Assembly (NCBI GenBank): GCA_023957375.1
Contig: JAMLHB010000003.1
Coordinates: 5,830 to 69,829, forward strand
Direction: 5' to 3'
DNA: 64,000 bases
DNA from: Flavobacteriales bacterium
Lineage (GTDB): Bacteria > Bacteroidota > Bacteroidia > Flavobacteriales_F > PHOS-HE28
In this document: piece after piece, positions 1 through 64,000 of the stretch
Numbering within the stretch: position 1 is the stretch's first letter
How the letters are laid out: every line of letters begins with the position of its first letter
Made by a program: the position numbers and the translations under genes
Notes under the pieces: generated by a model
Seen by the model: the letters and a program-made list of their open reading frames with translations, nothing else
Told to the model about the DNA's origin: nothing
Database searches by the model: none

Positions 1-216
1 CTCCCGCTTCACGTTCTCGTACAGTTCCACCCAACGCTTCAACTCGCGGATCTTATGCATCACCCCTTGGGCCTTCTTCTGGTCGTTCCAGAAGTCGGGG
101 TCCAGTGTGTACTTCTCCTCTTCCTTGATGCGGCCGCGTTTCTCCTCAATGTCCAGGTAGCCTTTCAGGGCTTCTAAGCGCTCCTGGAGGTCGTTGACCT
201 TTTCGATGGTGATCAT
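1..216 (-). CDS. prfB: Peptide chain release factor 2 (RF2), N-terminal part; gene continues beyond the window start
   Basis: Reverse-strand translation from the ATG at 216-214 gives MITIEKVNDLQERLEALKGYLD...DPDFWNDQKKAQG, a typical RF2 N-terminus. No in-frame stop occurs in the 72 visible codons. Confidence 0.8.
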   Translation of the reverse strand, partial: MITIEKVNDLQERLEALKGYLDIEEKRGRIKEEEKYTLDPDFWNDQKKAQGVMHKIRELKRWVELYENVKRE

Positions 217-488
217 GGGTGCGGGGCCGGCCGTTTTCGGGCCGCGAAGGTACGGACCGGAGCCAGTGTGCACATCGTGACGGACATCAGGCTCCACCGC
301 CTGAAAAGTGCCACACAAATCTCAGATCAGGCTTCCGGGCCTTGATCTTCACCGATTCTTCCCGAAGGAGCAGAAAGTTGATAAATGCGGGCAGGAATCC
401 CAGGCAACCTAATGGCCCGCAACACGTCATTCTTTCGTATCGGTGATATTTCGCCTTTCCGGACCTGAATTGTTCAAGTCTTCACGCC

Positions 489-3362
489 ATGCTTCGGAAA
501 ATACGCCTGTTCCTGTTGGCATTGCCATTGGCAACTGTTCCGCGGATTTCCTTGGCCCAGAACTTCAATTTCACCAGCGGCCCCATTCCGCTGTGCGACA
601 CCACCTACTTCACGGCCACGGTAAGCGGCATTGGCGCGCTGGTGTATCCGGGCAGCTTCTCCGACGGCTACTACCTGAGTGATGTGTGGCTGAACATCAC
701 CACCAACCACCCGCAAACCCTGCAGATCTTTTTAACCTCACCCAACGGCTTCGTGCTGCTGCTTTCGCAGTTCAATGGGGCGGGCGGGCAGAACTACACG
801 GACACCCACTTCAACGGCTGGCAGAACATCACCACTGGAACAGCACCCTTTACGGGCAGTTTCCTGCCCCAAGGCGGCTCTGACCTAGGCAACTACTTCG
901 CTGGTTGGAGCGGGGACGGTATCTGGACCCTGACGGTGATTGACACGGCTTGCGCCAATGGGGGTACCGGCCCAGACGGAGATTGGGTACCTGGCTCTTT
1001 CGGTGGTGGTGGCGGTGGCGGTGGTGGGCCCACTGGAGGAGCTGGCATGGGGTTTGGCTACAACATTGGCAACCCATGGGTTCATTTGCCGGATGTTACA
1101 GTCTACCTCTGTCCGGGCGGAAGTGTGGATATTCTGGGGTATTATTGGGAGAGTGTATATATTGGTGGTGTATTAGGGACCCCTGATCCACCAAACCCGA
1201 ATGCCGTGACCACCCCTGGGACGTATGGCGTCGTCGGCTCTCACTGGGATCAGAACTTCATCATCAATTCATACCCTGCAGATCCGCTTGGCCCGGACCA
1301 ATCCGTGGTGCAATGCGACCTTTCCGTTCCGGTGAATCTTGCCGCCCTCTTCCAGGTGACGGACTTAACCTTGACTTGGAGCTTTAACGGATCCCCAATC
1401 CCAGCTTCCACAGCCGTCTCCGCTACCAATGCCGGCGTGTACCAAGTGATCGGGCAGAACGCGAACGGTTGCAACGACACGGCCTTGGTCACCCTTGCTA
1501 ATGGAAGTGATTTTTTGGGCGCCGATCAATCGCTAAACATTTGCAACGGATCAAGCACGGACCTCACCACCTTGTTCCCCACTTCCGGGGCCACGGAAAC
1601 GTGGTTCTTCGGGGGCACCTCCATTCCTGCGCCTACTGCAGCAAGCAACCCAGGCACCTACACCTTGGTCGCAACGGCGGCATCGGGCTGCGCCGATACG
1701 GCTGAGGTGGTGCTGAACGCGCTGCCCGCCGTGGCCTTGGGCGCCGATCAAGCAGCCACGCTGTGCAGCAATGCAACCGTTGACCTTGCAGCGCTGTTCA
1801 CAACAACCGGCCTTTCCTCCGCATGGACCTTGAACAATGCAACTGTTCCAGACCCCACAGCCGTGGATACGGCTGGCCTTTACACCTTGGTAGCCACGAA
1901 CGGTTCCGGATGTTCAGACACTGCACAGGTGACCCTTGTTTCTGCCGCAGCCCCGGTGCTCGGGCCGGATGCAGCGCAAGCAACCTGCGAAGGCAACACT
2001 GTGGACCTGACAGCGAGCTTCAACCCGGCAGGTCTTACCACGGCATGGACACTGTCCGGTGCGGCAGTACCTGACCCCACTGCCGTTGGCGCCACCGGGC
2101 TTTACACATTGGTGGCCACCAATGCCGCTGGCTGCAGCGACACGGCCCAAGTAGCTGTGACGATCAACCCGGACCCGGTGTTGGGCGCCGACCAATCCAT
2201 CACCGCGTGCACCGGCCATCCCGTGAACTTGGGCAGCCTCTACGATACCGCCCCGCATGTTGCCGTATGGACGGTCAACGGCACGCCCGTTCCGGATCCG
2301 GCAGCGGTAACCAATGCGGGAAGCTATTTGCTCACCGTCACTTCATCGGAAGGATGCTCCGCAACGGCCACCGTGGACCTGGCCTTTGTGCCTGCGCCGG
2401 ACCTCGGCGCGGACATGGCCTTGACCATCTGCGCGGACAGCATGATCGACCTGGCCACCTTGTACCCCACCACAGGGCTTTCCGCCACGTGGACCCAGGG
2501 GAGCGCGCTGGTGACATACGCATCTGGCGTGGCGCTGCCGGGCATGTACCAGCTGGTAGTTTCCAATGGGGCATGCACCGATACGGCCAAAGTGGTGCTC
2601 ACGGTCAATCCGAACCCTTCCCTTGGCGAGGACCAACCCTTCACGCTGTGCCCCTGGCAAACGGTGAATTTGGGCACCTTGTTCCCAACGGACGGGCTCA
2701 GCACGGCCTTCACATTGAACGGCGTGCCCGTGGCCAACCCTGATTCCGTGCATGCGGCGGGGGTGTATGCCGTAACGGCCACGAACGCTGCGGGATGCAG
2801 TGACGTGGCAAACGCCATCATCACCAACATGGATTGCCTCTGCGAAGCGGACTTCCAAACGGATGCGCTTTGCTTGCAGGAACCTGCGCAGTTCACGCTG
2901 ATCGCGGATTCCACCGTGCAAGCCGTACACTGGGATTTTGGCGGTGCTGCAACTGCTTCCACGGAGCTGAACCCCGAAGTGCATTTTGAGGCGGGCCAGG
3001 ACGTGCCCGTCACCCTGCAAGCCACGCTCAGTTGCGGCGTGGTCACCGTGGAGCACATCGTACACGTCGAGGACTGCTCACAGAGCTGCCACCTGTGGTT
3101 TCCCAACTCCTTCACACCGGACAAGGACGACAAGAACGACATGTGGAACTGGGCCGGTGATTGCACCCCTGATCCGTACAAGCTGATGATCTTCAACCGC
3201 TGGGGCGAACTCATCTTCTCCACCACCGATCCGCATGATGCGTGGGACGGCACCTACGGCGGTGTGCCCTCGCCCATCGGCGTGTACGTGTACAAGGCCG
3301 AATACCAGTTTCCCTACCAGGATGCGCAGACGGCCATTGGCCATATCACGCTGGTGAGGTAA
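489..3362 (+). CDS. Large secreted T9SS cargo protein: signal peptide, proprotein-convertase P-domain-like region, poly-Gly linker, ~10 tandem Cys-containing Ig-like repeats, T9SS type-B C-terminal domain
   Basis: N-terminal signal peptide. Residues ~50-165 fit the P-domain pattern (IFLTSPNGF...WSGDGIWTLTVID). A G9 linker follows. The C-terminus HLWFPNSFTPDKDDKNDMW...YKLMIFNRWGELIF...GVYVYKAEYQF matches the gliding-motility-associated C-terminal (type B) sorting domain. Confidence 0.8.
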   Translation: MLRKIRLFLLALPLATVPRISLAQNFNFTSGPIPLCDTTYFTATVSGIGALVYPGSFSDGYYLSDVWLNITTNHPQTLQIFLTSPNGFVLLLSQFNGAGGQNYTDTHFNGWQNITTGTAPFTGSFLPQGGSDLGNYFAGWSGDGIWTLTVIDTACANGGTGPDGDWVPGSFGGGGGGGGGPTGGAGMGFGYNIGNPWVHLPDVTVYLCPGGSVDILGYYWESVYIGGVLGTPDPPNPNAVTTPGTYGVVGSHWDQNFIINSYPADPLGPDQSVVQCDLSVPVNLAALFQVTDLTLTWSFNGSPIPASTAVSATNAGVYQVIGQNANGCNDTALVTLANGSDFLGADQSLNICNGSSTDLTTLFPTSGATETWFFGGTSIPAPTAASNPGTYTLVATAASGCADTAEVVLNALPAVALGADQAATLCSNATVDLAALFTTTGLSSAWTLNNATVPDPTAVDTAGLYTLVATNGSGCSDTAQVTLVSAAAPVLGPDAAQATCEGNTVDLTASFNPAGLTTAWTLSGAAVPDPTAVGATGLYTLVATNAAGCSDTAQVAVTINPDPVLGADQSITACTGHPVNLGSLYDTAPHVAVWTVNGTPVPDPAAVTNAGSYLLTVTSSEGCSATATVDLAFVPAPDLGADMALTICADSMIDLATLYPTTGLSATWTQGSALVTYASGVALPGMYQLVVSNGACTDTAKVVLTVNPNPSLGEDQPFTLCPWQTVNLGTLFPTDGLSTAFTLNGVPVANPDSVHAAGVYAVTATNAAGCSDVANAIITNMDCLCEADFQTDALCLQEPAQFTLIADSTVQAVHWDFGGAATASTELNPEVHFEAGQDVPVTLQATLSCGVVTVEHIVHVEDCSQSCHLWFPNSFTPDKDDKNDMWNWAGDCTPDPYKLMIFNRWGELIFSTTDPHDAWDGTYGGVPSPIGVYVYKAEYQFPYQDAQTAIGHITLVR
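1269..2826 (+). repeat. Intragenic tandem repeats, ~10 copies of ~235-245 bp (~80 aa units)
   Basis: The protein shows a recurring unit LGADQ...C.G..VDL..L....GL...W.LNG..VPDP.AV...G.Y.LVATN..GCSDTA.V.L. The DNA copies are diverged but clearly related. Confidence 0.75.
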
Positions 3363-3373
3363 CGCGATCACGC

Positions 3374-3516
3374 TCGCCCGCGTTTGCAACGCGGGCGCAT
3401 CACCCCGGTCGTTTGCAACGATCAACCCTGATCCAGCCTCACGGTCCGCCAGGCCATTGTTGCGATGAGCGCGCTGCAAGCGCCTTGATCTTCGCCCGCG
3501 TTGCAAACGCGGGCGA
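3374..3516. terminator. Pair of REP-like GC-rich palindromic hairpins downstream of the T9SS gene, with a smaller related hairpin between them
   Basis: 3375-3397 is cgcccgcg-tttgcaa-cgcgggcg and 3492-3516 is tcgcccgcg-ttgcaaa-cgcgggcga (same element, loop inverted). 3409-3421 is tcgtt-tgc-aacga, sharing the GTTTGCAAC core. The first hairpin starts 13 nt after the stop codon. Confidence 0.5.
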
Positions 3517-3666
3517 GTGGGATTTCCTTGGTGCGCGCCCAGCGTTTGGCCACGGGAAGGCACCACTGCTGGGCAACCAGAAGGCATATTCCAAGTAAAG
3601 AGTTCATCGGTGAAGATAGGCTGCACTGCGGCCTATTTGCTTTGTGCCCGAAGCCAATTTCGAGAT

Positions 3667-3942
3667 ATGCGGATCCTGAAGGCCACCTACAATGAACTCC
3701 TTGGACGAGACGAGTGGATCATCAAGCGCAAAGCGATCATACAACGCGATGGAGGAGCTTGCCGCAACTGTGGATCAAGGGACCACCTTCAAGTTCATCA
3801 TCGGCAATATCACAAATGCCCAAAAACCGGATACAAAGTCGCGCCATGGTGCTATGCGGATCAATACCTGATCACGCTGTGCAACAATTGCCACAAACAA
3901 GGTCACCACGTTCATCACGTCCCCTGCTTCACAGTTAAATGA
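3667..3942 (+). CDS. Small HNH endonuclease (92 aa)
   Basis: MRILKATYNELL...CRNCGSRDHLQVHH...LCNNCHKQGHH is a Cys-box/HNH motif. Its stop TGA (3940-3942) overlaps the next ATG (3939-3941). Confidence 0.7.
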   Translation: MRILKATYNELLGRDEWIIKRKAIIQRDGGACRNCGSRDHLQVHHRQYHKCPKTGYKVAPWCYADQYLITLCNNCHKQGHHVHHVPCFTVK

Positions 3943-4532
3943 TCTTTAAACCCCCTGTTGCCATGAGCTTCATGAGCCGTATCTTCCAAAGAGCAGAAAA
4001 GGACACCGCCACTAAGGTGGCTGTAGCACCAGTTGATTTGGCGAATCCCACCACAACCCTCGTGGAACAGGAACTTTTTATTGACCGGGAACCACCCAGC
4101 CCCACCAAGGAATCCATGCGGACCCTCACCCGATTGGAGGAATTGGCCAGCACTGACCACCGAGAAGCGGGTCGCTTGGATGGGTTCACCTATCATGACA
4201 TGACGATTTGTGGCCAAGGGATAGAGCGGATCAAAGCCGAAATTCGCTGTGCTCTGGAGCAGGAGGTGAATCGGATCGGTCGATTTGTTGACCTGTTGGA
4301 CGTGGAGATCCGAAAGATCCAGGACACCGGCAGCGCCAATTTACTTCTTGACCTTCAGGCCAATCGCGACCAAATGGAACGGGATCGCTATCGGCTGAAC
4401 GAACAGCAGATGCTGGTCGTGGGCAACTCAGGTCTTGCCGACCTCCCGACAACCACGTATGAAGCCGGATTCCGACAGGGATATCGGGAATACTTGGAAT
4501 CCATGAACTTCATCCTAAAATACCAGGGATGA
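3939..4532 (+). CDS. Hypothetical protein (197 aa), translationally coupled to flanking genes
   Basis: ATGA overlaps at both ends (3939-3942 and 4529-4532). No motif recognised. Lower GC than the flanks. Confidence 0.55.
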   Translation: MIFKPPVAMSFMSRIFQRAEKDTATKVAVAPVDLANPTTTLVEQELFIDREPPSPTKESMRTLTRLEELASTDHREAGRLDGFTYHDMTICGQGIERIKAEIRCALEQEVNRIGRFVDLLDVEIRKIQDTGSANLLLDLQANRDQMERDRYRLNEQQMLVVGNSGLADLPTTTYEAGFRQGYREYLESMNFILKYQG

Positions 4533-5527
4533 CCATGCTGCACTTCTTCTCCATCCTCACAGGCGACCGTTACGCGACAGTTGCCAAGCACGGCCCGGTC
4601 TCCCGAAGGAAGGTGATTGCCATGGGAAGTGGCCTTCTGTTGGTAACGGGATTGTGGTTCTTCATTGGTTTCAACCTTGGCATGAATGCATTCGGCATGA
4701 AACCATTCCCCGCCCTCGCGCTCGGAGCTTCAATGAGCGCGGTGGTCTTCTTGGTGGATCGCATGGTACTGCTCAGCAGTGGGAAGCACTGGGGCATTGT
4801 TGTCTCCCGGATAGCACTTGCACTATTGATGTCCTTCCTCGGTGGCATTGGCCTTGACCTGTACATTCTACGAGCTGAGATCGATCAGACGGTTGTGGGC
4901 ATGCACAGGGAGGCACAAGCCGAGATGGCGAGTTCACTTGCCATGGGTTATGCTGACAAGCAAAATGATCTCGCCTTGGTAGTTGAACATGCCCGCCAAG
5001 AGCTGGCTGCAGCTGAGGCAGCCTGGCTCAAAGAGTTGGATGGCACCGGTGGTACCGGCCGCTATGGTGCAGGAGCGGTAGCCCGTTCAAAGGAGCGACT
5101 GGTGCATGATCGAAAGGGGGCACTTGCTGATGCACAGCAACGCGCGGACCTGCTGTCCCAAAAGATCGCTGCTGAACAACTGGCAAGGACATCCACATTG
5201 GCCCAAGCACAACGCGCCACAGGTCTATTTGACCGCATCCACGCCATGAAGAACTATATTGCCACGGACCCCTTGGTGCGGATCGTTTATCTACTGCTCA
5301 CCTTGCTCTTGATCCTTGTGGAACTATCCCCGCTGGTGGTGAAGTACGGCTTTCCCACAACGGCGTACGAGCAAGGCATCGAAGCGGCGAACCACATGCA
5401 TTGCGAGCAGGTGAGGCTGTTGGCGCACAAACAGGAGCAATTCAATGCCCGGAGCGCTGCGATGTCCGTGGAAGAACTCCGCTCCCGGGCACGGTTGCAG
5501 GCCATAACAGAAGCATACCAAGGTTGA
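4529..5527 (+). CDS. Membrane protein with two N-terminal TM helices, a long coiled-coil and a C-terminal TM helix (DUF4407-like architecture)
   Basis: Hydrophobic segments VIAMGSGLLLVTGLWFFIGF and ALALGASMSAVVFLVDRMVLL, a long Ala/Gln/Glu-rich helical middle, and a C-terminal TM segment IVYLLLTLLLILVELSPLVV. Confidence 0.6.
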   Translation: MTMLHFFSILTGDRYATVAKHGPVSRRKVIAMGSGLLLVTGLWFFIGFNLGMNAFGMKPFPALALGASMSAVVFLVDRMVLLSSGKHWGIVVSRIALALLMSFLGGIGLDLYILRAEIDQTVVGMHREAQAEMASSLAMGYADKQNDLALVVEHARQELAAAEAAWLKELDGTGGTGRYGAGAVARSKERLVHDRKGALADAQQRADLLSQKIAAEQLARTSTLAQAQRATGLFDRIHAMKNYIATDPLVRIVYLLLTLLLILVELSPLVVKYGFPTTAYEQGIEAANHMHCEQVRLLAHKQEQFNARSAAMSVEELRSRARLQAITEAYQG

Positions 5528-5613
5528 ACTTATGTCAACAAGGAACGCCCGGACACCCCAGCTTATCCAGTGCCAAGTGCATCCCTTCTACCTTGGCTGA
5601 ACCAGTTGTTGCC

Positions 5614-6642
5614 ATGCCTGTCAATAAGCACGCCCTGATCCGCTACCAAACCTTGGACCGCTGCTTTGCAAGTCGCGGCAGGCAATACTTCTTGGATGAT
5701 CTGTTGGAGGCATGCAACGAAGCCCTATTCGAGTATGACAGCAACGCAAAGGGCATTTCCCGCAGGCAGCTCTTCGAGGACATCAAGTATATGGAAAGCG
5801 CCCAAGGGTGGTCCATCCCGCTTGAACGGATCAAGGAGGAAAACAATCGGACCTGGTACCGTTACGCAGAACCTGGTTTTTCCATCAACAAGCAGCCGAT
5901 CAACGTGGATGAAGCCGCCCTGCTCAAGGAAGCGTTGCTCACCATGGGCCGCTTCAAGGGCATGCCCCAGTTCCAATGGGTGAATGAGCTCATGGTCCGA
6001 TTGGAGGCCGGATTCGGATTGCGGCAAGGTGCGGCGCATGTCATCGAGTTCGAGGAGAACCCCTATTTGAAGGGAAGTGAGCAGATCACCCCACTCTTTC
6101 ACTTCATTCTGGGAAAGCAGGTCTTGGCTGTGGAATACCAGAGCTTTAAGCATCCTGCCCCAACTTCTCTCCGTTTCCATCCATATTACCTGAAGCAGTA
6201 CAACAACCGGTGGTTTATTCTTGGCTGGAATGAACTCCTGGGGCGGCTCACCAATTTGGCGCTGGACCGGATCCAATCGCTTCGCCCGGTGCAAGGGGAA
6301 TTCCTACCCAACAGCGCCATCGATTTCTCCGAATACTTTGAAGACGTGGTGGGAGTTACAGTGCCGGAAGGGTCCGTGGAAAACGTGGAACTTCTGGTCG
6401 GTGGATCGTTATGGCCCTACATCGAGACGAAACCTCTGCATGGGTCGCAAAAAGTGATCTCACGGGATGAGGCGGGTGTTCGGGTGAAGTTGCAGGTGAA
6501 ATTGAACCATGAACTAGTGGCGTTGATCCTTTCCTTCGGAAGTGATGTGGAAGTGCTAAAGCCACCCACGCTCAGGGCATCCATGGCAGACCATGCGAAG
6601 GCAGCTCAATGCCGTTACCAAAAGAGCAAAGACCATGAGTGA
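5614..6642 (+). CDS. WYL-domain transcriptional regulator (HTH-WYL-WCX, BrxR/CapW-like)
   Basis: The N-terminal HTH region runs from MPVNKHALIRYQTLDRCF. The WYL signature is FHPYYLKQYNNRWFILGWNELLGRLTNLALDRI. Its stop TGA 6640-6642 overlaps the ATG of the next gene at 6635. Confidence 0.75.
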   Translation: MPVNKHALIRYQTLDRCFASRGRQYFLDDLLEACNEALFEYDSNAKGISRRQLFEDIKYMESAQGWSIPLERIKEENNRTWYRYAEPGFSINKQPINVDEAALLKEALLTMGRFKGMPQFQWVNELMVRLEAGFGLRQGAAHVIEFEENPYLKGSEQITPLFHFILGKQVLAVEYQSFKHPAPTSLRFHPYYLKQYNNRWFILGWNELLGRLTNLALDRIQSLRPVQGEFLPNSAIDFSEYFEDVVGVTVPEGSVENVELLVGGSLWPYIETKPLHGSQKVISRDEAGVRVKLQVKLNHELVALILSFGSDVEVLKPPTLRASMADHAKAAQCRYQKSKDHE

Positions 6643-9256
6643 AGATGCACATACGGACGGGGTCTATCCGGCAAGGAATATCGGCACGGCAGCAACCTTG
6701 GTCCTGTTAGGGGCCAATCGCGCAATGACTGCGGAGGCCATTGCCGATCGCCTGCGCATTGAAGGGAGCACGGACGATCCATGTTCCGCTTCAGACGTGC
6801 TGGCATGGGCCAATCAGAAAGGCTACTTGAATGAGCAGGGGAAGATCTGGTTTAGCGGATTGAACGAAGCCTTGGTTCTGCGTAATGACTTTCGAGGTGC
6901 CCTATTCTGGAGCAATTGGAGTCGATCGTTCGGATATCAGCGCCTCGCCGCCGCTGCCGTGCTCAGCATCAGCCGGTTCTTGCAGACACACCCGGACCAC
7001 CCATCAACCGATTCCATGCGCCAGCTCCTTATGGCTGGCCTTCACCATGAGTCGCTCGCGCAGCTCTTACGCACGATCGGTGAAATTGCCGGTGCGCCCA
7101 ACCTTCCCGAACGGCTGGGGATTGCAGCCTGGTCCGAATTACGGATCCGGGACCTTGGCCGGCTCATTAGCGCACTGAGCCCAGGCGTAGGCTTCACGGG
7201 GGAACATTCTTTTTCCATTGGGGATGAGTGGTGGCAGTTTGCCCACGCCAAAAAGGTCGAAGGGCGGCGCGCAATTACGTTGAAAAAGGAAATCAGTTCG
7301 CTTCGACTTACCACCGACGAGTTCCCGTATGACCACTGGATACAACTGCGTGCACCTGGTCGGGAGTTCTTTTTTCCGGATGCGCAATTTGCCGCACCTG
7401 CCTTTTTGCACCATCGGTCTCTTGTGCTGCGGGACATCCGGGTCACCGGTTATTGTGCCGATGCGGATGAACGGGATGGACTACGGCTTATGCTGTCGGC
7501 ACAGGGTATCGAGCATGACCTCCATGTCAGAAACGGGCAGGGCGCCATCCCTCTCCCATCCACCCCGGGCACTTCAGTAGTGACCTGCCCGGTGGACGCT
7601 AAGAAAGCCCTGCTCTATGCCAAGGAGTTCTTACGCACTGCTACCCAACCCGGACACCGGCGACTTTTCCTGATCGCTCCAATAGCTTGTTTCCATGAAA
7701 TAAACGCTGAGTGGGATAAGGTGCGCAGGGAAATGGTGGAGCGGGATCTCTTGGATTGCATGTTGACACTCCCGCAGGTAGGAAAGCAGATGTCCGACCT
7801 CGGCATGTTCGTATTGGACAACAACAAGTGGGAGGATGCAAAGGGCCTGGTATTGTTCGGAGGTGGAACCAACAACATGAACATAACCAATCCCGACGAT
7901 CCAATAGTCCGTAAGTTGGATGGTCTGAAAACGTTCGCCTTCAGGATGTCCCTCCAAATGGCAGCACGGGATCGCAAAGGCGCCTGTACGTTGATCACGA
8001 ATGACATCATTCTAACCGATCCCAACTGCCGACTCGCTATAGCATATTGTTATCATCCATTTTCAGTGATAAGCAGTTCTTTCCCATGGGAGGAATTGAA
8101 GCAATTCAAGGAAGTTGGAAGTATCATGGACTTTTCGATCGGAGTCACAGTTGATGCCAATGGAGACATTACACGCGAAGGTGTGATCAAGGCGCTGCGG
8201 AAGGACATGGCCTTGCCGGAATACGTTCGACACGAATTGGCTGAACGATACATGGAACAACAGATGGAGAAGATCAGGACCTATAAGCCCCAATGGGGCT
8301 ACCCCGATGCATACATCCGGATCCCATCGATTGAAGCCCAACTTCGGAAAGTGGAGGGCCTCAAACGTTCATGGGGGCTTCTCCCCATGTCCGAGACGGA
8401 AGGTGTATCGGACGATTGGGTCGCCAACGTGGTGGACAACATCCTGTTGCGCAACGAGGACCCTGAGCAGTGCAAGCTGAACCTGGGTTACATCATTCGT
8501 GAGCTGCAGCGCGTGGAGCGTACCCGTGCCTTGGCCGATGCCGAGGAAGCCTACAAAGCCTACCGCCATGATCTGGGCAACATGACCGGCCGCGTCAGGG
8601 ACAGCATTTCACTCCTGAAAGGGCAAATGAAGAAGCCTGATGCATGGACGGCATTAGCCACGGATACGCATGGCCGCTTGGAGGGCACCCTTTCCACCCT
8701 CGATCATTACTTTGAAAAGATGAAAGGCCTACTCACCGATCAGGAAAAATGCTTCACCAATGAGCACTATTCCCTAACAGCAGTGGAGCTGTCGGATGTC
8801 CTGAACAATGTGATCGGCGGTTTTAAAGATCCCGATGTCCGGTTGGAATACCGGGGTGGCCCTGCCCAGGTATGGGCCGATCGGCAAAAGCTGGAGCAAC
8901 TGATCACCAACCTGGTGTTAAATGCGATCGGCCATGGCAAGGTAGCGGGCAGGGAATTGTGCATCGTTCTGGACCGCATGGATGAATGGGACCAAGACTG
9001 GGGCGAGCCAGGCAGCATACCGCTTTTCATTGGCAATAACGGCAAAGCCTTTGAGCAGAGCTTTGACGAATTGACCAAGCAAGGAAGGCGCTCCAAACAA
9101 AGCAAAGGTGAAGGCCTTGGCCTGTACTTGGCACGCAAATGGGCAAAGGGCATGGGCGGTGAACTGGAAATGGCAAATGGAACGTTTCCTGCTATTGATG
9201 ACATAAGTCCACCGCTTTCCGTCGGCTTCTTCCTCCACCTGCGACAGGTTGAATAA
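6635..9256 (+). CDS. Cytoplasmic histidine-kinase-like protein (873 aa): ~600 aa uncharacterised N-terminal region, putative H-box, C-terminal HATPase_c
   Basis: C-terminal N-box LITNLVLNAIGHG, G1 FIGNNGKAF and G2 GEGLGLYLARKWAKGMGGEL. Candidate H-box YRHDLGNMTG. No TM segments are evident. Lower GC than the flanks. Confidence 0.7.
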   Translation: MSEDAHTDGVYPARNIGTAATLVLLGANRAMTAEAIADRLRIEGSTDDPCSASDVLAWANQKGYLNEQGKIWFSGLNEALVLRNDFRGALFWSNWSRSFGYQRLAAAAVLSISRFLQTHPDHPSTDSMRQLLMAGLHHESLAQLLRTIGEIAGAPNLPERLGIAAWSELRIRDLGRLISALSPGVGFTGEHSFSIGDEWWQFAHAKKVEGRRAITLKKEISSLRLTTDEFPYDHWIQLRAPGREFFFPDAQFAAPAFLHHRSLVLRDIRVTGYCADADERDGLRLMLSAQGIEHDLHVRNGQGAIPLPSTPGTSVVTCPVDAKKALLYAKEFLRTATQPGHRRLFLIAPIACFHEINAEWDKVRREMVERDLLDCMLTLPQVGKQMSDLGMFVLDNNKWEDAKGLVLFGGGTNNMNITNPDDPIVRKLDGLKTFAFRMSLQMAARDRKGACTLITNDIILTDPNCRLAIAYCYHPFSVISSSFPWEELKQFKEVGSIMDFSIGVTVDANGDITREGVIKALRKDMALPEYVRHELAERYMEQQMEKIRTYKPQWGYPDAYIRIPSIEAQLRKVEGLKRSWGLLPMSETEGVSDDWVANVVDNILLRNEDPEQCKLNLGYIIRELQRVERTRALADAEEAYKAYRHDLGNMTGRVRDSISLLKGQMKKPDAWTALATDTHGRLEGTLSTLDHYFEKMKGLLTDQEKCFTNEHYSLTAVELSDVLNNVIGGFKDPDVRLEYRGGPAQVWADRQKLEQLITNLVLNAIGHGKVAGRELCIVLDRMDEWDQDWGEPGSIPLFIGNNGKAFEQSFDELTKQGRRSKQSKGEGLGLYLARKWAKGMGGELEMANGTFPAIDDISPPLSVGFFLHLRQVE

Positions 9257-9261
9257 AATCA

Positions 9262-10401
9262 ATGGACATGAAGATTCTACTGATCGATGACGAACCACAA
9301 GAACAGTTCCGCGCACTCGCGCAGGCGCAGGAAATTGAGATCTTGCATGAACCCGATCGCCACGTTGACGAGTGCTTGGAGTTCCTGCGGCGAGAATATT
9401 GGGATATCGATGCGGTGATCGTGGATGGCAGACTGGATCCCAACCAACAATTTCAAGGCTTGAGCCGAACGACCGGCCGCATCCAGGAATTGAACGGGAC
9501 AAACCATTGGTGGAAACCATTTTGCGTCTGGACCGGCTATGCAGAGGATATAAGGAACGTGGTGGACCAGCATATCCAGGTCTTCGATAAGGCAGATGGC
9601 GGGCAACCGGTCCTGGACTACCTCAAAGGCATCATTGAAGATCTTCCCGCATACAGGGTGAAGATGAAATTCAAAGATGCCTTGCAAGCTTGTGACACAG
9701 CAAAATTGACCCCTGACTCAAAGAACCACATCAACGCCATACTTCGGAACCTGTTCGGAAACAGCACGCTTGATGAAGATTACCCCAAGCATTTACGCAG
9801 CTGCCTTGAATCGATGTTCCGCTCCGCCCATGGTCTTGGGCTCGTGCATGAGAAGTGCATTGAGAAGAACAGGGTGAATCTTACTGCATGTTCCTTGTTC
9901 CTTAGTGGACATCCCGTAGAAAAGCTCAATGTGAAATGTACCAAGCGCCACGCGCCGGAACTGGTCGGGCAACACATACACCATATCCTCAATGTCACCA
10001 ATGCATTCAGCCACAGCGAAGACCCGATCAAGGGCAAGCTCAATGCATATCGTGAATGGATAAAAACACCCTATCTATTGTACAGCCTTACTTTCGAACT
10101 ACTGGATGTGTTGGTGTGGTACAAAGCGTATGCTGAGGCTCATCCAAACATAGAAGACAACAAGAAATTATGGGTGGTTGATTCCCAAGAGGCCGAAAAC
10201 ATCCAAATGATTCCGGGCGTGATTACATTCATCCACCCGCAAGGGTATGGATTTTTCAGTGCGAGCACGGATGGCTCCGAAGCTTATATCCCACACGATG
10301 TGGTATCCGCGAATGAGCTCATCCAGGGGATGAAGATCGAGGTGGCTACAGTAACAAAAGCTAAAGGTCCGGTGGTGAAGAAGCTCAGAATCCTGGATTG
10401 A
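9262..10401 (+). CDS. Response-regulator receiver protein with an unknown middle region and a C-terminal cold-shock (OB-fold nucleic-acid-binding) domain
   Basis: REC: MKILLIDDE...DAVIVDGRLDP...CVWTGY...FDKADG. C-terminus: GVITFIHPQGYGFFSASTDGSEAYIPHDVV...GMKIEVATVTKAKGPVVKKLRI, which resembles the CspA pattern G.V.WFN..KGFGFI...G.DVFVH.S.......G..V.F....G.KGP.A..V. Confidence 0.65.
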   Translation: MDMKILLIDDEPQEQFRALAQAQEIEILHEPDRHVDECLEFLRREYWDIDAVIVDGRLDPNQQFQGLSRTTGRIQELNGTNHWWKPFCVWTGYAEDIRNVVDQHIQVFDKADGGQPVLDYLKGIIEDLPAYRVKMKFKDALQACDTAKLTPDSKNHINAILRNLFGNSTLDEDYPKHLRSCLESMFRSAHGLGLVHEKCIEKNRVNLTACSLFLSGHPVEKLNVKCTKRHAPELVGQHIHHILNVTNAFSHSEDPIKGKLNAYREWIKTPYLLYSLTFELLDVLVWYKAYAEAHPNIEDNKKLWVVDSQEAENIQMIPGVITFIHPQGYGFFSASTDGSEAYIPHDVVSANELIQGMKIEVATVTKAKGPVVKKLRILD

Positions 10402-10879
10402 AGCGAATATTCGTTCCGTCCGCCTCAATCACCCTCTCCACCTGCTCGCGTGGGAACCCCTTCCCCACAAAATACCGCACCACCTTCTCACGGCGGATCC
10501 ATGGGTCGGTTTCCTGGGTGCGCTCCCAGCACTTGGCCACGGCCAATTTCAGTTGTTCGCTTTCCTCCTCCCCATCGATGGCCTTTAAGCCTGAGGTGAT
10601 GCAGCTTGCCGAAACTCCTTTGGCCTTCAGCGCCAGCTCTATCTTCCTGCGCCCCCATCCCTTCTGGCGGCTCTTGCTCACGGCGTAGTGCTCCGCGAAG
10701 CGCGCCTCGTTGAGGAAGCCCTCACTAATGAGCTGCGCAATGACCTGTTCCACATCTTCCTTGTGGCTGCCCCAGGCATAGAGCTTGTCGCGCACTTCCT
10801 GTTGGGCGCGTTCTTGGCGGGCGCAGTAGGCGCGGGCTTTGGAGAGCAACGCGGTCAACATGGTTGGAGGCATGGCCAC
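10385..10879 (-). CDS. recX: Recombination regulator RecX
   Basis: 164 aa with the RecX-like helical repeat pattern (ARAYCARQERAQQEVRDKL...VIAQLISEGFLNEARFAEHY). Its 3' end overlaps the island gene convergently by ~17 nt. Confidence 0.65.
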   Translation of the reverse strand: MAMPPTMLTALLSKARAYCARQERAQQEVRDKLYAWGSHKEDVEQVIAQLISEGFLNEARFAEHYAVSKSRQKGWGRRKIELALKAKGVSASCITSGLKAIDGEEESEQLKLAVAKCWERTQETDPWIRREKVVRYFVGKGFPREQVERVIEADGTNIRFNPGF

Positions 10880-10912
10880 GGTAGATCACAAATAACGGAG
10901 GCAAAGGTTTGA

Positions 10913-10977
10913 TTTGTCCGATGTCTTATGTCCTATGCGGTACGCAATCGCGCATAGGACATAAGACATCGGACAAA
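10913..10977. repeat. Perfect 27 bp inverted repeat (hairpin, 11 nt loop) between rng and recX
   Basis: 10913-10939 tttgtccgatgtcttatgtcctatgcg, loop gtacgcaatcg, and 10951-10977 cgcataggacataagacatcggacaaa, which is the exact reverse complement. Confidence 0.9.
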
Positions 10978-10998
10978 GGCAGTATCTCCGACCTCCCC

Positions 10999-12546
10999 CT
11001 ACACCGCCACCTCCTTGCCCTCGCCATCAAAGACATGGAACTCGAGGTAGCGGCTGGAACCTTGTGGCACCACCTTCACCCATTTCTTCCAGCGCCACCA
11101 CCACTTGTGCTGGATGCTGGGCAGCCCCTTTGTGAAGTAGGAGGCAACGAAGGGATGCACGTGCAGACTGAGGCCGCCCATGTCCTTCTCTGATAACAGG
11201 TAGTTGAGGGCGTTCTCGATCTCGTCCACGATGAGCACGGGGGCGCTCACCTCTCCGGTGCCGCCGCAGGTGGGGCAAGCTTCGCTGGTATCGATCTCGG
11301 TTTCGGGACGCACGCGCTGGCGCGTCATTTCGATCACTCCGAACTTGCTTGGCGGAAGCACGTTGTGCTTGGCCTTGTCGTCCTCCATGGCGTCCTTGAG
11401 CGCCTTGTGGAGGGTGCGGCGGTTCTCCGGCTCATACAGGTCGATGAAATCCACGCAGATGATGCCGCCCATGTCGCGCAGGCGCAGCAGGCGTGCGATC
11501 TCCTTGGCAGCCTCCACGTTGATGGCTAAGGCGTTGGTCTCCTGGTCGTTGCGCCCGCCCTTGCGGCTGCCGCTGTTCACGTCGATGACGTGCATGGCCT
11601 CCGTCTTCTCGATGATGAGATAGGCTCCGCTGGGCAGCATGACCTGCCTGCCGAAAGCTTGTTTGATCTGCTTGTTGATCCCGAAGTTGTCGAAGATGTC
11701 CAGCTTGCCCTTGTACAGTTTCACAATGCCCACGCGGTCCGGTGCGGTGCGTTCCAAGGTCTGGCGCACTTCCTCCAACACCTGTTCGTCGTCCACGATG
11801 ATGCTGGTGAACTCCTTGTTGAGCACATCGCGCAGCACCGCGCTGGTGCGGTCCACTTCGCCGAGCACCTGCTTGGGGGGCATGGCGTTGCGCAGGTTGC
11901 GGAACATCTGGTCCCAGCGCTGCAGCAAGTGCTTCAGGTCGGCCTCCAGGTCCTCGGTGCGGCGGCCCTCGGCATTGGTGCGGATGATGATGCCGAAGTT
12001 CTTCGGGCGGATCTCCTGCAGGAGGGCTTTGAGGCGCTTGCGCTCGGCCTCGTCGGTGAGGCGGCTGCTGATGTGCACCCGGTTGGTAAAGGGTACCAGC
12101 ACCATGTAGCGGCCCGGCAGGGTCACTTCGGCAGTGAGGCGCGGGCCTTTGGTGCTGATGGGCTCCTTGGCGATCTGCACCAGGATGCTCTGGCTGGCGC
12201 TGAGCACATCGGGCAGCTTACCCTCCTTGGGGATGTCGGGATCGATCTTCCAGTCGTCCAGCAGGGAAGTTTTCACCGTGCCGCTCACCGCTCCCTTGGC
12301 AAACTTGTAGCTGTTGCGGTACTGCGGCCCCAGGTCGTAGTAATGCAGGAAGGCATCCTTTTCATGGCCCACGTCCACGAAGGCGGCATTGAGCCCTGGC
12401 GCCACCTTTCGGACCTTGGCCAAGTAAATGTCGCCCACGGCAAAGCCACGCTCGGTCCGCTCGCGGTGCAACTCCATGAGGAGCTTGTCGCGCAATACGG
12501 CGATGGCCACTTCGCTCCCTTGGGAACGGATGATCAGGTCTACGCT
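10999..12546 (-). CDS. rng: Ribonuclease G (Rne/Rng family). Likely GTG start at 12546; the upstream in-frame extension to 12636 is not used.
   Basis: The N-terminus VDLIIRSQGSEVAIAVLRDKLLMELHRER and the S1 region GDIYLAKVRKVAPGLNAAFVDVGHEKDAFLH are diagnostic of RNase G/E. Confidence 0.85.
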   Translation of the reverse strand, partial: SVDLIIRSQGSEVAIAVLRDKLLMELHRERTERGFAVGDIYLAKVRKVAPGLNAAFVDVGHEKDAFLHYYDLGPQYRNSYKFAKGAVSGTVKTSLLDDWKIDPDIPKEGKLPDVLSASQSILVQIAKEPISTKGPRLTAEVTLPGRYMVLVPFTNRVHISSRLTDEAERKRLKALLQEIRPKNFGIIIRTNAEGRRTEDLEADLKHLLQRWDQMFRNLRNAMPPKQVLGEVDRTSAVLRDVLNKEFTSIIVDDEQVLEEVRQTLERTAPDRVGIVKLYKGKLDIFDNFGINKQIKQAFGRQVMLPSGAYLIIEKTEAMHVIDVNSGSRKGGRNDQETNALAINVEAAKEIARLLRLRDMGGIICVDFIDLYEPENRRTLHKALKDAMEDDKAKHNVLPPSKFGVIEMTRQRVRPETEIDTSEACPTCGGTGEVSAPVLIVDEIENALNYLLSEKDMGGLSLHVHPFVASYFTKGLPSIQHKWWWRWKKWVKVVPQGSSRYLEFHVFDGEGKEVAV

Positions 12547-12658
12547 CACGTTGAAAAAGAAGGTAAGGTGACGCGCCCTGCCGGGCGCAGGATCACTGCA
12601 CGCACACACCCCGGGCCCGTTGCATATTGCGGGCACGGGAGGGCCGGGCCTTCAAGGC

Positions 12659-12754
12659 CTACCGGTTCTTCTTCTTGTGGCGGTTCTTGCGCAGGCGCTT
12701 TTTGCGCTTGTGCGTGGCCATTTTGTGCCGCTTTCTTTTCTTACCGCTGGGCAT
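12659..12754 (-). CDS. Tiny basic ribosomal protein bS22-like (31 aa; DUF1713/AURKAIP1-like)
   Basis: Reverse translation gives MPSGKKRKRHKMATHKRKKRLRKNRHKKKNR. It resembles mycobacterial/Bacteroidota bS22 (KKRRKRM.KKKHRK). It is not in the supplied ORF track, which omits very short ORFs. Confidence 0.6.
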   Translation of the reverse strand: MPSGKKRKRHKMATHKRKKRLRKNRHKKKNR

Positions 12755-12760
12755 GTGTGC

Positions 12761-13297
12761 TCAATGTTGTTGCTTGTTCCTTAGGTCTTGAATGTACCGC
12801 TCCGCCCCGTTCACCAAGGCGGTATCGGCCACGAGGGTCTTGTACGTCTCCAGTACCGCGATGGCCTTGTCCGTGCTGTCCAAGGTGGCGTAGGCCTGCC
12901 CGAGGTAGGCGTAAGCATCCGGGTGGCCCTTAGGGTCCAGTTCGATCACTTTCCGGAAGCGCTCCATGGCCTTGTCGTACTGGTTGGTCTGCCAGCTGAA
13001 AAGGCCCATGTGGTACTGGGCTTCCACGTTTTCCGGTTCCGCATCGGCCAGGTCGCGCAGCTTTACGATCACCTGCATGGGCGGCCCGCCTGAGGCCAGT
13101 TCACCCAGGATGGCGGACACCTTGGGGTCCGAGCTCACGGGGCCCTCGCGCTGGGGTTCCGCCTGTTCGCTCTGCTGTGCCTGTGCCGCGTTCTTCTCCG
13201 CTTGGCCGCCGGGCGTGCGCGGCGCCAGCGCCAACAGCACCAACACCACCACGGCGGCGGCGATCATCATCCAATGCCGGCGTTGAAGGCTCATCAA
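12761..13297 (-). CDS. TPR-repeat protein with N-terminal membrane anchor/signal
   Basis: Hydrophobic N-terminus followed by TPR-like helices (AQYHMGLFSWQTNQYDKAMERFRKVIELDP...AYAYLGQAY). Confidence 0.6.
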   Translation of the reverse strand: MMSLQRRHWMMIAAAVVVLVLLALAPRTPGGQAEKNAAQAQQSEQAEPQREGPVSSDPKVSAILGELASGGPPMQVIVKLRDLADAEPENVEAQYHMGLFSWQTNQYDKAMERFRKVIELDPKGHPDAYAYLGQAYATLDSTDKAIAVLETYKTLVADTALVNGAERYIQDLRNKQQH

Positions 13298-13587
13298 ACG
13301 GTCCGCTTGCCGCGGTTCTTCACCTTGTCCACGAACACGTCCGCCGGCTTGAACGAGGGGATGTCGTGCGCCGGGATGATGATCGACGTGTTGTTCTTCA
13401 GGATGCGGCCGGTCTTTTGCGCCCGGTGCTTCACCAAAAAGCTGCCGAAGCCCCGGAGGTGCACGTTCTCGCCAGCTTCCAGGTTGTTCTTCACCTCATC
13501 CATGAACGCTTCCACGGTGGCCAGCACCACGCTGCGCTCAATGCCTGTACGCTTGCTGATGTTCGCGACCAGTTCCGCCTTCGTCAT
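13294..13587 (-). CDS. hup: HU family DNA-binding protein
   Basis: MTKAELVANISKRTG...LRGFGSF.VK.RA.KTGR...IPA...P.FKP. The start was chosen at the internal Met of the longer ORF. Confidence 0.85.
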   Translation of the reverse strand: MTKAELVANISKRTGIERSVVLATVEAFMDEVKNNLEAGENVHLRGFGSFLVKHRAQKTGRILKNNTSIIIPAHDIPSFKPADVFVDKVKNRGKRTV

Positions 13588-13669
13588 TGCACGTCTCCTG
13601 TTTTTGGGGCTGCGAAGATAGTGCTTCCTTCGATCCGGCCACGCAGCGGGTTGCATCTTTGTCCCTGTA

Positions 13670-14718
13670 TGTCAACCCCTTCTTGGTTCAGCCGCCAATT
13701 GGTGCCGTGGTACCGGGCCGGGCACCGGCCTCTGCCTTGGCGGGAAACCAAGGATCCCTACCGCATCTGGCTCAGCGAGGTGATCCTGCAGCAAACCCGT
13801 GTGGACCAGGGGCTGGCCTACTACCAGCGCTTCCTGCAACGCTGGCCAAGCGTGGTGGACCTGGCCGGGGCCAGCGAGGAGCAGGTGCTGAAACAATGGC
13901 AGGGCTTGGGCTACTACAGCCGGGCGCGGAACCTGCTGGCGGCCGCACGGCAGGTGGTGCATGGGCATGGCGGCCGGTTCCCCACGACTCATGCAGAGCT
14001 GGTCGAGCTCAAAGGAGTCGGTGACTACACCGCCTCCGCTATCGCATCCATCTGCTTCGGCAAGCCCGATGCCGTGGTGGACGGCAATGTGTACCGCGTG
14101 CTCGCGCGCTTCGCCGGCATCGGAACGCCCATCGATTCCACTGAGGGCCGCAGGCAGTTCAAGGCGCTGGCCACCGAACTGCTGGACCCGGCGCACCCCG
14201 GCGACCACAACCAGGCGGTGATGGAATTAGGCGCCACCGTGTGTGTGCCGCGCAATCCGCTGTGCGATCGATGCCCGCTGCAGTCCAAGTGCGTGGCCTT
14301 TTCCACGGGCACCACAAGCGAACTGCCCGTGAAGGCGGGCCGGACCAAGACGCGCAACCGCTACTTCAACTACCTGCACATCAGCACCCCGAACGGGCTG
14401 TATATGCAACAACGGGGGCCGGGCGACATCTGGCAGGGCTTGTTTGAATTGCCGCTGATCGAAAGTGAACGGCCTTTGAAGCGACACGCCATGCTGACCA
14501 CCTTGAACAAAACATTCGGCCCGGGATGGAAGATCATCGCCGGCAGTGAACGGCCGGCCCATGTGCTCAGCCATCAGGTTATTCATGCCACCTTTTGGCG
14601 CGCAATTCCTTCAAAGACATTCACCATCCCTGCTCCTTGGCGCCTGCTGCCACTGGAAAGCGTACGCGACCTCGCCCTTCCAAAGCTGATGGAAAAGTGG
14701 ATGGATGAGCAATCGTGA
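13670..14718 (+). CDS. mutY: A/G-specific adenine DNA glycosylase MutY
   Basis: WYRAGHRPLPWRETKDPYRIWLSEVILQQTRV, HhH-GPD, and the Fe-S cluster cysteines CVPRNPLCDRCPLQSKC. Start at the internal ATG 13670. Confidence 0.85.
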
Positions 14719-15066
14719 TGCACGATCTGATGCTCCGGCTGCCATCGCAGGGCTATCGCCTCTTAATTCTGCGCCTGGCGGCGCTTATCCAATACTAGGG
14801 CGAACCACGCCCCGGTGAATACCGGGGCCACACGCCCCGGTGCCTGCCGGGGGGACACGGATCGCGAACGTCTCCGGTTATCGGACGCAAAAGCGTGGCT
14901 CACGTTCCACATCGCGTATTTATCAGTGTGCATCAGCGTTCATCCGTGGTTAAGAATTCGGGAGAGCCGCGACCGCAGGGCGCGCAAGAGGCGATAGCCC
15001 TGGCTGCCATCGCCTCGAACCGGATCAAAGCGCGTACATTTGGGAGTGCCTCGATCCCGCAAGAAC

Positions 15067-15483
15067 ATGAGGTCCTCCTTTCCATCCGGCATCGCGCCTG
15101 TATTGGCGCTTGTATGCAGCTTGGCGCTCGTGCAACACACAACGGCCCAAACCATCTCTTTTTATACAGATTGCCTGTGCCCTGTAAAGATCGTGTCCTC
15201 CTATGCCTCGGGCTGCCTTCTTGGACCATCCTCGCTTGGTGCTACCGTATCCGTGGACCACGCCAACTCCCCAGGGTCGATCACACCACCTCCGGGAAAG
15301 ATCATTGTCCAACTCGACTTCTATTTCCCGGCAACGGCCAGCACGCCGATCTATTCCTGGCATTGCAGTCCATCGGGCATGTTCAACCAAACGAGCGCGC
15401 CGGTTTACTGCGCTGGGAACGGATTTTCCGTGCGGGTCAATACGCAAGGCACACCTCCAACTTTCAGGCTGACATGTTTCTAA
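15067..15483 (+). CDS. Small secreted hypothetical protein (signal peptide, Cys-rich)
   Basis: MRSSFPSGIAPVLALVCSLALVQHTTAQ signal peptide. Its stop overlaps the downstream gene start by 10 nt. Confidence 0.4.
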   Translation: MRSSFPSGIAPVLALVCSLALVQHTTAQTISFYTDCLCPVKIVSSYASGCLLGPSSLGATVSVDHANSPGSITPPPGKIIVQLDFYFPATASTPIYSWHCSPSGMFNQTSAPVYCAGNGFSVRVNTQGTPPTFRLTCF

Positions 15484-17006
15484 GGAAGACCGGCATTCGG
15501 CCCGGCTACGGGCTGCTGCTCGCCTGCCTCTTCGTGCAGACCTCAAGCCAATTGGCTGCACAGGCCCGCAATTCCAACTGGATCTTTGCACCGGGCATTT
15601 GGCTGCATTTCGAGCCGGACACCATCCTTGCCTTTCCCATGGCCGACACGGTTTCCCTGCGGAATGCATCCATCAGCGATACCACGGGGCAATTCGCTCT
15701 GCTGGCCGATGATTTCGGCATCCGCAATGCGCTCTTTGAAACAGTCGCCGGGGGTAGTGCGGCCGAACTTGGCTGGAACGTGCCCGCCGCCAGTTATTTG
15801 ATCCTGCCCCTACCTGGACAAGCCGACCAATACGGGGTCTTCATCAATGAACGGCCACCCGGTTCCCGTGCCGGATTTGTGCAAGTGGACCTGGGCGCAA
15901 ACAATGGGGCCGGCACTGTGCTGGGGGGCACGACCTGGTACTTGGAGCATGCCACCGCCAAGCTTACGGCCACCACCGATTCCACCGAAACAGGCTATTG
16001 GATCCTGCAACATGACGAGTCAGGCGATGCATTCCGTGCATTCCACCTCACCGCTGCGGGCCTTGACCCGGCCCCGGTCATTTCCCACGTTGGCACGAGC
16101 TACCTGCCAGACACCTCACCGAAGGAAAACATTGACCGGTACGGGCAGATGAATTTCAATTTTCAGGGCGACCTGGTGGCGGCCATCAAAAACGGCCCAT
16201 CCATCGACACCAGCAAGGTGGAACTCTTCCGGTTCAACCGGGCCACCGGCGAGCTGCAAATGGAGGCGGAGGTCGGAGCGCTCTATTACGATGGCAATGC
16301 GGGGCCTGCGGGATTGCTGCAAGCCCTCCTGCAAGGCGTGGATTTCAGCCTGGGCGGGTCGTACATGGTTGTTGGGCATATTGACACGTTGTCCACCATG
16401 AACAACTCAAGGATCGTTCGGTATCCCCTTGGTGCACCATGGGACAGCCTGATCACTTCTTCAAGCTCATTGATCAATGGCGTTTCGGGCGATACCCTGC
16501 GGTATGACACCCGGTACGGAATTCAATTTGCCACTACACCCTATGGGAAAATATTGATCCGTCGGCCCTACCGCCCCGCAGACCTGATACTCAATTTCCA
16601 ACACATGTTCGAGATCGCGATCCCCGATCCGGGTCCATTCTCGGGCTGGACCTACTATGCCTTCGCGGGTATGCCTGTACCGGGAGGGTTCCCATCCCCG
16701 TGCAAGCGCTATGTGGATAGCACACCCCTGATCACCGGAATTGGCCAGTTGACCACCTTTCATACCGAGGTCGGCATTCGGCCCAATCCAATGGCCGACC
16801 AAGCTACCTTGTTCTATCGCGGTAATGACAGTCCAAAAAGCGTGGTGTGGCGGGATGCCTTGGGCCGCGAGGTACGCCGGACGACCTGGCGCATGGCCGG
16901 TTCCACCCATACGCTTGAGCGCAACGGGCTGCCCGCCGGGGTGTACTTTGTTGAAGTACTTGGCGAGCGGGGTGTGCTCGGCGCGGTAAAACTGTTCTGT
17001 GAATGA
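15474..17006 (+). CDS. Secreted hypothetical protein with T9SS type-A C-terminal sorting domain
   Basis: Signal peptide MFLRKTGIRPGYGLLLACLFVQTSSQLAAQA. The C-terminus IRPNPMADQATLFY...LPAGVYFVEVLGERGVLGAVKLF fits the Por_Secre_tail pattern. Confidence 0.65.
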   Translation: MFLRKTGIRPGYGLLLACLFVQTSSQLAAQARNSNWIFAPGIWLHFEPDTILAFPMADTVSLRNASISDTTGQFALLADDFGIRNALFETVAGGSAAELGWNVPAASYLILPLPGQADQYGVFINERPPGSRAGFVQVDLGANNGAGTVLGGTTWYLEHATAKLTATTDSTETGYWILQHDESGDAFRAFHLTAAGLDPAPVISHVGTSYLPDTSPKENIDRYGQMNFNFQGDLVAAIKNGPSIDTSKVELFRFNRATGELQMEAEVGALYYDGNAGPAGLLQALLQGVDFSLGGSYMVVGHIDTLSTMNNSRIVRYPLGAPWDSLITSSSSLINGVSGDTLRYDTRYGIQFATTPYGKILIRRPYRPADLILNFQHMFEIAIPDPGPFSGWTYYAFAGMPVPGGFPSPCKRYVDSTPLITGIGQLTTFHTEVGIRPNPMADQATLFYRGNDSPKSVVWRDALGREVRRTTWRMAGSTHTLERNGLPAGVYFVEVLGERGVLGAVKLFCE

Positions 17007-17085
17007 GCCGCTGCCGGAAACCGCAACAGCCACAGGACCGTATGTCGCCGCCCCACGGCAACTACCCCAAGCATACCTTGGCCGA

Positions 17086-19077
17086 ATGCGAAATCTTTGG
17101 TTATGCCTCCTGCTTGCACCCTTGCCTGCCATCGCCCAGGAATTTGCGCTAATGCCATGGCCCGCGCAAGTGGAACACCGGACCGGCCAGCTCACGTTCA
17201 GCGCCCCGTTGCAACCGCGGGTGGACGGGCCGGCAAGTGAACGCACCACCCGGGGATTGGAACGCTGGTCCATGCGACTGGCGGAAAAGGCCGGGCCCGC
17301 CGCCATGGGCGACAGCCGGAACGGAATGCCGGTGCTCATCCGTTACGAACGCGTGGCCGACTTGCGCACCCCGGACGTGGACGGCAGCTACGCACTGGCG
17401 ATAGACAGCACGGGAATCACTGTACAAGCCCCTACGGACATCGGTGTGCTGCACGCACTGGCCACCCTGTACCAATGTTTCCGCAGGGATGACGCGGGCT
17501 GGGGATTCCCCTCGTTGCGCATCACCGATGACCCGCGCTTCACCTGGCGCGGCCTGCTGATCGATCCCTGCCGCCACTTCATGCCCTTGGATGTGATCCT
17601 GCGCCAACTGGACGGCATGGAGCTGGTGAAGATGAACGTGCTGCATCTGCACCTCACCGAGGACCAAGGCTTCCGCATCGAAAGCAAACTGCTGCCGGAA
17701 CTCCACGAAAAAGGCAGCAACGGCCAGTACCTCAGCCAGGAAGACATCCGCAAGATCATCCGCGAAGCGGACCTGCGCGGCATCCGCGTGGTGCCCGAGT
17801 TCGACCTGCCCGGCCACGCCACCAGCTGGTTTGCCAGCCACCCCGAACTGGCCAGCGCGCCCGGCACCTACCAGCCCGACACGCGCTACGGTGTGCTGGA
17901 TGCCGTGTTCGACCCAACCAATGAAGCTACGTACGCCCTGCTGGACCGCTTCCTGGGTGAGATGGCCGCGCTCTTCCCCGACCCGTACTTGCACATCGGC
18001 GGCGATGAGAACAACGGCAAGCAGTGGGATGCCAACCCCGCCATCCAGGCCTTCATGAAAGCCCACAACCTGCCGGACAACCACGCCCTGCAGGCCTATT
18101 TCAACCAGCGGCTTTACGCGATCCTGAAAAAACACGGCAAGCGCATGATGGGCTGGGACGAGATCGGCGATGTGCCGGCGGGAAGCGCCCCTGCCTTGCC
18201 CCAGGATGTCACCATCCAAAGCTGGCGCGGCAAGGAAGGGCTGGTGAGCGCGGCGCATGCCGGGCGGGATGCCATCCTGAGCAACGGCTGGTACATCGAC
18301 CTGTGCCAAAGCGCGGAATTCCACTACCTCAACGACCCGCTCCCCCCGGACAGCCCGCTGAACGCGGAGGAACGCAAGCACGTGCTGGGCGGCGAGGCCA
18401 CCATGTGGGCCGAACTGGTGGACGCCCGCAACGTGGATACGCGGATCTGGCCGCGCGCCGCCGCAGTGGCGGAACGCCTGTGGAGCCCGGCCTCCGTAAA
18501 GGATGTGCCCGACATGTACCGGCGCATGGAGGCTGTCTCCAAACAGCTCGACGCCATCGGCCTGCGGCACAAAAGCGCCCAACTGGAACTGCTGCGCCTG
18601 ATGGCCGGCAGCGATGACGTGGCCGGCTTGAAAGGCTTGGTGGACGTGATGGCGCCCGTGCAGGGCTACAAGCGCCACCAGCTGGCCAAGCACACCACGC
18701 ACACGCCCCTCACCGGCTTGGCCGATGCCGCCGTGCCAGACCCCGAAGGCGCCCGCCGGTCCACGGCATTGATCGATGCGTTCATCACCCGGCGGGACGC
18801 CGCAACCGCAGCCGCGCTCAGACCCGTGCTGGAGGCCACCACCAACGCACCTGCCCTGCCCTGCTGCGGCACCGCCGCCGATGCCCGGAAAGTGTTGGTA
18901 AATGCTGCATTGGCGATCATGGACCACCTGCTGAAGAGCACTGCACCGGATGCCGGAGCTTGTAAAACGTTCCAGCTTGCCTTGGACCGGGCACAAAGCC
19001 CCATCCTGGAAGCGGAATTCGCAGACCTGCCCGCCTTCCAGCGGCTCTTCGCGGCGGCCTGCACCCCGGCAAAATGA
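17086..19077 (+). CDS. Beta-N-acetylhexosaminidase (GH20), secreted
   Basis: Signal peptide. GH20 motifs LLIDPCRHF, LHLHLTEDQGFRIE, HIGGDE and W..E. Confidence 0.85.
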   Translation: MRNLWLCLLLAPLPAIAQEFALMPWPAQVEHRTGQLTFSAPLQPRVDGPASERTTRGLERWSMRLAEKAGPAAMGDSRNGMPVLIRYERVADLRTPDVDGSYALAIDSTGITVQAPTDIGVLHALATLYQCFRRDDAGWGFPSLRITDDPRFTWRGLLIDPCRHFMPLDVILRQLDGMELVKMNVLHLHLTEDQGFRIESKLLPELHEKGSNGQYLSQEDIRKIIREADLRGIRVVPEFDLPGHATSWFASHPELASAPGTYQPDTRYGVLDAVFDPTNEATYALLDRFLGEMAALFPDPYLHIGGDENNGKQWDANPAIQAFMKAHNLPDNHALQAYFNQRLYAILKKHGKRMMGWDEIGDVPAGSAPALPQDVTIQSWRGKEGLVSAAHAGRDAILSNGWYIDLCQSAEFHYLNDPLPPDSPLNAEERKHVLGGEATMWAELVDARNVDTRIWPRAAAVAERLWSPASVKDVPDMYRRMEAVSKQLDAIGLRHKSAQLELLRLMAGSDDVAGLKGLVDVMAPVQGYKRHQLAKHTTHTPLTGLADAAVPDPEGARRSTALIDAFITRRDAATAAALRPVLEATTNAPALPCCGTAADARKVLVNAALAIMDHLLKSTAPDAGACKTFQLALDRAQSPILEAEFADLPAFQRLFAAACTPAK

Positions 19078-19137
19078 CCCCGGCACCCGGTAGCCACCGG
19101 GCGGTGCGCTATCTTCGCTGTCCCAACCACCCATACC

Positions 19138-19587
19138 ATGAGCGGCGTGAACAAAGTGATCTTGATCGGCAACCTTGGCGCCGACCCCGAAGTGCGCCAC
19201 CTGCAGAACGATGTTACCGTGGCCAACTTCAACTTGGCCACCAGCGAAACCTTCAGGGACCGCCAAACGGGTGAAAAACGCGAGCAGACCGAGTGGCACC
19301 GCGTGGTGGTCTGGCGTGGTTTGGCCGAAGTGGTGGAGAAGTATGTGCGGAAGGGCAGCAAAGTGTATGTGGAAGGAAAGCTGCGCACCCGGAAATGGGA
19401 AAAGGACGGGATCGAGCGCTATACCACCGAAGTGCAAGCGGACAACCTGACCATGCTGGACAAGCCTGTAGGCAGCGCCGATGCTACCCAGCAAGCCTCC
19501 GCGCGCCCGCAGGCCCAACCTGCGGCACCCGTGCCCGAGCCGGCCATGGAGCCGCCCAGTGGAGAAGTAGACGACCTGCCCTTCTGA
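19138..19587 (+). CDS. ssb: Single-stranded DNA-binding protein
   Basis: OB-fold N-terminus [22 protein letters not shown]...EWHRVVVW, a Pro/Gln-rich linker, and the acidic tail DDLPF. Confidence 0.9.
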
Positions 19588-19682
19588 GCTTTGGACCGAA
19601 GTAGCCGACATCTTGGGCCGTGGGTGCCTGCCTTACAGGTTGGCCTTCCCCCCACGGCCGATCCCCACCAGCCAGCTGCCTG

Positions 19683-20966
19683 ATGGGAAGTTTCGACCCA
19701 ACGGTGTGGGCCGCATGCGGCGGGATCATGGTCCTGCTGCTGCTGTCCGCCATGACCTCCGCCAGCGAAGTGGCGCTATTCTCCCTGAACGCCACCCACC
19801 TGCGCGACCTCAAGGAACGCGGCGGGCCCAGCGGAGGGCGGGTATTGGAACTGCTGGCCCAGCCACGCCGCCTGTTGGCCACCATCTTGGTGACGAACAA
19901 CTTCGCCAACGTGGGCATCACCGTGCTCTCCACCGTCCTGGTGGCCCGCATGATCAACCTGCTCTCCTTAAGTGCCCAGTGGGTCTTCCTGCTGCAAGTG
20001 GTGGCCGTTACCGCCCTGATCCTCCTGCTCGGCGAGGTGCTGCCCAAGGTGTACGCCACCAGCCACCCCATGCGGGTGGCCCAGTTCTTCAGTGCACCGG
20101 TGCTGCTCATGCGGTCCTTCTGGACCCCGGTCACCAAACCGCTGATGGGTTCCACCGCCTTCATTGAGAAACGCTACAGAAAACGGTCCACGGAGGTGGA
20201 TGCGGACACGCTGGGCCACGCCTTGGAGCTCACCAACGACGCCAGCACCACCGAAGAAGAGCAGCGCATCCTCAAAGGCATCGTCAAGTTCGGCAACATC
20301 GAGGCACGCCAAGTGATGCGGCCCCGCACCGAGGTGACCGCCTTCAGCAAGGACATCTCCTTCAAGGAACTGCTGGAGGCCATCGTTGGCAGCGGATTCT
20401 CGCGCGTGCCGGTGTATGAAGACACCATGGACCGCGTGGTGGGCGTGCTGTACATCAAGGATGTGCTGCCCCACATCGACGCAGCGGACTACGAATGGAA
20501 CACCCTGCTCCGCCCCGCCTTGTTCGTGCCCGAAAACAAGAAGTTGGACGAGCTGCTCCAGGAATTCCAGCGCAAGCATGTGCACTTGGCCGTGGTGGTG
20601 GACGAGTACGGAGGCACCTGCGGCATCATTACCTTGGAAGACGTGATCGAGGAGATCGTGGGAGACATCACGGACGAGTATGACGACGTGGACCTGATCT
20701 ACAGCAAACTGGACGACCACACATACGTGTTCGAGGGGCGCGCGCCGCTCACCGACATGTACCGCATCTTAGGCATCGATGGCAAGCTTTTCGAGGAACA
20801 CAAGGGCGAAAGCGAAACCCTGGGAGGGTTCGTACTGGAGCTCACCGGACGCATTCCGCAGAAAGGCGAGCGCGTGACCCTGCACAATTTCGACTTCACC
20901 GTGGAAAGCGCCGACAACAAGCGCGTGCGCCGCGTGAAGGTCCATTTCAGGAATGAAGGAGCCTAA
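19683..20966 (+). CDS. gldE: Gliding motility protein GldE (CNNM/CorC-HlyC family: DUF21 TM domain + CBS pair + CorC_HlyC)
   Basis: Four-TM DUF21 region, CBS pair, and C-terminal CorC_HlyC. It sits immediately upstream of gldD, as in Flavobacteria. Confidence 0.75.
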   Translation: MGSFDPTVWAACGGIMVLLLLSAMTSASEVALFSLNATHLRDLKERGGPSGGRVLELLAQPRRLLATILVTNNFANVGITVLSTVLVARMINLLSLSAQWVFLLQVVAVTALILLLGEVLPKVYATSHPMRVAQFFSAPVLLMRSFWTPVTKPLMGSTAFIEKRYRKRSTEVDADTLGHALELTNDASTTEEEQRILKGIVKFGNIEARQVMRPRTEVTAFSKDISFKELLEAIVGSGFSRVPVYEDTMDRVVGVLYIKDVLPHIDAADYEWNTLLRPALFVPENKKLDELLQEFQRKHVHLAVVVDEYGGTCGIITLEDVIEEIVGDITDEYDDVDLIYSKLDDHTYVFEGRAPLTDMYRILGIDGKLFEEHKGESETLGGFVLELTGRIPQKGERVTLHNFDFTVESADNKRVRRVKVHFRNEGA

Positions 20967-21006
20967 GGAATTGGCAGGTGGCAGGCGGCAGGCGGCAGCC
21001 CGGAGC

Positions 21007-21660
21007 ATGCGCGCACTACTGCCCGCTGCCACCCGCCTACTACCCGCTGCTCTCTGCCTACTGCTCCTGCAAATGCTCCTGGCCAACTGCACCAGCGACC
21101 CCATTCCCAAGCCGCACGGCTACTTCCGCATCGACCTGCCACCCGACAGCGCCCACCATGCCGCTGCGCCATGCCCGTTTGCCGCCACCATTCCCAGCTA
21201 TGCCCGCTTGACCACCGGCACGGGGCCAGGCCAAGTAGCAGGCATGGGCACAACTTGTTGGGCGGACCTCGTTTTCCCGGGGCAACGCGCCGTGGTGCAC
21301 ATGACCTGGCGCCGCATTCAGAACGACCTGCCCGAGCTGGTCCATGATGCGCATGAGTTCAAGGAGAAGCACCAGGCCATGGCCAGCCGGATCCGTACCG
21401 AGGAGGTCCTGCGCGACAGTGCCCGCGTCTTCGGCACCCTGTTCGACGTGGAAGGCAACGTGGCCAGCCCGCTGGTGTTCTACCTCACGGACAGCACCAG
21501 TAACTTCCTTTACGGTGCGCTCTATTTCGACGTGCGGCCAAACGCCGATTCACTGGCCCCGGTGACCGGCCGCATCCGCAGCGACATCCGGCGCATGGCC
21601 GCCACCCTGCAGTGGAACGGGCCTGCCGGTGCGGTGGAGCACATTGATCAGCGCCGTTAG
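21007..21660 (+). CDS. gldD: Gliding motility lipoprotein GldD
   Basis: Lipoprotein signal ...LLANC followed by TSDPIPKPHGYFRIDLP, characteristic of GldD. Located downstream of gldE. Confidence 0.65.
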   Translation: MRALLPAATRLLPAALCLLLLQMLLANCTSDPIPKPHGYFRIDLPPDSAHHAAAPCPFAATIPSYARLTTGTGPGQVAGMGTTCWADLVFPGQRAVVHMTWRRIQNDLPELVHDAHEFKEKHQAMASRIRTEEVLRDSARVFGTLFDVEGNVASPLVFYLTDSTSNFLYGALYFDVRPNADSLAPVTGRIRSDIRRMAATLQWNGPAGAVEHIDQRR

Positions 21661-22638
21661 CAGCAGTACGGCCCCGAACTGGTGCAGGACGCCCGCCGAG
21701 ACCCAGACCCGCGTCAGCACCGCGAACACGCCCAAGGTCATTTGCAGGAACACCGCGCCGAACAACCAGCGGTCGCCGCCGTGAAGCGACGCGTTCTTCC
21801 GGTTGGCGTAGCCGAACCAAGTGATCGCCGCGGCCACCACCCAGGCGAAATTGCGGTGGATGAAATGGACCGCCACCTGGTTATGGGTCAGGTTCTTCCA
21901 CAGGCTGTCGTATGCGAACACGGCCTTGGGCATGAACTCGTCGTTCATCATGGGCCACGTGTTGGAGACGGGCCCGGCATGCAGCCCGGCCACGAAGGCC
22001 CCGTACACGATCTGCACCAGCACCAGTACCAGCAACCAACGCGACCATTTGCCCGCAGGGGTGCCATCGCTCCGGAAACCATGCCGTTCCTGCTTGACGT
22101 CGAACACCGTCCACAGCACCACGCAGTAGATGGTGAACGCCGCCACCAAGTGGATCGCTAAGCGGTAGTGGCTTACGCTGCTCAGTTCCTCCAGCCCACT
22201 GGCCACCATGAACCAGCCCAGGGCGCCCACCAGCCCGCCCCCGACAAGGATCCAAATGCCGCGCACCATCAACCAGCCCTTCAGCATGCCCTTGCGCATG
22301 AACCACAGGAACGGCACGATGAACACGATGCCCATCAACCGGCCCCAATTGCGGTGGATGTATTCCCAGAAAAAGATCTGCTTGAACTCCCCCAGCTCCA
22401 TCCCGCTGTTCACTTCCCTGTACTGGGGGATCTGCTGGTACTTTTCAAAAGCCTCGTGCCATTGGGCCTCGTTCATCGGCGGCAGGGCGCCCATGATCGG
22501 CTTCCATTCGGTGATGCTGAGGCCGCTGCCGGTGAGCCGCGTGATCCCGCCTATCGTCACCATCATGGCGATCATCACGCAGCCGGTGATCAGCCAGGCC
22601 ACCACGGGTTTCAGGGATCGATCATTCACAGTGGACAT
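21550..22638 (-). CDS. ctaA: Heme A synthase (CtaA/COX15 family). The 3' end overlaps gldD convergently by ~110 nt, so the C-terminal extent is uncertain.
   Basis: Multi-TM protein with conserved His residues in the COX15-like pattern (WHEAFEKYQQIPQY, HRNWG, HLVAAFTIYC). Confidence 0.7.
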   Translation of the reverse strand: MSTVNDRSLKPVVAWLITGCVMIAMMVTIGGITRLTGSGLSITEWKPIMGALPPMNEAQWHEAFEKYQQIPQYREVNSGMELGEFKQIFFWEYIHRNWGRLMGIVFIVPFLWFMRKGMLKGWLMVRGIWILVGGGLVGALGWFMVASGLEELSSVSHYRLAIHLVAAFTIYCVVLWTVFDVKQERHGFRSDGTPAGKWSRWLLVLVLVQIVYGAFVAGLHAGPVSNTWPMMNDEFMPKAVFAYDSLWKNLTHNQVAVHFIHRNFAWVVAAAITWFGYANRKNASLHGGDRWLFGAVFLQMTLGVFAVLTRVWVSAGVLHQFGAVLLLTALINVLHRTGRPVPLQGGGHAPDVAADAAGHRGQ

Positions 22639-22660
22639 GGGGCGCGAAAGTACGGGCGGC

Positions 22661-22735
22661 GGTTGTCAGTTGCCCGTTGTCAGTGGATGTCATCTACAAG
22701 TGACAACAGGAAACTCGGACCTGACAACTATGAAC
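22661..22735. repeat. Heptamer repeat array with inverted partner (GTTGTCA ... TGACAAC)
   Basis: ggttgtcagttgcccgttgtcag ... tgacaacagg...ctgacaac, between ctaA and pyrC. Confidence 0.6.
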
Positions 22736-22748
22736 TGATACCTGCCAC

Positions 22749-24026
22749 CTACGAACCATGTCCCCACCGCATCTGCCCGTTCGCCACAATACCCATGGCC
22801 TTGCCCGTGAAGCGGTGGCCAAGGAAAGGCGTGTTGTGTGAGCGGCTGACGATGTCCGAATTAGAGAACTGCCATTGATGCGCCGGTGCAAAAAGCGTTA
22901 ACTCGGCCATTTCACCTTCGGCGATGTGCGGCACGGGCAGGCCCAACACGGCCCGCGGACCATGGCAAAAGCGTTCCACGATGCGGCGGCCAGTCATGCG
23001 CCCCTGCAAGGCGGTGTTGGCCACGGCATAGGCGGTTTCCAGTCCGATGATGCCGAAGGCAGCGTGGCCGAACTCCAGCTTTTTGTGCTCCACATCCTCC
23101 GGCCGGTGGTCGCTGACGATGCTGTCGATGGTGCCGTCCTTCACGCCTTCGCGCAGGGCTTCGATGTGCTCCGGGCTGCGGAAGGGCGGCATCACCTTGT
23201 AATGGCTGTCGAAGCCGCGCAGCACGCCGTCGTCCAACAGCAGGTGGTGGGCACAAACGCTGGCCGTAACGCGCAGTTTGCGCGCCTTGGCCTCCCTGAT
23301 CAACGCCACGCCTTCGGCAGTGCTCACCGCTTCCACGTGCAGACGCGAACCCGTGTACTCCAGCAACTGCAGGTCGCGGGCCAGGCGGACGGGCTCGGCC
23401 ATGGCAGGCATGCCCCGCAGGCCCAAGCGCGTGCTCATCACGCCTTCATGCATCTGCCCATCCCGCATGAGGTCGGGGTCTTGCGGCATGGCCATGACCA
23501 GGCCATTGAAGTTGTGCGCGTACTGCAGGGCCAACAGCATCAGGCGGGCATTGCGCACCGGGTGCAGATCGTCGGTGAAGCCCACCGCGCCAGCCTGCTG
23601 CATGTCGTACAGTTCGGCCAGCTGTTCCCCCTTCCCGCCTTTGGTGAGGGTGCCCAACGGAAGCAGGCGCACCGCGTGGCCCTGGCTCTTGCGCAGCAGA
23701 TATTCCACCGTGGCGCGCTGGTCCACCGGAGGCGAGGTGCCTGGCAGCACGGCCACGGCCGTATAGCCTCCGGCGGCCGCGGCATCCAAGCCGCTCCGCA
23801 CATCCTCCTTGTATTCTTCGCCGGGATCGCAGAAGTGGGCGCGCAGGTCCACCCATCCGGGCGAGGCGTGCAGGCCTTCCACCGCGATCACTTCGGCATC
23901 GCCCTTGGGCAACTTGGCCCCGGCCCTCAATAGGCGGCCTTCGGAAAAGTGCAGGTCGGCCACCGTATCGTGCAGCGGCCCACCGGGATCGGTGATCGCC
24001 ACTTGGCGGAAGAGCAGGTCGTTCAT
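22749..24026 (-). CDS. pyrC: Dihydroorotase
   Basis: MNDLLFRQVAI...GWVDLRAHFCDPGEEYKEDV amidohydrolase signature. ATGA overlap with the upstream gene at 24023-24026. Confidence 0.8.
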   Translation of the reverse strand: MNDLLFRQVAITDPGGPLHDTVADLHFSEGRLLRAGAKLPKGDAEVIAVEGLHASPGWVDLRAHFCDPGEEYKEDVRSGLDAAAAGGYTAVAVLPGTSPPVDQRATVEYLLRKSQGHAVRLLPLGTLTKGGKGEQLAELYDMQQAGAVGFTDDLHPVRNARLMLLALQYAHNFNGLVMAMPQDPDLMRDGQMHEGVMSTRLGLRGMPAMAEPVRLARDLQLLEYTGSRLHVEAVSTAEGVALIREAKARKLRVTASVCAHHLLLDDGVLRGFDSHYKVMPPFRSPEHIEALREGVKDGTIDSIVSDHRPEDVEHKKLEFGHAAFGIIGLETAYAVANTALQGRMTGRRIVERFCHGPRAVLGLPVPHIAEGEMAELTLFAPAHQWQFSNSDIVSRSHNTPFLGHRFTGKAMGIVANGQMRWGHGS

Positions 24027-26059
24027 CGGCTGGTGCGGATCAAAAGGACCTCCAACATAAGGAACAGGAGCGCCGCCGCAATGAACCACTTCCAAAGCTT
24101 GGTGCCCTGGTCAAGCGATTTCAGATCGGCTGCAAGCTCGTTGCCGGTCTTGTCCAACAGGGTAATGGAGGTGATGCCGTGCTTGGCCAGCTCCTCCTTC
24201 AGTTGCTCCGGCGAATAGGCGCCGAGGTCACCCTCCTTTCGGGGCAAATTGAGCGCGAGGAGGGCGGCCGTATCGCTGCCTGCGGTGAGGGCATAGGTGC
24301 CGGGGGCGATATCCTCATCGTGCAGCACTATGGAGATGCCGCCGAGGGTGCGGCGCACTTCGGGGATCAGGGCCATGCCACCAGCACCCTTCAACTGGGG
24401 TGGTGCCTCCCCCGGAAGGTCCACGCCCTCCAATGTTACCACCGCTTCCCCGCCGATGATGTGGTACAGGGCACCTGCGGGCCTGGCCAGTTCGGCCATG
24501 CGCAACAGGGAAGTGACAAACAAGGCATGGCCACTGAAATTGCCTCCGGCGGCTCCAAGGGGCGCGGCACACAAATAGGCCCTTCCCTTGCCGATGGGCA
24601 CCGCGCTTAGAAAGGCGCTACCGGACTGTAGCCGCAACAGCACCTCCGCCGCCGGGCCCGGCGTGATCGCATAGCGCGTGCGCACCAAGGGCAGGTCCAC
24701 GTTGGCAGGCATGCTGTTGAACACATCGCGGTAGAACGGCGCGCGCAGGTCGATACGCTCCACCCGCATGGCGGCGGTGTCGCGCACGCCCATCCCGGCG
24801 CTAAACTGCGACAACGCTCCCCGATAGGACGGTTCATCCACGCGGTCAGCCGGGAAAATGGCCACACTGCCCCCGCCCTCCGCGAATTCCCGAACCGCGC
24901 CGGCCAGCCCGCTGGACAGGTCCGGCAGGCCATTGAGCACCACCAAGTCCTGCGAGGCCAAGGAGGCCAGGTCCACCTGCCGGTATGGTTGGGTGGAAAA
25001 AGCATAGGCACTATCGCCCCGGAACACCGCCTCGATGTCTTTGTCGCTCGCCGGATCCCCGCCACCCAAGAGCAGGACGTGCAGCTTCCCGGTGGTGCGG
25101 TAAGCGATGTGCATCACGTTGTCGAAGGTGATGGGCCGGTCGTCGATCTCCACCGTGCCGGTATGGAACCCGGGACTGTCGTTGGTGAAATTGAGCACGG
25201 TGTCCACCTGGGCTCCAGGCCCGATACCGAAGGTGGCCATCGCCCGCTGCCGCCCGTCGATGCCAAGTTTGAGCGGCACGTTGTGCAGTGCCAAGCTGCC
25301 GTAGTTCCGTACGCGTACATTCAGTTGTTCCACTTGGCCCATGCGCCGCACTGGATTGCCAAACCATACGGAATCAATGGCCAGGTTGTCCGCACTGGCC
25401 GCTTCCAACGGCACGATCACCGTTTGCACCGCACTGTCGTTGCTCCATTGCTCCACGTCGGTCACCGCCCGCTGCAGGTCCGTGAACAAGAACGCCTTCT
25501 TCACCGGTGCCTCGCTGCGCGCAAGGGCTTCACGCTGCCGCTCCATCACTTGGGAAAGCGGGCGGGAGTACGGCCCCACCTCCACCTGGCCGGCGGCCGC
25601 CAGCGCTTCATCGCGGCCCAGCAGCATCTGCTGTCGGCCTTCGAAGCGGTTGGTGAGCACCTGGAAGCGGTCCGTGGGCTTGTAGGCCATCACCACATCT
25701 TGCGCGTCGGTGCGGGCCTGGTCCAGCAGGCGGCCCGCGCCGTTCTGGCCGTCCATGCTCCAGCTATCGTCCAGATAAAGGCTTACCGCGCGCTGACCGG
25801 CCACCACCGCACCGTTCTTGCTGCGGAAGTACGGCTGCGCAAAGGCCAGTACGATGCTCGCCAAGGCCAACAGCCGCGCGAGTAACACCAACCAGTGGCG
25901 CACTTTCTTGCGTGAGCGCGTCTGCTGCGTCACCTCCTGCAGGAACTGCACGTTGGGGAATTCGATGCGCTTGAAGCGCCGGAGCTGGAAGAGGTGGATG
26001 ATGACCGGGATGGCCAGCGCGGTGAGCGCCCAGAGGAAATTCGGATAGAGGAAGGCCAT
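24023..26059 (-). CDS. BatA-like protein with N-terminal double-TM domain and vWA-like region
   Basis: MAFLYPNFLWALTALAIPVIIHLFQLRRFKRIEFPNVQFL is the typical N-terminal double-transmembrane domain. MIDAS-like DDSWSMDG motif. Confidence 0.6.
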   Translation of the reverse strand: MAFLYPNFLWALTALAIPVIIHLFQLRRFKRIEFPNVQFLQEVTQQTRSRKKVRHWLVLLARLLALASIVLAFAQPYFRSKNGAVVAGQRAVSLYLDDSWSMDGQNGAGRLLDQARTDAQDVVMAYKPTDRFQVLTNRFEGRQQMLLGRDEALAAAGQVEVGPYSRPLSQVMERQREALARSEAPVKKAFLFTDLQRAVTDVEQWSNDSAVQTVIVPLEAASADNLAIDSVWFGNPVRRMGQVEQLNVRVRNYGSLALHNVPLKLGIDGRQRAMATFGIGPGAQVDTVLNFTNDSPGFHTGTVEIDDRPITFDNVMHIAYRTTGKLHVLLLGGGDPASDKDIEAVFRGDSAYAFSTQPYRQVDLASLASQDLVVLNGLPDLSSGLAGAVREFAEGGGSVAIFPADRVDEPSYRGALSQFSAGMGVRDTAAMRVERIDLRAPFYRDVFNSMPANVDLPLVRTRYAITPGPAAEVLLRLQSGSAFLSAVPIGKGRAYLCAAPLGAAGGNFSGHALFVTSLLRMAELARPAGALYHIIGGEAVVTLEGVDLPGEAPPQLKGAGGMALIPEVRRTLGGISIVLHDEDIAPGTYALTAGSDTAALLALNLPRKEGDLGAYSPEQLKEELAKHGITSITLLDKTGNELAADLKSLDQGTKLWKWFIAAALLFLMLEVLLIRTSR

Positions 26060-26108
26060 GCGGGGCGCAAAGGTGGGGATAGTTCCGGGTTCGCAGGGCG
26101 TGGTTCGT

Positions 26109-26232
26109 GGTTGTCAAGGCGTGGTTCGCAGTTGTCAGTTGTCTGTTGTCAGGCTTTCTGCGACCAGCCTCCGACCACTGACAACCGACAACTGACAACT
26201 GACAACCGAAAACTGATCACTGAGAACTGCCC
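26109..26232. repeat. Heptamer repeat array with inverted partner
   Basis: gttgtcaaggcgtggttcgcagttgtcagttgtctgttgtcagg ... ctgacaaccgacaactgacaactgacaaccgaaaactga. Confidence 0.7.
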
Positions 26233-26240
26233 CACCCCTT

Positions 26241-27908
26241 TCACTCCCCCGCCAACCGGCTATTCCTCCTCCCATAAGCAAAATACACGGCCAGCCCCAG
26301 CGCCATCCACCCGAAGAAGACGGCCCAGCTCTTGGCGGGGATCTCGATCATCAGGTAGGCGCAGCTGAGCATGCCGATGCAGGGGATCAGCGAGTAGTTA
26401 CGCCGGAAGGCTTGCACGGCGGTGCCTATGGCGAAGAGGGTGAACGCGGCAAGGAGTATGGCTTGGCGATCTAAGTGCAGGCTGGTGAAGGCGTTGGTGA
26501 TCCGCACGCGGTCCAGCAGCAGGTAGGCCAGCACGATGGCGGGTATGAAGTACTTGCCGGGGATGAACGGGATGCGGAAACGCTTGCGCCCGCTGGCATC
26601 ACGGGCATCCAAGCGCGGCAGCAGCAGCACGCCGGCGCACACCAGGGTGAACGCGAACAGCGTGCCGATGGAAGTGAGGTCCGTGATGATGCCGCTGGGC
26701 GCCAGCAGCGCGGGGATGCCCACCAGCACACCGGTGACCACTGTGGCGAACGCGGGCGTTCCGTACTTGCGGTGCAGGTGGCCGAAGCGCGGCGGCAGCA
26801 GCCCGTCGCGGCTCATGCTCATCCAGATGCGCGGCTGGCCCAGTTGGAAAACGAGCAGCACGCTGGTGGCCGCCAGCACGGCGCCGATGCTCACCACAAA
26901 GCCGAAGCCGCCCAGGCCCACCTTGTTGAACACGTAGGCCAGCGGGTCCATCACGCCCTTGAAATCGGTGTAGGGCACCATGCCGGTGAGCACCAAGGCG
27001 GTAACGCAGTAGATCACCGTGCAGATCACTAAGGACCAGATCATGCTGCGGGGCAGGTCGCGCTGCGGGTCCTTGCACTCCTCCGCCGTGGTGCTGATGG
27101 CGTCAAATCCGATGTAGGCGAAGAACACCGCACTGACACCTTTCAACACACCGCCCATGCCGTTGGGCAGGAAGGGCACGTAGTTGGCGCCGTTGATGTA
27201 CCACAGCCCCACCAGCGCCACTGCCGCCAGCAGCACCAGCTTCAGGATCACCATGCCGTTGGCCACGCGCTTGCTTTCCTTGATGCCCACGTACACCACG
27301 GCGGTGATCAGCACGGTGATCAGCAATGCCGGGATGTTCATGATCACGCGCCAGCCGCCCACCACCGGCGCGGAGGCCCAGGCCAGGGCTTCCGTGGGCT
27401 GCCCCAACTGCTTGGCATGCTCGAAAGCTTCCTTCGCGCCCAACGGATCGGTGGCTAACCACGGCGGCAGGTGCAGCCCAAAGGCCGCGAGGATGTTGGT
27501 GAAATAGCTGCTCCACGAAATGGCCACCACCACGTTGCCGATGGCGTATTCCAGGATCAGCGCCCAGCCGATCACCCAGGCCACCACCTCGCCAAAACTG
27601 ACGTAGCTGTAAGTGTACGCGCTGCCGCTCACCGGCACGCGCCCGGCGAATTCCGCGTAGCACAGCGCCGTGAAGCCGCACACAGCCGCGGTGATGATGA
27701 ACAGGAACACCACGCCCGGACCGCCCTCGTAAGCCGCCGCGCCCACGGTGCTGAAGATGCCTGCACCGATCACCGCCGCCACGCCCATCAGCGTGAGGTC
27801 GCGTACGGTGAGCGTGCGCTTCATGGCCGGATGCCCGTCCGCCTCCCGCGCTTCGTGCTCCCGCAGGATGCGTTCCACGGATTTCTTTCGGAAGAGGTCG
27901 TTGGCCAT
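26241..27908 (-). CDS. Amino acid permease (APC superfamily)
   Basis: 12-TM protein with GAGIF motif (LMGVAAVIGAGIFSTVG) and a typical APC N-terminus. Confidence 0.8.
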   Translation of the reverse strand: MANDLFRKKSVERILREHEAREADGHPAMKRTLTVRDLTLMGVAAVIGAGIFSTVGAAAYEGGPGVVFLFIITAAVCGFTALCYAEFAGRVPVSGSAYTYSYVSFGEVVAWVIGWALILEYAIGNVVVAISWSSYFTNILAAFGLHLPPWLATDPLGAKEAFEHAKQLGQPTEALAWASAPVVGGWRVIMNIPALLITVLITAVVYVGIKESKRVANGMVILKLVLLAAVALVGLWYINGANYVPFLPNGMGGVLKGVSAVFFAYIGFDAISTTAEECKDPQRDLPRSMIWSLVICTVIYCVTALVLTGMVPYTDFKGVMDPLAYVFNKVGLGGFGFVVSIGAVLAATSVLLVFQLGQPRIWMSMSRDGLLPPRFGHLHRKYGTPAFATVVTGVLVGIPALLAPSGIITDLTSIGTLFAFTLVCAGVLLLPRLDARDASGRKRFRIPFIPGKYFIPAIVLAYLLLDRVRITNAFTSLHLDRQAILLAAFTLFAIGTAVQAFRRNYSLIPCIGMLSCAYLMIEIPAKSWAVFFGWMALGLAVYFAYGRRNSRLAGE

Positions 27909-27941
27909 GTGAGGATTGATGCGGGGAAAGTAGGAAAAGAG

Positions 27942-28077
27942 CAGTTGTCCGTTGCAAGTTGCCGGTGGAAAGGGCGCAGGGTCTGGTTCGTAGGGCGTAG
28001 GGCGTAGGGCGTAGTTCGCAGGGCATGGTTGATGGTCCTTCTGGACGTATTCCTCCCCACGAACTACGAACTGCGCA
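27942..28077. repeat. Heptamer repeat arrays (GTTGTCC and GTAGGGC/GTAGTTC) with inverted partner
   Basis: gttcgtagggcgtagggcgtagggcgtagttcgcagggc ... cacgaactacgaactgcgcac. Confidence 0.7.
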
Positions 28078-28123
28078 CGTTGCCCTGTTGGCAGGGCGCA
28101 GGGTGCAGTGCGTGGTGCCGGGT

Positions 28124-29291
28124 TTAGATCCGCGCCAGCGCCTGCTCCAGATCGGCGATCAGCAGTTGCGGGTCTTCCAAGCCCACGTAGATCCGCACCA
28201 AGTCCCAGGGCAGTTCACCTTGTGGGGCCTGGGGATCCATGGTGGCTGCCGTGGGGAACTGCAGCGATTCGTAGCCGCCCCAGCTCACCGCCATCAGGAA
28301 GCGTTTCAAGGCGTTGCAGAAGCGCTCCACCCCGGCGATGTCAGGGGCCTCTACACGAATGCTCATCAGACCTGCGCAGCGCTTCATCTGCCGCTTGGCC
28401 AAAGCCTGTTGCGGAAAGCCGTCCAGAAACGGCCAGTTCACTTGCGCCACCTTGGGGTGCGCCTCCAGGAACTTGGCCACCTGTTCCGCACTGTCGGCAC
28501 TGCGGTGCATGCGGAGCTCCAGCGTCCGCAGGCCGCGCATCAACAGCCATGCATCGTGCGGCGAAGGGATCGCCCCCAAGGTCATGAATTCCTTGGCCAT
28601 CACTTGGCGGATGTGTTCACGGCTTCCGGCCAGCACCCCGCACACCACGTCGCTGTGGCCGTTCAGGTACTTCGTTCCACTGTGCGCCACCAGGTCGATG
28701 CCCAGGTCGATCGGGTTCTGGAACAGCGGACTGCTATAGCTGTTGTCGCATACCGTGAGGATGCCGTGCTCCTTGGCGATGGCCGCCACGGCGCGCAGGT
28801 CCTGCAGCTCGAAGGTGATGGAGTTCGGGCTTTCCAGGATGAAGAGCCGCGTGCTTGGCGTAACGGCGCGGCGGAAGTGCTCCGCATCGGTGCCGTCCAC
28901 GTAGGTGTGTGTCACGCCGAAGCGTTCCAGCAGTTCGTTGAGCAACTTGGTGGTCCAGCTGTAGGGCTTTCGCACGCACACGATGTGGTCGCCTGCCTTC
29001 ACGAAGCTGAGCACCCCCGCCGCGATGGCCGCGCTGCCGCTGCCGAAGAGCAAGGCATCTTCCGCGTGTTCCAACGCGGCCAGCTTCCTGCGCACCACGG
29101 CCACCGTGGGGTTCGCACCGCGGGTGTACAGCGGCACGTCGAACTCGTTGCGCATGGCGTTGCGCAGTGCTTCCACCGTGGGGTAGGTGAAGTTGCCGCT
29201 CTGCACCACCGGCGGCACCACCGCGTGGAAGCCAGCCACGCGGTCTTCGCCAAGGTGGTTCAGGATGAAGGAGAGGTCGTCTGTGTCCACG
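28124..29291 (-). CDS. Cys/Met-metabolism PLP-dependent enzyme (cystathionine gamma-synthase/beta-lyase family). Likely GTG start.
   Basis: Sequence DVPLYTRGANPTVAVVRRKLAALEHAEDALLFGSGSAAI...HSGTKYLNGHSDVV contains the PLP-lysine motif. No ATG lies in a plausible position, so the GTG at 29291 is assumed. Confidence 0.7.
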
Positions 29292-29777
29292 TGCTTCGGG
29301 TTTGGGGGAAAGGTAGCGGATGAAGCGGGCGCATCCCTTGGTCGTGTCCATGCGCCCACGTCTATGCGGTCATGCCAGCGAATGCCGAATGATCCTTTCC
29401 GGATCGAATGCCGCGCTGGATACGGGTTCAATGTTGTGTGACCCACTTCGAGGCCACGATCACCATCACCCCAAGTGACCCCGGAGGGGTCGCACAACGT
29501 TGCAAAAAGAAATAATGCCGTACGACCCTGAAAGGGTCGCACACCAACGGATCCCAAACCGGTCGGCAGTACACCCTTCCAATGCAGTGATCAACGCGCC
29601 ACCAGCACCTCTGCTTCCTTCAATGGCCAACAGCATTTCTGCCCCTTCTAAAAGGACAAATCCGCGCTTCCATGTCCTTTCAAATAGGATGATCAATAAC
29701 CGCAGGCGCCGACCCGATCAGCCAAAAACACAACGGCAGCCGAAACTACCGGACCTGCACGGCCCCTTCAACCTGCT

Positions 29778-31514
29778 TCACGGAGCGTTCCTCCCGAAAA
29801 ACACAAACCCGTTCTTGCGGTATAGCTCCTGCAATCCGGGGATGGCCGCCACTTCTTCCGCGCTGGTCACCTTGCACATGACGTACACTGGCCTGCCCAC
29901 GTTGCCGGTGAGCAGCCAATTTTCGCTCTGCACGCGGGAGTCGGTGATGGGCGGCATGCGCGTGTAGAACCACTGCGCGTAGCTCTTGTAGCCCTTGGTC
30001 ATCACGTAGCAGGTTTCGCCCTGCCGCTGCTGGAAGAATTCCACGGCCGCACGCTGCGAATACCCTTCGATGCGGTTGATGAAATAGTACAGCGTGATGG
30101 TGACGAACAGCGCCGTGCCGCCGAACACCGCCACGATGCCGCTGCGGTATTCGCGTTTGGCGAAGAAGCGGTGGCCCAGATAGAGCACCACGCACATCCA
30201 CACGCCCGCCAACGCTTCCCAGCCGCTCCAATGCACTTCCGCCATCAAGTTGCCTTGCGCGAAGGGGTCGCTCTTCAACAACGGAATGATCCATTCCGGG
30301 TGCATGCCGATGAACGGCAACACCAACGTGACCAGCGCGAAGAGCGTGCCGATACCGCCCATCAGCAGCCGCGACCACAGCGTGGCCCTCCCGCCGTTCC
30401 ATAGCCGCTCCAATTGCAGCGCCGCGAGGAAGGTGAGCGGGAAGTAGCACAGGCTGCTGTAGTGGACGATCTTGGTCTTGACGATGCTGAAGAGGATGAA
30501 CACGACCCAGAAAAGGATGAGGAGCCACTTGCGGTAGTTGTCCGTTGTCCGTTGTTGATTAGCTCCCTCAGCGGTCTCCCGAAGGGGACCCTGAGGCAAA
30601 GGGTGCATACAAGGTCCGCTGCGCGAGACCTTGATGGAGCTAGTTCCCCTGACTATCTCCTGCAGGGCAAAGACCGATGCGGGGAAGCAGCCGATGAGCA
30701 GCACCACGAAATGGTAGCCGAAGAAGCCGCCGTGGCCGGCATCCTCGGTGCTGAGCATGGCCACCTGCCGCCAGAAGAAGGCGGTGAAGAACACGGGGCC
30801 GTTGCGCAGCAGGTCCGCGCCGAACCACAGGCCGGGCACTAACAGCAGCACGCCCAGCATCAACAGCACGCGCGGGATGGAAACGTAGAGGCGGAACCGG
30901 TTCCACACCCAGTACACCAGCGCGCACAGCGCGGGGATCAGCACGCCCACCGGCCCTTTGGTGAGCACGGCCAGCCCCATCCAAAGCCCGGCCATGGCTG
31001 CGGAAAGGTTCTTCCTCCGGGCTGAAAGACCCGCGCTGGCCGGTGTGTCGGTGCTGCGGATGAACCCCAGGAAGCCGAGGAAGATGAAGAAGTTGAACCA
31101 GGGATCGATGATGCCGCTGCGGAAGTAGAGGTTTGGCAGGATGGAGCCGATATAGGCCAGCACCCAGAGCAGCCCGAAGCTGCGGTTGCGCAGCCGCGTG
31201 CCGATGCGGAACAGCACCAACAGCGTGGCCACGCCGCACAACGCGTTGGGCAGGCGCGCCGCAAACTCGCCCACGCCAAACACCGACATGCTGAGCGCCT
31301 GCATCCACATAAAGAGCGGCGGCTTCTCATAGAACGGCACATAGCCGATCTGCGGCTGCAGCCAGTTGTGCGTGGCCAGCATCTCCCGCGCGATCTCCGC
31401 GAAGTTGATCTCGTCCCAATCGAACAGGTGTACCGCACCCAAGCCGGGCACAAAGAGCAGCAACGCCAACAAGGCGATCAGCCACGAGATGCTGCGGTTG
31501 GACAGGCCCTTCAT
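29778..31514 (-). CDS. GT39/GT83-family glycosyltransferase (ArnT/PMT-like), carrying an in-frame repeat insertion
   Basis: MKGLSNRSISWLIALLALLL...DEINFAEIAREML...YFEKPPLFMW is ArnT/PMT_2-like. A ~42 aa insertion (RGTSSIKVSRSGPCMHPLPQGPLRETAEGANQQRTTDN) is encoded by the palindromic element. Confidence 0.75.
   Translation of the reverse strand: MKGLSNRSISWLIALLALLLFVPGLGAVHLFDWDEINFAEIAREMLATHNWLQPQIGYVPFYEKPPLFMWMQALSMSVFGVGEFAARLPNALCGVATLLVLFRIGTRLRNRSFGLLWVLAYIGSILPNLYFRSGIIDPWFNFFIFLGFLGFIRSTDTPASAGLSARRKNLSAAMAGLWMGLAVLTKGPVGVLIPALCALVYWVWNRFRLYVSIPRVLLMLGVLLLVPGLWFGADLLRNGPVFFTAFFWRQVAMLSTEDAGHGGFFGYHFVVLLIGCFPASVFALQEIVRGTSSIKVSRSGPCMHPLPQGPLRETAEGANQQRTTDNYRKWLLILFWVVFILFSIVKTKIVHYSSLCYFPLTFLAALQLERLWNGGRATLWSRLLMGGIGTLFALVTLVLPFIGMHPEWIIPLLKSDPFAQGNLMAEVHWSGWEALAGVWMCVVLYLGHRFFAKREYRSGIVAVFGGTALFVTITLYYFINRIEGYSQRAAVEFFQQRQGETCYVMTKGYKSYAQWFYTRMPPITDSRVQSENWLLTGNVGRPVYVMCKVTSAEEVAAIPGLQELYRKNGFVFFGRNAP
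30533..30660. repeat. MITE-like palindromic element inserted in-frame in the GT39 gene
   Basis: Heptamers gttgtccgttgtccgttgtt, terminal inverted repeats gattagctcc...ggagctagttc, and internal hairpins cctcagcggtctcc-cgaag-gggaccctgagg and caaggtcc-gctgcgcg-agaccttg. Confidence 0.6.
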
Positions 31515-31626
31515 GCGGTGCCGAAGGTAGCGGCGTAAAACGCGTTGCCTTTCCGCAGCGGGCCGGCATTAGGACACGAGCGTGGACGCTCGCGTCAGAG
31601 ATGGGATGGATTCAGCGTGGTCAGCG

Positions 31627-31818
31627 CTACCACTCCGGTTCTTTGTCCTTCTTCTTGAGAGCGAAAAACAACAGCGCACAAAACGTGATCAAGTACAAGG
31701 TATCGATGTAAGGCTTCTCGAACGTGAAGTTCTTGAAGTCCGTGTGTTTATAGAGCGTAAACCCGATCGGGGCCGCCAGGATCAGCAGCAACACGTCCAG
31801 ACGCTTCTTTCGCTTCAT
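31627..31818 (-). CDS. Small membrane protein (63 aa)
   Basis: Two hydrophobic helices. Lower GC. Sits 5 nt downstream of the DUF3667 gene. Confidence 0.4.
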   Translation of the reverse strand: MKRKKRLDVLLLILAAPIGFTLYKHTDFKNFTFEKPYIDTLYLITFCALLFFALKKKDKEPEW

Positions 31819-31822
31819 GGTC

Positions 31823-32539
31823 TTACTGCTTGGAGATCAAGTCAACGCCAATACCCACCAATGTAATCGCTATGGCAAAGGAGATCATGCCCAGGATGTA
31901 CGCAAGGAATGCCTTCAGGTAGTTCAACAGCTTGCCTTGCCCATAAAACTGCCCGACCGCCCACGTGATATAGGCAAGCACCACCACCGAACCGAACATC
32001 ACCAAGTTGATGCTGAGCAATTCCTGGGCGATGGCAAGGAATGACAAAACAAGCATGCCCATGCCCATGACAAAGCACAGGAGCACCAAGATCTCGTAGA
32101 GGTTGAAGGGGTGCTTGCGAAAGAACAGCTTCGTCCAGAGTGCGATGAATATCCCCATGATGATATTGGCATACCCGTAATGGCCCTGTATCCACGCCCA
32201 AACCGTAAACACCGCCGATTTCACGGGTGGTTGGAAATTCCCGTATTCTGCTTCGATGTGAAAATAGTGGTTCACCACGGAGTAGAACAGTGAGGTCACG
32301 ATGATGAAGAGGATGGGCTTCACCAATCGGTTCCTGTTCACCAACAGGTAATCCCGGATGCTTTTGCCCGGCCTGGCCAGCATCTCCCTTACGGTGTACA
32401 AGATCCCCCGTTCCAAATGCAGCACATGCTGGACCTCATGGAGCAGGTAGTGCCCATCGATCCGCTTTACTTCCGCTGCTTGCCCGCAATTGGGGCAAAA
32501 CTTGGCGTTCACCTCCTTGGCGCAGTTCGCACAGTTCAT
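31823..32539 (-). CDS. DUF3667-like protein (N-terminal zinc ribbon + multi-TM)
   Basis: MNCANCAKEVNAKFCPNCGQ zinc ribbon followed by ~5 TM helices. Lower GC. Confidence 0.55.
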   Translation of the reverse strand: MNCANCAKEVNAKFCPNCGQAAEVKRIDGHYLLHEVQHVLHLERGILYTVREMLARPGKSIRDYLLVNRNRLVKPILFIIVTSLFYSVVNHYFHIEAEYGNFQPPVKSAVFTVWAWIQGHYGYANIIMGIFIALWTKLFFRKHPFNLYEILVLLCFVMGMGMLVLSFLAIAQELLSINLVMFGSVVVLAYITWAVGQFYGQGKLLNYLKAFLAYILGMISFAIAITLVGIGVDLISKQ

Positions 32540-32734
32540 TCTTTTGGCGGGCTACTTTCTTCTGTCCGTTTGATCCTCGTGCAGGTACTTCGCTTCGAGA
32601 CCCTAATCCTCCCGCAAGGTCTTCGCATCGAGACCCCGCAGTTTGCGCGATGCCGCGGTGAAGCTACGCCAATATCAACCCGTAATGTTTTGGTGCGCAG
32701 GGTCCAGAAACGGAGACACTGAGCGAAGGTAAAG

Positions 32735-32955
32735 AGCCTTCATGCGGTGCCGAAGGTACCGGCGTAGACCGCCTTGCCTTTCCGTAGCGGGCCGACATTA
32801 GGACACGAGCGTGGACGCTCGCGTCAGAGATGGGGACACTGAGCGAAGGTAAAGGGCCTTCATGCAGTGCCGAAGGTAGCGGCGTAAAACGCGTTGCCTT
32901 TCCGCTGCGGGCTGGCATTAGGACACGAGCGTGGACGCTCGCGTCAGAGATGGGG
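32735..32955. repeat. Two tandem extra copies of the ~105 bp GT39 5' leader (hairpin + start codon region)
   Basis: Both copies match 31503-31620 (cttcatgcggtgccgaaggtagcggcgtaaaacgcgttgcctttccgcagcgggccggcattaggacacgagcgtggacgctcgcgtcagagatggg) with few mismatches. Confidence 0.85.
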
Positions 32956-33753
32956 TCAAAGAGCAAGCTCGTCAATAATGATATATTTCCGAAAATCAAT
33001 TCCAGGTTTGAAGCGTTTAACTTTACCATCATAAATTATCTTCCCATCAATTCTCCAACGCAGTCGCCAATCATAGTGGGCCGGATGAATAATTGGCCTT
33101 AATAATCTTCTCGTTCGCTCAATAAGCTTTACATTCCATATGTAAGTCGGTGGAGTATTGTCATCTTTTTTGTATCGCTGGTAATTCCATAGTTCAATTG
33201 TTTCATCTGCAAGTTGAGTTAAACTTGTCTGCAAATGTTCTGTCAAGATTAAATAGAGCTCCTTGTTGTCGTCGGAGTTGAGGTTATAATTCTCGGGCGG
33301 GTCAGGAAACTCTACAAAACCCAATCGCTTCCAAAAAGGCTCTGAATCGCTTGGAGAGCATTGCAAATCAACAACACAAACTCCGCTGTCTTTCAGAAAA
33401 TCGAGTACAAAACCAGTCAATTTTTTACCAATTCCTTTCTCGCGATGAGTATGCTTCACCTTCGCTATCTCAATTCTTGCTGTCTTGCCTGTAGTTCGTC
33501 GCCAAGTTGCAAACCCAATAGTTCTATTGTTGAGTGAGATTGTCACCAACTCGTTGTTATCAAACGAAGATTTAATAATGTTCCAATTACAATAAAATCC
33601 GCCTCCAGTTTTTTCCTTCTCCGAACGCAACCACTGTTCTATTTCTTTTACCTGCTTGTTTGTCGGCGAAAGCGATACCCGAAAATTGTCGGTTCCCCTT
33701 TGTATTTCGGCCGCCATAATGTTGCAAAAGTGCAAGGTACCCTCTTTCCGCAT
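32956..33753 (-). CDS. GNAT family N-acetyltransferase, in a markedly low-GC islet
   Basis: Acetyl-CoA binding motif HREKGIGKKLTGFVLDFL. AT-rich codon usage unlike the flanks. Start uncertain (ATG at 33753 or 33717). Confidence 0.6.
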   Translation of the reverse strand: MRKEGTLHFCNIMAAEIQRGTDNFRVSLSPTNKQVKEIEQWLRSEKEKTGGGFYCNWNIIKSSFDNNELVTISLNNRTIGFATWRRTTGKTARIEIAKVKHTHREKGIGKKLTGFVLDFLKDSGVCVVDLQCSPSDSEPFWKRLGFVEFPDPPENYNLNSDDNKELYLILTEHLQTSLTQLADETIELWNYQRYKKDDNTPPTYIWNVKLIERTRRLLRPIIHPAHYDWRLRWRIDGKIIYDGKVKRFKPGIDFRKYIIIDELAL

Positions 33754-33805
33754 ACGCGGAATACGGAGTTTTCAACAACGACCACACTTGGCCATGTACA
33801 TCCCT

Positions 33806-34555
33806 TCACCGCTTCCCCAACAGCCCCCACCCCATCAATCCTGTCCGTGCCAAAAAGTACCGCCAGCTCACGTTCAGCACGCCGAAGCCATACTTCATGC
33901 TGCGGCTGAAGTTGATGCTGCTGGCCTCATCGAAGTACTTGGTGGGGCAAGTCACTTCCGCAATGGCGAAGCGGTTCCAGAAGATCTGGCCGATCATCTG
34001 GTTGTCGAACACGAAATCGTCGGAGCAGCGGTGGTATTCGCACTTGCGCAGCACATCGGCGCTGTAAGCGCGGTAGCCGGTGTGGTACTCGCTGAGCTTC
34101 TCGCCCATCAGCATGTTCTGGGTGAGGGTGAGCAGGCGGTTGGCGATGTATTTGTACAATGGCATGCCGCCCTTGAGCGCACCGCCGCCTAAGATGCGCG
34201 AGCCGAAGACCACGGGATAGACCCCATCGCCGATCACCGCCACCATGGCCGTAATGAGCTTGGGGGTGTACTGGTAGTCGGGGTGCAGCATCACCACGAT
34301 GTCGGCGTCCAGTTCCAGGGCCTTGTTGTAGCAGCTCTTCTGGTTGCCGCCGTAACCCTTGTTCACCTCATGCACCACGATGTGGCGAATGCCGATGCGC
34401 TTGGCCTCCTCCACGGTGTTGTCAGGGCTGTTGTCGTCCACGAGCACCACCTCATCCACGATGTCGAACGGGATTTCGTCGTAGGTCTGCTTCAGGGTGT
34501 GCTGGGCCTTGTAGGCGGGGAGCACCACAACTACTTTCTGGTTTCGGTACATGGT
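33806..34555 (-). CDS. GT2 glycosyltransferase (polyprenol-phosphate sugar transferase, ArnC/DPM1-like)
   Basis: MYRNQKVVVVLPAYKA...VVLVDDNSPDNT...DAD GT-A fold motifs. Start chosen at the internal Met. Confidence 0.75.
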   Translation of the reverse strand, partial: TMYRNQKVVVVLPAYKAQHTLKQTYDEIPFDIVDEVVLVDDNSPDNTVEEAKRIGIRHIVVHEVNKGYGGNQKSCYNKALELDADIVVMLHPDYQYTPKLITAMVAVIGDGVYPVVFGSRILGGGALKGGMPLYKYIANRLLTLTQNMLMGEKLSEYHTGYRAYSADVLRKCEYHRCSDDFVFDNQMIGQIFWNRFAIAEVTCPTKYFDEASSINFSRSMKYGFGVLNVSWRYFLARTGLMGWGLLGKR

Positions 34556-34635
34556 TTGGCAAAGATGGGGGAGTTGCCACCAACGGGATGAACAGATCAC
34601 GCAAAGTATGGATAACTTACGCGAAGCCGCGAAGG

Positions 34636-34785
34636 GGGTACTCCAAGAACGCTTGTGGCAGGCACTTGGCAAATACGATGCCTCACGCGAAGCCGCGAAG
34701 GCGCGAAGGGGGTACTCCAAGAACGCTTGTGGCAGGCACTTGGCAAATACGATGCCTCACGCGAAGCCGCGAAGGCGCGAAGGAG
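34636..34785. repeat. Tandem direct repeat, ~75 bp x2, with downstream inverted partial copy
   Basis: gggggtactccaagaacgcttgtggcaggcacttggcaaatacgatgcctcacgcgaagccgcgaaggcgcgaag occurs twice. ccttcgcggcttcgcgtg lies downstream at 34830. Confidence 0.8.
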
Positions 34786-34893
34786 TACTCCTTGATTCGT
34801 GTGAAATACTCCACCTTCCCTGGATGGAACCTTCGCGGCTTCGCGTGCCTCTTCCCCGCCAGCCTGTATGCTTCGCGTGCCTCTTCCCCACCT

Positions 34894-35802
34894 TCAGCCT
34901 GCTGCCGAGGTGCCTTTGTTCACCAAGTACACGCCCAGCAGGATCAGGCCCACCATGGCCAATTGCATCGGGGCCACGCTTTCGCCATCGAACAGGCCCC
35001 AGCCGATGGCCACCACGGGCATGAGGTAGGTGACGGAGGCCGCCCACACGGCGGAGGTGAGCTTGATCAACTGGTTCCAGAGGATGAGCGACATACCTGT
35101 ACCCAGCGCCGCCAAGATGGCCACAAAGCCCAAGGCCCTCCAAGCATGCGGCACCGTGGCCAAGGTGTGCGGCAGGTCCGATGCGAAAATGCCGACGAGG
35201 CCTAGCGGCCCCACCATGCTGATGGCCAGCACGGAGATGGCCGTGGCGGGCACCATGTACAGGCCGTGCTTCACGATGTTTCCGCTGAACCCGTAGCACA
35301 CCGCGCCCACGATGGGCAGGATGGCGTACATGCTCCAGGCCGCAGCCCCGCCGCCCTGCCGGAAGGCGATGGTGCCCAAGGCCCCCGCCAGGCCCAGCAA
35401 CACGCCAAGGAAGTTGGCCGCGCGGAAGCGTACGCCGAACAGCAGCACGCCCACCAAGAGCGTAAAGAGCGGTGAGAGGCTGTTGAGCATGCCCGCCAGG
35501 GAGCTGTCAATGCGGCTTTGCGCCAAGGCGAACAGGAACGCGGGAATGCCGTTGCCCAGCAGGGCCGTGCCCAGCAGCGGTTTCCAATGGCCGATAAACC
35601 AGTGTGCGTGGCGGAAGAGCAGCGGCAGTAGCACCAACCAGGCGATGAACAGGCGCGCGCTGGCCAGCTGCATGGGTGAAAGTGCAGGCGCCCCGCCCTG
35701 GAACAGCCCGCGCTTCATCAGGATAAAGGAACTGCCCCAGACCAGGGACAAAATGGCGAGCAACAACCACTTGGTCCTATGGATGGCGGTGCTGCGTTCC
35801 AT
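34894..35802 (-). CDS. DMT (EamA-like) family transporter
   Basis: 10 TM helices with duplicated EamA pattern (LAILSLVWGSSFILMK ... ). Start at the internal Met MERSTAIHRTKWLL. Confidence 0.7.
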   Translation of the reverse strand: MERSTAIHRTKWLLLAILSLVWGSSFILMKRGLFQGGAPALSPMQLASARLFIAWLVLLPLLFRHAHWFIGHWKPLLGTALLGNGIPAFLFALAQSRIDSSLAGMLNSLSPLFTLLVGVLLFGVRFRAANFLGVLLGLAGALGTIAFRQGGGAAAWSMYAILPIVGAVCYGFSGNIVKHGLYMVPATAISVLAISMVGPLGLVGIFASDLPHTLATVPHAWRALGFVAILAALGTGMSLILWNQLIKLTSAVWAASVTYLMPVVAIGWGLFDGESVAPMQLAMVGLILLGVYLVNKGTSAAG

Positions 35803-35874
35803 GCATGGCGATGCGGGCCGAAGGTAGAGGCGCAATTGCCCCGGCAAGCTACCTTTGTACCATACCTCCATCCG

Positions 35875-36375
35875 ATGAAAACCCCGATATCCGTTCTGTC
35901 CATCCTCCTGTTTGCCGCTTGCAGCCAAGGGCCCACACCTGATGCGGGTTCCTATGCAGCGGAGCGCACCGTGCAGGAAGTGGTGATCACCGATGGGCAA
36001 CCCATGGCCACGGCCGACCTGACCATCGGGGGCATGAGCTGCTCCATGATGTGCGGGAACATGATCAAGGGGGCCTTGGCCAAGGTGCCGGGCGTTACCC
36101 AGGCCGAGGTGGAATACACCGACGGCTCGGAAACGGGCCATGCCAAGGTGACCTACGATCCGGCCAAGGTGGATGACGGCCAGTTGGTGAGCGCGGTGCA
36201 GAGCTTGGCCGACGGCCAGTACACCGTGGCCTCCATTGCCATCACCAAGCAGGTGAAGCATGCCTCCACGGAGCGCCATGAAAAGGGCGCTTCGGAAGAG
36301 CGGTCGGCATCCGTGCTGCCAGCAGTGCCCATGCCCAACCTGGTGGGCATGTTGCGGGCGCTGGTGCGTATCTGA
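35875..36375 (+). CDS. Heavy-metal-associated (HMA) domain lipoprotein
   Basis: Lipoprotein signal MKTPISVLSILLFAACS. The GMSCSMMCGNMIKGAL motif matches GMxCxxC. Confidence 0.7.
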   Translation: MKTPISVLSILLFAACSQGPTPDAGSYAAERTVQEVVITDGQPMATADLTIGGMSCSMMCGNMIKGALAKVPGVTQAEVEYTDGSETGHAKVTYDPAKVDDGQLVSAVQSLADGQYTVASIAITKQVKHASTERHEKGASEERSASVLPAVPMPNLVGMLRALVRI

Positions 36376-36456
36376 GGCACGTGGAGGGATAGCCGCGCAG
36401 CAGCCGGCCGGCGAGTGGTGCGGAACCCGTGGTACCGCGCGATCGGCCCGGTACGG

Positions 36457-37086
36457 TCAGGTCAACGCACGCAGCAGCACGAGCAATTCACGCTGAACAC
36501 TATACCCCTTGTCGGCGGCGTACCAGGCGTGCACCTGGGCATACAGTTCTTCCTTGGGCAATTGCCGTTCCGCCGGCAAGGCCTTGTTGGCCAGCACGAT
36601 CTGGTGGGCAGCGGCCGGGCGTGGGCCCCAGGTGAAGAGCTCACTCCCCTTCCTGTCGAAGGCGATCAACTTGGGAATGCTGCGGCTGCCGCCGGTCAGG
36701 TAGCGGTCCATCAAGGCCAAGTGATCGTCCCGGAGCAGCAGGCCGAAATGCACGTTCGGGGCGGCGGCAGCCATCAAGTGCAACACGGGCGCCACCTGCG
36801 AGCTATCCCCGCACCACGGCTCGGTGATCACTAACCAGTTCATTTCGGGCAGCCGGCCCAGCACCTCTTGTACCTCGGGAAGCAGCCTCACCGTCTTTTC
36901 GTTGCGCACCGTTCGCGCCAAGTTCAACTTGGTGTAGGCCAGCATCTCATCGCTTTGGTCGGGGCCGGTGGTACGGTGCTCCGCCACCAACCGATCGAAC
37001 AGGACGCGATAGGCACCTGCATCCATGGCCGCCCTCATCCCGGACAACAACTCCGCGGCGGGCGCCACCTGCACTTGGCTTTCCAT
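36457..37086 (-). CDS. Thioredoxin-fold family protein (WCGDS motif)
   Basis: NWLVITEPWCGDSSQVAPVL is a thioredoxin-like CxxS/C motif. Start ambiguous (37086 or 37116). Confidence 0.5.
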   Translation of the reverse strand: MESQVQVAPAAELLSGMRAAMDAGAYRVLFDRLVAEHRTTGPDQSDEMLAYTKLNLARTVRNEKTVRLLPEVQEVLGRLPEMNWLVITEPWCGDSSQVAPVLHLMAAAAPNVHFGLLLRDDHLALMDRYLTGGSRSIPKLIAFDRKGSELFTWGPRPAAAHQIVLANKALPAERQLPKEELYAQVHAWYAADKGYSVQRELLVLLRALT

Positions 37087-37090
37087 CCTG

Positions 37091-37651
37091 TTACGGCAGG
37101 TCATGGGCTTGTGCACTGTCCGCGTTCATCGCTTCAAACCGCTGGATCAGTTCCTCGTCCGTGTACTGGAGGTTCTGGATCATCTGTTCAGCATCCTTCG
37201 CAAAGCGGTGCTCCGGGAACCTGCGGATCACTTCCTTGTAGGCCTTTTCGGCCTCGCCTTTTTGCTGCAGGCCATTGTCGATGGTGAAGGCCTTGAGGTA
37301 GTAGGTGTCGGCGATCTTGCTCCACCCGGGTGAATCGCGGATGATGCGGTCGTACAGTGCGATCGACCCGTTCGGGTCGCCCAAGGTGCTGCGTATGCTG
37401 GCCCCCCGGAAAATATACTCAGGCGTCAGCGAATCCAGGGGATAACGTTGTGCGTAGAGCAGGTACACGTCCAGCAGCGCCTGGGCTCCCTTGCGGTCCA
37501 CCCCGGGCTTGGCATACAGCGAATCCTCCATGGCACGGATCCTCACGGTGGCCTCCTGACGGGTTTCATCCGCCTTGGGCTTGTCTCCTCCACTGCAAGC
37601 CACCATCAAGGCGGCCCACAACATGAACAGGGTCCATTTCAACGTGTGCAT
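37091..37651 (-). CDS. TPR-like lipoprotein
   Basis: MHTLKWTLFMLWAALMVACSG lipobox followed by TPR-like helices. Confidence 0.55.
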   Translation of the reverse strand: MHTLKWTLFMLWAALMVACSGGDKPKADETRQEATVRIRAMEDSLYAKPGVDRKGAQALLDVYLLYAQRYPLDSLTPEYIFRGASIRSTLGDPNGSIALYDRIIRDSPGWSKIADTYYLKAFTIDNGLQQKGEAEKAYKEVIRRFPEHRFAKDAEQMIQNLQYTDEELIQRFEAMNADSAQAHDLP

Positions 37652-37718
37652 CGTGGTCGATTGTGATTTTGCTTGAACTTTTTCCAAAACGACAGGTGGT
37701 GAAGGGCCAACGCCCTGT

Positions 37719-38300
37719 TCATTTCACGGGGGCAAACCTCATTTTGTACTTCGCGTCGGTTTTGCCGTGGCTGATGTCGCGCAGCTTGCCTTTCAGCATG
37801 CGCTTGCGCAGCGGCGGCAGCAGCTCGGTGAAAAGGATGCCGTCCAGGTGGTCGTGCTCGTGTTGCAGCACGCGGGCGGCATAGCCCTCGAAGGTCTCTT
37901 CGTGCTCCTTGAAGTCCTCGTCCATATACTGCATCACGATCTTCGGCTGGCGCTCCACGTCCTCGCGGATGCCAGGAATGCTGAGGCAGCCTTCCTCGAA
38001 GGCCCACTCCTCCCCTTCCTCCTCCACGATGTAGGGGTTGATGAAGACCTTCTTGAAGTCCTTCAGGTGTGCATCTTCCGTGGGGTTGCCGTCCTCATCT
38101 TCGGCAAAAGGCGAGCAGTCCACCACAAAGAGGCGGATGCTTTCGCCCACCTGCGGTGCGGCCAAACCTACGCCACTGGCGGCGTACATGGTTTCGTACA
38201 TGTCGGCGATCAGTTGCTTGAGGTCCGGATGTCCGGGTTCAATGTCGGCAGCGACCTTCTTCAGTATGGGGTCGCCATAGGCGCGGATGGGGAGGATCAT
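37719..38300 (-). CDS. def: Peptide deformylase
   Basis: GVGLAAPQVG, EGCLSIPG and QHEHDHLDG motifs. Start at the internal MILPIRAYGDP. Confidence 0.9.
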   Translation of the reverse strand: MILPIRAYGDPILKKVAADIEPGHPDLKQLIADMYETMYAASGVGLAAPQVGESIRLFVVDCSPFAEDEDGNPTEDAHLKDFKKVFINPYIVEEEGEEWAFEEGCLSIPGIREDVERQPKIVMQYMDEDFKEHEETFEGYAARVLQHEHDHLDGILFTELLPPLRKRMLKGKLRDISHGKTDAKYKMRFAPVK

Positions 38301-38329
38301 GGTTGGGGGCGCAAAGGTATTGGGGGAGG

Positions 38330-38410
38330 GCATAGCGCGCAGGGCGTAGTTCGCAGGGTGCAGGCGGGGCCATGCGTGCAGGCACTCTTCCCTACGGACC
38401 ACGAACTATG
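38330..38410. repeat. GTAGTTCG/GCAGGGC repeat with inverted partner between def and ruvX
   Basis: gcgcagggcgtagttcgcagggtgcagg ... ggaccacgaactatg. Confidence 0.55.
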
Positions 38411-38819
38411 TCCTCCTCTTTTCCATCCACCCCTGCAGGATCAACACCGCGCTGATGCGATCCAGCGTGCCTTTGTCGCGCCGGGCCTTCTTACCAACAC
38501 CGCTGGCGATCATGGCCTGCTGCGCGATGCTGCTGGTGAAGCGCTCATCGGCGGTTTCCACCCATTGCCCTGGGAATTGCTTCTTCAGCTCAGCCACGAA
38601 CAACTGCACATTGGCCGTCACGTCCGTGGGGGTGCCGTACAGGTTCACCGGCAGGCCCACCACGAAGCCTTCCACCGGTTCCTTGGCCACGTAGCGCTTC
38701 AGGTGATCCATCAGTTCAACGGTCGGCACGGTGTCCAGCGCAGAGGCGATGATGCCTGCGGGATCCGTCACCGCCAAGCCGGTACGCTTGAGGCCGAAGT
38801 CGATGGCGAGGATGCGCAT
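38406..38819 (-). CDS. ruvX: Holliday junction resolvase-like RuvX/YqgF
   Basis: MRILAIDFGLKRTGLAVTD ... a typical YqgF N-terminus. Confidence 0.85.
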   Translation of the reverse strand: MRILAIDFGLKRTGLAVTDPAGIIASALDTVPTVELMDHLKRYVAKEPVEGFVVGLPVNLYGTPTDVTANVQLFVAELKKQFPGQWVETADERFTSSIAQQAMIASGVGKKARRDKGTLDRISAVLILQGWMEKRRT

Positions 38820-38920
38820 GGGGCAAAGGTGGCATGGAACGGTTTGGTACACGGGCGCAGCCTATGTTTGTTCGTTGGCTTGCGTTCACAGCCACGCCCG
38901 TTGCACCCGGCCCGCGCCCG

Positions 38921-40891
38921 ATGAAGCCCCTATTTGCCCTTGTCCCGGCGATTTTCCTCACCTGCGCGGCATCGGGGCAGGACCAACGGGACATCGATTC
39001 GTTGAATGCACTGCTCGACCGGCATTGGGCCATGAAAAAGGAGTTGGGGATATTGCATCCTTCGCTGTATGACACCTCGGCCGCGCTGATCCTTCACAGT
39101 TTGTTCGAGGCCACCTGGGCCAATGACCCCGATCAGGCCATGGCGTATGCCGAACGGTACCTGGAATTGTCAAAACAAATCGGGTTCAAGCGGGGTGAAG
39201 GGAATGCCTACAACGCAATTGGCGCGGCGCTTGGCTTAAAAGGGGATTATTCCCGGGCCATGGAGTACCTGGGCAAGGCGCTGCAGGTCCGGGAGGGGCT
39301 TGGGCTTCCGGAGCATGTGGCCGAAACCCACAACAACATCGGGTTCGTGTACCAAGCGCTGGGGAAATTCCCGGAGGCCACCCAAGAGCATCTCGCGGCC
39401 TTGCGCATTTTCGAGTCGACCGGGAATAAGAGCCATCAAGCGAGGATCCACATGAAGCTGGGCTCCATGCTGGCCGAGGTCGGCGATTACCGGGCATCCC
39501 AAGGGCATTTCACCCAAGCCCTGGCGTTGGCCGAGGAGGCCGGCAATCGATCCATCATTCCGGACATCCACAGTTCGGCAGGGCAGGGGTATGCCCTGGA
39601 GGGGGATTACACCAAGGCCTTGGAGCACCATTTCGCCGCCCTCGATGCCGTGCAGGAAAGCGGGAGCACCTCTTCCCTTGCGTTCTCCTACAGCGCAATC
39701 GGATTCACTTATTGGCACCTGGAATTATATGAGGATGCCATGGAATACACCAAAAAGGCATTGGGCCTCTACGATCAATTGGAAAGCAATGAAGGCAAAT
39801 GCCAAGCTTACCAAATGATCGGGGCCATCCATCAGGTACGGAAGGAATACGCCCAGGCCCGGGACAACTACCAAAAGGTCCTGGCCCTATCCAAGGAAAT
39901 CGGCAGTTACCGCTATGCGGCCGGCGCCTTGCTGGACCTTGCCGAAATGGACAGCACGCAGGGCAACTTCCGTGAAGCCCTTGGGCACTATAAGCTGCAC
40001 ATCGCCGCGCGCGACAGCTTGCAGAAAGCCGAAAACCGCTCCAAAACCACCGAGCTGCGCATGCAGTACGACTTCGAAAAGAAGGAAGCCGAGGCCAAGG
40101 CCCTTGCAGAGGCTGAACTGAAAAAGCAGAAGCTGGTGCGCAACAGTTTCGTCGGGGGCTTCGGCGCCATGCTGCTCTTTGCCGCGGTGGTGTACCGCCA
40201 GCGCAACAGGACCAAGAAGGAGAAACGCCGCGCAGAAGAGGAAAAGGAGCGCAGTGACCGGCTCCTGCTCAACATCTTCCCGAAATCCGTCGTGCAGGAG
40301 ATCAAGGCATCGGGCACCGCGAAGGCCAAGGCCTACACCATGGCCACCGTCATGCTCACCGACTTCAAGGACTTCACCACCGTGAGCGACCAGGTGAGCG
40401 CGGAACTGCTGGTGGACGAGATCCATACCTGCTTCAGCGCCTTCGACCGCATCATGCTGCGGCACGGCATCGAAAAAATCAAGACCATCGGGGATGCCTA
40501 CCTCTGCGCCGGCGGGCTGCCCGTGAGCAACTACACCCACGCCACCGACATGGTGAGCGCCGCCCTGGAGATCCGCGACTACATGCTCCAGCGCAAGCAG
40601 GAGAAGCAGGCACGCGGCGAAACGCCCTTCGAAATGCGCATCGGCATACACACCGGGCCCGTGGTGGCAGGCATCGTGGGCACCCACAAGTACGCCTACG
40701 ACATCTGGGGCGACACGGTGAACATCGCCGCGCGCATGGAGCAGAACTCCGAGCCCGGCAAGATCAACATCAGCGAAAGGACGTACGCCCTGGTGAAGGA
40801 CCGGTTCCAGTGCACCCACCGCGGAAAGATCCAAGCCAAGAACAAGGGCGAGCTCGACATGTACTTCGTGGAGGCGCCGGGCGCCGCGTGA
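38921..40891 (+). CDS. Class III adenylate/guanylate cyclase with N-terminal signal, TPR repeats and a TM segment
   Basis: TPR-rich N-terminal half, a TM helix (FVGGFGAMLLFAAVVY), and the cyclase domain (TIGDAYLCAGG, IWGDTVNIAARME). Confidence 0.8.
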   Translation: MKPLFALVPAIFLTCAASGQDQRDIDSLNALLDRHWAMKKELGILHPSLYDTSAALILHSLFEATWANDPDQAMAYAERYLELSKQIGFKRGEGNAYNAIGAALGLKGDYSRAMEYLGKALQVREGLGLPEHVAETHNNIGFVYQALGKFPEATQEHLAALRIFESTGNKSHQARIHMKLGSMLAEVGDYRASQGHFTQALALAEEAGNRSIIPDIHSSAGQGYALEGDYTKALEHHFAALDAVQESGSTSSLAFSYSAIGFTYWHLELYEDAMEYTKKALGLYDQLESNEGKCQAYQMIGAIHQVRKEYAQARDNYQKVLALSKEIGSYRYAAGALLDLAEMDSTQGNFREALGHYKLHIAARDSLQKAENRSKTTELRMQYDFEKKEAEAKALAEAELKKQKLVRNSFVGGFGAMLLFAAVVYRQRNRTKKEKRRAEEEKERSDRLLLNIFPKSVVQEIKASGTAKAKAYTMATVMLTDFKDFTTVSDQVSAELLVDEIHTCFSAFDRIMLRHGIEKIKTIGDAYLCAGGLPVSNYTHATDMVSAALEIRDYMLQRKQEKQARGETPFEMRIGIHTGPVVAGIVGTHKYAYDIWGDTVNIAARMEQNSEPGKINISERTYALVKDRFQCTHRGKIQAKNKGELDMYFVEAPGAA

Positions 40892-40979
40892 ACGGTGTGC
40901 CCGCCGCCCTGCATTGGCAGCAGCCGGAACGGCATTTACCTTGGCTTCGCCGGAACAGGCAACTCCTAGTTACCGCCCC

Positions 40980-41522
40980 ATGCACAAGGCACGGATCATC
41001 CTGAGTGACACGGAAAGCCTCGCCACGCTCGGCTTCTTCATCCTGGCCACCTTCACATTGGCATCCGCCGTGCGCTGGCTCATGCGCAGGCGCATTGAGC
41101 GGAAGCTGGCCGCAGCGGAGGCCGACCTTACCGTGTACAAATTCATCCGCGACCTGGTCACGCTCACCATCTACCTGGTGGGCATCGGCTGGGCCTTGCT
41201 CACCCTGCCCATTTCCGCCACCTATGCCCACACCTTGCTCGTCAGTGCGGGGGCATCCACCCTGATCATCGGGTTCGCCTCCCAGCAGGTGCTGGGCAAC
41301 ATCATCTCGGGCATCTACCTGGTCATGCGCCGGTCCTACCGGCTGAACGACATCATCGAGATCAATGGCTCCAAGGGGAAAGTGGTGGAGATCAACATCC
41401 ATGAAACCGTGCTCACGTCCATGGACGGCAAGCAACGGATCACCATCCCGAATACGCTGGTGTCCACCGCGATCATCATCCACCACCAACAGGCCGCAAC
41501 TCGTGGCACCGGGCCTTCATAA
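40980..41522 (+). CDS. Small MscS-family mechanosensitive channel homologue (short C-terminus, possibly truncated)
   Basis: MscS core LVTLTIYLVGIGWALLTL...RLNDIIEINGSKGKVVEINIHETVLTSMDGKQRITIPNTLV, but it ends soon after this. Confidence 0.55.
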   Translation: MHKARIILSDTESLATLGFFILATFTLASAVRWLMRRRIERKLAAAEADLTVYKFIRDLVTLTIYLVGIGWALLTLPISATYAHTLLVSAGASTLIIGFASQQVLGNIISGIYLVMRRSYRLNDIIEINGSKGKVVEINIHETVLTSMDGKQRITIPNTLVSTAIIIHHQQAATRGTGPS

Positions 41523-41586
41523 CACTCCCGACGGCAATCCACGGGGTTATTTTCGCCCGCGCAAACCTCATGCAGCGTTCGGCCGA

Positions 41587-42579
41587 ATGAGCATCCTTCC
41601 CTCCCGCTCCTTGCCCATCCGGTGCAAGCGCAGCCCTCGTGCAGCGGCCGGCCTGGCCCTCGTCATCCTGGCCTCCTGCTCCAGCCCAAAGAGCCTGCAA
41701 CCCGGTGCGGACCGCAAGATCAATTGCAACCTGCAAGCGGATCATCAATATGCGGCCGGCGACCTGCCCGTCGCCCTTCATGAAGTGGCCGTGGAGCCGC
41801 TGCTCACCGGGCACTTCAGCAAGGCAAGCCTCAACGTGGCGAACAGCATCGGCGTCCTGGACCTGCTGGGTGAATACACCCGCTTGAAGCAAAAACAACG
41901 GGCCATCCCCAGCCTGGAGCAGAAGGTGGAGCTGCTCGAACTTTCCCACACCATCACGCAACGCATCGATCTGGCATCCTTGGAGATCTCGTCCGTGACA
42001 GCCGAACTCGACTGCGAGGAGGAGCGCATCTCACAGATCGCCGATTACCTTACGGCTCGGTCCCGAACGGCGGAAACGCGACTGACCGTGGCCGCGATCG
42101 CCGTGGGCGCGTTCGGCTCCATGACACCCATCATCCTGGACGGCAAGCAAGCCGACCGGGCCGGCTTGGCGGCGGGCATCGCCGAAGCGGCACTGGGTGC
42201 CATGATCCTGCTCAACGACCGCAAAGTGAACGTGCAGCATCCGCGCAACGCACTCAGTGACATCTGGGAAGGGCCACAGACATCCCGCGTCTTCCCGCCC
42301 TTTGTTTGGTACTATCTGAATTACCGGGATCCGGGCGACCAGGCCAGCGTCTCCTTGCGCACCAAGATCATCGACCAATGGAAGGGGTTCGGACAGGTCG
42401 AACGGTTGAAGCCCAAGGAACAGGCAAGCCATCAGGAGCTGTATTTCGGGAATGGCGGCCGCTACGACACCGACCAGTTGTACAACCGCGCCAATATGTA
42501 CGACCAGCTGGAATCCTCGATCAAATTGATCAAGCAGGACCTCACGCAGCTGGCGCTGGAATTGGGGGGGCTGCAGTAG
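41587..42579 (+). CDS. Hypothetical lipoprotein
   Basis: Lipobox LALVILASCSS. No recognisable domain. Confidence 0.5.
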   Translation: MSILPSRSLPIRCKRSPRAAAGLALVILASCSSPKSLQPGADRKINCNLQADHQYAAGDLPVALHEVAVEPLLTGHFSKASLNVANSIGVLDLLGEYTRLKQKQRAIPSLEQKVELLELSHTITQRIDLASLEISSVTAELDCEEERISQIADYLTARSRTAETRLTVAAIAVGAFGSMTPIILDGKQADRAGLAAGIAEAALGAMILLNDRKVNVQHPRNALSDIWEGPQTSRVFPPFVWYYLNYRDPGDQASVSLRTKIIDQWKGFGQVERLKPKEQASHQELYFGNGGRYDTDQLYNRANMYDQLESSIKLIKQDLTQLALELGGLQ

Positions 42580-42635
42580 GAGGTACCCGGCAACAAGCAG
42601 ACCGCCTCCCTCTTTCCTCCCCACCTTTGCCCCAT

Positions 42636-42707
42636 GCAGGAACTGATCGAACAAGCGTGGGCAGACCGCTCCCTGTTGAAGGACCCCGAGGTGATCCGCG
42701 CCATTTA
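42636..42707 (+). pseudogene. Duplicated 5' fragment of dapD (first ~23 codons, then a stop) left of the vapBC insertion
   Basis: atgcaggaactgatcgaacaagcgtgggcagaccgctccctgttgaaggaccccgaggtgatccgcgccatttag nearly matches dapD 43557-43628. The upstream ttgccccatgcag motif is also duplicated. Confidence 0.8.
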
Positions 42708-42834
42708 GGGCGTGTTGGAGCACCTGGACAAAGGCTCGGATACAGGGAGTAGCGGCGAGATCCTGATGATGGGCAACCTCCGCAAACCATTCAAGCTGAA
42801 TTACGTATGTTTTTATTACATTCGCACGTAATCC

Positions 42835-43086
42835 TTGAAGATGAATACCAAGCTGACCTTGAACATCGATAAGGGTGTGATTGAAAACGCCAAGGTTCTC
42901 GCGAAGGAGACGGGGACCAGTCTATCGAAATTGATCGAGAACTACCTCCGGTCCCTTGTCCAGCCAAACAAGAACAAATCGGCGATCACCCCCTTGGTGA
43001 AGAGCCTGACCGGTGTCATGCCTGCACAAGATGAGGAGCGTGAAAAGGACGCTCGGTTCGATCACTTGGCGAACAAGTATTCCTGA
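42835..43086 (+). CDS. Type II antitoxin (VapB-like), in a lower-GC insert
   Basis: 83 aa, partner of the downstream PIN toxin. Its stop overlaps the toxin ATG by 1 nt. Confidence 0.6.
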   Translation: MKMNTKLTLNIDKGVIENAKVLAKETGTSLSKLIENYLRSLVQPNKNKSAITPLVKSLTGVMPAQDEEREKDARFDHLANKYS

Positions 43087-43490
43087 TGGAGAAAGTCTTC
43101 GTGGACACCAACGTTGTCTTGGACCTCCTACAGGAACGCAAGCCATTCTTCAAGGAAGCACAACAACTATTCTCCATGGGTGATCGCGGGGAGTTGAAAT
43201 TGTTCATCTCATCGCTAACGGTCGCAAACACCCATTTCATGCTCGCACGGCATCTGCAGATGGAGGCACGCCAGGTATTGTCCAAGCTTATGATCGTATT
43301 GGATGTTCTTCCCTTGGATGCGAAGGTCCTGAAACTTTCATTGGCATCAGACTGGAAGGACCTTGAGGATGCCATCCAGTACTTCACGGCCGCGGAGCAT
43401 GGGATGCATGTGATCATCACACGTAACAAACGTGACTTCAAAGGCTCTCTGCTTCCCATTCTTAGCACAGGGGAATATCTGCGTCGCTAA
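43086..43490 (+). CDS. vapC: PIN-domain toxin (VapC-like)
   Basis: MEKVFVDTNVVLDLL... with PIN acidic residues. Confidence 0.75.
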   Translation: MEKVFVDTNVVLDLLQERKPFFKEAQQLFSMGDRGELKLFISSLTVANTHFMLARHLQMEARQVLSKLMIVLDVLPLDAKVLKLSLASDWKDLEDAIQYFTAAEHGMHVIITRNKRDFKGSLLPILSTGEYLRR

Positions 43491-43556
43491 CCCGGGGCCG
43501 CTAGCCGCCATGTTGTACTTCAATGCCCGGTCCCGTATCATGGCCAACTTTGCCCC

Positions 43557-44390
43557 ATGCAGGAACTGATCGAAAAGGCGTGGGCAGACCGCTCCCTGTT
43601 GAAGGACCCCGAGGTGATCCGCGCCATTGAAACCGTGGTGGGCCAGCTGGACCGCGGGGAGCTGCGCGTGGCGGAACCAACCGACGGGATTCCGGGTCAA
43701 GCCCGGAATGACGGTGCGTGGAAAGTGAACGAATGGGTGAAAAAGGCCGTGCTGCTCTATTTCCCCATCCGCAAGATGGAGGTATTGGAAGCAGGCCCGC
43801 TGGAATGGCACGACAAGATCCCCCTGAAGCATGACTATGCGAAGCTGGGCGTGCGCGTGGTGCCCCACGCCATCGCACGGCATGGAAGCTACCTGGCCCC
43901 CGGCGTGATCCTGATGCCGAGCTATGTGAACATCGGCGCCTACGTGGACGAGGGCAGCATGGTGGATACTTGGGCCACGGTGGGCAGTTGCGCCCAGATC
44001 GGCAAGGGCGTGCACCTGAGCGGCGGCGTGGGCATCGGTGGCGTGCTGGAACCCGTGCAGGCCGCGCCGGTGATCATCGGCGACGGCGCCTTCATCGGCA
44101 GCCGCGCCATTGTGGTGGAGGGCGTGCATGTGGGCCGCGAGGCGGTACTGGGCGCCAACGTGGTACTTACCGCCAGCACGCGCATCATCGACGTGGCCGG
44201 GCCGGAACCCAAGGAGATGAAGGGCTACGTGCCGCCGCGCAGCGTGGTGATCCCCGGCACCGTGCCCAAGCGTTTCCCCGCCGGGGAGTACGGCGTGCCC
44301 TGTGCATTGATCATCGGGCAGCGCAAGGAAAGCACGGACCGGAAAACGAGCCTGAACGAGGTGTTGCGGGAGTTCGATGTGGCCGTGTGA
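43557..44390 (+). CDS. dapD: 2,3,4,5-tetrahydropyridine-2,6-dicarboxylate N-succinyltransferase
   Basis: MQELIEKAWADRSLLKDPEV... followed by hexapeptide-repeat left-handed beta-helix (GAYVDEGSMVDTWATVGSCAQIGKGVHLSGGVGIGG). Confidence 0.8.
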   Translation: MQELIEKAWADRSLLKDPEVIRAIETVVGQLDRGELRVAEPTDGIPGQARNDGAWKVNEWVKKAVLLYFPIRKMEVLEAGPLEWHDKIPLKHDYAKLGVRVVPHAIARHGSYLAPGVILMPSYVNIGAYVDEGSMVDTWATVGSCAQIGKGVHLSGGVGIGGVLEPVQAAPVIIGDGAFIGSRAIVVEGVHVGREAVLGANVVLTASTRIIDVAGPEPKEMKGYVPPRSVVIPGTVPKRFPAGEYGVPCALIIGQRKESTDRKTSLNEVLREFDVAV

Positions 44391-44393
44391 TCG

Positions 44394-44496
44394 GTTGTCA
44401 GTTGTCAGTTGTCAGTTGTCAGTTGTCGGTTGTCGGTTGTCGGTTGTCGGTTGTCTGTTTCTGGCGCCCCACCCTTACAACGAGCAACTGACAACG
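44394..44496. repeat. Heptamer tandem array (GTTGTCR x ~9) with inverted partial partner, between dapD and the response regulator
   Basis: ggttgtcagttgtcagttgtcagttgtcggttgtcggttgtcggttgtcggttgtctg ... caacgagcaactgacaacgaacaacc. Confidence 0.85.
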
Positions 44497-44520
44497 AACA
44501 ACCACCCTAAAGGAAGAAAA

Positions 44521-45222
44521 ATGCCAGCCACAACCGATCGCACCATCCTGGTGGTGGAGGATGACCCCCGCCTATACCGCTCGCTGTGCAGGCAGTTGGA
44601 GGAGGCGGGGTATGCCACCCTTCCGGTATTCGACGGCAAAATGGCCCAGCGTGCCATCCGCAACAGCAGGTTCCATCTGGTGCTGCTGGACCTGAGCCTG
44701 CCAGAAGTGGATGGCTTCAAGTTGACCGAGGAGATCCGTTGCCGCGACCGGAACACACCGGTCATCATCCTCACGGCATTCGGCGACATGGACAGCAAGC
44801 TGAATGCTTTCCAGCTCGGCGCGGACGACTATCTGGTAAAGCCTGTCCATTTCCAGGAACTGCTCGCCAAGGTGAAGGTGTTCCTGAAACGTGCCGAGAG
44901 CCATCCGCTGGAAGTGGAGCACATTGAAGTAGCCGACCTGCGGATCGACCTGCAACGCAAGACCGTGGAACGCGCGGGCCAAGCGATCGAACTCACACCC
45001 AAGGAATTCCATCTGCTCGCCTGCCTCGCCCGCAACAAGGGCCGCGTGCTGAGCAAGGACGACCTCGCCGAGCAGGTGTGGGACAATGCCTACGGCGTTT
45101 CCAACAACACCATCGAGGTGTACATCAGCTTTCTGCGCAGCAAGGTGGACAAGGGCCATGAGCAACCGCTGATCCACACCAAGCACGGGTTCGGTTACGC
45201 CCTGGACGACCACCCGGCATGA
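44521..45222 (+). CDS. OmpR-family response regulator (heavy-metal type, CusR/CzcR-like by context)
   Basis: REC (ILVVEDDPRL...LLDLSLP) plus winged-helix trans_reg_C. Lies upstream of the sensor kinase and efflux genes. Confidence 0.8.
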   Translation: MPATTDRTILVVEDDPRLYRSLCRQLEEAGYATLPVFDGKMAQRAIRNSRFHLVLLDLSLPEVDGFKLTEEIRCRDRNTPVIILTAFGDMDSKLNAFQLGADDYLVKPVHFQELLAKVKVFLKRAESHPLEVEHIEVADLRIDLQRKTVERAGQAIELTPKEFHLLACLARNKGRVLSKDDLAEQVWDNAYGVSNNTIEVYISFLRSKVDKGHEQPLIHTKHGFGYALDDHPA

Positions 45223-46577
45223 CCACCCGCGTTCGCCTTTCGCTGCTCTTCGCCAGTTTCTCCATGGTGCTGTTGGTGGGCACCTTGGGCAGCATCTACT
45301 ACTCGCACTCCCGTTCGCGCCAGCACGAATTCTTCGAGCGCTTGCGCACCCAGTGCTTCCGCACCGCCGGACTGCTCAATGAGGTGAAGGCCGCCGACCG
45401 CGACTTGCTGCGCGTGCTTGACCGCAACAGCATCCACCGCATGTATGACGAGAAGGTATTGCTGTTCAACGACCGGGACGAACTCATTTACAGCAGCCTG
45501 GACGACGAGCCCATCCCGTACACCCGCGCCCTGCTGGACAGCATACGCCGCCGCAAGGAACTGCAATGGAGGGATGCGGACGGCGACGAGGTGGTGGGCG
45601 TTCACTACACGGAAAGCAACGCCGACTATGTGGCGCTCGCCTCGGCCTTCGACAAATACGGGCGTATTGAACTGCGAAATTTGCTCAACACCCTGTTCGT
45701 GGCACTGGCACTGGGCTCCCTCTTCATCTTCGGCGCAGGCTACTTCTTCATCGGCTTGGCCTTCCGCCCGCTGGAAAAGCTCAACCACGCCATCGACCAT
45801 ATCGATATACACCGCTTGGACCAACATCTCCCCGTGCGGGGCACCAAGGGTGAAATAGACCGCTTGGCCATGGGATACAACGCCATGCTTGCGCGTCTGA
45901 GGCGGTCATTCGAACTGCAAAAGGCCTTCGTCACCAACGCCAGCCACGAATTGCGCACCCCTTTGGCACGCATGAACGCCTTGGTGGAAGAAGCGTTGGC
46001 CGAACCCCATGCAAGCGCCAGTACCGGAACGACCCTTCAACGCCTGCAAACCGACATTGCCGAGCAAGGCCAACTGATAGACTCGTTGCTACTGCTGGAG
46101 CAATTGCAAAGCGGCATGCCCGTGGCCAAGGAACCGGTACGGCTTGATGAAGCCCTCTTCGCCGCCATTGCCGAGGTGAAGGCCGCGCACCCCGCGTTGC
46201 AAGCCACGGTGGATATCGGCAGTGCGATCAAGTCCGGGGCACAACTCACCGTGGTGATCAATCCCCTATTGTTGCGCACCGCCCTGCGCAACCTGCTCGC
46301 CAATGCCGCGCTTTACGCGTCCGACGCTTCCGTTGCCATCCATCTGCAACCCATGGCCGGCCGCTTGAAGGCGCAATTCGTCAATGCCGGCGCCCGGCCT
46401 TTGCCGGACGACCGGCTGTTCCAACCTTTCTTCCGCCATGCGGAAAACCAGCACGTGCCCGGCAACGGGTTGGGCCTCTCCATTGTGAAGCAGATCGCCG
46501 AGCAGGCCGGAGGCTCCCTCAACTATGCATACAACGATGCGCATCGCTTCACCATCGCACTTCCAGTGGCGGTTTAA
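45219..46577 (+). CDS. Two-TM sensor histidine kinase (CusS/CzcS-like by context)
   Basis: 2 TM helices, HAMP, HisKA (VTNASHELRTPL) and HATPase_c. 4 nt overlap with the response regulator gene. Confidence 0.8.
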   Translation: MTTRVRLSLLFASFSMVLLVGTLGSIYYSHSRSRQHEFFERLRTQCFRTAGLLNEVKAADRDLLRVLDRNSIHRMYDEKVLLFNDRDELIYSSLDDEPIPYTRALLDSIRRRKELQWRDADGDEVVGVHYTESNADYVALASAFDKYGRIELRNLLNTLFVALALGSLFIFGAGYFFIGLAFRPLEKLNHAIDHIDIHRLDQHLPVRGTKGEIDRLAMGYNAMLARLRRSFELQKAFVTNASHELRTPLARMNALVEEALAEPHASASTGTTLQRLQTDIAEQGQLIDSLLLLEQLQSGMPVAKEPVRLDEALFAAIAEVKAAHPALQATVDIGSAIKSGAQLTVVINPLLLRTALRNLLANAALYASDASVAIHLQPMAGRLKAQFVNAGARPLPDDRLFQPFFRHAENQHVPGNGLGLSIVKQIAEQAGGSLNYAYNDAHRFTIALPVAV

Positions 46578-46634
46578 GCAACTTTTAAGCTCACCTCCAA
46601 GGAAGCCTTAAGCCAAAAAGGCGGCCTTTGCACC

Positions 46635-47891
46635 ATGCGGGTCCTTCTGCCGGTGCTGTGCGCCATTCTATTGCCGTGGTTGTCCTTGCAAGCTGAGGAT
46701 ACGTTGCGCGTCACCCTCCGGCAGGCCGACAGCCTATTGGCCGCGCGCTCCTTGGCATTGGTGGCCCAACAGGCGGAGATCGACAAGGCCGAGGCGGAAC
46801 GCATCCAGGCACGCCTCTTCCACAACCCGCAGTTCAGCAGTGAATGGGTGGTGGGCCGCACGGGTGAACCCTTCATTCACGCCGGTGCCGGCGGGCAGAA
46901 GATACTGGCCGTGGAGCAACTCTTCCGCATTGCCGGGCAGCGCTCCTTGGCCGTGCGCGCAGCCGAAAACGGAAAGCGCATCACCGAAGCCCAATATGCC
47001 GAACTGGCCGCGGCACTGCGGCTGAAGCTGCACAGCACCTTGTACCGGCAGTACTATACGCAGCGCAGCGTGGACGCCATTGCCTCGCAACTGCAACTGC
47101 TGAAGCAACTGCAGGAGGCCTACGGCGGACAGTACGACAAGGGCAACGTTTCCCTCAAGCAGGTCACCCGCCTGCGTACCGCCTTCTTCGCGCTGAACGC
47201 CCAACGCATCCAGCTGCTGCGCCAGCTCAACCGGGATCAGCAGGACCTGCGCGCGATGCTTGCCGAGACCGGCACCGTGATCGCCTCCCCCACCGCCGCC
47301 GAGCTGCAGCTGCCCACGGCCATTCCATTGCCACCGGACACATTGGTGTCGATGGCCGTGCAACAGCGCCACGCAGCGGTGGCCGCACAAGCCGCACAGG
47401 AAGCCGCTGCGCTTGACCTCAAACTCCAACGTCGCATGGCCGTGCCCGACCTGGCGCTCGGTGCGCAATACAACCAAGTGGGCGACCTCCATCCGCGGCA
47501 GACCGCCGTTACCATCGGCTTCTCCGTGCCCCTGTTCGACCGAAACCAAGGGCGCATCCGCTGGGCCGAGGCAGCAGGAAAACACGCGGAGGCCACATTG
47601 CGGCAAACACAACTCGATGTGCGCAACGAAGTGCTGTACGCCTTGGAGCACATCCGCGTGCTGCAAGAGCAACTGGATGCCACAAATCCCGGATTGGACG
47701 CGCAATTAGACCAGCTCAGCGAGAGCTTGGTGGACAACTACGTGCGCAACAACATCAAGCTCATCGAATTCACCGACCTCTTCGAATCCTACAACAGCAC
47801 CATCATCGACCTCAACCAGCTGATGGCAGACCTGCAAAACGCCTATGAAGAACTTGAATATGCCACTGGCCGCAACCTGTTCGGGCGCTGA
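46635..47891 (+). CDS. TolC-family outer membrane efflux protein
   Basis: Signal peptide and duplicated OEP helical repeat pattern. Confidence 0.75.
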   Translation: MRVLLPVLCAILLPWLSLQAEDTLRVTLRQADSLLAARSLALVAQQAEIDKAEAERIQARLFHNPQFSSEWVVGRTGEPFIHAGAGGQKILAVEQLFRIAGQRSLAVRAAENGKRITEAQYAELAAALRLKLHSTLYRQYYTQRSVDAIASQLQLLKQLQEAYGGQYDKGNVSLKQVTRLRTAFFALNAQRIQLLRQLNRDQQDLRAMLAETGTVIASPTAAELQLPTAIPLPPDTLVSMAVQQRHAAVAAQAAQEAAALDLKLQRRMAVPDLALGAQYNQVGDLHPRQTAVTIGFSVPLFDRNQGRIRWAEAAGKHAEATLRQTQLDVRNEVLYALEHIRVLQEQLDATNPGLDAQLDQLSESLVDNYVRNNIKLIEFTDLFESYNSTIIDLNQLMADLQNAYEELEYATGRNLFGR

Positions 47892-47946
47892 ACAGGCAGT
47901 GGCGATGGCCCGTGAACAACGCAACACCGCAGCCAACGGCCACGCC

Positions 47947-49026
47947 ATGATCCTCCTTGCCTTTCTTGCGGCGGCCATGCTGTTGGGCGGCTGTGCCCCC
48001 GAGGCCCTCCCCGATGCCGATGCCAACGCCTTCACCCTGAGCGACACCATGTTCGCCCGCATCGGGTTGGACACCGTGCGCATGCTCCCCGTGGAGAACA
48101 GCGTGGAGCTCAATGCCCGCATCGCACCGGACGAGGGGCGTTTGGCACGCGTGTATCCGATCGTGGGCGGCCAAGTGGCCGATGTGCGCGTGGAATTGGG
48201 CGACCATGTGGCCAAGGGCCAAACACTGGCCGTGATCCGCAGCAGCGAAGTGGCCAAGCTGGAACGCAAACTGATCGAGGCGCAAAGCGACATGGAGGTG
48301 GCCGACAAGAACCTCGCCACCAAGCAGGAACTCTTCAACTCGCAGCTACTCAGCGAGCGAAAGCTCGTAGAGGCCCGGTACGACGTGGAAAAAGCGCGCG
48401 CGCGGCTCAAGGACATGCAGGAGGTGTTCTCCATCTACCAGTTCCAGGCAGGCTCGCAGTACATCGTTACCGCGCCCATCAGCGGCTATGTGATCGAGAA
48501 GGACGTGGTGCGCGACGAAACCCTGCCCAGCGACCACCATGAAGCCATTTTCACCATTGCCGAGCTGGGCAGCATCTGGGTACTGGCCGATGTGTATGAA
48601 AGCGACATCGCACGGGTGAAGGAGGGCATGCCCGCCGAGGTATCCACCCTGAGCTACCCCGGCAAGGTGTTCAGCGGCCAAGTGGACAAGATCATGAACA
48701 TGCTGGACCCGCGCACCCGCACCATGCGCATCCGCATTACGCTACCGAATCCCGAAGTGCTGCTGAAACCGGAAATGATCGCCCATGTGCGCCTCACCTA
48801 CCAGGACAACGACACCCTCCCCGCCATTCCCGCCAGCGCCGTGATCAGCGACAACAACCGCGAGCAAGTAATGGTGTTCAAGGACCGCAAGAACATCGAC
48901 ACGCGCCGCATCTCCATTGCCCACAGCTTGGGCGGCACCAGCTGGGTGGCCGGGGGCCTGAAGCCGGGCGAGGTGGTGATCTCCAAGGAACAGCTCTTCA
49001 TCTATGATGCCCTGAACGACCGATGA
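47947..49026 (+). CDS. Efflux RND periplasmic adaptor (MFP/HlyD family) lipoprotein. The start may be 47905.
   Basis: LLGGCAP lipobox, biotinyl/lipoyl-like and beta-barrel motifs. Confidence 0.75.
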   Translation: MILLAFLAAAMLLGGCAPEALPDADANAFTLSDTMFARIGLDTVRMLPVENSVELNARIAPDEGRLARVYPIVGGQVADVRVELGDHVAKGQTLAVIRSSEVAKLERKLIEAQSDMEVADKNLATKQELFNSQLLSERKLVEARYDVEKARARLKDMQEVFSIYQFQAGSQYIVTAPISGYVIEKDVVRDETLPSDHHEAIFTIAELGSIWVLADVYESDIARVKEGMPAEVSTLSYPGKVFSGQVDKIMNMLDPRTRTMRIRITLPNPEVLLKPEMIAHVRLTYQDNDTLPAIPASAVISDNNREQVMVFKDRKNIDTRRISIAHSLGGTSWVAGGLKPGEVVISKEQLFIYDALNDR

Positions 49027-52000
49027 GCTTCATCCGCTCCATCATCTCCTTCTCGCTGAAGAACCGCTTTTTCACCTACTTCTGGGTGGGCGTGCTCATC
49101 ATAGCGGGCGTCATCAGCTTCAGGAACACGCCCATTGATGCGTTCCCGGACGTCACCAACACGCAGATCGTGGTGGTAACCCAGTGGCCCGGCCGCAGCG
49201 CCCAGGAGGTGGAGCTCTTTGTGAGCGTGCCCTTGGAAGTGGCCATGAACAGCGTGCAGCGCAAGACCCACGTGCGCTCCATGAGCATGTTCGGCCTGAG
49301 CGTGATCACGGTGATCTTCGACGACGGCGTGGAGGACTTCTTCGCCCGCCAGCAAGTGAACAACCTGCTCGGAAGCGTGGAACTGCCCGATGGCGTGGAA
49401 CCCGATGTGCAACCGCCCTACGGACCCACCGGCGAGATCTTCCGATACACCCTGCAAAGCAGCAAGCGTGATTCACGCGACCTGCTCACCCTCCAGAACT
49501 GGGTGATCGACCGGCACCTCCGCCAAGTGCCCGGCGTGGCTGATGTGGTGGACTTCGGCGGCCGCGAGAAGATCTACGAGATCGAGGCCGACCCCGGCAG
49601 GCTGATGCAATACGACCTTACCCCCCTGGAAGTGTACGAGGCCGTTACCCACAGCAACGTGAACGTGGGCGGCGACGTGATCGAAAAGAACGGCCAGGCC
49701 TTCGTGGTGCGCGGCATCGGCCTGCTCACCAGCATCGAGGACATCGGGAACATCATCATTGAGGCCCGAGACGGCGTGCCCGTGCTGGTGAAGAACGTGG
49801 CACAGGTGCGCGTGGCCGACTTGCCGCGAGTGGGGCAGGTGGGCCTGAACGGAGACGATGACGTGGTGGAAGGCATCGTGGTGATGCGAAAGGGCGAAAA
49901 CCCCAGCACCGTACTGGCCGCCGTGAAGGAAAAGATCGCCCTGCTGAACGAGCACATCCTGCCGGCGGACGTGAAGATGGTGACCTTCTACGACCGCGAC
50001 AAACTGATGGAATACACCACCGGCACGGTGATGCACAACCTGCTGGAAGGCATCGTGCTGGTCACCCTCATCGTGCTGCTGTTCATGGCCGATTGGCGCA
50101 CCACGGTCATCGTCTCCATCGTCATCCCGCTCTCGCTGCTCTTCGCCTTCCTAATGCTGCGGATGAAAGGCATGAGCGCCAACCTGATCTCCTTGGGCGC
50201 CATCGACTTCGGCATCATCATAGACGGGGCCGTGGTGATGGTGGAGGGCGTCTTCGTGGCGCTGGACAACCTGGCGCGCCGTGTGGGCATGGAGAAGTTC
50301 AACCGCATGGGCAAACTGGGCCTGATCAAGCGCACCAGCACCCGCATGGGCGTGGCCGTCTTCTTCAGCAAGCTCATCATCATCGCCGCGCTGCTGCCCA
50401 TTTTCGCCTTCGAGAAGGTGGAAGGCAAAATGTTCGCCCCGCTCGCCTGGACGCTCGGCTTCGCCTTGGTGGGCGCCCTGATCTTCACCCTCACCTTGGT
50501 GCCCGTGCTGATGGCCGCCCTGCTGAAGAGGAACGTGCGCGAAAAGCACAGCTTCATCGCCCGCTTCTTCGATAAGTGGGCTTTCAAGGGCTTCGAGCGA
50601 ACCTACCGCAGGCCGCGCACGGCACTCTCCGTTTCACTGATCGCACTCGCCCTTTCCCTGGCATCGCTGAACTGGATGGGTACCGAATTCCTGCCTGAAC
50701 TGAATGAAGGCGCCTTGTGGGTGGAAGCCAAGATGCCCATGAGCATGAGCCTGCCGGAAACCGTGAAAATGGTGCATACGCTGCGCGAAACGCTCAACAC
50801 CTTCCCCGAAGTGACCGGCGTGCTGAGCCAGACCGGGCGCAGCAACGACGGCACCGACCCCAGCGGCTTCTACTACGTGCAGATGCAGGTGAACCTGAAG
50901 CCGCTGAAGGAATGGCGAAGGGGGCTGAAGCGCGATGCGCTGATCAATGAAATGGATGCTGAACTGAAGAACTTCCAAGGCATCAACTTCAACTACTCGC
51001 AGCCCATCATCGACAACGTGGCCGAGGCCGTGGCCGGCATGAACGCCAACAACGCGGTGAAGATCTTCGGCCCGGAGCTGCCCGTGCTGGACCCCTTGGC
51101 CGACCTCATCTTCGACCAGATCCACCCTGTGGAGGGCATCAAGGACCCCGGCATCTTGCGCAACGTGGGCCAGCCCGAACTGCAGATCCGCCTGAGCGAT
51201 ACCAAGATGGCTCTCTACGGCGTAAGCACCGCCGACGCACAGGCCGTGATCGAAATGGCCATCGGCGGGAAAACCGCCAACGTGATGTACGAGGGCGAAC
51301 GCAAATTCGACATCCGCGTGCGCTTCCCGCTGGAATACCGCCAAGGCGTGGACGAGATCAAGGCCATCCTGGTGCCCACCTTGGGCGGCAACCACATCGC
51401 CTTGAGCGAGATCGCCACCGTGACCACCACCACAGGGCCCGCCTTCATCTACCGCGACAACAACAACCGCTTCATCGGCGTGAAGTTCACCGTGCGCGAC
51501 CGCGACCTCGGCAGCACCATTGCGGAAGCGCGCGCCAACGTAGACGAACACGTGAAACTGCCGCGCGGATACACCCTCACCTGGACCGGCGAGTTCGAGA
51601 ACCAAGTGCGCGCCACCAAACGCTTGGCCCAAGTGGTGCCCATCAGCCTCGGCATCATCTTCGTGATCCTCTTCATCACCTTCGGCGATGTGCGCAATGC
51701 GGGCCTGGTACTGGTCAACGTGCCCTTCGCCCTCATCGGCGGCATCCTGGCGCTGCACCTCACGGGCATCAACTTCGGCATCAGCGCCGGCGTGGGCTTC
51801 ATCGCGCTCTTCGGCATCTGCGTGCAGAACGGCGTGATCCTCGTGAATGAGTTCAACGAAAACCTCTCGTTGAAAATGGGGCTGGACAACAGCATCATCG
51901 ACGGCGTGAAGAAGCGCATACGCCCGGTGGTGATGACCGCCTTGATGGCCAGCTTGGGCCTCCTTCCTGCTGCCACCAGCACCGGCATCGGCAGCGAGGC

Positions 52001-52127
52001 CCAAAAGCCTTTGGCCGTGGTGATCATCGGCGGGCTGGTCACGGCCACCTTCTTCATCCTGTTGGTGTTCCCGGTCGTGTTCCGCATGTTCCGCGGGCGT
52101 ACGTTGCAGCGCAAAGCCGCGCTGTAG
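49023..52127 (+). CDS. RND efflux permease, CzcA/CusA (HME) family
   Basis: MSFIRSIISFSLKNRFFTYFWVGVLIIAGVISFRNTPIDAFPDVTNTQIVVVTQWPGRSAQEVE is a typical CusA/CzcA N-terminus. 1034 aa with 12 TM helices. Confidence 0.85.
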   Translation: MSFIRSIISFSLKNRFFTYFWVGVLIIAGVISFRNTPIDAFPDVTNTQIVVVTQWPGRSAQEVELFVSVPLEVAMNSVQRKTHVRSMSMFGLSVITVIFDDGVEDFFARQQVNNLLGSVELPDGVEPDVQPPYGPTGEIFRYTLQSSKRDSRDLLTLQNWVIDRHLRQVPGVADVVDFGGREKIYEIEADPGRLMQYDLTPLEVYEAVTHSNVNVGGDVIEKNGQAFVVRGIGLLTSIEDIGNIIIEARDGVPVLVKNVAQVRVADLPRVGQVGLNGDDDVVEGIVVMRKGENPSTVLAAVKEKIALLNEHILPADVKMVTFYDRDKLMEYTTGTVMHNLLEGIVLVTLIVLLFMADWRTTVIVSIVIPLSLLFAFLMLRMKGMSANLISLGAIDFGIIIDGAVVMVEGVFVALDNLARRVGMEKFNRMGKLGLIKRTSTRMGVAVFFSKLIIIAALLPIFAFEKVEGKMFAPLAWTLGFALVGALIFTLTLVPVLMAALLKRNVREKHSFIARFFDKWAFKGFERTYRRPRTALSVSLIALALSLASLNWMGTEFLPELNEGALWVEAKMPMSMSLPETVKMVHTLRETLNTFPEVTGVLSQTGRSNDGTDPSGFYYVQMQVNLKPLKEWRRGLKRDALINEMDAELKNFQGINFNYSQPIIDNVAEAVAGMNANNAVKIFGPELPVLDPLADLIFDQIHPVEGIKDPGILRNVGQPELQIRLSDTKMALYGVSTADAQAVIEMAIGGKTANVMYEGERKFDIRVRFPLEYRQGVDEIKAILVPTLGGNHIALSEIATVTTTTGPAFIYRDNNNRFIGVKFTVRDRDLGSTIAEARANVDEHVKLPRGYTLTWTGEFENQVRATKRLAQVVPISLGIIFVILFITFGDVRNAGLVLVNVPFALIGGILALHLTGINFGISAGVGFIALFGICVQNGVILVNEFNENLSLKMGLDNSIIDGVKKRIRPVVMTALMASLGLLPAATSTGIGSEAQKPLAVVIIGGLVTATFFILLVFPVVFRMFRGRTLQRKAAL

Positions 52128-52271
52128 CAATGCGAGGAGGCGAAACCCGCAGCCCGCAACCGAACAACCCGCAACCCGGCGAGGAGGTACAGGAGGTAAG
52201 CACCTCATCCATACTCCCCACCCCCGCAGTTACCCTCCGCCACGCATCTTTGCATCCCGCAAGTCCTCCTC

Positions 52272-53462
52272 GTGCCCAAGCAGTTCCTGATCATCCAAAC
52301 CGCCTTCCTCGGCGATGCCGTGCTGGCCACCGGCTTGGCGGAGAAGCTGCATGCGTGGTACCCGGATGCCGCCATTGACCTGGTGGTGCGCAAGGGCAAC
52401 GACGGGTTGTTCAAGGGTCATCCCTTCCTGCGCAAGCTGCACGTTTGGGACAAGAGCCAAGGCAAGAACCGCGACCTCTTCCGACTGGTGCACGCATTCC
52501 GCCGCCAGCGGTACGACCATGTGATCAACGCGCAACGCTTCTTCAGCACCGGGCTGATGGCGGTTCTTTCCGGAGGGAAGGAGACGGTTGGTTACGATAA
52601 GAATCCATTGAGCTTGTTCTTCTCGCGCCGGGTGAAGCACGAGATCCCGGATTGGCGCGTGCTGCGCGGAAAGGCCGCCGGCACCGGTGTGCATGAGATG
52701 GACCGGTTGAATGTGCTGATCGAACACCTCACCGATGGAAAAAGGCCGTTGCCAAGGTTGTACCCTTCGGAGGCGGACCGGGCACAGGTGGCAGGGCTAC
52801 TGGGGCCTCAGGGTCCCGAGGCGGAGGCCCTGAGGGAGCAACCTACCCGAACTCCCGCAGGGTCTCTCGGAGAGGACCCTGCGGACATCCCTCCTCAGGG
52901 TCCCGAAGCGGAGACCCTGAGGGAGCGATCGGGGGCGGAGACCCTGAGGGAGCAATCGGGAACGAGGACCCTGAGGGAGCAGCAATACATCACCATCGCA
53001 CCGGCATCGGTGTGGTACACCAAGCAATGGCCCGCAGGGAAATGGATCGAGCTGATCCAGCTGCTGCCACCGGAACAGCGCGTACTACTGATCGGCGCGC
53101 CGGGTGACGTAACGCTGTGTGATCACATCGCTAAGGAAGCCGGGCGCGGAGAAGTGTTGGCCGGCAAACTGAGCCTGTTGGCCACTGCGGCGTTAATGGA
53201 AGGCGCCATCATGAACTACGTGAACGACAGTGCGCCGCTGCACATCGCCAGCGCGATGAATGCGCCGGTGACAGCGATCTTCTGCAGCACGGTGCCCGCT
53301 TTCGGCTTCGGGCCGCTGCGCCCCAACGGGCGGATCGTGCAACGCGAGGAAACCCTCTACTGCCGCCCTTGCGGCCTGCACGGGCACAAGGCATGTCCCG
53401 AGGGGCATTTCAAATGTGCGTTGGAGGTCCTACCAACCCAGCTGGCCGCCCCGATGCCGTAG
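52272..53462 (+). CDS. GT9 glycosyltransferase (LPS heptosyltransferase family) with a ~60 aa in-frame repeat-encoded insertion. Apparent GTG start.
   Basis: FLIIQTAFLGDAVLATGL ... APGDVTLCD ... VNDSAPLHIASAMNAPVTAIF are heptosyltransferase motifs. The inserted segment is LLGPQGPEAEALREQ...TLREQ. Confidence 0.75.
   Translation: MPKQFLIIQTAFLGDAVLATGLAEKLHAWYPDAAIDLVVRKGNDGLFKGHPFLRKLHVWDKSQGKNRDLFRLVHAFRRQRYDHVINAQRFFSTGLMAVLSGGKETVGYDKNPLSLFFSRRVKHEIPDWRVLRGKAAGTGVHEMDRLNVLIEHLTDGKRPLPRLYPSEADRAQVAGLLGPQGPEAEALREQPTRTPAGSLGEDPADIPPQGPEAETLRERSGAETLREQSGTRTLREQQYITIAPASVWYTKQWPAGKWIELIQLLPPEQRVLLIGAPGDVTLCDHIAKEAGRGEVLAGKLSLLATAALMEGAIMNYVNDSAPLHIASAMNAPVTAIFCSTVPAFGFGPLRPNGRIVQREETLYCRPCGLHGHKACPEGHFKCALEVLPTQLAAPMP
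52797..52990. repeat. Array of CCTCAGGGTCCC-GAAG-CGGAGACCCTGAGG palindromes and half-copies, inserted in-frame in the GT9 gene
   Basis: Units at 52806-52840, 52856-52883 and 52892-52923 (perfect 10 bp stem), plus half-units ggagaccctgagggagc x2. Confidence 0.85.
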
Positions 53463-53603
53463 CAGGACACTGGCGAACGGCTGCGAAATCGACTTGGCCG
53501 GATGCAGGTGAACTTTATGCAAGTTCGTATGTTTCAATCCCGATGTACCGCAGCTTTATTGGCGGACGATGCATCCATCCTTATTCAACCAACTTCGATC
53601 ATC

Positions 53604-54215
53604 ATGGCAAAAGAAGAGATCCTCGGGCCCCAGAAATTGGGGCCGCTGACGCCGCTTGTAGGCGAATGGGAAGGGAACGTGGGCATCGACCTCTCCTACC
53701 ACAACAAGGACGATGTGACGACCAAAACCTCCTACTTCGAAAAGGCATGGTTCAAGCCCATTCCCATCCAGGAGAACGGGCAGCAGACCTTGGAAGGATT
53801 GACTTACAAGGACACCGCATGGCGCCATGGTGAAGAAGGCATGGACCCCTTCCATGACGAAATCGGCTTCCTGCTGTGGGACAAGAAGAATGAACAGGTA
53901 CTGCGCACCGTGGTCTTTGGGCGTGGCATTGCCATCCAGGCGGGCGCCACGGCAAAAGCCCGCGACAAGATGATCCACTTCAAGGCCATGCCCGGCGACC
54001 CCAGCTACGGCATCCTGCAGAACAAGTACCTCATGGAGCGCGCACAGCTGATGAGCTTCACCAGCGTGTTCAAGTTCAATGCGGACGGCACCTTCACCCA
54101 CTCATCGGACATTGTGATGAAACTGGCCGCATTGGGTGGCAAGGAGATGCACCACACGGACGTGAACACGCTGCATTTGGTGAAGCGGTACCATCCCGGT
54201 TCCGAGTTCCAATAG
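53604..54215 (+). CDS. Nitrobindin/THAP4-like heme-binding beta-barrel domain protein (DUF1794-like)
   Basis: LVGEWEGNVG motif near the N-terminus. Size and pattern fit the calycin-like fold. Confidence 0.5.
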   Translation: MAKEEILGPQKLGPLTPLVGEWEGNVGIDLSYHNKDDVTTKTSYFEKAWFKPIPIQENGQQTLEGLTYKDTAWRHGEEGMDPFHDEIGFLLWDKKNEQVLRTVVFGRGIAIQAGATAKARDKMIHFKAMPGDPSYGILQNKYLMERAQLMSFTSVFKFNADGTFTHSSDIVMKLAALGGKEMHHTDVNTLHLVKRYHPGSEFQ

Positions 54216-54287
54216 CGCATGGGTGCGCACCATGGCTACCTTGCGCACCTACTGGACGGCACGCAACCGTAAAAAAACAATCCACCA

Positions 54288-54725
54288 ATGAACAGGAAGA
54301 TCCTAGTTATGGCTTTGATCGGGGGGGGCGTGGCCTTCTGCTCCTTCGCATTCCGCCCTGCACCTACCGTACAAGGCGAACATGAAAACAACCTGAAGGT
54401 GCTGCCCAAGGACATCAGCCACGACGAGCTGATGCAGGTGATGCACAGCTTCGAGGTGGCCACGGGCATGAACTGCGGCGACTGCCATGCCAGTTCCGCA
54501 ACCGATCCCAGCAAGATGGATTGGGCCGCAGACACCGAACACAAGCAAACCACCATCGCTATGATGAAGATGGTGGCCGAGATGAACAAGCAATACTTTG
54601 CCGTGGAAGGCAACTTCAAGGACAACTACCTACAGTCGCAATTCGAGGTCACCTGCATCACCTGCCACAATGGGCATGAGGAACCGAGCAACTTGGTGAC
54701 GATCCCGATACCGGTGAAGAGGTGA
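54288..54725 (+). CDS. Small dihaem c-type cytochrome (periplasmic)
   Basis: Signal peptide. Two CxxCH motifs (CGDCH and CITCH). Confidence 0.7.
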   Translation: MNRKILVMALIGGGVAFCSFAFRPAPTVQGEHENNLKVLPKDISHDELMQVMHSFEVATGMNCGDCHASSATDPSKMDWAADTEHKQTTIAMMKMVAEMNKQYFAVEGNFKDNYLQSQFEVTCITCHNGHEEPSNLVTIPIPVKR

Positions 54726-54732
54726 GGGATGG

Positions 54733-54848
54733 ATTGTCAGTTGTCAGTTGTCGGTTGCCAGTTGTCAGTTGTCAGTTGTCCGTTGTCCGTTGTTAGGTGT
54801 TAGACGGTACGTCCGCCTGACAACGGACAACTGGCAACCGACAACTAC
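54733..54848. repeat. Heptamer tandem array with inverted partner between convergent genes
   Basis: gttgtcagttgtcggttgccagttgtcagttgtcagttgtccgttgtccgttgtt ... cctgacaacggacaactggcaaccgacaac. Confidence 0.85.
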
Positions 54849-55285
54849 TCGCCAATATCCTCATTCCACAACTCCGGTTTTGCGGCGATGAAGGCTTCCA
54901 TCATCCGCACGCATTCCGGCAGGTCCAGGTCCACCACTTCCACGCCGTGTTCCTCCATGAACCTACGGGCACCGGGAAAAGTGCGGCTTTCGCCCACAAT
55001 GACCTTGGGGATCTTGAACTGCACGATGGTGCCTGCGCACATATAGCACGGCATCAAGGTGGAATAGATCACCGTGTTGCGGTAGCTGCCGATGCGGCCC
55101 GCATTGTTCAGGCAGTCCATTTCGCCGTGCAGAATGGGGTTGCGCTCCTGCACCCGCTTGTTGCGGCCCGTGGCAATGAGCTTGCCGTCCTTGACCAGCG
55201 CGGAGCCGATGGGAATGCCGCCTTCGGCAAGGCCCTTGCGCGCCTCGTCAATGGCGGCTTGCATGAATTGGTCCATGGTGTACAA
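54845..55285 (-). CDS. Nucleoside/tRNA adenosine deaminase (CDA/TadA family)
   Basis: HGEMDC and PCYMCAG zinc-binding motifs. Confidence 0.75.
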   Translation of the reverse strand: MYTMDQFMQAAIDEARKGLAEGGIPIGSALVKDGKLIATGRNKRVQERNPILHGEMDCLNNAGRIGSYRNTVIYSTLMPCYMCAGTIVQFKIPKVIVGESRTFPGARRFMEEHGVEVVDLDLPECVRMMEAFIAAKPELWNEDIGE

Positions 55286-55373
55286 TTGTTCCGGCCTTGA
55301 ATCCTGCTGCGTTCAGTCAGCAAGTTTACCCTCTTCCAACTATTTCACCCGCCCTATTTTCGCGCCCCGTTCA

Positions 55374-56846
55374 ATGGCCCGCGACACCTCATACACCGTA
55401 GACGCTTCCCGCCTGCACGGCGTGCTGGACCAACCGCTCTTTGTGGCGGCCGCGAAGGTGGCCGAACGCATGGGCGTGAAGGCGTACACCATTGGCGGTT
55501 ATGTGCGCGACCTGCTGTTGGGCAAGCCTTGCAAGGACATCGACATCGTATGCGAAGCCGACGGCATTGCGTATGCCCAGGCCGTGGCGCAGGAATTGAA
55601 TGCGGGCCACGTGCATGTCTTCAAGAATTTCGGCACGGCCATGTTCATGCTGGGCGACGTGCAAGTTGAATTCGTGGGGGCGCGCAAGGAGAGTTACAGC
55701 CGCAACAGCCGCAAGCCGGAGGTGGTGCCCGGCACCATCCGCGACGACCAGGAGCGGCGCGACTTCACCATCAATGCCTTGGCCATCCCACTCAACGCGG
55801 AAGACCGCGGGCAGCTGGTCGACCCGTTCTACGGCGTGCACGACCTAGAGCGCGGCATCATCCGCACCCCGCTGGCACCGGACATTACCTTCAGCGACGA
55901 TCCGCTGCGCATGCTCCGTGCCATCCGCTTCGCCACGCAGTTGGGCTTCTTCATCGATGCGCCCACCTTCGAGGCCATCCAGCGGAATGCCGAACGCTTG
56001 GACATCATCAGTGCCGAGCGCATCCACACCGAGCTGAACAAGATCATCGGGGCACCGGTGCCCAGCATCGGCTTCAAGCTGCTCTTAGACAGCGGCCTGC
56101 TGGTGCGCTTCTTCCCCGAAATGGTCGACCTGCTGGGCGCGGAGGAAAAATTCGGCATCGGGCACAAAGACAACTTCTACCACACCATCCAGGTGCTGGA
56201 CAACGTGGCCAAGCACAGCGACGACCTGTGGCTGCGCTGGGCCGCCGTGCTGCACGACATCGCCAAGCCGCGCACCAAACGCTTCGAGCAGGGCCGCGGC
56301 TGGACCTTCCACGGGCATGAGGACAAGGGCGCGCGCATGGTGCCCGGCATCTTCCGCCGCATGAAGCTGCCCTTAGACGAGCAGATGCGCTTCGTGAAAA
56401 AGCTGGTGGCCCTGCACCTGCGCCCCATCGCCCTCACCAAGGAGGAAGTCACCGACAGCGCCGTGCGCCGCCTGCTCTTCGATGCCGGCGACGACATCGA
56501 CGCGCTGATGATCCTCTGCAAGGCGGACATCACCAGCAAGAACGAGGCCCGCAAGAAGCGCTACTTAGCCAACTACGAGCTGGTGCTGGAAAAGCTGAAG
56601 GAAGTGGAGGAAAAAGACCGTGTGCGCAACTTCCAGCCGCCCATCACCGGCGAGGACATCATGGGCGCCTTCAACATCCCGCCCTGCAAGGCCATCGGCG
56701 ACATCAAGACGGTGATCAAGGACGCGATCCTCGACGGCAGGATCCACAACGACCGCGCCGCCGCTTGGCCGTTGATGCTGGAGGAGGGGAAGAAGTTGGG
56801 GCTGACGGTGGTGAATGGGATGGAGGGGCCGGGGAGTAGTTCGTAG
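55374..56846 (+). CDS. cca: tRNA nucleotidyltransferase (CCA-adding enzyme/poly(A) polymerase family) with HD domain
   Basis: GGYVRDLLLGKPCKDIDIV (PolA head), RRDFTINAL, and HD motif HDIAKP. Confidence 0.8.
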   Translation: MARDTSYTVDASRLHGVLDQPLFVAAAKVAERMGVKAYTIGGYVRDLLLGKPCKDIDIVCEADGIAYAQAVAQELNAGHVHVFKNFGTAMFMLGDVQVEFVGARKESYSRNSRKPEVVPGTIRDDQERRDFTINALAIPLNAEDRGQLVDPFYGVHDLERGIIRTPLAPDITFSDDPLRMLRAIRFATQLGFFIDAPTFEAIQRNAERLDIISAERIHTELNKIIGAPVPSIGFKLLLDSGLLVRFFPEMVDLLGAEEKFGIGHKDNFYHTIQVLDNVAKHSDDLWLRWAAVLHDIAKPRTKRFEQGRGWTFHGHEDKGARMVPGIFRRMKLPLDEQMRFVKKLVALHLRPIALTKEEVTDSAVRRLLFDAGDDIDALMILCKADITSKNEARKKRYLANYELVLEKLKEVEEKDRVRNFQPPITGEDIMGAFNIPPCKAIGDIKTVIKDAILDGRIHNDRAAAWPLMLEEGKKLGLTVVNGMEGPGSSS

Positions 56847-56910
56847 TTCGGCGTTCGGAGTGCTCACACCACCAACCACGAACTACGCCCTAACAACGGA
56901 CAACTGGGAT
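56836..56910. repeat. GTAGTTCG repeat with inverted partner plus GGACAAC unit
   Basis: gtagttcgtagttcggcgttcgg ... cacgaactacgccctaacaacggacaactgg. Confidence 0.55.
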
Positions 56911-56951
56911 TCACCCCTATCTCAGGCTACTTTCGCACTTCATCCACAGCC

Positions 56952-57503
56952 ATGCTCATCTACCGTTTCCGTGTACTGATCGACGACGCCAGCGAAGCAT
57001 TTCGCGACATCGAGATCGGTTCGGGCCAATCCTTTTTGGAATTCCACCGGGCCATCAAGGAGGCTTTCGGCTTCACCAGCGATGAAATGGCCTGCTTCTA
57101 CGTGAGCGATGCGGAATGGAACAAGGGCATTGAGATCCCCTTGGCGGACATGGGCTTCGCCGAGGAAGGCAAGATGCCGTTGATGATGCATGAAGTGGAA
57201 GTGGGCGACCACATCCGCGACGCGGACCAGCGCTTCGTATATGCCTACGATTTCCTCACCATGTGGATGTTCTTAGTGGAACGCATCGGCACGGGCGACC
57301 CCGATCCCGCGCTCACCTATCCGCGCGTGGCCATGAGCGTGGGCAAGGCCCCCAGCGAACGATCGCGCAACGCCCTGCTCGGCATGGACCTGGAAGAAGA
57401 GGAGTTCAACGGTTCGCACGATGGTGACGACCCGTATGATGAGGATGACGAAGACGAGCACTACGGCGGCAGCATCGACGACTTGGGCGACGAATACCGA
57501 TGA
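56952..57503 (+). CDS. Hypothetical protein with acidic C-terminal tail (possibly pRiA4b ORF-3-like family)
   Basis: YRFRVLIDDA...FRDIEIGSGQSFLEFHRAIKEAFGF pattern. Weak assignment. Confidence 0.4.
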   Translation: MLIYRFRVLIDDASEAFRDIEIGSGQSFLEFHRAIKEAFGFTSDEMACFYVSDAEWNKGIEIPLADMGFAEEGKMPLMMHEVEVGDHIRDADQRFVYAYDFLTMWMFLVERIGTGDPDPALTYPRVAMSVGKAPSERSRNALLGMDLEEEEFNGSHDGDDPYDEDDEDEHYGGSIDDLGDEYR

Positions 57504-58408
57504 GCGGCGAGGGCCTGCTGGTGGTGATCGGCGGCCCCACGGCCAGCGGTAAAACGCACGTGGCCGCCACCTTGGCGAAGCACTTCGGCGCGGAGGTCAT
57601 CAGCGGCGATTCACGCCAGTTCTACCGCGCCATGCGCATCGGCACCGCACGGCCTGCGGAAGAAGAATTGCTGGGGGTAAAGCACCACTTCCTTGGCCAC
57701 TTGGAACTGAAGGAAACGTGGAGCGCCGGTGAATTCGCGCGGCAGGCGGAACCCGTGCTGCAAGAGATCTTGAAGCAACACGGCATCGCGGTGCTGGTGG
57801 GCGGCAGCGGCCTCTACTTGGATGCGCTCACCAACGGGCTGGATCCCATGCCACGGGTGGACCACGCCGTGCGCGAACGGCTCCAACACCGCTTTCAGCA
57901 ACAGGGCCTGCACGACCTTTTGAAAGAACTGGACCGCTTGGACCCGGCGATCTCCGGGGTCATCGATCGCCAAAATCCGCACCGCGTGATCCGCGCCTTG
58001 GAGGTGTGCATGGCCAGCGGCAGGCCGTACAGCGCCCAGCGCATCGGCCCGCGCCAGCGCGAGGACCTGCGCATCGTGCGCATCGCCCTGGACCTGCCGC
58101 GCGAGGAACTCTACGCCCGCATCGATGCCCGCGTGGACCGCATGGTCGCCGACGGCCTGGAGGAAGAAGCGCGTTCCCTCCTGCCCTACCGCGACCTCAA
58201 TGCCTTGCGCACCGTGGGCTACCGCGAATTCTTCGAGCACTTCGACGGGAAGACCGGCCGCGAAGAGGCCATTGAACGGATTAAGCAGCACACGCGCAAC
58301 TATGCCAAGCGGCAGTTGACGTGGATCCGCAGGGATCCGGCCTGGCAACGCCTTTCACCCGCTGCCGCAGATGCCCTCATCACCACCGTTCATTCCGCGC
58401 TTGGGTGA
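57500..58408 (+). CDS. miaA: tRNA dimethylallyltransferase
   Basis: P-loop GGPTASGKT, followed by SGDSRQFYR and the rest of the MiaA pattern. Confidence 0.9.
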   Translation: MSGEGLLVVIGGPTASGKTHVAATLAKHFGAEVISGDSRQFYRAMRIGTARPAEEELLGVKHHFLGHLELKETWSAGEFARQAEPVLQEILKQHGIAVLVGGSGLYLDALTNGLDPMPRVDHAVRERLQHRFQQQGLHDLLKELDRLDPAISGVIDRQNPHRVIRALEVCMASGRPYSAQRIGPRQREDLRIVRIALDLPREELYARIDARVDRMVADGLEEEARSLLPYRDLNALRTVGYREFFEHFDGKTGREEAIERIKQHTRNYAKRQLTWIRRDPAWQRLSPAAADALITTVHSALG

Positions 58409-58439
58409 TGGCAGTCCTGTAAATTGCCGTCCTTACACC

Positions 58440-58760
58440 ATGGCCAACAGCCGCCTTGCCCAGCTCCGTGCCATGCTCGTCGAAGAGCCGGGCGATCAAT
58501 TCCTACGCTATGCCATTGCCATGGAGAGCAAACGGGCCGGTAACACCGAAGGTGCCATGGCAGAGCTGGAAGCCTTGATCGCCGAGCACCCCAAATACCT
58601 GGCCTGCTATTACCAGTTGGCCCTGTTGTTGGCCTCACTGGACCGCGTACCGGAAGCCGTGGAAGCCTGCCGCGCCGGAGCCTTGCAGTCCCTAGTGGCC
58701 GGCGATGGAAGGGCGCGGGCCGAGCTGCTCGGTTTAGCCCAAGCCTTGGAGGTTGGTTGA
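58440..58760 (+). CDS. Small TPR-like protein
   Basis: Helical TPR-like repeats. Start chosen at MANSRLAQL. Confidence 0.4.
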   Translation: MANSRLAQLRAMLVEEPGDQFLRYAIAMESKRAGNTEGAMAELEALIAEHPKYLACYYQLALLLASLDRVPEAVEACRAGALQSLVAGDGRARAELLGLAQALEVG

Positions 58761-59701
58761 TGAAAAAGCGCATGCGGTTCGTATGGTGGGTTATAGCCCT
58801 GCCCATTGTTGCGCTGGCATCCATCGTGCCTTTCGCCTTCCCCTTCCTGGCCATCACGGAGCCAAGCGGCGCCCAAGTGCTGGTGGTGGAAGGCTGGATG
58901 GATCCCGGCGCCATGCAGGAAGCTGCGAAACTGGCGGTGGACAGCGGCTACGGGCAGATCTATACCACCGGCTCGGTACGGCCTTTCGCCTACCTGATGG
59001 GGTATGGCGACGGCATTGACATCGTGATGCACGACTCCGCACAGGGCCCCATTGAGCTGGAGGTAGTGGGCAACGCAGGCGCAGGGTTCGTTCTGATGGC
59101 CGGCGGCGATACCCTGCTCAACGCCGCAGTCGCCCTGGACCCGCGCAGGTTCACGGCGCAATGCAAGCGCCCCGTGGTGCAGTTCCGCTTTGCCGCATGG
59201 GAAAAGCCCGGCGCCCCCGGTCCTGCCCTGTTCATCCGTTCGTTCACCGTGGACGGCATGAACGTGAACTACCTCCAGTCTTCCTCCCGGTTCACGCATC
59301 CCGGTTCGCTGCCCACCGAAGCATGGCCCACCTATGCCCATTCGGCCCGCAGCGAACTGATCGGCATGGGGCTGCCCCCGGACCGGGTCACAGCAGTGCC
59401 CGCGTATGGCAAACCGCACAGCCGCAGCTGGGGCAACGCCCATGCCTTTGGGGAACTGGCCCGCAGGGACGGAATTACAGCCTTCGACGTGGCCACCAGC
59501 GGCGTGCATGCCCGCCGCTCGCGCAACTTGTTCCGCCAGGCCTGCGGTCCCGACGTGATGGTGGGCGTGATCGCCTTGGAAGACCCGTACTGCACCCGTC
59601 AAAATTGGTGGAAGAGCTTCCGCGGATGGTTCACCCTGCTGAAGGAGATAGTGGGCGCCCCTGAAGCCGAGGCGGTGGAGATCAAGCGCTTGGCCCGGTA
59701 A
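58757..59701 (+). CDS. Membrane-anchored DUF218 (SanA/YdcF/ElyC-like) family protein
   Basis: N-terminal TM, then VLVVEGW...IYTTGS, reminiscent of DUF218. Confidence 0.45.
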   Translation: MMKKRMRFVWWVIALPIVALASIVPFAFPFLAITEPSGAQVLVVEGWMDPGAMQEAAKLAVDSGYGQIYTTGSVRPFAYLMGYGDGIDIVMHDSAQGPIELEVVGNAGAGFVLMAGGDTLLNAAVALDPRRFTAQCKRPVVQFRFAAWEKPGAPGPALFIRSFTVDGMNVNYLQSSSRFTHPGSLPTEAWPTYAHSARSELIGMGLPPDRVTAVPAYGKPHSRSWGNAHAFGELARRDGITAFDVATSGVHARRSRNLFRQACGPDVMVGVIALEDPYCTRQNWWKSFRGWFTLLKEIVGAPEAEAVEIKRLAR

Positions 59702-59743
59702 AGCGAAACCCCGTGCCCCTGCGCATTTCGTACCTTCGCGGGC

Positions 59744-60259
59744 ATGAAAACAATAGGACGGCCCAAGGAGGGCGACTATCCGAGAGGACACCAGACCTAC
59801 GTGGACGAAGCGGTGGGCAACACACTGGCCGAGGCCTTCCGGCACGCCACCGAGGAAGAACAACGGATCATTGCCCGGGTGGGCGACAAGTGGGAATACC
59901 GCTATGCACCCGGAAAATGGACCATCAAGGAAAGCTTCCAGCACATCATCGACATCGAGCGGGCGTTCAGCTTCCGTGCCTTTGCCTTCGCGCGCGGCGA
60001 AAAAGCCGACCTGGCCGACATGAACGAAGATGCATACCAGGCCGAGGCGCGTACCGGCATTCGCAAGGTGGAGGACGTGCTCCGCGAGCTGAAGGCCGTG
60101 CGGAGCTCCACCGTGGAGCTGTTTGACGGCTTGGACGACCAAGCCTTGGCGCAAAGCGGTACCGTGCTGGGCCGGCGCTCCACCGTACCCGCCGTGGGCT
60201 GGGTGATCGCGGGGCACTCCGAACACCACCTGCGGGTGATCCGCGAGCGCTACTTGTGA
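59744..60259 (+). CDS. DinB/YfiT-like family protein
   Basis: Four-helix bundle with His triad pattern (H..D.E....H, GHSEHH). Confidence 0.55.
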   Translation: MKTIGRPKEGDYPRGHQTYVDEAVGNTLAEAFRHATEEEQRIIARVGDKWEYRYAPGKWTIKESFQHIIDIERAFSFRAFAFARGEKADLADMNEDAYQAEARTGIRKVEDVLRELKAVRSSTVELFDGLDDQALAQSGTVLGRRSTVPAVGWVIAGHSEHHLRVIRERYL

Positions 60260-60322
60260 AAACCGGACAGCCCGCATGGCATGCGGCGGACGGCTACCTT
60301 GCAGCACACAACACCACCAGCA

Positions 60323-60793
60323 ATGCCCACCCGCCGCGCCCTGCGCCTGTTTGAGGAGTACGCCCAAAGCCACCGCAACCCGTTGAACCTGCGGGTGCAC
60401 TGGATCGCGGTGCCGGTGATTTTTTTCTCCACCCTCGGCCTGCTGCATGCCGTGCCGGGCATGGATGCCAGCGTATACGGCACCGTTCAGGTGATCGACC
60501 TGGTGCTGGCGGCCGTGCTGCTGTACTATGCTAGCCTCTCCGTGGGCCTGGCCATCGGCATGGGGCTGTTCATCGTGTTGTGCGAATGGTTGATCGGCGA
60601 ACTGCGCTTCCATGCACCCTGGCCGCTTTGGGCCATCTGTAGCGTGCTGTTTGCCGGGGCTTGGACCGCACAGTTCCTCGGCCACCGGGTGGAGGGCAGG
60701 AAGCCCAGCTTCCTGAAGGACGTGCAGTTCCTGCTGGTGGGGCCGGCATGGCTACTGGCCAAGAGCTACAACCGCACGGGCATTCCCTACTGA
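60323..60793 (+). CDS. DUF962 (Mpo1-like) membrane protein
   Basis: FEEYAQSHRNPLNLRVHWIAVPVIFFS is the typical DUF962 start. Confidence 0.55.
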   Translation: MPTRRALRLFEEYAQSHRNPLNLRVHWIAVPVIFFSTLGLLHAVPGMDASVYGTVQVIDLVLAAVLLYYASLSVGLAIGMGLFIVLCEWLIGELRFHAPWPLWAICSVLFAGAWTAQFLGHRVEGRKPSFLKDVQFLLVGPAWLLAKSYNRTGIPY

Positions 60794-61920
60794 ACCGGCT
60801 TGAAGTACACTGGTTTGCGGCCGTCCCGCAGCGAGGGCCTGAAAATGCCGATCAGGTCCAACAGTACCACGTCCGGCTCCAGTCCCGCCTGGCCGAACAG
60901 GTCGCTCTCGGTGCTGTTGCCGTAAAACGCTCCGCCGTTCCGCAGGGCCGGCAGGGAAAGGATCCTGGCGTCGCCGCCCGCCACATCGGAAACGGTGGCC
61001 GGATGGTCCAATTCCAGGACACGCCCCCACCGGTCCGCCTTGCCCCCCTTGTTGATCACCGTTTCCAGGTCCACGTCCATGTTGCCTTCGGCATCACGGT
61101 CCGCGAACAGGTAACGGCCGCCGGCATCGGCGATCAAATGGGCCATGTAACTGTTGCCCGCCGGCACTGACCAGGTGCCCTGCCACGCACTTCCGAAGAA
61201 CACGTACGGCCCCCCGCCATCTTGCGGGACGGACGACCTGGCGGCGCCGTAGCGTTCGGTGATGCCGTTGAACAACTGCACGGCCTGCTCCTCTTTGCCG
61301 AGCAGCACCCCGAACGCCCGCACCCATTCCGCACGGCCCAGAGGATGGGGCTCCAAGTATTCGGCGATGGAGATCGGGAGAACAGCGCCCAGGGCAGGGC
61401 CCTTGGCCTCGGTACCGTACGGATAGGTGAACAGCGCTTCCGGGGAAAGGAGCATCAGCCGCTCACGGTCCAAACCGTCGGCGGTGGCGATCTCCGCCAC
61501 TTTCCCCGCCCGGGCACGCGCCGCCACCAGCGAGTCGCGCAAGCGCCCGGTGTAGGCACAACCCACGATGGCATCCGCGCTTCCCAAAGCGGTGATGAAC
61601 GAGGCGTGCGTGGTGCTCCAAAGCGCCACGCGTTCCAACGGTTGCCGCAACACCGCCGCCCCGTGCGGCACGGCTGCGGGTGCATTGGCCGTCGCAAGGA
61701 CGAACAGGCCCGTGGTGTCGCTGGTGCCCCCGGGCCCGAAGGTGAGCAACAGGCGTGCGTCGCCGTTCTTCCACAGTTGAAAGTATTCGGCATGCTGCAA
61801 AGGCAGTTGTTCCCATCCCGGCCAGCCTCCCGTACGGGGCGTTGCGGCACAACCGGCCCACAAAGCAACCAGGGCCGGTCCGGCAAGGGCCCAAGTAGCG
61901 GAGCGGAGAACGCTCCTCAT
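60787..61920 (-). CDS. ABC transporter periplasmic substrate-binding protein (TroA/siderophore-B12 type), lipoprotein
   Basis: Lipobox LWAGCAA. Two-lobed binding-protein pattern. Confidence 0.55.
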   Translation of the reverse strand: MRSVLRSATWALAGPALVALWAGCAATPRTGGWPGWEQLPLQHAEYFQLWKNGDARLLLTFGPGGTSDTTGLFVLATANAPAAVPHGAAVLRQPLERVALWSTTHASFITALGSADAIVGCAYTGRLRDSLVAARARAGKVAEIATADGLDRERLMLLSPEALFTYPYGTEAKGPALGAVLPISIAEYLEPHPLGRAEWVRAFGVLLGKEEQAVQLFNGITERYGAARSSVPQDGGGPYVFFGSAWQGTWSVPAGNSYMAHLIADAGGRYLFADRDAEGNMDVDLETVINKGGKADRWGRVLELDHPATVSDVAGGDARILSLPALRNGGAFYGNSTESDLFGQAGLEPDVVLLDLIGIFRPSLRDGRKPVYFKPVQ

Positions 61921-63374
61921 TGCATCTCTTCGATGAGCCTCAACAGGGCATCCCGTACCGAATCCTTGCCGTGGGCCAGGTCCACCGCCCTTTGGGGTAC
62001 GGCATAGCTGGGCATCTCGCCCCTGTTCGCCGCACCTTCGGGGCTTCCTTCCGGCACAAAGCGGGTCAGTGGCACGCGCAGCACGCAGCCCGTGTGCGGC
62101 AGCGTCACCTCAATGGTGCGCCCACCGCAGAAGCTGGAGGCATTGCTACCTGTCTCCTCACCCACGGTACGCGCCCTTCCGGTGCGCTTGGCCAGCATCA
62201 CAAAGGCGGCTGCCGCCCCGGTGGTCATCCCGTCACACAACACGTACACTTTGCCCGCGAACGCCTTTTCCAAGGGTTTGAGCGGCTTCAGGCGCGGATC
62301 TTCCGCCTTGAGCACCCTGCGCCCATTGGCCTCGGGCATGTACATGCCGTCCACTGAGGCAAAAAACTCCGGGGCTGGCACGGCATAGCGGTAGGAATCG
62401 GGCACACGCCCGCTGCGGATGGACATGGATTGCAGCACCCTGTACGTCCGTTGGGCAATGAGGCCGAACACCTGTTCGGCCATGCCGGGGTCCTGCCCAT
62501 GTGCCCCGCGCACGTCGATGACCAAGCTGGTGGCCCCCGACTTGCGCAAGGCGCCCATTACGGAGTTGAGGAAGCGCTCCGGATTGATCCGCTGCGCGGC
62601 CAGGTCCGCTTCTTCGAACGATGAAAGGGTCAGCCAGGCACAGCGGATATCGGGCAGTTCCTCCATGCGCCAAGCCTGAAGGTCGATGCCCTTGGGCTTG
62701 TACACCTGGCGCATCTCGTCCATGGTCATGGCAAAGACGTCCTGGGTGCCCCGGGTGCCGTCCGTAGTGCGGTAATCCACTTCAAACTTGTTCCCGGCCT
62801 CCACATGGCGGTGGTACATGGCGGGGAAGTTCCGTTCGATCCTCCGGTCCAGCAGGGTGGTGTCAGCCCCCTCGGGCACTTGGGCTCCGCGCAGCAGGGC
62901 CAAGATCTCCGTAGCTGGTCGGCCGTTGATCCGCACCACTTCGCAGGCCGTGGGCAGGCTGCGGAACCCCTTGAGCTCCTCATCCAAATAAACCCGTCCG
63001 CCGATCACCCGCACGGTGATCGGGATCAAGGGAACGGTGTGCGCATACAGGTCCTGCACCCCCAGGGGAGGTTCCAGGTTTGTGCCCGCATCGCCGATGG
63101 CTTTCAACACCGGCAGGCCTGCCCGGATGAATCCTTCCGCCGTCATGGGTGTGTCCATGGAGGCTGCGATGGCATCGAACAGCATGTCCAATTCGGTTTT
63201 CACCCGGTACCGGTACGGGTCCGGGTGGGCTTGCTCCAATGTTTGGCGCATGATCGCCAAGTCATCCCGCAGGTCGTCCGGATAGACCACGCGCTCCAGC
63301 GGCCCGTACTGGGCTGCAAGGCTTGCCCACAGGGGCAACGCGCACGTCAACAACCCGATCGCTCTCCTCCACAT
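61917..63374 (-). CDS. S41-family peptidase (C-terminal processing protease-like)
   Basis: Signal peptide. S41 catalytic region (SLVIDVRGAHGQDPG... K) with PDZ-like middle. Confidence 0.6.
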   Translation of the reverse strand: MWRRAIGLLTCALPLWASLAAQYGPLERVVYPDDLRDDLAIMRQTLEQAHPDPYRYRVKTELDMLFDAIAASMDTPMTAEGFIRAGLPVLKAIGDAGTNLEPPLGVQDLYAHTVPLIPITVRVIGGRVYLDEELKGFRSLPTACEVVRINGRPATEILALLRGAQVPEGADTTLLDRRIERNFPAMYHRHVEAGNKFEVDYRTTDGTRGTQDVFAMTMDEMRQVYKPKGIDLQAWRMEELPDIRCAWLTLSSFEEADLAAQRINPERFLNSVMGALRKSGATSLVIDVRGAHGQDPGMAEQVFGLIAQRTYRVLQSMSIRSGRVPDSYRYAVPAPEFFASVDGMYMPEANGRRVLKAEDPRLKPLKPLEKAFAGKVYVLCDGMTTGAAAAFVMLAKRTGRARTVGEETGSNASSFCGGRTIEVTLPHTGCVLRVPLTRFVPEGSPEGAANRGEMPSYAVPQRAVDLAHGKDSVRDALLRLIEEMQ

Positions 63375-63455
63375 GGCCAGTTTCCCTTCAACAAGACGAA
63401 AGTTAGTGATACCCGCACATCTTGGTGCAAGCATTCAAACTCCGGGCCGGAATGA

Positions 63456-64000
63456 TCAGGCTTTCACCTGGTTTCCGGGTTCGGCCGCCACGATCTCCGC
63501 GCTGGCGTTGTCCCGGTACTTGTTGAAGTTCGCCCGGAATGCGGCGGCCAGCTTGTCCGCCTGGGCGTCATAGGCCTGCTTGTCCTTCCATGTATTGCGC
63601 GGGTCGAGGATCTCCGCTGGCACATTGGGGCAACTGACGGGCATGTTCACGCCGAACACCGGGTGTTGGCGATAGGCCACCTGGTCCAATTCGCCGTGGA
63701 GGGCAGCAGTGATCATGGTGCGGGTATACTTGAGCTTCATGCGCTCACCAGTGCCGTAGGCGCCGCCGCTCCAACCCGTGTTCACCAGCCACACATGGAC
63801 GTTGTGCTTTTTCATCCGTTCGCCCAGCATGTCGGCATACTTGGTGGGGTGCAGGGGCAGGAAGGGCGCCCCGAAGCAGGCGCTGAAAACCGTCTTCGGT
63901 TCAGTGATACCGGCCTCGGTGCCGGCCACCTTGGCCGTGTAGCCGCTGAGGAACCAGTACATGGCCTGCCCGGCGTCCAGACGGCTGATGGGGGGCAGCA
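63456..64000 (-). CDS. pckA: Phosphoenolpyruvate carboxykinase (ATP), C-terminal part; the gene continues past the window end
   Basis: LSGYTAKVAGTE...FSACFGAPFLPLHP...VWLVNTGWSGGAYGTGERM is diagnostic of PckA. Confidence 0.9.
   Translation of the reverse strand, partial: LPPISRLDAGQAMYWFLSGYTAKVAGTEAGITEPKTVFSACFGAPFLPLHPTKYADMLGERMKKHNVHVWLVNTGWSGGAYGTGERMKLKYTRTMITAALHGELDQVAYRQHPVFGVNMPVSCPNVPAEILDPRNTWKDKQAYDAQADKLAAAFRANFNKYRDNASAEIVAAEPGNQVKA

Follow-up and report, generated by a model that had tools for sequence, protein, structure and literature searches.

What is a perfect inverted repeat of 27 bp doing in the interval between rng and recX of a Flavobacteriales bacterium, and does it serve either gene? 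The stretch analyzed, referred to here as the window, comprises 64,000 nucleotides. The features of the locus, in the order in which rng is transcribed, are:

10999-12636, minus strand: rng ORF (RNase E/G family, by domain match)
10999-11001, minus strand: rng stop codon TAG, 21 nt upstream of the hairpin along transcription
10951-10977, minus strand: 5' arm in the rng-sense transcript, TTTGTCCGATGTCTTATGTCCTATGCG, consisting of the units (T)TTGTCCGA, TGTCTTA, TGTCCTA and TGCG
10940-10950, minus strand: loop of 11 nt, CGATTGCGTAC in the rng sense
10913-10939, minus strand: 3' arm in the rng-sense transcript, CGCATAGGACATAAGACATCGGACAAA
10894-10906, minus strand: 3' half of a weak outer helix, CUUUGCCUCC..., which pairs with 10986-10999 and lengthens the predicted structure
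10861-10879, minus strand: candidate recX starts (GTG 10879, ATG 10873, ATG 10861), 33-51 nt downstream of the hairpin
10385-10879, minus strand: recX ORF, with all three RecX domains present

As the first-pass annotation had read from the letters alone, the arms at 10913-10939 and 10951-10977 (27 nt each) are 100% complementary (27/27) across an 11-nt spacer, by direct reading of the sequence and by a repeat finder; its assignment of the flanking genes to rng and recX also stands, with RecX homologues spanning about 91% of the longest recX ORF. Just upstream of the candidate recX starts, TTATTTG might be a weak likeness of a Bacteroidota -7 box. On the plus strand the 10913-10939 arm reads TTTGTCCGATGTCTTATGTCCTATGCG and the 10951-10977 arm CGCATAGGACATAAGACATCGGACAAA; because the palindrome is perfect, TTTGTCCGATGTCTTATGTCCTATGCG is found 5' to 3' both there and in the 5' arm of the rng-sense transcript. 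The hairpin is AT-richer than its surroundings, as had been remarked, with a G+C content of 46% (30/65 nt) vs 57.5% over 10001-12000. RNA folding, which had been suggested as a check, gives -47.6 kcal/mol for an 81-nt RNA spanning the hairpin (z = -11.7, with none of 200 shuffles equally stable) and -61.4 kcal/mol for the hairpin with its flanks (z = -8.7). The window holds no second copy of the arm at up to three mismatches, and no match to it appeared in 100 dinucleotide shuffles of the window. An Rfam scan of 10300-11600 at E <= 10 found no family reaching its gathering score; the miRNA-precursor models that did match are eukaryotic, match both strands and lie far below threshold, and were set aside as generic long-hairpin matches.

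One feature overlooked in the first-pass annotation is a 7-nt periodicity of the arms. They are built on a TGTC core (TRF: 3.3 and 3.9 copies in the two arms) and can be read as three 7-nt units, TGTCCGA, TGTCTTA and TGTCCTA, followed by TGC, or in an alternative phasing as TTTGTCC, GATGTCT, TATGTCC and TATGCG. As read from the sequence, one of the three frames of the 3' arm is free of stops (ATA GGA CAT AAG ACA TCG GAC). The loop is the sole part that varies freely among orthologues and other copies, whose loops are unrelated; the outer helix (10894-10906 with 10986-10999) is only partly conserved in orthologues, as seen in the flanks of loci L001, L006 and L048.

Heptamer hairpins also occur elsewhere in the window. 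The commonest tandem-repeat period there is 7 (TRF), TGTC-N3-TGTC-N3-TGTC occurs 15 times vs 0 expected, and other heptamer units form additional arrays and small hairpins. An unbiased inverted-repeat search of the window returned at least three long intergenic (GTTGTCA)n hairpins besides the one at the rng site; these, and one of the smaller hairpins, are:

26123-26213, unstranded: hairpin with (GTTGTCA)n arms, 27 nt past the stop codon of an amino-acid permease gene (z = -4.8)
44393-44503, unstranded: hairpin with 9.4 GTTGTCA copies in its 5' arm, 2 nt past a dapD-like stop codon and 18 nt ahead of a response-regulator gene (z = -3.5)
54746-54846, unstranded: (GTTGTCA)n hairpin of -62 kcal/mol, 20 nt past the stop codon of a cytochrome c gene (z = -8.7)
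56838-56890, unstranded: smaller heptamer hairpin with unit AGTTCGN ... CGAACTA (z = -3.0)

An array of GGCAGGC units at 20965-21065 was considered as a further hairpin and rejected, as it folds no better than its shuffles (z = -0.08).

How old is the hairpin at this site, and which gene does it accompany? By its RecX homologues the window falls among uncultured high-GC “Flavobacteriales bacterium” MAGs, the best match being 88% identical, and eighty loci were retrieved for comparison via the Rng C-terminus. The same hairpin recurs, about 20 nt past the rng stop, in L001, L006/L022, L033, L048/L056, L051 and L054. In L051, a strain nearly identical to the window and represented by a 2.6-kb metagenome contig whose Rng C-terminus is a 100% match, it differs by one loop base; in L048 a T-A pair has become C-G, and in L054 TGTCCGA has become TGTCTTA and TTA has become TCA, both mirrored in the two arms. 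Across 11 copies, 6 of the 27 pairs change on both sides, whereas shuffled sets give 3.0 +/- 1.0 and attain 6 in 4 of 500 cases; pairing holds in 92% of cells. Fifteen of the 27 pairs are invariant, indicating conservation of the arm sequence beyond pairing alone; identity at the rng site is 92% in the arms, 88% in the rng coding end and 56% in the downstream spacer. Judging from these alignments, the rng-site copy has evidently been inherited vertically, its palindromy kept through changes in both arms. The type of unit differs among lineages: TGTC-type units occupy the rng 3' site in the window and its closest relatives, GGTC-type units in L050 (with a homologous left flank), and AAGC/AGCT-type units in L004/L005, L046, L053, L057 and L065.

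Farther away the long hairpins disappear. Close relatives (at least 91% identity) contain 4 long heptamer hairpins in 17.8 kb, and mid-distance relatives (76-85% identity) contain none in 76 kb, with a rng-recX spacer of 30-60 nt. In the far AT-rich relatives L112 and L117, an ordinary hairpin and T-tract immediately follow rng. Among the genomes compared, long heptamer hairpins are evidently confined to one clade of uncultured high-GC Flavobacteriales.

Several relatives carry an MNT/HepT toxin-antitoxin pair between the hairpin and recX, the hairpin being present with or without this cassette. Because the pair can separate the hairpin from recX, the hairpin accompanies the 3' end of rng rather than recX. 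This bears on the idea, raised in the first-pass annotation, of a protein-binding palindrome. Such a palindrome could be a duplex-DNA site, either a recX/SOS operator or a site for a nucleoid protein, with one dimer half on each arm. A perfect palindrome upstream of recX, strong conservation of the arm sequence and TGTC...GACA symmetry would suit such a site, and the 21-bp arms would correspond to two helical turns. However, where the cassette is present recX gains other upstream sequence while the hairpin stays beside rng, and in L044 the hairpin has been lost and recX retained, through a deletion ending at a AAGACATC microhomology inside HepT. Loops of 4-28 nt would shift the spacing of the half-sites, and elsewhere identical arms follow unrelated genes or form part of coding sequences. 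A binding site of this kind is thus very improbable, and one that serves recX in particular is unlikely.

The hairpin had also been placed at the boundary between a conserved gene block and an island. The gene order mutY-hup-TPR-rng-recX is conserved in relatives, and recX is part of that block. Directly next to the recX 3' end, L007 and L046 have a CHU_C/P_proprotein gene resembling that at 489-3362; in the window the 489-3362 CHU_C gene and recX are separated by about 7 kb (about 3363-10384):

about 3363-10384: island encoding DUF4407, a WYL-WCX regulator, an 887-aa HATPase_c protein and unknowns

Because of the direct abutment in L007 and L046, the island boundary lies at the 3' end of recX and about 500 bp away from the hairpin, and the boundary originally proposed is misplaced. 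The WYL regulator was the sole PADLOC match among the island proteins. As to whether the hairpin might be an integron attC site for the neighboring toxin-antitoxin cassette, no RYYYAAC/GTTRRRY ends are visible in the sequence.

Further copies, a search for which had been suggested as a check, are present in other genomes. When the arm 19-mer was compared with one genome per GTDB species it was found at 33 loci, about 20 of which, in Flavobacteriales MAGs, are full hairpins that repeat the units in the same order around unrelated loops of 4-28 nt; the remaining matches are plain (GGACATC/GGACATA)n arrays in other phyla. There are up to 3 copies per MAG (1-3 exact 19-mer matches, a lower bound). 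Intergenic copies lie 6-58 nt past the stop codons of glpK, tgt, typA/bipA, a V/A-type ATPase subunit gene and others. The rng-site hairpin is therefore almost certainly a member of a lineage-specific family of palindromic repeats built of heptamers, and the family is dispersed over unrelated loci within the high-GC clade, its copies lying directly past stop codons or, within genes, in frame.

How the copies moved, if they did, can be judged from their distribution only, and mobility is accordingly suggested by that distribution: the flanks of at least 12 independent sites show no consistent target-site duplication, family copies show no terminal signature, the ORFs annotated beside copies include no transposase (they are housekeeping genes or have no Pfam match), and no parent insertion sequence whose termini match is present in the window or the fetched loci. 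If the hairpin were a classical MITE, or a scar dating from the arrival of the adjacent 7-kb island or of the toxin-antitoxin cassette, this would explain a long structure resembling terminal inverted repeats in a spacer that is a hotspot for MNT/HepT cassettes in relatives. The island, however, is on the opposite side of recX, and the hairpin occurs with and without the cassette, whose junctions differ between lineages; together with the missing target-site duplications and related insertion sequence, this makes such an origin scarcely credible, and synteny has already largely refuted it. Of the mobile-element footprint suggested in the first-pass annotation, membership in a dispersed palindromic family survives, and a scar of the island does not.

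Other copies lie within genes. In five MAGs the hairpin lies within a fused methylmalonyl-CoA mutase (MCM) gene, as a 63-nt in-frame insert by which, compared with human MCM (8gju), the protein gains 22 aa between AASG and GN(I/L)L; in three MAGs the hairpin lies within a WbqC-family gene. All seven of seven in-gene copies measure exactly 63 nt from TGTC to GACA, vs 56-61 nt for the intergenic rng copies, and they are read in the sole stop-free frame of the 3' arm, as IGHKTSD. Their sense RNA folds at -37 to -53 kcal/mol. Many of the loci outside the rng set, including those of MCM and WbqC, were found by exact arm match, which inflates their apparent arm conservation.

WbqC orthologues extend the picture. 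Many have an insert of 21-23 aa at one shared position (total length 225-232 aa), and others, of 204-207 aa, have none. The inserts fall into at least five classes which, read back to DNA, correspond to distinct heptamers of TGTC-, GGTC-, GTTGTCA-, GCGAGT- and GCAAGC-type. DNA supporting these classes includes an insert-free allele, which already has GGTGAGCG-like units near the insertion site, a GCAAGC-type allele (-59.5 kcal/mol for the region) and a decayed GTTGTCA-type allele. Some WbqC copies have single-heptamer indels in one arm, leaving a 7-nt bulge.

Could the hairpin nonetheless be an RNA element dedicated to rng, a T-tract-independent terminator or stabilizer, with the other copies being independently selected terminators that share easily grown heptamers? 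Intrinsic terminators have a G+C-rich stem of about 5-14 bp and a loop of 3-8 nt. The stem here is longer, as the first-pass annotation had pointed out, at 27 bp with 44% G+C and an 11-nt loop, and no T-tract follows it on either strand (rng sense, TCAAACCTTTGCC; opposite strand, GGCAGTATCTCC); a promoter and terminator scan of the spacer made no call at the hairpin. Its position is that of a terminator, 21 nt past the rng stop, and most intergenic copies lie 2-58 nt past stops. Canonical terminators are not in excess in the window (16, 18 and 12 terminator-like sites vs about 18 expected), distant relatives have one at the same place, several lineages have some heptamer hairpin at the rng 3' position, and compensatory changes are present. 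Against a dedicated RNA element are the identical arms that lie in frame in the genes for MCM and WbqC, in which termination would do harm, the lack of a T-tract and of any G-U vs A-C strand asymmetry, the conservation of arm sequence itself (15 of 27 pairs), and the mid-distance relatives, which cope with a short spacer and no long hairpin. As a complete explanation it is possible but unlikely. The in-gene copies, as sequences, argue against the family existing for transcription termination.

A secondary role at the rng 3' end seems plausible, because of the gene-end position, the presence of a terminator there in distant relatives and the lack of an excess of canonical terminators in the window. 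Possibilities are a barrier to 3' exonucleases, T-tract-independent termination and processing by RNase III. RNase III needs roughly 20 bp of duplex, which the 27-bp perfect stem exceeds, so that the hairpin could be a substrate. The “very stable terminator” of the first-pass annotation may thus survive as a secondary role: copies do lie past stop codons (21 nt for rng, 6-58 nt for others) and AT-rich relatives do have a terminator there, while the T-tract is missing.

Does selection on the transcript keep the arms matched? In a set of 14 oriented copies, neither the minimum free energies of the sense and antisense RNAs nor their G-U counts revealed a consistent strand bias. With no difference between sense and antisense folds, maintenance of the stem is not assignable to the transcript, and DNA-level processes are equally compatible; candidates, by analogy with established mutational mechanisms, would be quasipalindrome correction via template switching, or gene conversion.

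Such processes might suffice on their own. Inverted arrays could arise in place, by slippage and fold-back template switching, with no mobility at all, and the likeness of arms at different loci would then reflect mutational bias or ectopic gene conversion. The window is full of heptamer arrays of many unit types, single sites have different unit types in different lineages, the WbqC copies have one-arm heptamer indels, and the insert-free WbqC allele has suitable units near the site; heptanucleotide repeats are, moreover, described in PMC4679880 and PMC4692102, both citing Mrazek 2007, as the most abundant long bacterial SSRs and attributed there to polymerase slippage. However, the ordered series of three units plus TGC recurs at 10 or more unrelated loci in many MAGs, for which convergence is unlikely, and gene conversion is itself copying between loci. 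Growth in place without any movement is therefore improbable.

The reading that best accommodates these observations is of a heptamer-built palindrome resembling REPINs and RPEs, probably maintained mainly at the DNA level, whose service as a stem-loop at the rng 3' end would be incidental or co-opted. The element would be primarily a self-maintaining repeat, originating through heptamer slippage and palindrome-correcting template switching or gene conversion, and spreading by some copy mechanism. At the rng site the copy would be transcribed with rng and form a stem-loop of 27 perfect base pairs, which would most likely define the 3' end of the rng mRNA or protect it, by terminating transcription, by blocking 3' exonucleases or by serving RNase III as a substrate and so separating rng from recX. 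It would not, then, be a regulatory site specific to either rng or recX.

Several observations sit less comfortably with this reading. There are 1-3 exact 19-mer matches per MAG, unlike REPs, which occur in hundreds; the unrelated loops would be odd for recent transposition; the rng and WbqC sites carry different unit types by lineage, which fits in-place turnover at least as well as it fits repeated insertion; equally stable sense and antisense folds provide no RNA-specific signature; and there is no T-tract.

Among known systems, the architecture and evolution of the family appear closest to REPINs, its tolerance within genes closest to RPEs, and its building blocks closest to heptanucleotide SSRs. 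REPINs are REP doublets that form hairpins and are associated with RAYT transposases (Bertels and Rainey, 2011; PMC3116915). They have conserved inverted arms, a spacer conserved solely in length and pairing ability, and common compensatory changes; they are dispersed, mostly extragenic close to 3' ends, and fold into hairpins as ssDNA or mRNA (PMC3116915). The rng-hairpin family shares the conserved inverted arms, the variable hairpin-compatible spacer, the compensatory changes and the dispersal, mostly to sites outside genes. Its arms, however, are three tandem heptamers rather than palindromic REPs, it has few exact copies per MAG (1-3, a lower bound) where REPINs number tens to hundreds, and it includes in-frame copies where REPINs are strictly extragenic; no RAYT was identified, and the annotated ORFs beside copies lack a transposase.

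RPEs, as summarized in PMC10969869 from Ogata 2000 and 2002, are a palindromic family found both in intergenic regions and in frame in unrelated housekeeping genes, to whose products they add a peptide. Here too a palindrome lies in frame in unrelated conserved genes (MCM, WbqC) of which insert-free orthologues exist. The element is smaller (about 63-65 nt, adding 21-22 aa, vs about 100-150 bp for RPEs), is built of heptamers, which RPEs are not, and is hosted by Flavobacteriales, RPEs being restricted to Rickettsia, and the resemblance is one of behavior only, with no sequence relationship.

Described heptanucleotide repeats include the cyanobacterial STRR, Xanthomonas GGGAATC and Beggiatoaceae/Bacteroidetes TAACTGA repeats (PMC4692102, PMC4679880) and Nostoc heptamers (10.1101/2022.06.06.494920), and some of the Xanthomonas arrays are inverted repeats able to form stem-loops (PMC4692102, PMC4679880). 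Their abundance in bacteria is documented yet unexplained (PMC4679880, PMC4692102, 10.1101/2022.06.06.494920). The hairpin family shares with them a tandem 7-nt unit, a position between genes, an abundance that depends on lineage and unit numbers that change rapidly. Described heptanucleotide repeats, however, are mainly direct arrays of different units, often upstream of start codons, whereas here three non-identical units in conserved order are always accompanied by their inverse, are dispersed as a unit and are tolerated within genes; TGTCCGA, TGTCTTA and TGTCCTA match none of the described families (STRR1-3, TAACTGA, GGGAATC).

Other comparisons are more distant. A strong stem-loop about 20 nt past a stop codon, at a place where AT-rich relatives have a canonical terminator, is reminiscent of intrinsic terminators and REP-type 3' stabilizers, from the former of which it differs in the length and G+C content of the stem and the missing T-tract. 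Unlike a MITE, the whole element is inverted repeat, with no consistent target-site duplication. The family thus fails at least one defining feature each of REPINs, RPEs and described heptamer repeats, and a search of the searchable literature found no description of heptamer-built palindromes in Flavobacteriales, which is no proof of novelty.

A bolder, tentative suggestion, which at present has somewhat less than an even chance of being right, is that these hairpins constitute an undescribed class of heptamer palindromes that colonizes gene 3' ends and ORFs, stays perfect or near-perfect over speciation and has its unit type replaced at fixed sites. Such replacement would account for the five unit classes seen at a single WbqC codon position and the three seen at the 3' end of rng. 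If the class is real, it would imply either a dedicated enzyme that recognizes hairpins, whether RAYT/Y1-like or new, or a novel mechanism, linked to replication, by which inverted heptamer arrays are made and homogenized.

To our knowledge, most short dispersed palindromes (REP, REPIN, RPE, MITE) have been described in Proteobacteria, and heptanucleotide repeats have long been a puzzle, with no agreed function that we know of. The hairpin family would unite the two: a heptamer array and its inverse form a heritable, dispersed unit whose stem is kept up in both arms and which enzymes tolerate as an insert of 21-22 aa. If confirmed, it would offer a tractable case for asking how palindromes stay perfect (by selection or by templated correction?), an independent second case, outside Rickettsia, of palindromes that encode protein, and a candidate marker of mRNA 3' ends for genomes without canonical terminators. 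On a practical level, heptamer hairpins will mislead predictors of terminators, sRNAs and miRNA-like precursors, and in these MAGs from wastewater and freshwater they will break both assemblies and gene calls.

Some smaller points concern the repeats themselves. The order of the arms, with the TGTC arm first, was considered as a functional clue and dropped, as an inverted hairpin keeps the same polarity, which reflects family descent only. The arm 19-mer has no match in viral contigs. (GTTGTCA)3 occurs there in 64 stretches over a wide range of G+C content, a few of them as hairpins; the (GTTGTCA)n unit is widespread and uninformative about the rng-site element. The AAGC-type hairpins have a composition opposite to that of the TGTC-type. 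Isolated direct repeats are present in the flanks of individual copies, GCCTTTG at the rng site and CGTAT in L028.

In two AT-rich distant relatives (loci L112, 1728-1782, and L117, 1731-1777), a canonical hairpin and T-tract terminator lies about 15 nt past the rng stop codon, the position occupied in the window by the heptamer hairpin between rng and recX. At the orthologous site of another locus (L050, 2400-2480), where the left flank is homologous, a heptamer hairpin is again found, its units being GGTCCAA/GGTCTTA: compared with the TGTC units of the window, every one carries the identical T-to-G change. Such uniformity suggests that the units have evolved in concert.

The rng-recX spacer is also a hotspot for an MNT/HepT (NTP_transf_2 plus HepT-like) toxin-antitoxin cassette, which lies on the opposite strand and has junctions that vary from lineage to lineage. 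Cassette entries in the spacer, by locus, are:

L001, 3480-3869, opposite strand: MNT/HepT cassette
L006, 3351-3984, opposite strand: MNT/HepT cassette
L048, 1710-2451, opposite strand: MNT/HepT cassette
L044, 2154-2393, opposite strand: MNT/HepT cassette

In L048 and L033, the hairpin is followed by a duplicated recX 5' fragment and then the cassette. The L001 cassette has a heptamer hairpin on either side, the two being of different types. A deletion in L044 (2043-2100) has removed the hairpin together with part of HepT; its junction is at a AAGACATC microhomology, one partner being the 3' arm of the hairpin and the other a similar sequence within HepT.

On the other side of recX, about 7 kb separates its 3' end from a CHU_C/P_proprotein type IX secretion (T9SS) gene (489-3362); in two relatives (L007, L046) these genes directly adjoin. 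The segment encodes:

3363-10384: a 197-aa unknown protein, a DUF4407 protein, a WYL-WCX regulator, an 887-aa HATPase_c protein and a 379-aa unknown protein

The segment is possibly a defence-type island; the WYL protein was the sole PADLOC match within it. At its left edge (3367-3523) a small palindrome, CGCCCGCGTTTGCAACGCGGGCG, occurs twice in opposite orientations, the copies being 95 nt apart with a related motif, GTCGTTTGCAACGA, between them, a layout similar to that of a REPIN doublet.

Members of the hairpin family also occur within coding sequence. The copies inside the methylmalonyl-CoA mutase gene in L014 (3659-3725), L016, L029 and L038 have two stem transversion mismatches, A-A and T-T, in common, and the copy in L034 is perfect, lacking both. 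The shared mismatches may relieve the hairpin within the coding sequence, or may reflect selection at the peptide level.

Inverted heptamer arrays are not limited to Flavobacteriales, since pure (GGACATC/GGACATA)n arrays are present in other phyla (Planctomycetota MAGs L015, L027, L039 and L040; Aerophobetes L024 and L031), and those of L027 fold as a hairpin with 43-nt arms. Among IMG/VR viral contigs, 64 stretches of 36-70% G+C (L131-L194) have (GTTGTCA)3 arrays, several contigs holding 2-5 each; in a few (L131, L137, L141) the arrays form hairpins, TGTC arm first.

Other repeats in the window include a 120-nt unit duplicated in tandem (2 copies, 91% matches) and a 74-nt repeat (2.3 copies) containing both CGCGAAGG octamers and a perfect inverted repeat of 18 nt (32715-32955 and 34620-34847 for the two), both within or beside the window's only low-GC stretch (32-34 kb, 49% G+C). 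A 27-nt tandem repeat (52806-52981, 2.8 copies) has the palindrome CCTCAGGGTC...GACCCTGAGG in every unit, and at 30537-30600 a short array of GTTGTCC is followed by a similar palindrome, CCCTCAG...CTGAGG.

Follow-up and report, generated by a model that had tools for sequence, protein, structure and literature searches.

Heptanucleotide arrays with inverted partners adjoin stop codons across a 64-kb stretch of a Flavobacteriales genome

Among the long microsatellites of bacteria, heptamer repeats show the strongest over-representation, and to our knowledge nobody has established a role for them. As relayed in two later papers, a survey of long SSRs (LSSRs) with units of 5–11 nt described heptamers as the most abundant class, located outside coding sequence and over-represented in many bacteria, for which polymerase slippage was proposed (Mrazek et al. 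2007, via PMC4679880 and PMC4692102). In Xanthomonas campestris and X. axonopodis, GGGAATC repeats consist of 2–26 tandem copies of the 7-nt unit, about 90% of them intergenic. Their mean distance to the upstream ORF is 28 nt; they seldom occur between divergent genes, adjoin genes of all functional classes and vary in length and sequence between close relatives (Rehm et al. 2015, PMC4692102). Each genome holds 70–75 convergent pairs, with one array per strand, that are capable of forming stem-loops, and the GGGAATC units can form G-quadruplexes (PMC4692102). No regulatory role was found for these repeats, and their position bias was explained by promoter avoidance (Rehm et al. 2015, PMC4692102). 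Direct repeats of TAACTGA, in turn, are known from Beggiatoaceae, Cyanobacteria and a few Bacteroidetes, where they are located just upstream of start codons and are predicted to be unstructured as RNA; out of 170 TAACTGA sets in a Beggiatoaceae genome, one is inverted (MacGregor 2015, PMC4679880).

The window analysed here, a stretch of 64 kb from the MAG of an uncultured Flavobacteriales bacterium with 60% GC, holds a further example of this kind of repeat, which has already been described in bacteria (PMC4692102, PMC4679880). Doublets of GTTGTCN (GTTGTCNGTTGTC, at most one mismatch) occur 32 times in the window compared to 0.35 ± 0.58 times in dinucleotide-preserving shuffles, and GTAGTTCG, again with at most one mismatch, occurs 57 times with 24 ± 5.6 expected. 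Six arrays of period 7 were detected vs 0.0 in shuffles, and the other periods surveyed between 4 and 12 yielded 0–2 arrays, leaving 7 as the only enriched repeat period of the window. Head-to-tail 7-nt copies are thereby present beyond chance, as in heptanucleotide LSSRs, with TRF array lengths reaching 9.4 and 8.6 copies. In total the window contains nine paired sites, at each of which a G+T-rich array is followed by its own reverse complement, with matches on the + strand to the left and matches on the - strand to the right (Table 1). The inverted arms are also recovered by a repeat search, for example at 54746-54775, which pairs with 54817-54846 over 30 nt at 97% complementarity. The arms are true mirror copies, because their variant units come in mirrored order.

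An earlier note on this DNA had listed eight places with such repeats and regarded them as a recurring family, in which heptamer arrays form imperfect hairpins with a downstream inverted array. Inspection of the window sequence agrees with this: each of the eight places holds the repeats as described, 32 of the 32 GTTGTCNGTTGTC matches fall at the listed sites, and random expectation does not reproduce the counts (32 vs 0.35). The note was also right that these are not CRISPR arrays, as the units measure 7 nt and abut directly, instead of forming repeats of 23–55 nt with unique spacers of similar length. Its list and extents needed amendment. Several real elements turned out to be longer than recorded (22655-22749, 26086-26229 and 44391-44503), two paired sites upstream of the span it covered had been missed (10913-10977 and 20969-21064), and the copy placed at 30533 does contain heptamers (30537-30555) but has no inverted partner.

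Table 1. Heptamer arrays of the window, with unit composition, gene context and folding or repeat statistics (fold energies in kcal/mol)
Position	Strand	Units and arrangement	Gene context	Folding and repeat statistics
10913-10977	.	Palindrome with perfect 27-bp stem; arms of three different heptamers, TGTCCGA TGTCTTA TGTCCTA .. TAGGACA TAAGACA TCGGACA	Between RNase E/G gene stop (10999) and recX start (about 10879)	Arms 100% complementary; fold -47.6, z -11.0
20969-21064	.	(GGCAGGY)x4, then CTACTGCCCGCTGCC-type units	Left arm begins 3 nt past CNNM/CorC gene stop; right arm within gldD signal-peptide coding part (gene calls from strain L320)	
22655-22749	.	Degenerate GTTGTCA / GTTGCCC / GTTGTCA, then seven degenerate TGNNAAC units	Right end overlaps amidohydrolase gene TAG stop; left end 16 nt from ctaA start codon	z -2.8; inverted repeat detected
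26086-26229	.	Composite left arm of GTGGTTC/GCAGGGC units and GTTGTCN x4; 25-nt loop; right arm NGACAAC x8	Between amino-acid permease gene stop (26241) and batA start (26059)	Fold -60.2, z -3.4; inverted repeats detected
27942-28112	.	Left part GTTGTCC/GTTGCAA/GTTGCCG units, GTAGGGC x3.7, GTAGTTC, GCAGGGC; after loop GAACTAC GAACTGC and GCAGGGC-type repeats	Between Cys/Met PLP enzyme gene stop (28124) and permease start (27908)	z -2.0; inverted repeat detected
38327-38410	.	Weak member, GCGCAGGGC GTAGTTC GCAGGGT .. CCACGAACTAT	ruvX TAG stop inside right arm; promoter-like TACCTTTG box of def gene just left	~2.3 copies of a 14-mer; z -1.2
44391-44503	.	Longest pure array, (GTTGTCA)x5 (GTTGTCG)x4; loop; four degenerate NGACAAC units	Begins 3 nt past dapD stop; ends 17 nt before response-regulator gene start	9.4 copies, 96% matches (TRF); fold -46.6, z -4.5
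54734-54846	.	Nine GTTGTCN/GTTGCCA units; 18-nt loop; four mirrored units	Fills spacer between convergent stops of cytochrome c gene (+) and cytidine/dCMP deaminase gene (-)	Arms 97% complementary, variant units in mirrored order; fold -62.2, z -8.5
56836-56905	.	GTAGTTC x2 and GGCGTTC, then CCACGAACTAC GCCCTAA CAACGGA CAACTG	CCA-adding enzyme gene TAG stop inside left arm	z -2.5
30537-30555	+	Unpaired GTTGTCC x2.7; no hairpin element	Coding	
52144-52178	+	A+C-rich AACCCGC x4.9; no clear inverted partner	17 nt past RND transporter gene stop	

All nine paired sites are located 0–21 nt from a stop codon, which in three cases lies inside the first or last unit, and the next start codon is found at a distance of 16–46 nt. 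Eight of these sites are situated between same-direction genes and one between convergent genes, with none between divergent gene pairs, upholding the placement at gene 3' ends that had been proposed before. The genes flanking the arrays are housekeeping genes. When the unpaired arrays are included, 10 of 11 lie in intergenic DNA or reach no further into a gene than its stop codon, in agreement with the non-coding bias of LSSRs; the exception, 30537-30555, is read in frame on the - strand as NQQRTTDN and belongs to a variable loop of a PMT_2 glycosyltransferase. Promoter-like TAC(C/T)TT(T/C)G boxes are present 5–35 nt downstream of the arrays at six sites.

This arrangement resembles that of the Xanthomonas GGGAATC repeats, as the nine pairs also have their arrays on opposite strands in convergent orientation, and the elements lie nearer to the upstream 3' end than to the downstream ORF and avoid divergent genes. 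However, the unit sequences and the host phylum are different, pairing extends to nearly every array of the window, and variant units recur in mirrored order on the two arms. Furthermore, the GTTGTCN, GTAGTTC and TGTCNNA units lack the G3 runs of a G-quadruplex; four GGG runs occur only at 27990-28024, in the GTAGGGC array, where one of the runs follows an 11-nt loop. Since the units of the window cannot form G-quadruplexes, the quadruplex idea for Xanthomonas cannot be a general explanation. With the TAACTGA and STRR repeats the elements have in common that they are intergenic heptamer arrays with indels in 7-nt steps, that close relatives lack the array in the corresponding spacer and that assemblies break inside it, and one window unit, CAACTGA, is a single base away from TAACTGA. 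They differ from the TAACTGA sets in being paired, hairpin-forming and adjacent to stop codons, and from the STRRs of heterocystous cyanobacteria (CCCCAGT, TTGGTCA, CAACAGT) in their units and in their Flavobacteriales host; among the loci fetched, canonical STRR units were seen in cyanobacterial loci only. Inverted pairing and polarity are also outside the definition of the long SSRs of Mrazek et al. (2007), which, as relayed in the later papers, are direct arrays.

The paired elements fold to very different degrees, with z-scores at eight paired sites from -11.0 to -1.2 (Table 1); at 38330 and 27942 the gain in folding over shuffled sequence is marginal. Like intrinsic terminators, the stem-loops come directly after a stop, and 54734-54846 is placed as a bidirectional terminator would be. 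However, the GC-rich stem-loop with an immediate U-tract that characterizes intrinsic terminators was not encountered: a T-run follows the hairpin at none of the paired sites (e.g. the tails CCGCCGCCCG and CCACCCTAAAGG), the stems are far longer (20–35 pairs) and imperfect, and at least one element is situated in a probable operon. A terminator scan of the window reported none of the array sites, and hairpin-plus-T-run terminators are no more frequent there than in shuffles (16, 18 and 12 found vs 18.3, 18.3 and 17.8 expected). Sense RNA has no folding advantage at six of the seven sites with a single sense strand, where the antisense strand folds better, and a G-U signature of RNA-level selection is thus absent. 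The operon in question is that at 44394. In the relative L002, which lacks this element, only 23 bp separate dapD from the response-regulator gene, so that the two genes are probably co-transcribed; no promoter-like box was seen downstream of the element, and judging from this gene arrangement it can hardly be an efficient terminator. The terminator role considered in the earlier note is therefore not established, given the missing T-runs, the lack of terminator enrichment in the window, a sense strand that does not fold better and an element within a probable operon. With no excess of canonical terminators in the window, another kind of 3'-end signal is plausible here. Rfam gave no matches for the whole window at the gathering threshold, and below the threshold only eukaryotic miRNA hairpins matched in 22500-28300.

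Stems without T-runs behind them and a sense strand without folding advantage also agree with a different view, which we regard as rather unlikely, namely that slippage and template switching yield the elements as a neutral or selfish by-product, tolerated just after stops and without a cellular role. Arrays would then persist where they are harmless, and so be found neither in divergent promoter regions nor inside genes, in line with the promoter avoidance and the lack of a regulatory role reported for the Xanthomonas analogues (Rehm et al. 2015). The free variation of presence and length between strains and species likewise fits a by-product. Same-species assemblies differ at the long pure arrays, and the between-strain comparison of units supports the copy-number change by slippage that had been suggested earlier. 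Differences of 21 nt at 54733 and of 14 nt at 27990, where strains L320 and L323 have two units fewer, are whole multiples of 7, i.e. the unit-wise polymorphism of LSSRs; MAG assemblies can collapse repeats, but the arrays here are shorter than one sequencing read and independent assemblies agree. At 26109, same-species assemblies differ by about 33 nt with an altered unit composition, the variant strains having GTTGCC in the 5' arm and GGCAAC in the 3' arm where the window has GTTGTC and GACAAC. Long pure arrays thus gain and lose whole units between strains, whereas short or degenerate arrays are stable: those with 2–4 units or with degenerate units are unchanged across 7–8 independent assemblies, with 22655-22749 identical in seven strains, 56836-56905 identical in eight and 20969-21064 alike in seven strains apart from one base.

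The heptamer hairpin found in a given spacer can, moreover, differ between strains or species, which is less readily reconciled with a by-product. In strains L321 and L322 the spacer at 27942 contains an unrelated hairpin of GGCAGTG-type heptamers, with the promoter-like box conserved. In the relatives L339 and L340 (67–74% RecX identity), heptamer-periodic hairpins are found at the same place in the RNase G-recX spacer, with changes on both arms. The site at 38330, too, is conserved at least as well as the flanking coding DNA (85% vs about 81% identity in L002). Compared to those of the relatives, the RNase G-recX hairpins show 3 and 2 compensatory pair changes; these are too few for significance, as equal or higher values arose in 68 and 202 of 500 shuffles, and the same pattern would be expected from DNA-level correction between the arms without selection.

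The absence of the 44394 element from L002 implies that it was gained here or lost there, and the single GTTGCCA-like unit in the L002 spacer could equally be the seed of an array or its remnant. Such presence/absence polymorphism between related species would be expected of non-autonomous MITE- or REPIN-type mobile elements, moved by a trans-acting transposase for which the heptamer arrays would serve as terminal or subterminal repeats. Several copies per genome, two ends in fixed orientation and a spread over many phyla and viral-classed contigs point in the same direction. This origin is nevertheless very improbable: the copies have no conserved loop, core or termini, no target-site duplication is visible at 44394, where L002 has its single GTTGCCA-like unit, the arms are unequal, and lengths shift in place in 7-nt steps. 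A scan of 20 window ORFs, comprising the neighbours of the arrays and the ORFs of the 31.8–42.6 kb stretch, gave no match to a transposase or to the Y1/RAYT family. An assignment as a MITE was rejected on the missing core and the missing target-site duplication at this presence/absence site.

In enterobacteria and pseudomonads, REP and BIME sequences occupy 3' spacers of housekeeping operons. These imperfect palindromes are often bidirectional and can attenuate read-through or stabilise the mRNA upstream of them. A REP is a conserved palindrome of 20–40 nt, comes with a RAYT transposase and is not assembled from tandem units. The window elements are likewise imperfect palindromes in 3' spacers, and a functional analogy is proposed here. 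However, their copies share the 7-nt unit only, with unrelated loops and flanks; a shared palindrome was not found, nor was a Y1 transposase among the 20 window ORFs scanned. Integron attC sites, too, are imperfect palindromes; they follow the ORF of a cassette, and their 5' end reads RYYYAAC and their 3' end GTTRRRY. This candidate was rejected because the window elements have the reverse polarity, with GTT... preceding ...AAC, and their units fit neither motif.

Taken together, the elements are probably, though far from certainly, palindromic heptanucleotide microsatellites, i.e. intergenic inverted repeats with both arms made of 7-nt units and remodelled by slippage, which possibly form stem-loops at mRNA 3' ends. 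Replication slippage would add or remove 7-nt units in one arm, and the complementarity of the arms would be kept either by template switching (quasi-palindrome correction) or by selection for pairing. At the 3' end of the upstream gene's transcript, an element would fold into a long stem-loop without U-tract. Such a stem-loop could punctuate transcription units, either as a read-through pause or attenuator or, REP-like, as a barrier to 3'-to-5' exonucleases, and its strength would vary with the number of units. We consider this function possible, if somewhat short of probable.

Palindromic microsatellites of this kind do not account for the polarity of the arms. The 5' arm is nearly always the G+T-rich one, at 20 sites vs 1 in an unbiased scan and at 80 to 1 among GTTGTCN arrays, and 32–41% of GTTGTCN arrays are paired compared to 3–5% of the arrays of permuted control heptamers. 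Both observations argue against a mere by-product, as symmetric mutational processes do not predict a G+T-first polarity, whereas the by-product view is favoured by the permuted heptamers forming arrays about as often in viral contigs (21 and 106 stretches vs 58 for GTTGTCN). Fixed polarity is typical of operator-like sites, and the arrays could, though this is distinctly unlikely, be binding sites for a sequence-specific, perhaps oligomeric protein that reads GTTGYCN in DNA or RNA, with a functional head-to-head layout and an incidental hairpin. The recurrence of GTTGTCN-type units at many window loci, their equal paired arrangement across five phyla and the promoter-like boxes downstream of six sites would suit such a protein. 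However, the arrays come without a candidate protein or a conserved neighbouring gene, and many unrelated units (TGTCNNA, GGCAGGC, GTAGTTC, AGCNNCA) adopt an equal architecture. Loop length ranges from 8 to 112 nt among paired arrays, neither the number of copies nor their placement with respect to promoters is constant, and the frequency of the unit is unexceptional compared to permuted controls.

Paired GTTGTCN-type arrays were found in Bacteroidota, Acidobacteriota, Planctomycetota, Cyanobacteria and Chloroflexota, and also in contigs classed as viral. It is conceivable, if unlikely, that (GTTGYCN)n-loop-(NGRCAAC)m with a G+T-rich 5' arm is one distinct cross-phylum class created or upheld by a specific mechanism, instead of a set of independent slippage products; these five phyla and some viral-classed contigs may share it. 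The signature of such a class would be its strict polarity together with a tenfold pairing rate over permuted controls, and the mechanism may be an orientation-specific protein that recognises the unit, an inverted duplication that proceeds in one direction, or selection on co-transcriptional folding with the G/U-rich arm first. In the fetched loci of other repeat-bearing genomes, period 7 is the commonest with 308 arrays, any other period reaching at most 54, and the cyanobacterial loci fetched contain STRR-type and TAACTGA-type units alongside GTTGTCN arrays.

The window thus represents a clean heptamer case from another phylum than Xanthomonas, in which a single 64-kb stretch shows hairpin architecture, stop-codon adjacency and strain turnover in 7-nt steps together. 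The polarity rule is a simple and testable regularity. If the elements define RNA 3' ends, the gene-end signals of high-GC Flavobacteriales would be unconventional, lacking a U-tract, as well as hypermutable, with consequences for the annotation of operons and terminators in MAGs. On the practical side, the arrays could serve as strain markers, and they break short-read assemblies: in a 99.7%-identical strain, the contig breaks inside the 44391-44503 array.

The repeats of the window are, on well-supported grounds, palindromic heptanucleotide microsatellites lying in 3' spacers. Inspection of the sequence confirmed tandem heptamers, a spacer and then reverse-complement heptamers at the places where the earlier note had reported them, and the arrays lie far above random expectation. 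With up to one mismatch, GTTGTCNGTTGTC has 32 matches in the window vs 0.35 ± 0.58 in dinucleotide-preserving shuffles, and GTAGTTCG has 57 vs 24 expected, while 7 is the only enriched period among 4–12 (6 arrays in the window vs 0.0 in shuffles). The two longest arrays called by Tandem Repeats Finder, at 44394 and 54734, are matched downstream by GACAAC arrays, and the inverted arms were found a second time, independently, by an inverted-repeat search. The variant units GTTGTCG, GTTGCCA and GTTGTCA stand in mirrored order in 54746-54775 and 54817-54846 (97% complementarity), and at site 10913 three unlike units, TGTCCGA, TGTCTTA and TGTCCTA, are mirrored perfectly along 27 bp. Because variant units are mirrored in this way, the arms are genuine mirror copies, or are maintained as such, beyond mere arrays of one unit.

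The family recurs as claimed, but the list of eight sites was incomplete (see table). Sites 38330 and 22661 are present but weak, the former amounting to just about two 14-mers and the latter consisting of degenerate units. The supposed intragenic copy, at 30537, is indeed an array, but has no inverted partner; its in-frame translation, NQQRTTDN, belongs to a variable loop of a PMT_2 glycosyltransferase, which can be aligned with its orthologue over the full length. With units of 7 nt and no spacers, the arrays are, as stated before, not CRISPR arrays.

Heptamer arrays and promoter-like boxes in the window; paired sites carry the short names used in the text, and the z-score is that of the sense-orientation RNA fold.
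Feature	Position	Description	Folding z-score
Paired site 10913	10913-10977	Absent from the first list	-11.0
Paired site 20969	20969-21064	Absent from the first list	
Paired site 22661			-2.8
Paired site 26109			-3.4
Paired site 27942		Array at 27990	-2.0
Paired site 38330			-1.2
Paired site 44394	44394-44459 (array)	GTTGTCA, 9.4 copies, 96% matches (Tandem Repeats Finder)	-4.5
Paired site 54733	54734-54793 (array)	Heptamer, 8.6 copies (Tandem Repeats Finder)	-8.5
Paired site 56836			-2.5
Unpaired array	52144-52178	AACCCGC; absent from the first list	
TAC(C/T)TT(T/C)G boxes	~22650, 26068, 27925, 38316, 10897	- strand	
TAC(C/T)TT(T/C)G box	56928	+ strand	

Independent same-species assemblies from several samples were recovered via exact-protein look-ups, which gave no matches for DapD, the deaminase, the permease, the response regulator or RecX. 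Samples that contain the species are GCA_035444615.1, ERZ795041, JGI 3300009868 and SRR14117730. Among the strains recovered, the long pure arrays vary by 21, 14 and ~33 nt and the short or degenerate ones are stable. At 54733, the window exceeds L123 and L124 by three units (21 nt), the unit make-up of L122 differs, and the right arm is invariant among strains. The array at 27990 is two GTAGGGC units (14 nt) shorter in L320 and L323, and the spacer that holds it carries a different hairpin in L321 and L322 (GGCAGTG GGCAGTT .. CTGCCTACCCGCC), the promoter-like box beside it being conserved despite the exchange. At 26109, the 5' arm is ~33 nt shorter in L321, L322 and L325, where GTTGCC in the 5' arm and GGCAAC in the 3' arm replace GTTGTC and GACAAC of the window. 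The short or degenerate sites 22661, 20969 and 56836 are identical except for one base in 7-8 strains. Microsatellites prone to slippage classically vary in this length-dependent way, and the whole-unit length changes support the earlier suggestion of slipped-strand expansion or contraction; remodelling of the palindromic elements by slippage in whole units is well supported. The contig of a 99.7%-identical strain stops inside the 44394 array, and the sole match to the PIN protein was a 932-nt contig ending short of it. At 26109, strain L324 retains the promoter-proximal arm alone. Upstream of batA, where the window (26060-28000) has the amino-acid permease, L324 (1-3080) has a pair of Por_Secre_tail (T9SS cargo) genes; the breakpoint falls within the heptamer element, and arrays may therefore mark rearrangement junctions.

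In the relative L002 (DapD 89% identical, synteny over ~20 kb), the 38330 element is kept at 85% identity and only 23 bp with one GTTGCCA-like unit, without an array, separate dapD from the response-regulator gene; heptamer arrays of at least three units are absent from the 20 kb. Relatives with 67-74% RecX identity carry heptamer-periodic hairpins past the RNase G stop, ~30-110 nt upstream of recX, in the position of site 10913, with units of TGTCNNA (L339/L340) or AGCNNCA (L337, L371, L372). Compared with the window and with each other, these hairpins have 3 and 2 compensatory, both-sided pair changes, which is not significant with 2-3 sequences, as 68/500 and 202/500 shuffles reach the observed values. 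In several genera the RNase E/G-recX spacer holds a long hairpin of heptamer periodicity, built of unlike unit families; given its place in the 3' part of the RNase E/G gene region, the hairpin could be a target of that enzyme.

The DapD protein of the window matches one from a Flavobacteriales MAG at 100% identity. The window has a G+C content of ~60%, and the genes flanking the arrays are housekeeping genes: ctaA, a dihydroorotase-like amidohydrolase, batA, an amino-acid permease, a Cys/Met PLP enzyme, ruvX, def, dapD, a two-component system, an RND pump, cytochrome c, cytidine deaminase, CCA-adding enzyme, RNase E/G, recX and gldD. A stop codon lies 0-21 nt from every paired element of the window, and those of ruvX, the amidohydrolase and the CCA-adding enzyme fall within a GTAGTTC-like unit. 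The placement at gene 3' ends or between convergent genes proposed earlier holds, as eight of the nine paired elements lie between same-direction genes, one between convergent genes and none between divergent genes. Automated orientation calls around the paired arrays of other genomes gave 8 same-direction, 1 convergent and 1 divergent among 10 usable cases, but the procedure misclassified one window site and its result is given no weight. At six sites, a TAC(C/T)TT(T/C)G box, frequently followed by CGCCCC, stands 5-35 nt past the far end of the element and 10-25 nt before the next ATG. This box resembles TAnnTTTG, the Bacteroidota -7 promoter element, and its closeness to start codons implies very short 5' leaders. 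The CTGACA that faces outward from the A+C-rich arm was rejected as a -35 box in this host, since the boxes are of the TAnnTTTG type and sigma-70-type promoter matches in the window are fewer than in shuffles.

At 20969, a GGCAGGC array just before gldD pairs with the gldD signal-peptide coding sequence (LLPAATRLLPAAL..); this pairing would enclose the start-codon region in a stem with a folding energy of -43 kcal/mol (-55 for the opposite strand), which suggests possible translational control. A 31-nt GC-rich hairpin (CGCCCGCGTTTGCAACGCGGGCG) occurs in two inverted copies (3367-3397 and 3493-3523, 94% complementary) directly after the stop of a 957-aa ORF (489-3362), making a gene-end hairpin without heptamers.

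The position of the elements points to a stem-loop role at the ends of transcripts, inferred only, in which the RNA hairpin would either terminate or attenuate transcription with no U-tract, or act as an exonuclease barrier by analogy with REP elements. Such a role is favoured by the adjoining stop codons, by the persistence or replacement of the hairpin in the same spacer of other strains and species, and by the lack of canonical terminators, which are nowhere in excess in the window (16, 18 and 12 sites vs 18.3, 18.3 and 17.8 in shuffles). It is disfavoured by the missing U-tract, as no T-run follows the hairpin at any element and a consensus terminator scan picked up none of them, and by the location of the 44394 element, which probably lies within an operon and is followed by no promoter-like box. 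Folded as sense-orientation RNA and compared with shuffles, the elements gave the z-scores listed in the table. Both strands were compared because G-U pairs under RNA-level selection would favour the sense strand; the sense transcript has no folding advantage and is the weaker strand at 6/7 sites having a single sense strand, so that a G-U bias as a sign of RNA-level selection was rejected and the stem-loop role is further disfavoured. A known RNA family was likewise rejected, as Rfam gave no match at the gathering threshold, and a more lenient setting added nothing beyond sub-threshold matches to eukaryotic miRNA hairpins.

A protein-binding array is less likely, as is a mobile element: a MITE or REPIN was rejected for want of a conserved core, a target-site duplication and a transposase, no transposase family matching any of 20 scanned window ORFs, the array-flanking ORFs among them. 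The polarity is opposite to that of attC sites, which were rejected, and a G-quadruplex is possible for the single GTAGGGC array only.

A serious rival is a purely neutral origin, in which position reflects what is tolerated; it leaves unaccounted for the high pairing rate and the polarity rule that emerge from other genomes. Scanning a single genome for each species gave at least 119 stretches of (GTTGTCN)x4, with Bacteroidota, Cyanobacteria, Acidobacteriota, Planctomycetota, Chloroflexota and others among the matches listed. In the loci of these listed matches period 7 dominates (308 arrays vs at most 54 for any other period), and many other units occur, including classical STRR units and TAACTGA. 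GTTGTCN is not exceptionally frequent, because permuted heptamers of the same composition, GTGTTCN and GGTTCTN, give 21 and 106 four-unit stretches in viral contigs vs 58 for GTTGTCN, which weakens the idea of a specially conserved cross-phylum motif. The pairing rate, counted as an inverted partner at most 150 nt away, is exceptional compared with these controls: 47/145 GTTGTCN arrays are paired in bacterial loci among the matches listed and 34/82 in viral loci, vs 1/34 for GTGTTCN and 6/131 for GGTTCTN. Furthermore, the G+T-rich array comes first, as the 5' arm, in 80 of the 81 paired GTTGTCN arrays (matches listed, bacterial and viral), in 20 sites vs 1 in an unbiased scan of both arm orders, and at 9/9 paired window sites of all unit types. 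This G+T-first polarity is near-absolute across units and phyla; the loops span 8-112 nt and share no common sequence. One 42.6-kb contig classed as viral, IMGVR_UViG_3300043379_000009 (L137, L144, L157, L172), has seven or more GTTGTCN arrays, of which several are paired, and is either a misclassified chromosome piece or a phage or prophage with its host's repeat type.

Heptamers are, as cited from Mrazek (2007) in PMC4679880 and PMC4692102, the most over-represented long simple-sequence repeats of many bacteria, with polymerase slippage as the proposed cause. MacGregor (PMC4679880) described arrays of TAACTGA and other heptamers in Beggiatoaceae, Cyanobacteria and five Bacteroidetes, with array-free spacers in relatives, indels in 7-nt steps and assembly breaks inside arrays. 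The GGGAATC arrays of Xanthomonas are ~90% intergenic, lie a mean 28 nt from the upstream ORF, are seldom found between divergent genes, differ among close relatives and form 70-75 convergent, stem-loop-capable pairs per genome; their function was not found (Rehm et al., PMC4692102). The window elements share all these structural features except quadruplex potential, and are a Flavobacteriales case, with quadruplex-incapable units, of the repeat kind described in Xanthomonas, Cyanobacteria and Bacteroidetes. A description of the G+T-first polarity was not found in this heptamer-repeat literature (PMC4679880, PMC4692102). Literature searches brought up no specific account of paired heptamer hairpins or of a part played by them in termination, and those on the unit sequences and on heptanucleotide, inverted repeat, terminator and Bacteroidetes nothing new beyond PMC4679880.

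Other repeats also occur in the window. A second family, a 27-nt tandem unit AGCGGAGACCCTGAGGGAGCAATCGGG (x2.8, 52806-52981) with CCTCAGGG..CCCTGAGG palindromes, lies entirely inside a Glyco_transf_9 ORF (52272-53462), and a related palindrome (AGCTCCCTCAGCGGTCTCCCGAAGGGGACCCTGAGG, 30560-30596) keeps the reading frame of the PMT_2 ORF, at the very place of an 11-residue gap in L002. By analogy with Rickettsia palindromic elements, this looks like a palindromic element that entered coding sequence without breaking the frame. A 2.2-kb low-GC segment (31548-33802; 49% vs ~61%), missing from the otherwise syntenic L002, carries DUF3667 and GNAT acetyltransferase genes and a 120-nt tandem repeat (32715-32955; x2.0, 91% matches), and is probably an inserted island. 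Finally, a 74-nt tandem repeat (34620-34847; x2.3, 96% matches) contains runs of the octamer CGCGAAGG, and 34758-34775 forms a perfect 18-nt inverted repeat with 34830-34847.

Follow-up and report, generated by a model that had tools for sequence, protein, structure and literature searches.

We analyzed a stretch of 64,000 nucleotides from a Flavobacteriales metagenome-assembled genome (MAG), hereafter called the window. The ORF list placed a gene for a GT39/PMT_2 (ArnT-like) membrane glycosyltransferase at 29778..31514 on the minus strand, where it forms an intact ORF of 578 aa. The encoded protein was recognized by Pfam (PF13231, E = 1.1e-15) and has homologues in the thousands. Alignment of orthologues delimited a hypervariable loop of 41 aa in it (residues 287–327; 30534..30656, minus strand), bordered by the conserved motifs FALQE and (Y)RKW. 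It was at these coordinates that a preliminary description of the window, made from the sequence alone, had placed an inserted element. As a 100% identical NCBI MAG protein exists and independent ENA assemblies carry the same insert, it is not an assembly artefact.

The length of the loop was 14–15 aa in outgroups and 24–95 aa in close relatives. The net gain over the outgroups was about 27 aa, and not the ~42 aa given in the preliminary description, which was right in that the insertion is in-frame and lacks a stop codon. In all 37 aligned GT39 orthologues, reading continues through the loop into conserved downstream sequence. Peptides encoded by the insert include SSIKVSR and SGPCMHPLPQGPLR. 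The loop is predicted to be disordered: in the AlphaFold2 model, residues 292–320 had a pLDDT of <50 and formed a coil between helices 279–289 and 315–344. It is a short loop that tolerates insertions and probably lies on the cytoplasmic side, and we infer that the extra peptide is neutral.

The segment starts with GTTGTCC heptamers, of which TRF found 2.7 copies with a 100% match (30537..30555, plus strand; the coding strand reads ..QQRTTDN). Beyond them lies a REPIN-like doublet of 83 bp (30560..30642, minus strand), in which two inverted REP-like units have their heads outward and their tails facing across a 13-nt spacer. Unit H1 (30562..30596, plus strand), of the CCTCAG-type, consists of a GCTC head (30562–30565) and the palindrome CCTCAGCGGTCTCCCGAAGGGGACCCTGAGG (30566–30596), which makes up the first hairpin, CCTCAGCGGTCTCC-CGAA-GGGGACCCTGAGG. 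Unit H2 (30606..30641, minus strand), of the CCATCA-type, has a GCTC head followed by CATCAAGGTCTCGCGCAGCGGACCTTG; the stem of its hairpin, CAAGGTC-N10-GACCTTG, is at 30610–30633 and carries a compensatory G:C to A:T change. Both the heptamers and the internal hairpins had been correctly identified before. The loop of H2 was also found in the upstream unit of locus L140 (CCATCAGGGTCTCGCGCAGCGGACCCTGATG) and, at locus L071, in a CCTCAG-type unit. The spacer, CAAAGGGTGCATA (30597..30609, no strand), is kept among orthologous GT39 copies and differs in doublets at other loci. A pattern for the whole doublet had a single match in the window, compared with none in 100 shuffles. Fold z-scores of the doublet were −3.0 (RNA) and −2.9 (DNA), with −58 kcal/mol for the mRNA segment.

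Inverted termini had been reported for the segment, and TAGCTCC (30560–30566) and GGAGCTA (30636–30642) are indeed perfect over 7 bp, with longer outer arms of 11 nt being 91% complementary. These supposed terminal inverted repeats (TIRs) correspond to the 5' heads, conserved in the family, of the two inversely oriented REP-like units. The adjoining GTTCCCC (30643..30649, plus strand) lengthens the outer inverted repeat in the L006 copy (GGGGAACTAGCTCC / GGGAACTAGTTCCCC), whereas the window has a degenerate version of its partner. No direct repeat indicative of a target-site duplication was seen by eye at the borders of the copies in the window, L001, L005, and L006. Two of the three reading frames per unit are stop-free, on either strand. 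Rfam returned nothing relevant at E ≤ 10 in 30300–30900 and no family covering the units in seven loci. A REPIN is composed of two inverted REPs and a spacer, and RAYT genes are flanked by REPs (PMC3337134); at 30560–30642, two inverted units and a spacer form one hairpin.

Copies of the units were found at other genome loci. Among the matches listed, the exact palindrome was present at more than 118 genome loci, mostly of Bacteroidota, and several genomes, such as those of Mucilaginibacter sp. UYCu711 and MAG 341R, were matched on many separate contigs. The units are 28–32 nt long, the two of the doublet being 30–35 nt, with a stem of about 10–13 bp. When oriented by their internal asymmetry, they had the structure of REPs, i.e., short imperfect palindromes with a conserved tetranucleotide at one end only: the 88 units from low-GC Bacteroidota had the 5' head GT[CT]C and the 35 from high-GC MAGs had [GT][CT]TC, roughly GCTC, and the 3' flank was unconserved in both. 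This head (GCTC/GTYC) is not the GTAG or CGTC tag of the described REP superfamilies (PMC3733652). H2+H1 doublets with different spacers were detected at L129, L133, L134, and L136. The units were near-identical to those of the window at L134 and identical at the other three loci, down to the A:T variant in the stem and the additional G. Further doublets were found at L141 and at four Mucilaginibacter loci (L020, L043, L088, and L117). In a metagenome collection, a strict pattern for doublets with both heads yielded 0 matches and a looser doublet pattern yielded eight loci.

The window itself contains one doublet and one cluster of the same REP family. The cluster (52806..52985, plus strand) is likewise in-frame, lies inside a GT9 (heptosyltransferase-like) gene (52272–53462) and includes a 27-bp tandem repeat of 2.8 copies. 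Its palindromes at 52806, 52855, and 52893 match the H1 hairpin, in agreement with the earlier assignment of both genes' palindromes to one family. Units were also present in GT9 orthologues (L009, L066, L074, and L120), at L074 as a 69-bp tandem repeat of five copies. The genome scan accepted perfect palindromes only, and among the matches listed, which are therefore a biased sample, 26 of 37 exact units from high-GC Flavobacteriales MAG loci were inside ORFs of ≥200 codons, versus five of 92 units in low-GC Bacteroidota. A predominantly extragenic location, typical of REPs, was thus seen in low-GC Bacteroidota but not in the high-GC Flavobacteriales MAGs, and the copies in the window are intragenic.

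We considered whether the covering ORFs were spurious antisense frames of high-GC DNA and rejected this for 14 of 17, which had a Pfam domain in that frame (the other three being L060, L068, and L127). Genes hosting in-frame units encoded GT9, DnaE, an HtrA-like protease, a MiaB-like radical SAM protein, and XdhC, as well as ABC-F, fucosidase, metallophosphatase, and MmeI-type proteins. Given this range of confirmed domains, envelope glycosyltransferases, to which the preliminary description had drawn attention, are not special targets. Units elsewhere are read in two frames and both orientations, as PQGP..TLR or SGS..DPEG.

RayT (REP-associated tyrosine transposase) genes were bracketed by units in five distinct gene contexts: L054 (Mucilaginibacter), L104, L137/L139, L140, and L141, with a remnant in L127. 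At L054, units of variant sequence were located on both sides of the gene. In the four high-GC Flavobacteriales contexts (L104, L137/L139, L140, and L141), one or more units of the CCATCA-type (CCATCAGGGTCTC..GGACCCTGATG) were located upstream and a unit of the CCTCAG-type (CCTCAGGGTCC..GAGACCCTGAGGG) downstream of RayT, the downstream units reading CCTCAGGGTCCCTTCGGAGACCCTGAGGG. L141 also contains RayT-less doublets with a 15-nt spacer. In its order and orientation of units, the doublet in the window agrees with the RayT-bracketing units and with the RayT-less doublets of L141, and it is therefore REPIN-like rather than a classical miniature element (MITE). No RayT gene was found within the 64-kb window.

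The L054 protein matched the NCBIfam model NF047646, 'REP-associated tyrosine transposase', over its full length (E = 3.5e-21; 75.6 bits, cut-off 80). Its score against Pfam Y1_Tnp was 20.6, below the threshold of 23, and a PDB sequence search gave only weak IS200-type TnpA matches (E about 0.6). Using tblastn, RayT homologues were located directly beside units in L034, L104, L049, and L127. There were 236 database homologues at E ≤ 1e-10, many of them called RayT by JGI. The characteristic motifs were NHIH and YIHHNP in L054, and NHLH and YMHANP in L104. Judged by gene neighborhood and protein similarity, the cognate enzyme of the unit family appears to be a RayT/Y1 HUH transposase and not a DDE transposase. 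In L137–L139, a DDE_3 transposase gene adjoins RayT.

Comparison of GT39 orthologues revealed a patchy distribution of the doublet. Five sequences carried it (the window, P0002, P0003, P0005, and P0010), whereas the nested P0004 and P0006 did not, a pattern that needs several losses or recombination. The outgroup orthologues lacked the segment, their loops containing no repeat and no precursor sequence. The doublets of the window and L005 share the spacer and were 92.6% identical, compared with 80–86% for the flanking coding DNA and 70–75% for flanking third codon positions. In one relative with 96% identical flanks, the loop had been replaced wholesale, and in the L001 copy a 48-bp unit was present in four tandem copies. 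At least four unrelated repeat families were gathered at this one site. Close relatives did not provide a clean filled/empty pair with exact breakpoints, because those without the doublet carry other sequence there. Independent insertions at the same site were considered and rejected, as the spacer common to orthologous copies argues for a single origin.

The window contained far more members of the heptamer family than expected (24 near-matches versus 0.07). Long arrays of head-to-tail tandem 7-bp copies were located at 26129–26229, 44394–44459, and 54734–54846, and this window-wide excess together with the run at 30537–30555 is characteristic of tandem heptamer repeats (STRR-like SSR). In the GT39 loop, (N)GACAAC heptamers were found 5' of TAC CGC AAG TGG in eight of eight sequenced orthologous loops, and most ingroup GT39 proteins contained heptamer-coded peptides (QLTTDN and similar). 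Since the run is common to most close orthologues, whether palindromes are present or not, it is the older component. This contradicts the earlier view of the segment as one composite element. The co-occurrence of heptamers and palindromes on which that view rested did not extend beyond this locus either: in ~407 kb of related high-GC DNA, three of 74 units had a heptamer array no more than 100 bp away, all three at one orthologous GT39 locus, and the test for a general association outside it was negative. On the sequence evidence, the run and the doublet appear to be two independent, unrelated repeat types forming a mosaic.

In cyanobacteria, tandem 7-bp repeats (STRR) are abundant genome-wide, often as inverted intergenic arrays, and small palindromic mobile repeats occur beside or within heptamer arrays. 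Small dispersed repeats are reportedly nested in the heptamers. The window resembles this system in its abundant tandem 7-bp repeats with an adjoining palindromic repeat, but differs in phylum, in the heptamer (GTTGTCN) and in that the palindromes have no general association with heptamer arrays in the sample.

We estimate a probability of roughly 80% that the segment is a mosaic of an ancestral heptamer run and a RayT-linked REPIN-like doublet within a tolerant GT39 loop. The (GTTGTCC)n run would already have been present in the ancestor of the close orthologues and would evolve by slippage. The doublet in the window may represent two RayT-flanking ends joined, with the gene missing. By analogy, RayT would bind the hairpins on single-stranded DNA and copy or move the doublet. 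Hairpin action of this type has been demonstrated experimentally in proteobacterial REP/RayT and IS200/IS608 systems, and transposition of the REP/RayT and IS200/IS608 types leaves no target-site duplication. The distribution of the units is suggestive of such mobilization by RayT. Insertion into the GT39 loop would have happened once, given the spacer common to the orthologous copies. Its survival would be due to a loop that is dispensable and predicted to be disordered, and to the lack of stop codons in two of the three unit frames on either strand. Tandem amplification (48 bp × 4 in one relative) or replacement by other repeat elements would have followed in close relatives.

The preliminary description was correct in recognizing a repeat-derived, dispersed, non-autonomous, mobile-element-like family, but had classed it as a MITE. 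In that case the heptamers, TIRs, and hairpins would be one composite derived from a DDE-transposase IS and moved by cut-and-paste with target-site duplication. Such an origin would account for the outer inverted repeats of 7–14 bp (from TAGCTCC/GGAGCTA in the window to the longer pair in L006), the size of about 83–95 bp without its own coding capacity and the DDE_3 gene beside RayT. We nevertheless regard it as highly improbable: the supposed TIRs are heads borne by every single unit of the family, the heptamers are older, can be separated from the units and are not their companions at other loci, and the associated flanking gene is RayT in five independent contexts. Moreover, no flanking direct repeat was seen in the four copies inspected, the strict search for doublets with both heads was empty in the metagenome collection, and no fetched locus contained a parent IS with these ends.

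A purely local origin, in which slippage and hairpin-templated duplication built the segment without transposition and palindromes elsewhere reflect convergent bias or a common DNA-binding or methylation site, is very unlikely. Slippage is certainly at work, as evidenced by the differences in heptamer copy number, the 48-bp repeats of L001, the tandem repeats in the GT9 genes of the window and L074 and a 183-bp array of three copies at L136. However, it does not explain why identical 26-nt and 35-nt units, idiosyncratic variants included, are present at unrelated loci with other spacers, why the head is directional and the units bracket RayT, or why outgroup loops contain no precursor. Retention for a function, be it as a protein linker or interaction loop, an mRNA hairpin acting on stability or translation, or a phase-variation switch, also seems very unlikely. 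In its favor, conservation is higher in the doublet than at third codon positions of the flanks, and the mRNA segment folds stably (z = −3). Moreover, heptamer copy changes would shift the reading frame, as 7 bp is not a multiple of three, in a host gene for envelope modification. Against a switch, a run of only 2.7 copies would not slip efficiently, and the loop is read without interruption in each of the 37 orthologues aligned. More generally, conservation tracks the DNA palindrome, the units elsewhere being read in two frames and both orientations, the loop is predicted to be disordered and was swapped in a relative with near-identical flanks, and hosts include unrelated cytoplasmic enzymes.

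The REPIN-like doublet shares many properties with the REPIN/REP-RAYT systems of Pseudomonas fluorescens and E. coli (Bertels & Rainey, PMC3116915, PMC3337134). In both, inverted imperfect palindromes around a spacer form one long hairpin, a conserved flank is one-sided, a single small Y1/HUH RayT gene is bracketed, target-site duplications are absent, and singlets, doublets, and arrays are found side by side. Here the head is GCTC/GTYC instead of GTAG, the phylum is Bacteroidota, and most sampled high-GC Flavobacteriales copies are intragenic and translated, whereas classical REPINs are extragenic. RayT subclass 2.6 (Bertels group 5), described by Quentin et al. (2018, PMC6006769), is specific to, or mostly found in, Bacteroidetes, with NH[LIV]H and YIH[QN]NP motifs, a length of about 179 aa and flanking 'atypical secondary structures' that recur at other places in the genome. 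Our RayT proteins, of about 180–200 aa and encoded by hairpin-flanked genes, resemble this subclass in size, motifs, and flanking hairpins; YMHANP (L104) and YIHHNP (L054) deviate from the second motif as given there (PMC6006769).

Intragenic REPs and Rickettsia palindromic elements (RPEs) are already known (PMC3733652, PMC10969869), and the GT39 doublet is a further instance of this phenomenon. GTAG- and CGTC-tagged REPs (Di Nocera et al. 2013, PMC3733652) are, like our units, tagged palindromes often found as dimers. A minority is located in ORFs, in some cases at one shared position across orthologues, and a cluster may code for tens of residues. The tag and the stem (about 10–13 bp here, 8–9 bp in the CGTC families) differ, and a far larger share of the copies appears to be intragenic here. 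RPEs (Ogata et al. 2000; summarized in PMC10969869 and PMC3733652) are in-frame, translated palindromes in many unrelated housekeeping genes, whose peptides appear compatible with protein function. They are alphaproteobacterial, about 100–150 bp long, some of them CGTC-tagged, and have no dedicated transposase, whereas our units are 30–35 nt long and RayT-associated. The likeness is thus one of behavior only, the host here being a Flavobacteriales MAG.

It is possible, if on balance doubtful, that in high-GC Flavobacteriales a RayT-driven REP/REPIN family is largely intragenic and seeds stop-free, disordered segments of 10–30 residues into loops of housekeeping proteins, where they are then amplified and swapped. 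If true, this family would be a RayT-linked parallel to the RPEs and would continually supply new peptide sequence. REPs and REPINs are usually regarded as extragenic, and no transposase is known for the RPEs, the most familiar of the translated palindromes; here, units that bracket RayT are part of the translated sequence of many conserved genes in an uncultured Flavobacteriales lineage from activated sludge and freshwater. The GT39 loop, in which insertion, tandem amplification, and wholesale replacement are seen among close relatives, gives a hint that repeats or hairpins already in place may draw in new insertions and not merely tolerate them. Such loci offer a tractable natural system for the entry and persistence of RayT-type elements in coding DNA and for the selfish-DNA portion of disordered loops in bacteria. 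On the practical side, these inserts inflate protein length, make spurious 'variable regions' and break protein assemblies and alignments of MAGs.

The repeat segment lies within a minus-strand ORF (29778–31514, 578 aa) that matched Pfam PMT_2 and whose product was identical to a GT39 protein from an NCBI 'Flavobacteriales bacterium' MAG; the G+C content of the window was 60.4%. On the plus strand, the segment consists of 2.7 copies of GTTGTCC (30537–30555), TAGCTCC (30560–30566), a hairpin CCTCAG-C-GGTCTCC/CGAA/GGGGACC-CTGAGG (30566–30596), a second hairpin CAAGGTC-N10-GACCTTG (30610–30633) and GGAGCTA, the complement of TAGCTCC (30636–30642), and it contains no stop codon. The heptamers, inverted termini and internal hairpins that the preliminary description had placed in this gene at 30533–30660 were all found there. 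The insert was also found in independent ENA assemblies and is thus not an artefact. The whole-doublet pattern had one match in the window and none in 100 shuffles, and the 146-nt region around the doublet had a fold z-score of about −3 as RNA and likewise as DNA. No Rfam family matched the palindrome unit.

A scan for CCTCAGGGTC-N6-14-GACCCTGAGG across 185,579 species genomes found at least 118 loci with the exact palindrome. Among the matches listed, most were Bacteroidota (Mucilaginibacter, Flavobacteriales MAGs, Roseivirga, Sediminibacterium, Emticicia, Cryomorpha); the few actinomycete hairpins among them look unrelated. Orienting the units by the asymmetry within them (GGTC-T..G-GACC) revealed a tetranucleotide conserved on the 5' side, GT[CT]C for low-GC genomes and approximately GCTC for high-GC MAGs; the 3' flank was without conservation. 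A one-sided head of this kind is REP-like in architecture. Both units in the window GT39 gene have GCTC heads facing outward, the coding strand reading GCTC-CATCAAGGTCTCGCGCAGCGGACCTTG, 13 nt, CCTCAGGGTCCCCTTCGGGAGACCGCTGAGG-GAGC, and the supposed terminal inverted repeats proved to be these heads. The loop of the second hairpin (GCGCAGC) is that of units at two other loci (L071 and L140), and its stem has a compensatory G:C to A:T change. The window holds four clear units, all within ORFs; three of them lie in the GT9 gene and one in the GT39 gene. In the GT9 gene (52272–53462, plus strand), an in-frame cluster of the same family at 52806–52985 has at least five units or half-units, includes a 27-bp tandem repeat (2.8 copies) and is read as PQGPEAEALREQ...PQGPEAETLRERSGAETLREQSGTRTLREQ; GT9 orthologues of other species carry units at a similar place (L009:2015–2085, L066, L120, and L074 with 69 bp repeated five times).

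Among the ORFs adjoining units, one in Mucilaginibacter (L054:6609–7181), with units on both sides, matched the full NCBIfam model 'REP-associated tyrosine transposase' (E = 3.5e-21, just under the cut-off). A tblastn search with its protein found homologues directly beside units at three loci (L034, L104, L049) and a remnant at L127. The protein of L104, a high-GC Flavobacteriales MAG, retrieved 236 database homologues, many labelled 'REP element-mobilizing transposase RayT' by JGI. The layout was the same in L104 and three homologue contexts (L137/L139, L140, L141), with one to three CCATCAGGGTCTC.CG.AG.GGACCCTGATG units upstream of RayT and a single CCTCAGGGTCC..GAGACCCTGAGGG unit downstream of it. 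Doublets without RayT also occur in L141, a CCATCA unit being followed after 15 nt by a CCTCAG unit. In the window element, both ends of such a 'REPtron' are joined to each other, and a REPIN is defined in this way (PMC3337134). The RayT proteins are 190–199 aa long, with motifs NHIH/NHLH and YIHHNP/YMHANP resembling those of Bacteroidetes subclass 2.6 in Quentin et al. (PMC6006769), a paper that mentions 'atypical secondary structures' on the flanks and further genomic copies of them. In each of three independent assemblies (L137:2608–3372, L138, L139), RayT is immediately followed by a DDE_3 transposase gene, and the called RayT start falls within the third upstream REP unit in L137 and L139. 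A decayed RayT remnant (L127:5920–6180, 27 aa alignable), from the same MAG as the intact L104 RayT, has kept a CCATCA-type unit on one side and a CCTCAG-type unit on the other.

A strict doublet pattern requiring both heads had no match in the metagenome collection; a looser one matched eight loci, including an orthologous GT39 gene (L135). Copies elsewhere, which the preliminary description had proposed to look for, do exist: two units identical in sequence to those of the window occur at other places with different spacers in L129, L133 and L136, sharing the A:T stem variant and an extra G in GACCGCTGAGG, and L134 has near-identical units. In an activated-sludge contig (UOUJ01000296.1, L136:1–600), an intergenic, BIME-like array has three 183-bp periods of four REP units each (one CCATCA-type, one CCTCAG-type and two CCGCAG-type); a gene upstream of the array takes its stop codon from a REP unit.

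We aligned 37 GT39 orthologues and computed a tree leaving out the loop. A repeat-free loop of 14–15 aa between FALQE and RKW was present in outgroups (~60–65% identity), whose loops are Arg-rich (LLRPTRSGDSDRNDHRRW), and in some ingroup members; in the closer clade, the loop was 24–95 aa long and very different in content between members. The insert has no counterpart in the outgroups. (N)GACAAC heptamers directly precede TAC CGC AAG TGG in all eight orthologous loop DNAs compared. As the heptamers are common to these loops and the sequence upstream of them varies, the heptamer run predates the palindromes and does not depend on them. The palindromic doublet is common to the loops of the window, L001, L005 and L006, and in L001 a 48-bp unit (palindrome + GAGCTAGTCAACAAC) is repeated four times in tandem. 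Other loops carry further distinct elements, namely a complete inverted heptamer hairpin resembling the intergenic ones of the window (L010), other heptamers enclosed by a different 9-bp inverted repeat (L003) and a 'PSPKERG' hairpin element (L007 and several proteins). The palindromic element CCCCTCCCCCAAGGAGAGGGG, read as PSPKERG / SPREKG, was seen in the L007:10001–11815 loop and in proteins P0008, P0015, P0016, P0018 and P0020, and a 'PLSVLDCARTDK' element in P0019 and P0021. At least four repeat families, unrelated to one another, have thus landed in the GT39 loop. The 13-nt doublet spacer is common to orthologous GT39 copies; between the window and L005 the doublet is 92.6% identical, whereas flanking coding DNA is 80–86% and third positions 70–75% identical; and L003 has a wholly different loop despite flanks 96% identical to the window. 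Together, these comparisons point to a single insertion of the doublet, which was then rapidly lost, replaced or recombined.

The idea that heptamers and palindromes form one composite mobile family was assessed in the window and the high-GC loci, together ~407 kb with 74 units and 32 heptamer arrays. It failed, as only three of the 74 units lay within 100 bp of an array, all three at the GT39 locus. A MITE was also considered; no target-site duplication, a feature of that class, was found at the GT39 element. It has the structural features of REP/REPINs and their RayT association and is not extragenic; it resembles REPINs in architecture and predicted, likely mobilisation, and RPEs in in-frame translation. 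The preliminary interpretation is supported in part. The GT39 element is a REP doublet, REPIN-like, from a RayT/REP family of Bacteroidota; beside it, in the same hypervariable loop, is a heptamer run that is older and unrelated to the doublet.

The main point of interest is the intragenic spread of REP units in the high-GC lineage, apparently proteome-wide. Each exact unit was scored as inside an ORF of ≥200 codons or not, which gave 5 of 92 units for low-GC Bacteroidota loci and 26 of 37 for high-GC (0.50–0.66) MAG loci. As long spurious ORFs are expected in high-GC DNA, the 17 distinct covering ORFs were checked, and 14 had Pfam domains in the unit-covering frame: metallophosphatase (three), GT9 (three), XdhC (two), and one each of DnaE, HtrA-like protease, MiaB-like radical SAM, ABC-F, alpha-L-fucosidase and MmeI-type enzyme. 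With hosts so varied, envelope glycosyltransferases are not special targets. Units are read in the two stop-free frames, PQGP..TLR or SGS..DPEG. The intragenic fraction, from a small sample biased towards perfect palindromes, is near coding density, which suggests that insertions are weakly selected against rather than targeted. In L122, an MmeI-family restriction-modification gene (652–3762) has an in-frame unit, and a DUF3800-VIII RNA (4612–4673; Rfam, 45.6 bits) lies ~850 bp downstream.

An AlphaFold2 model of the GT39 protein built with the 37-sequence alignment (mean pLDDT 77, pTM 0.81) has residues 292–320 as low-confidence coil, flanked by helices 279–289 and 315–344. Hydrophobic segments counted backward from the C-terminal soluble domain suggest that the loop is probably cytoplasmic. 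The simplest view of the insert is that of a passenger which the protein tolerates.

Inverted pairs of heptamer arrays, e.g., (GTTGTCN)n ... (NGACAAC)n, occur in the window at 26088–26229, 44394–44502, 54734–54846, 56838–56904 and 10913–10977, with further heptamers GGTTCGN and TGTCCTA/CATAGGA. They form long hairpins, those read abut stop or start codons, and they could be terminator-like or recombinogenic structures. A ~100–120-bp repeat without an Rfam match has three copies, 94–96% identical (31504–31605, 32737–32834, 32853–32954), one overlapping the GT39 start codon and upstream region; it contains a hairpin GACGCGAGCGTCCACGCTCGTGTC, similar to one in L136 (GCGAGCGTCCACGCTCGT). A 74-bp tandem repeat (2.3 copies, 96% identical) with CGCGAAGG octamer runs lies at 34620–34791, and a 109-bp direct repeat, 90% identical, at 42621–42729 and 43544–43652, ~900 bp apart.
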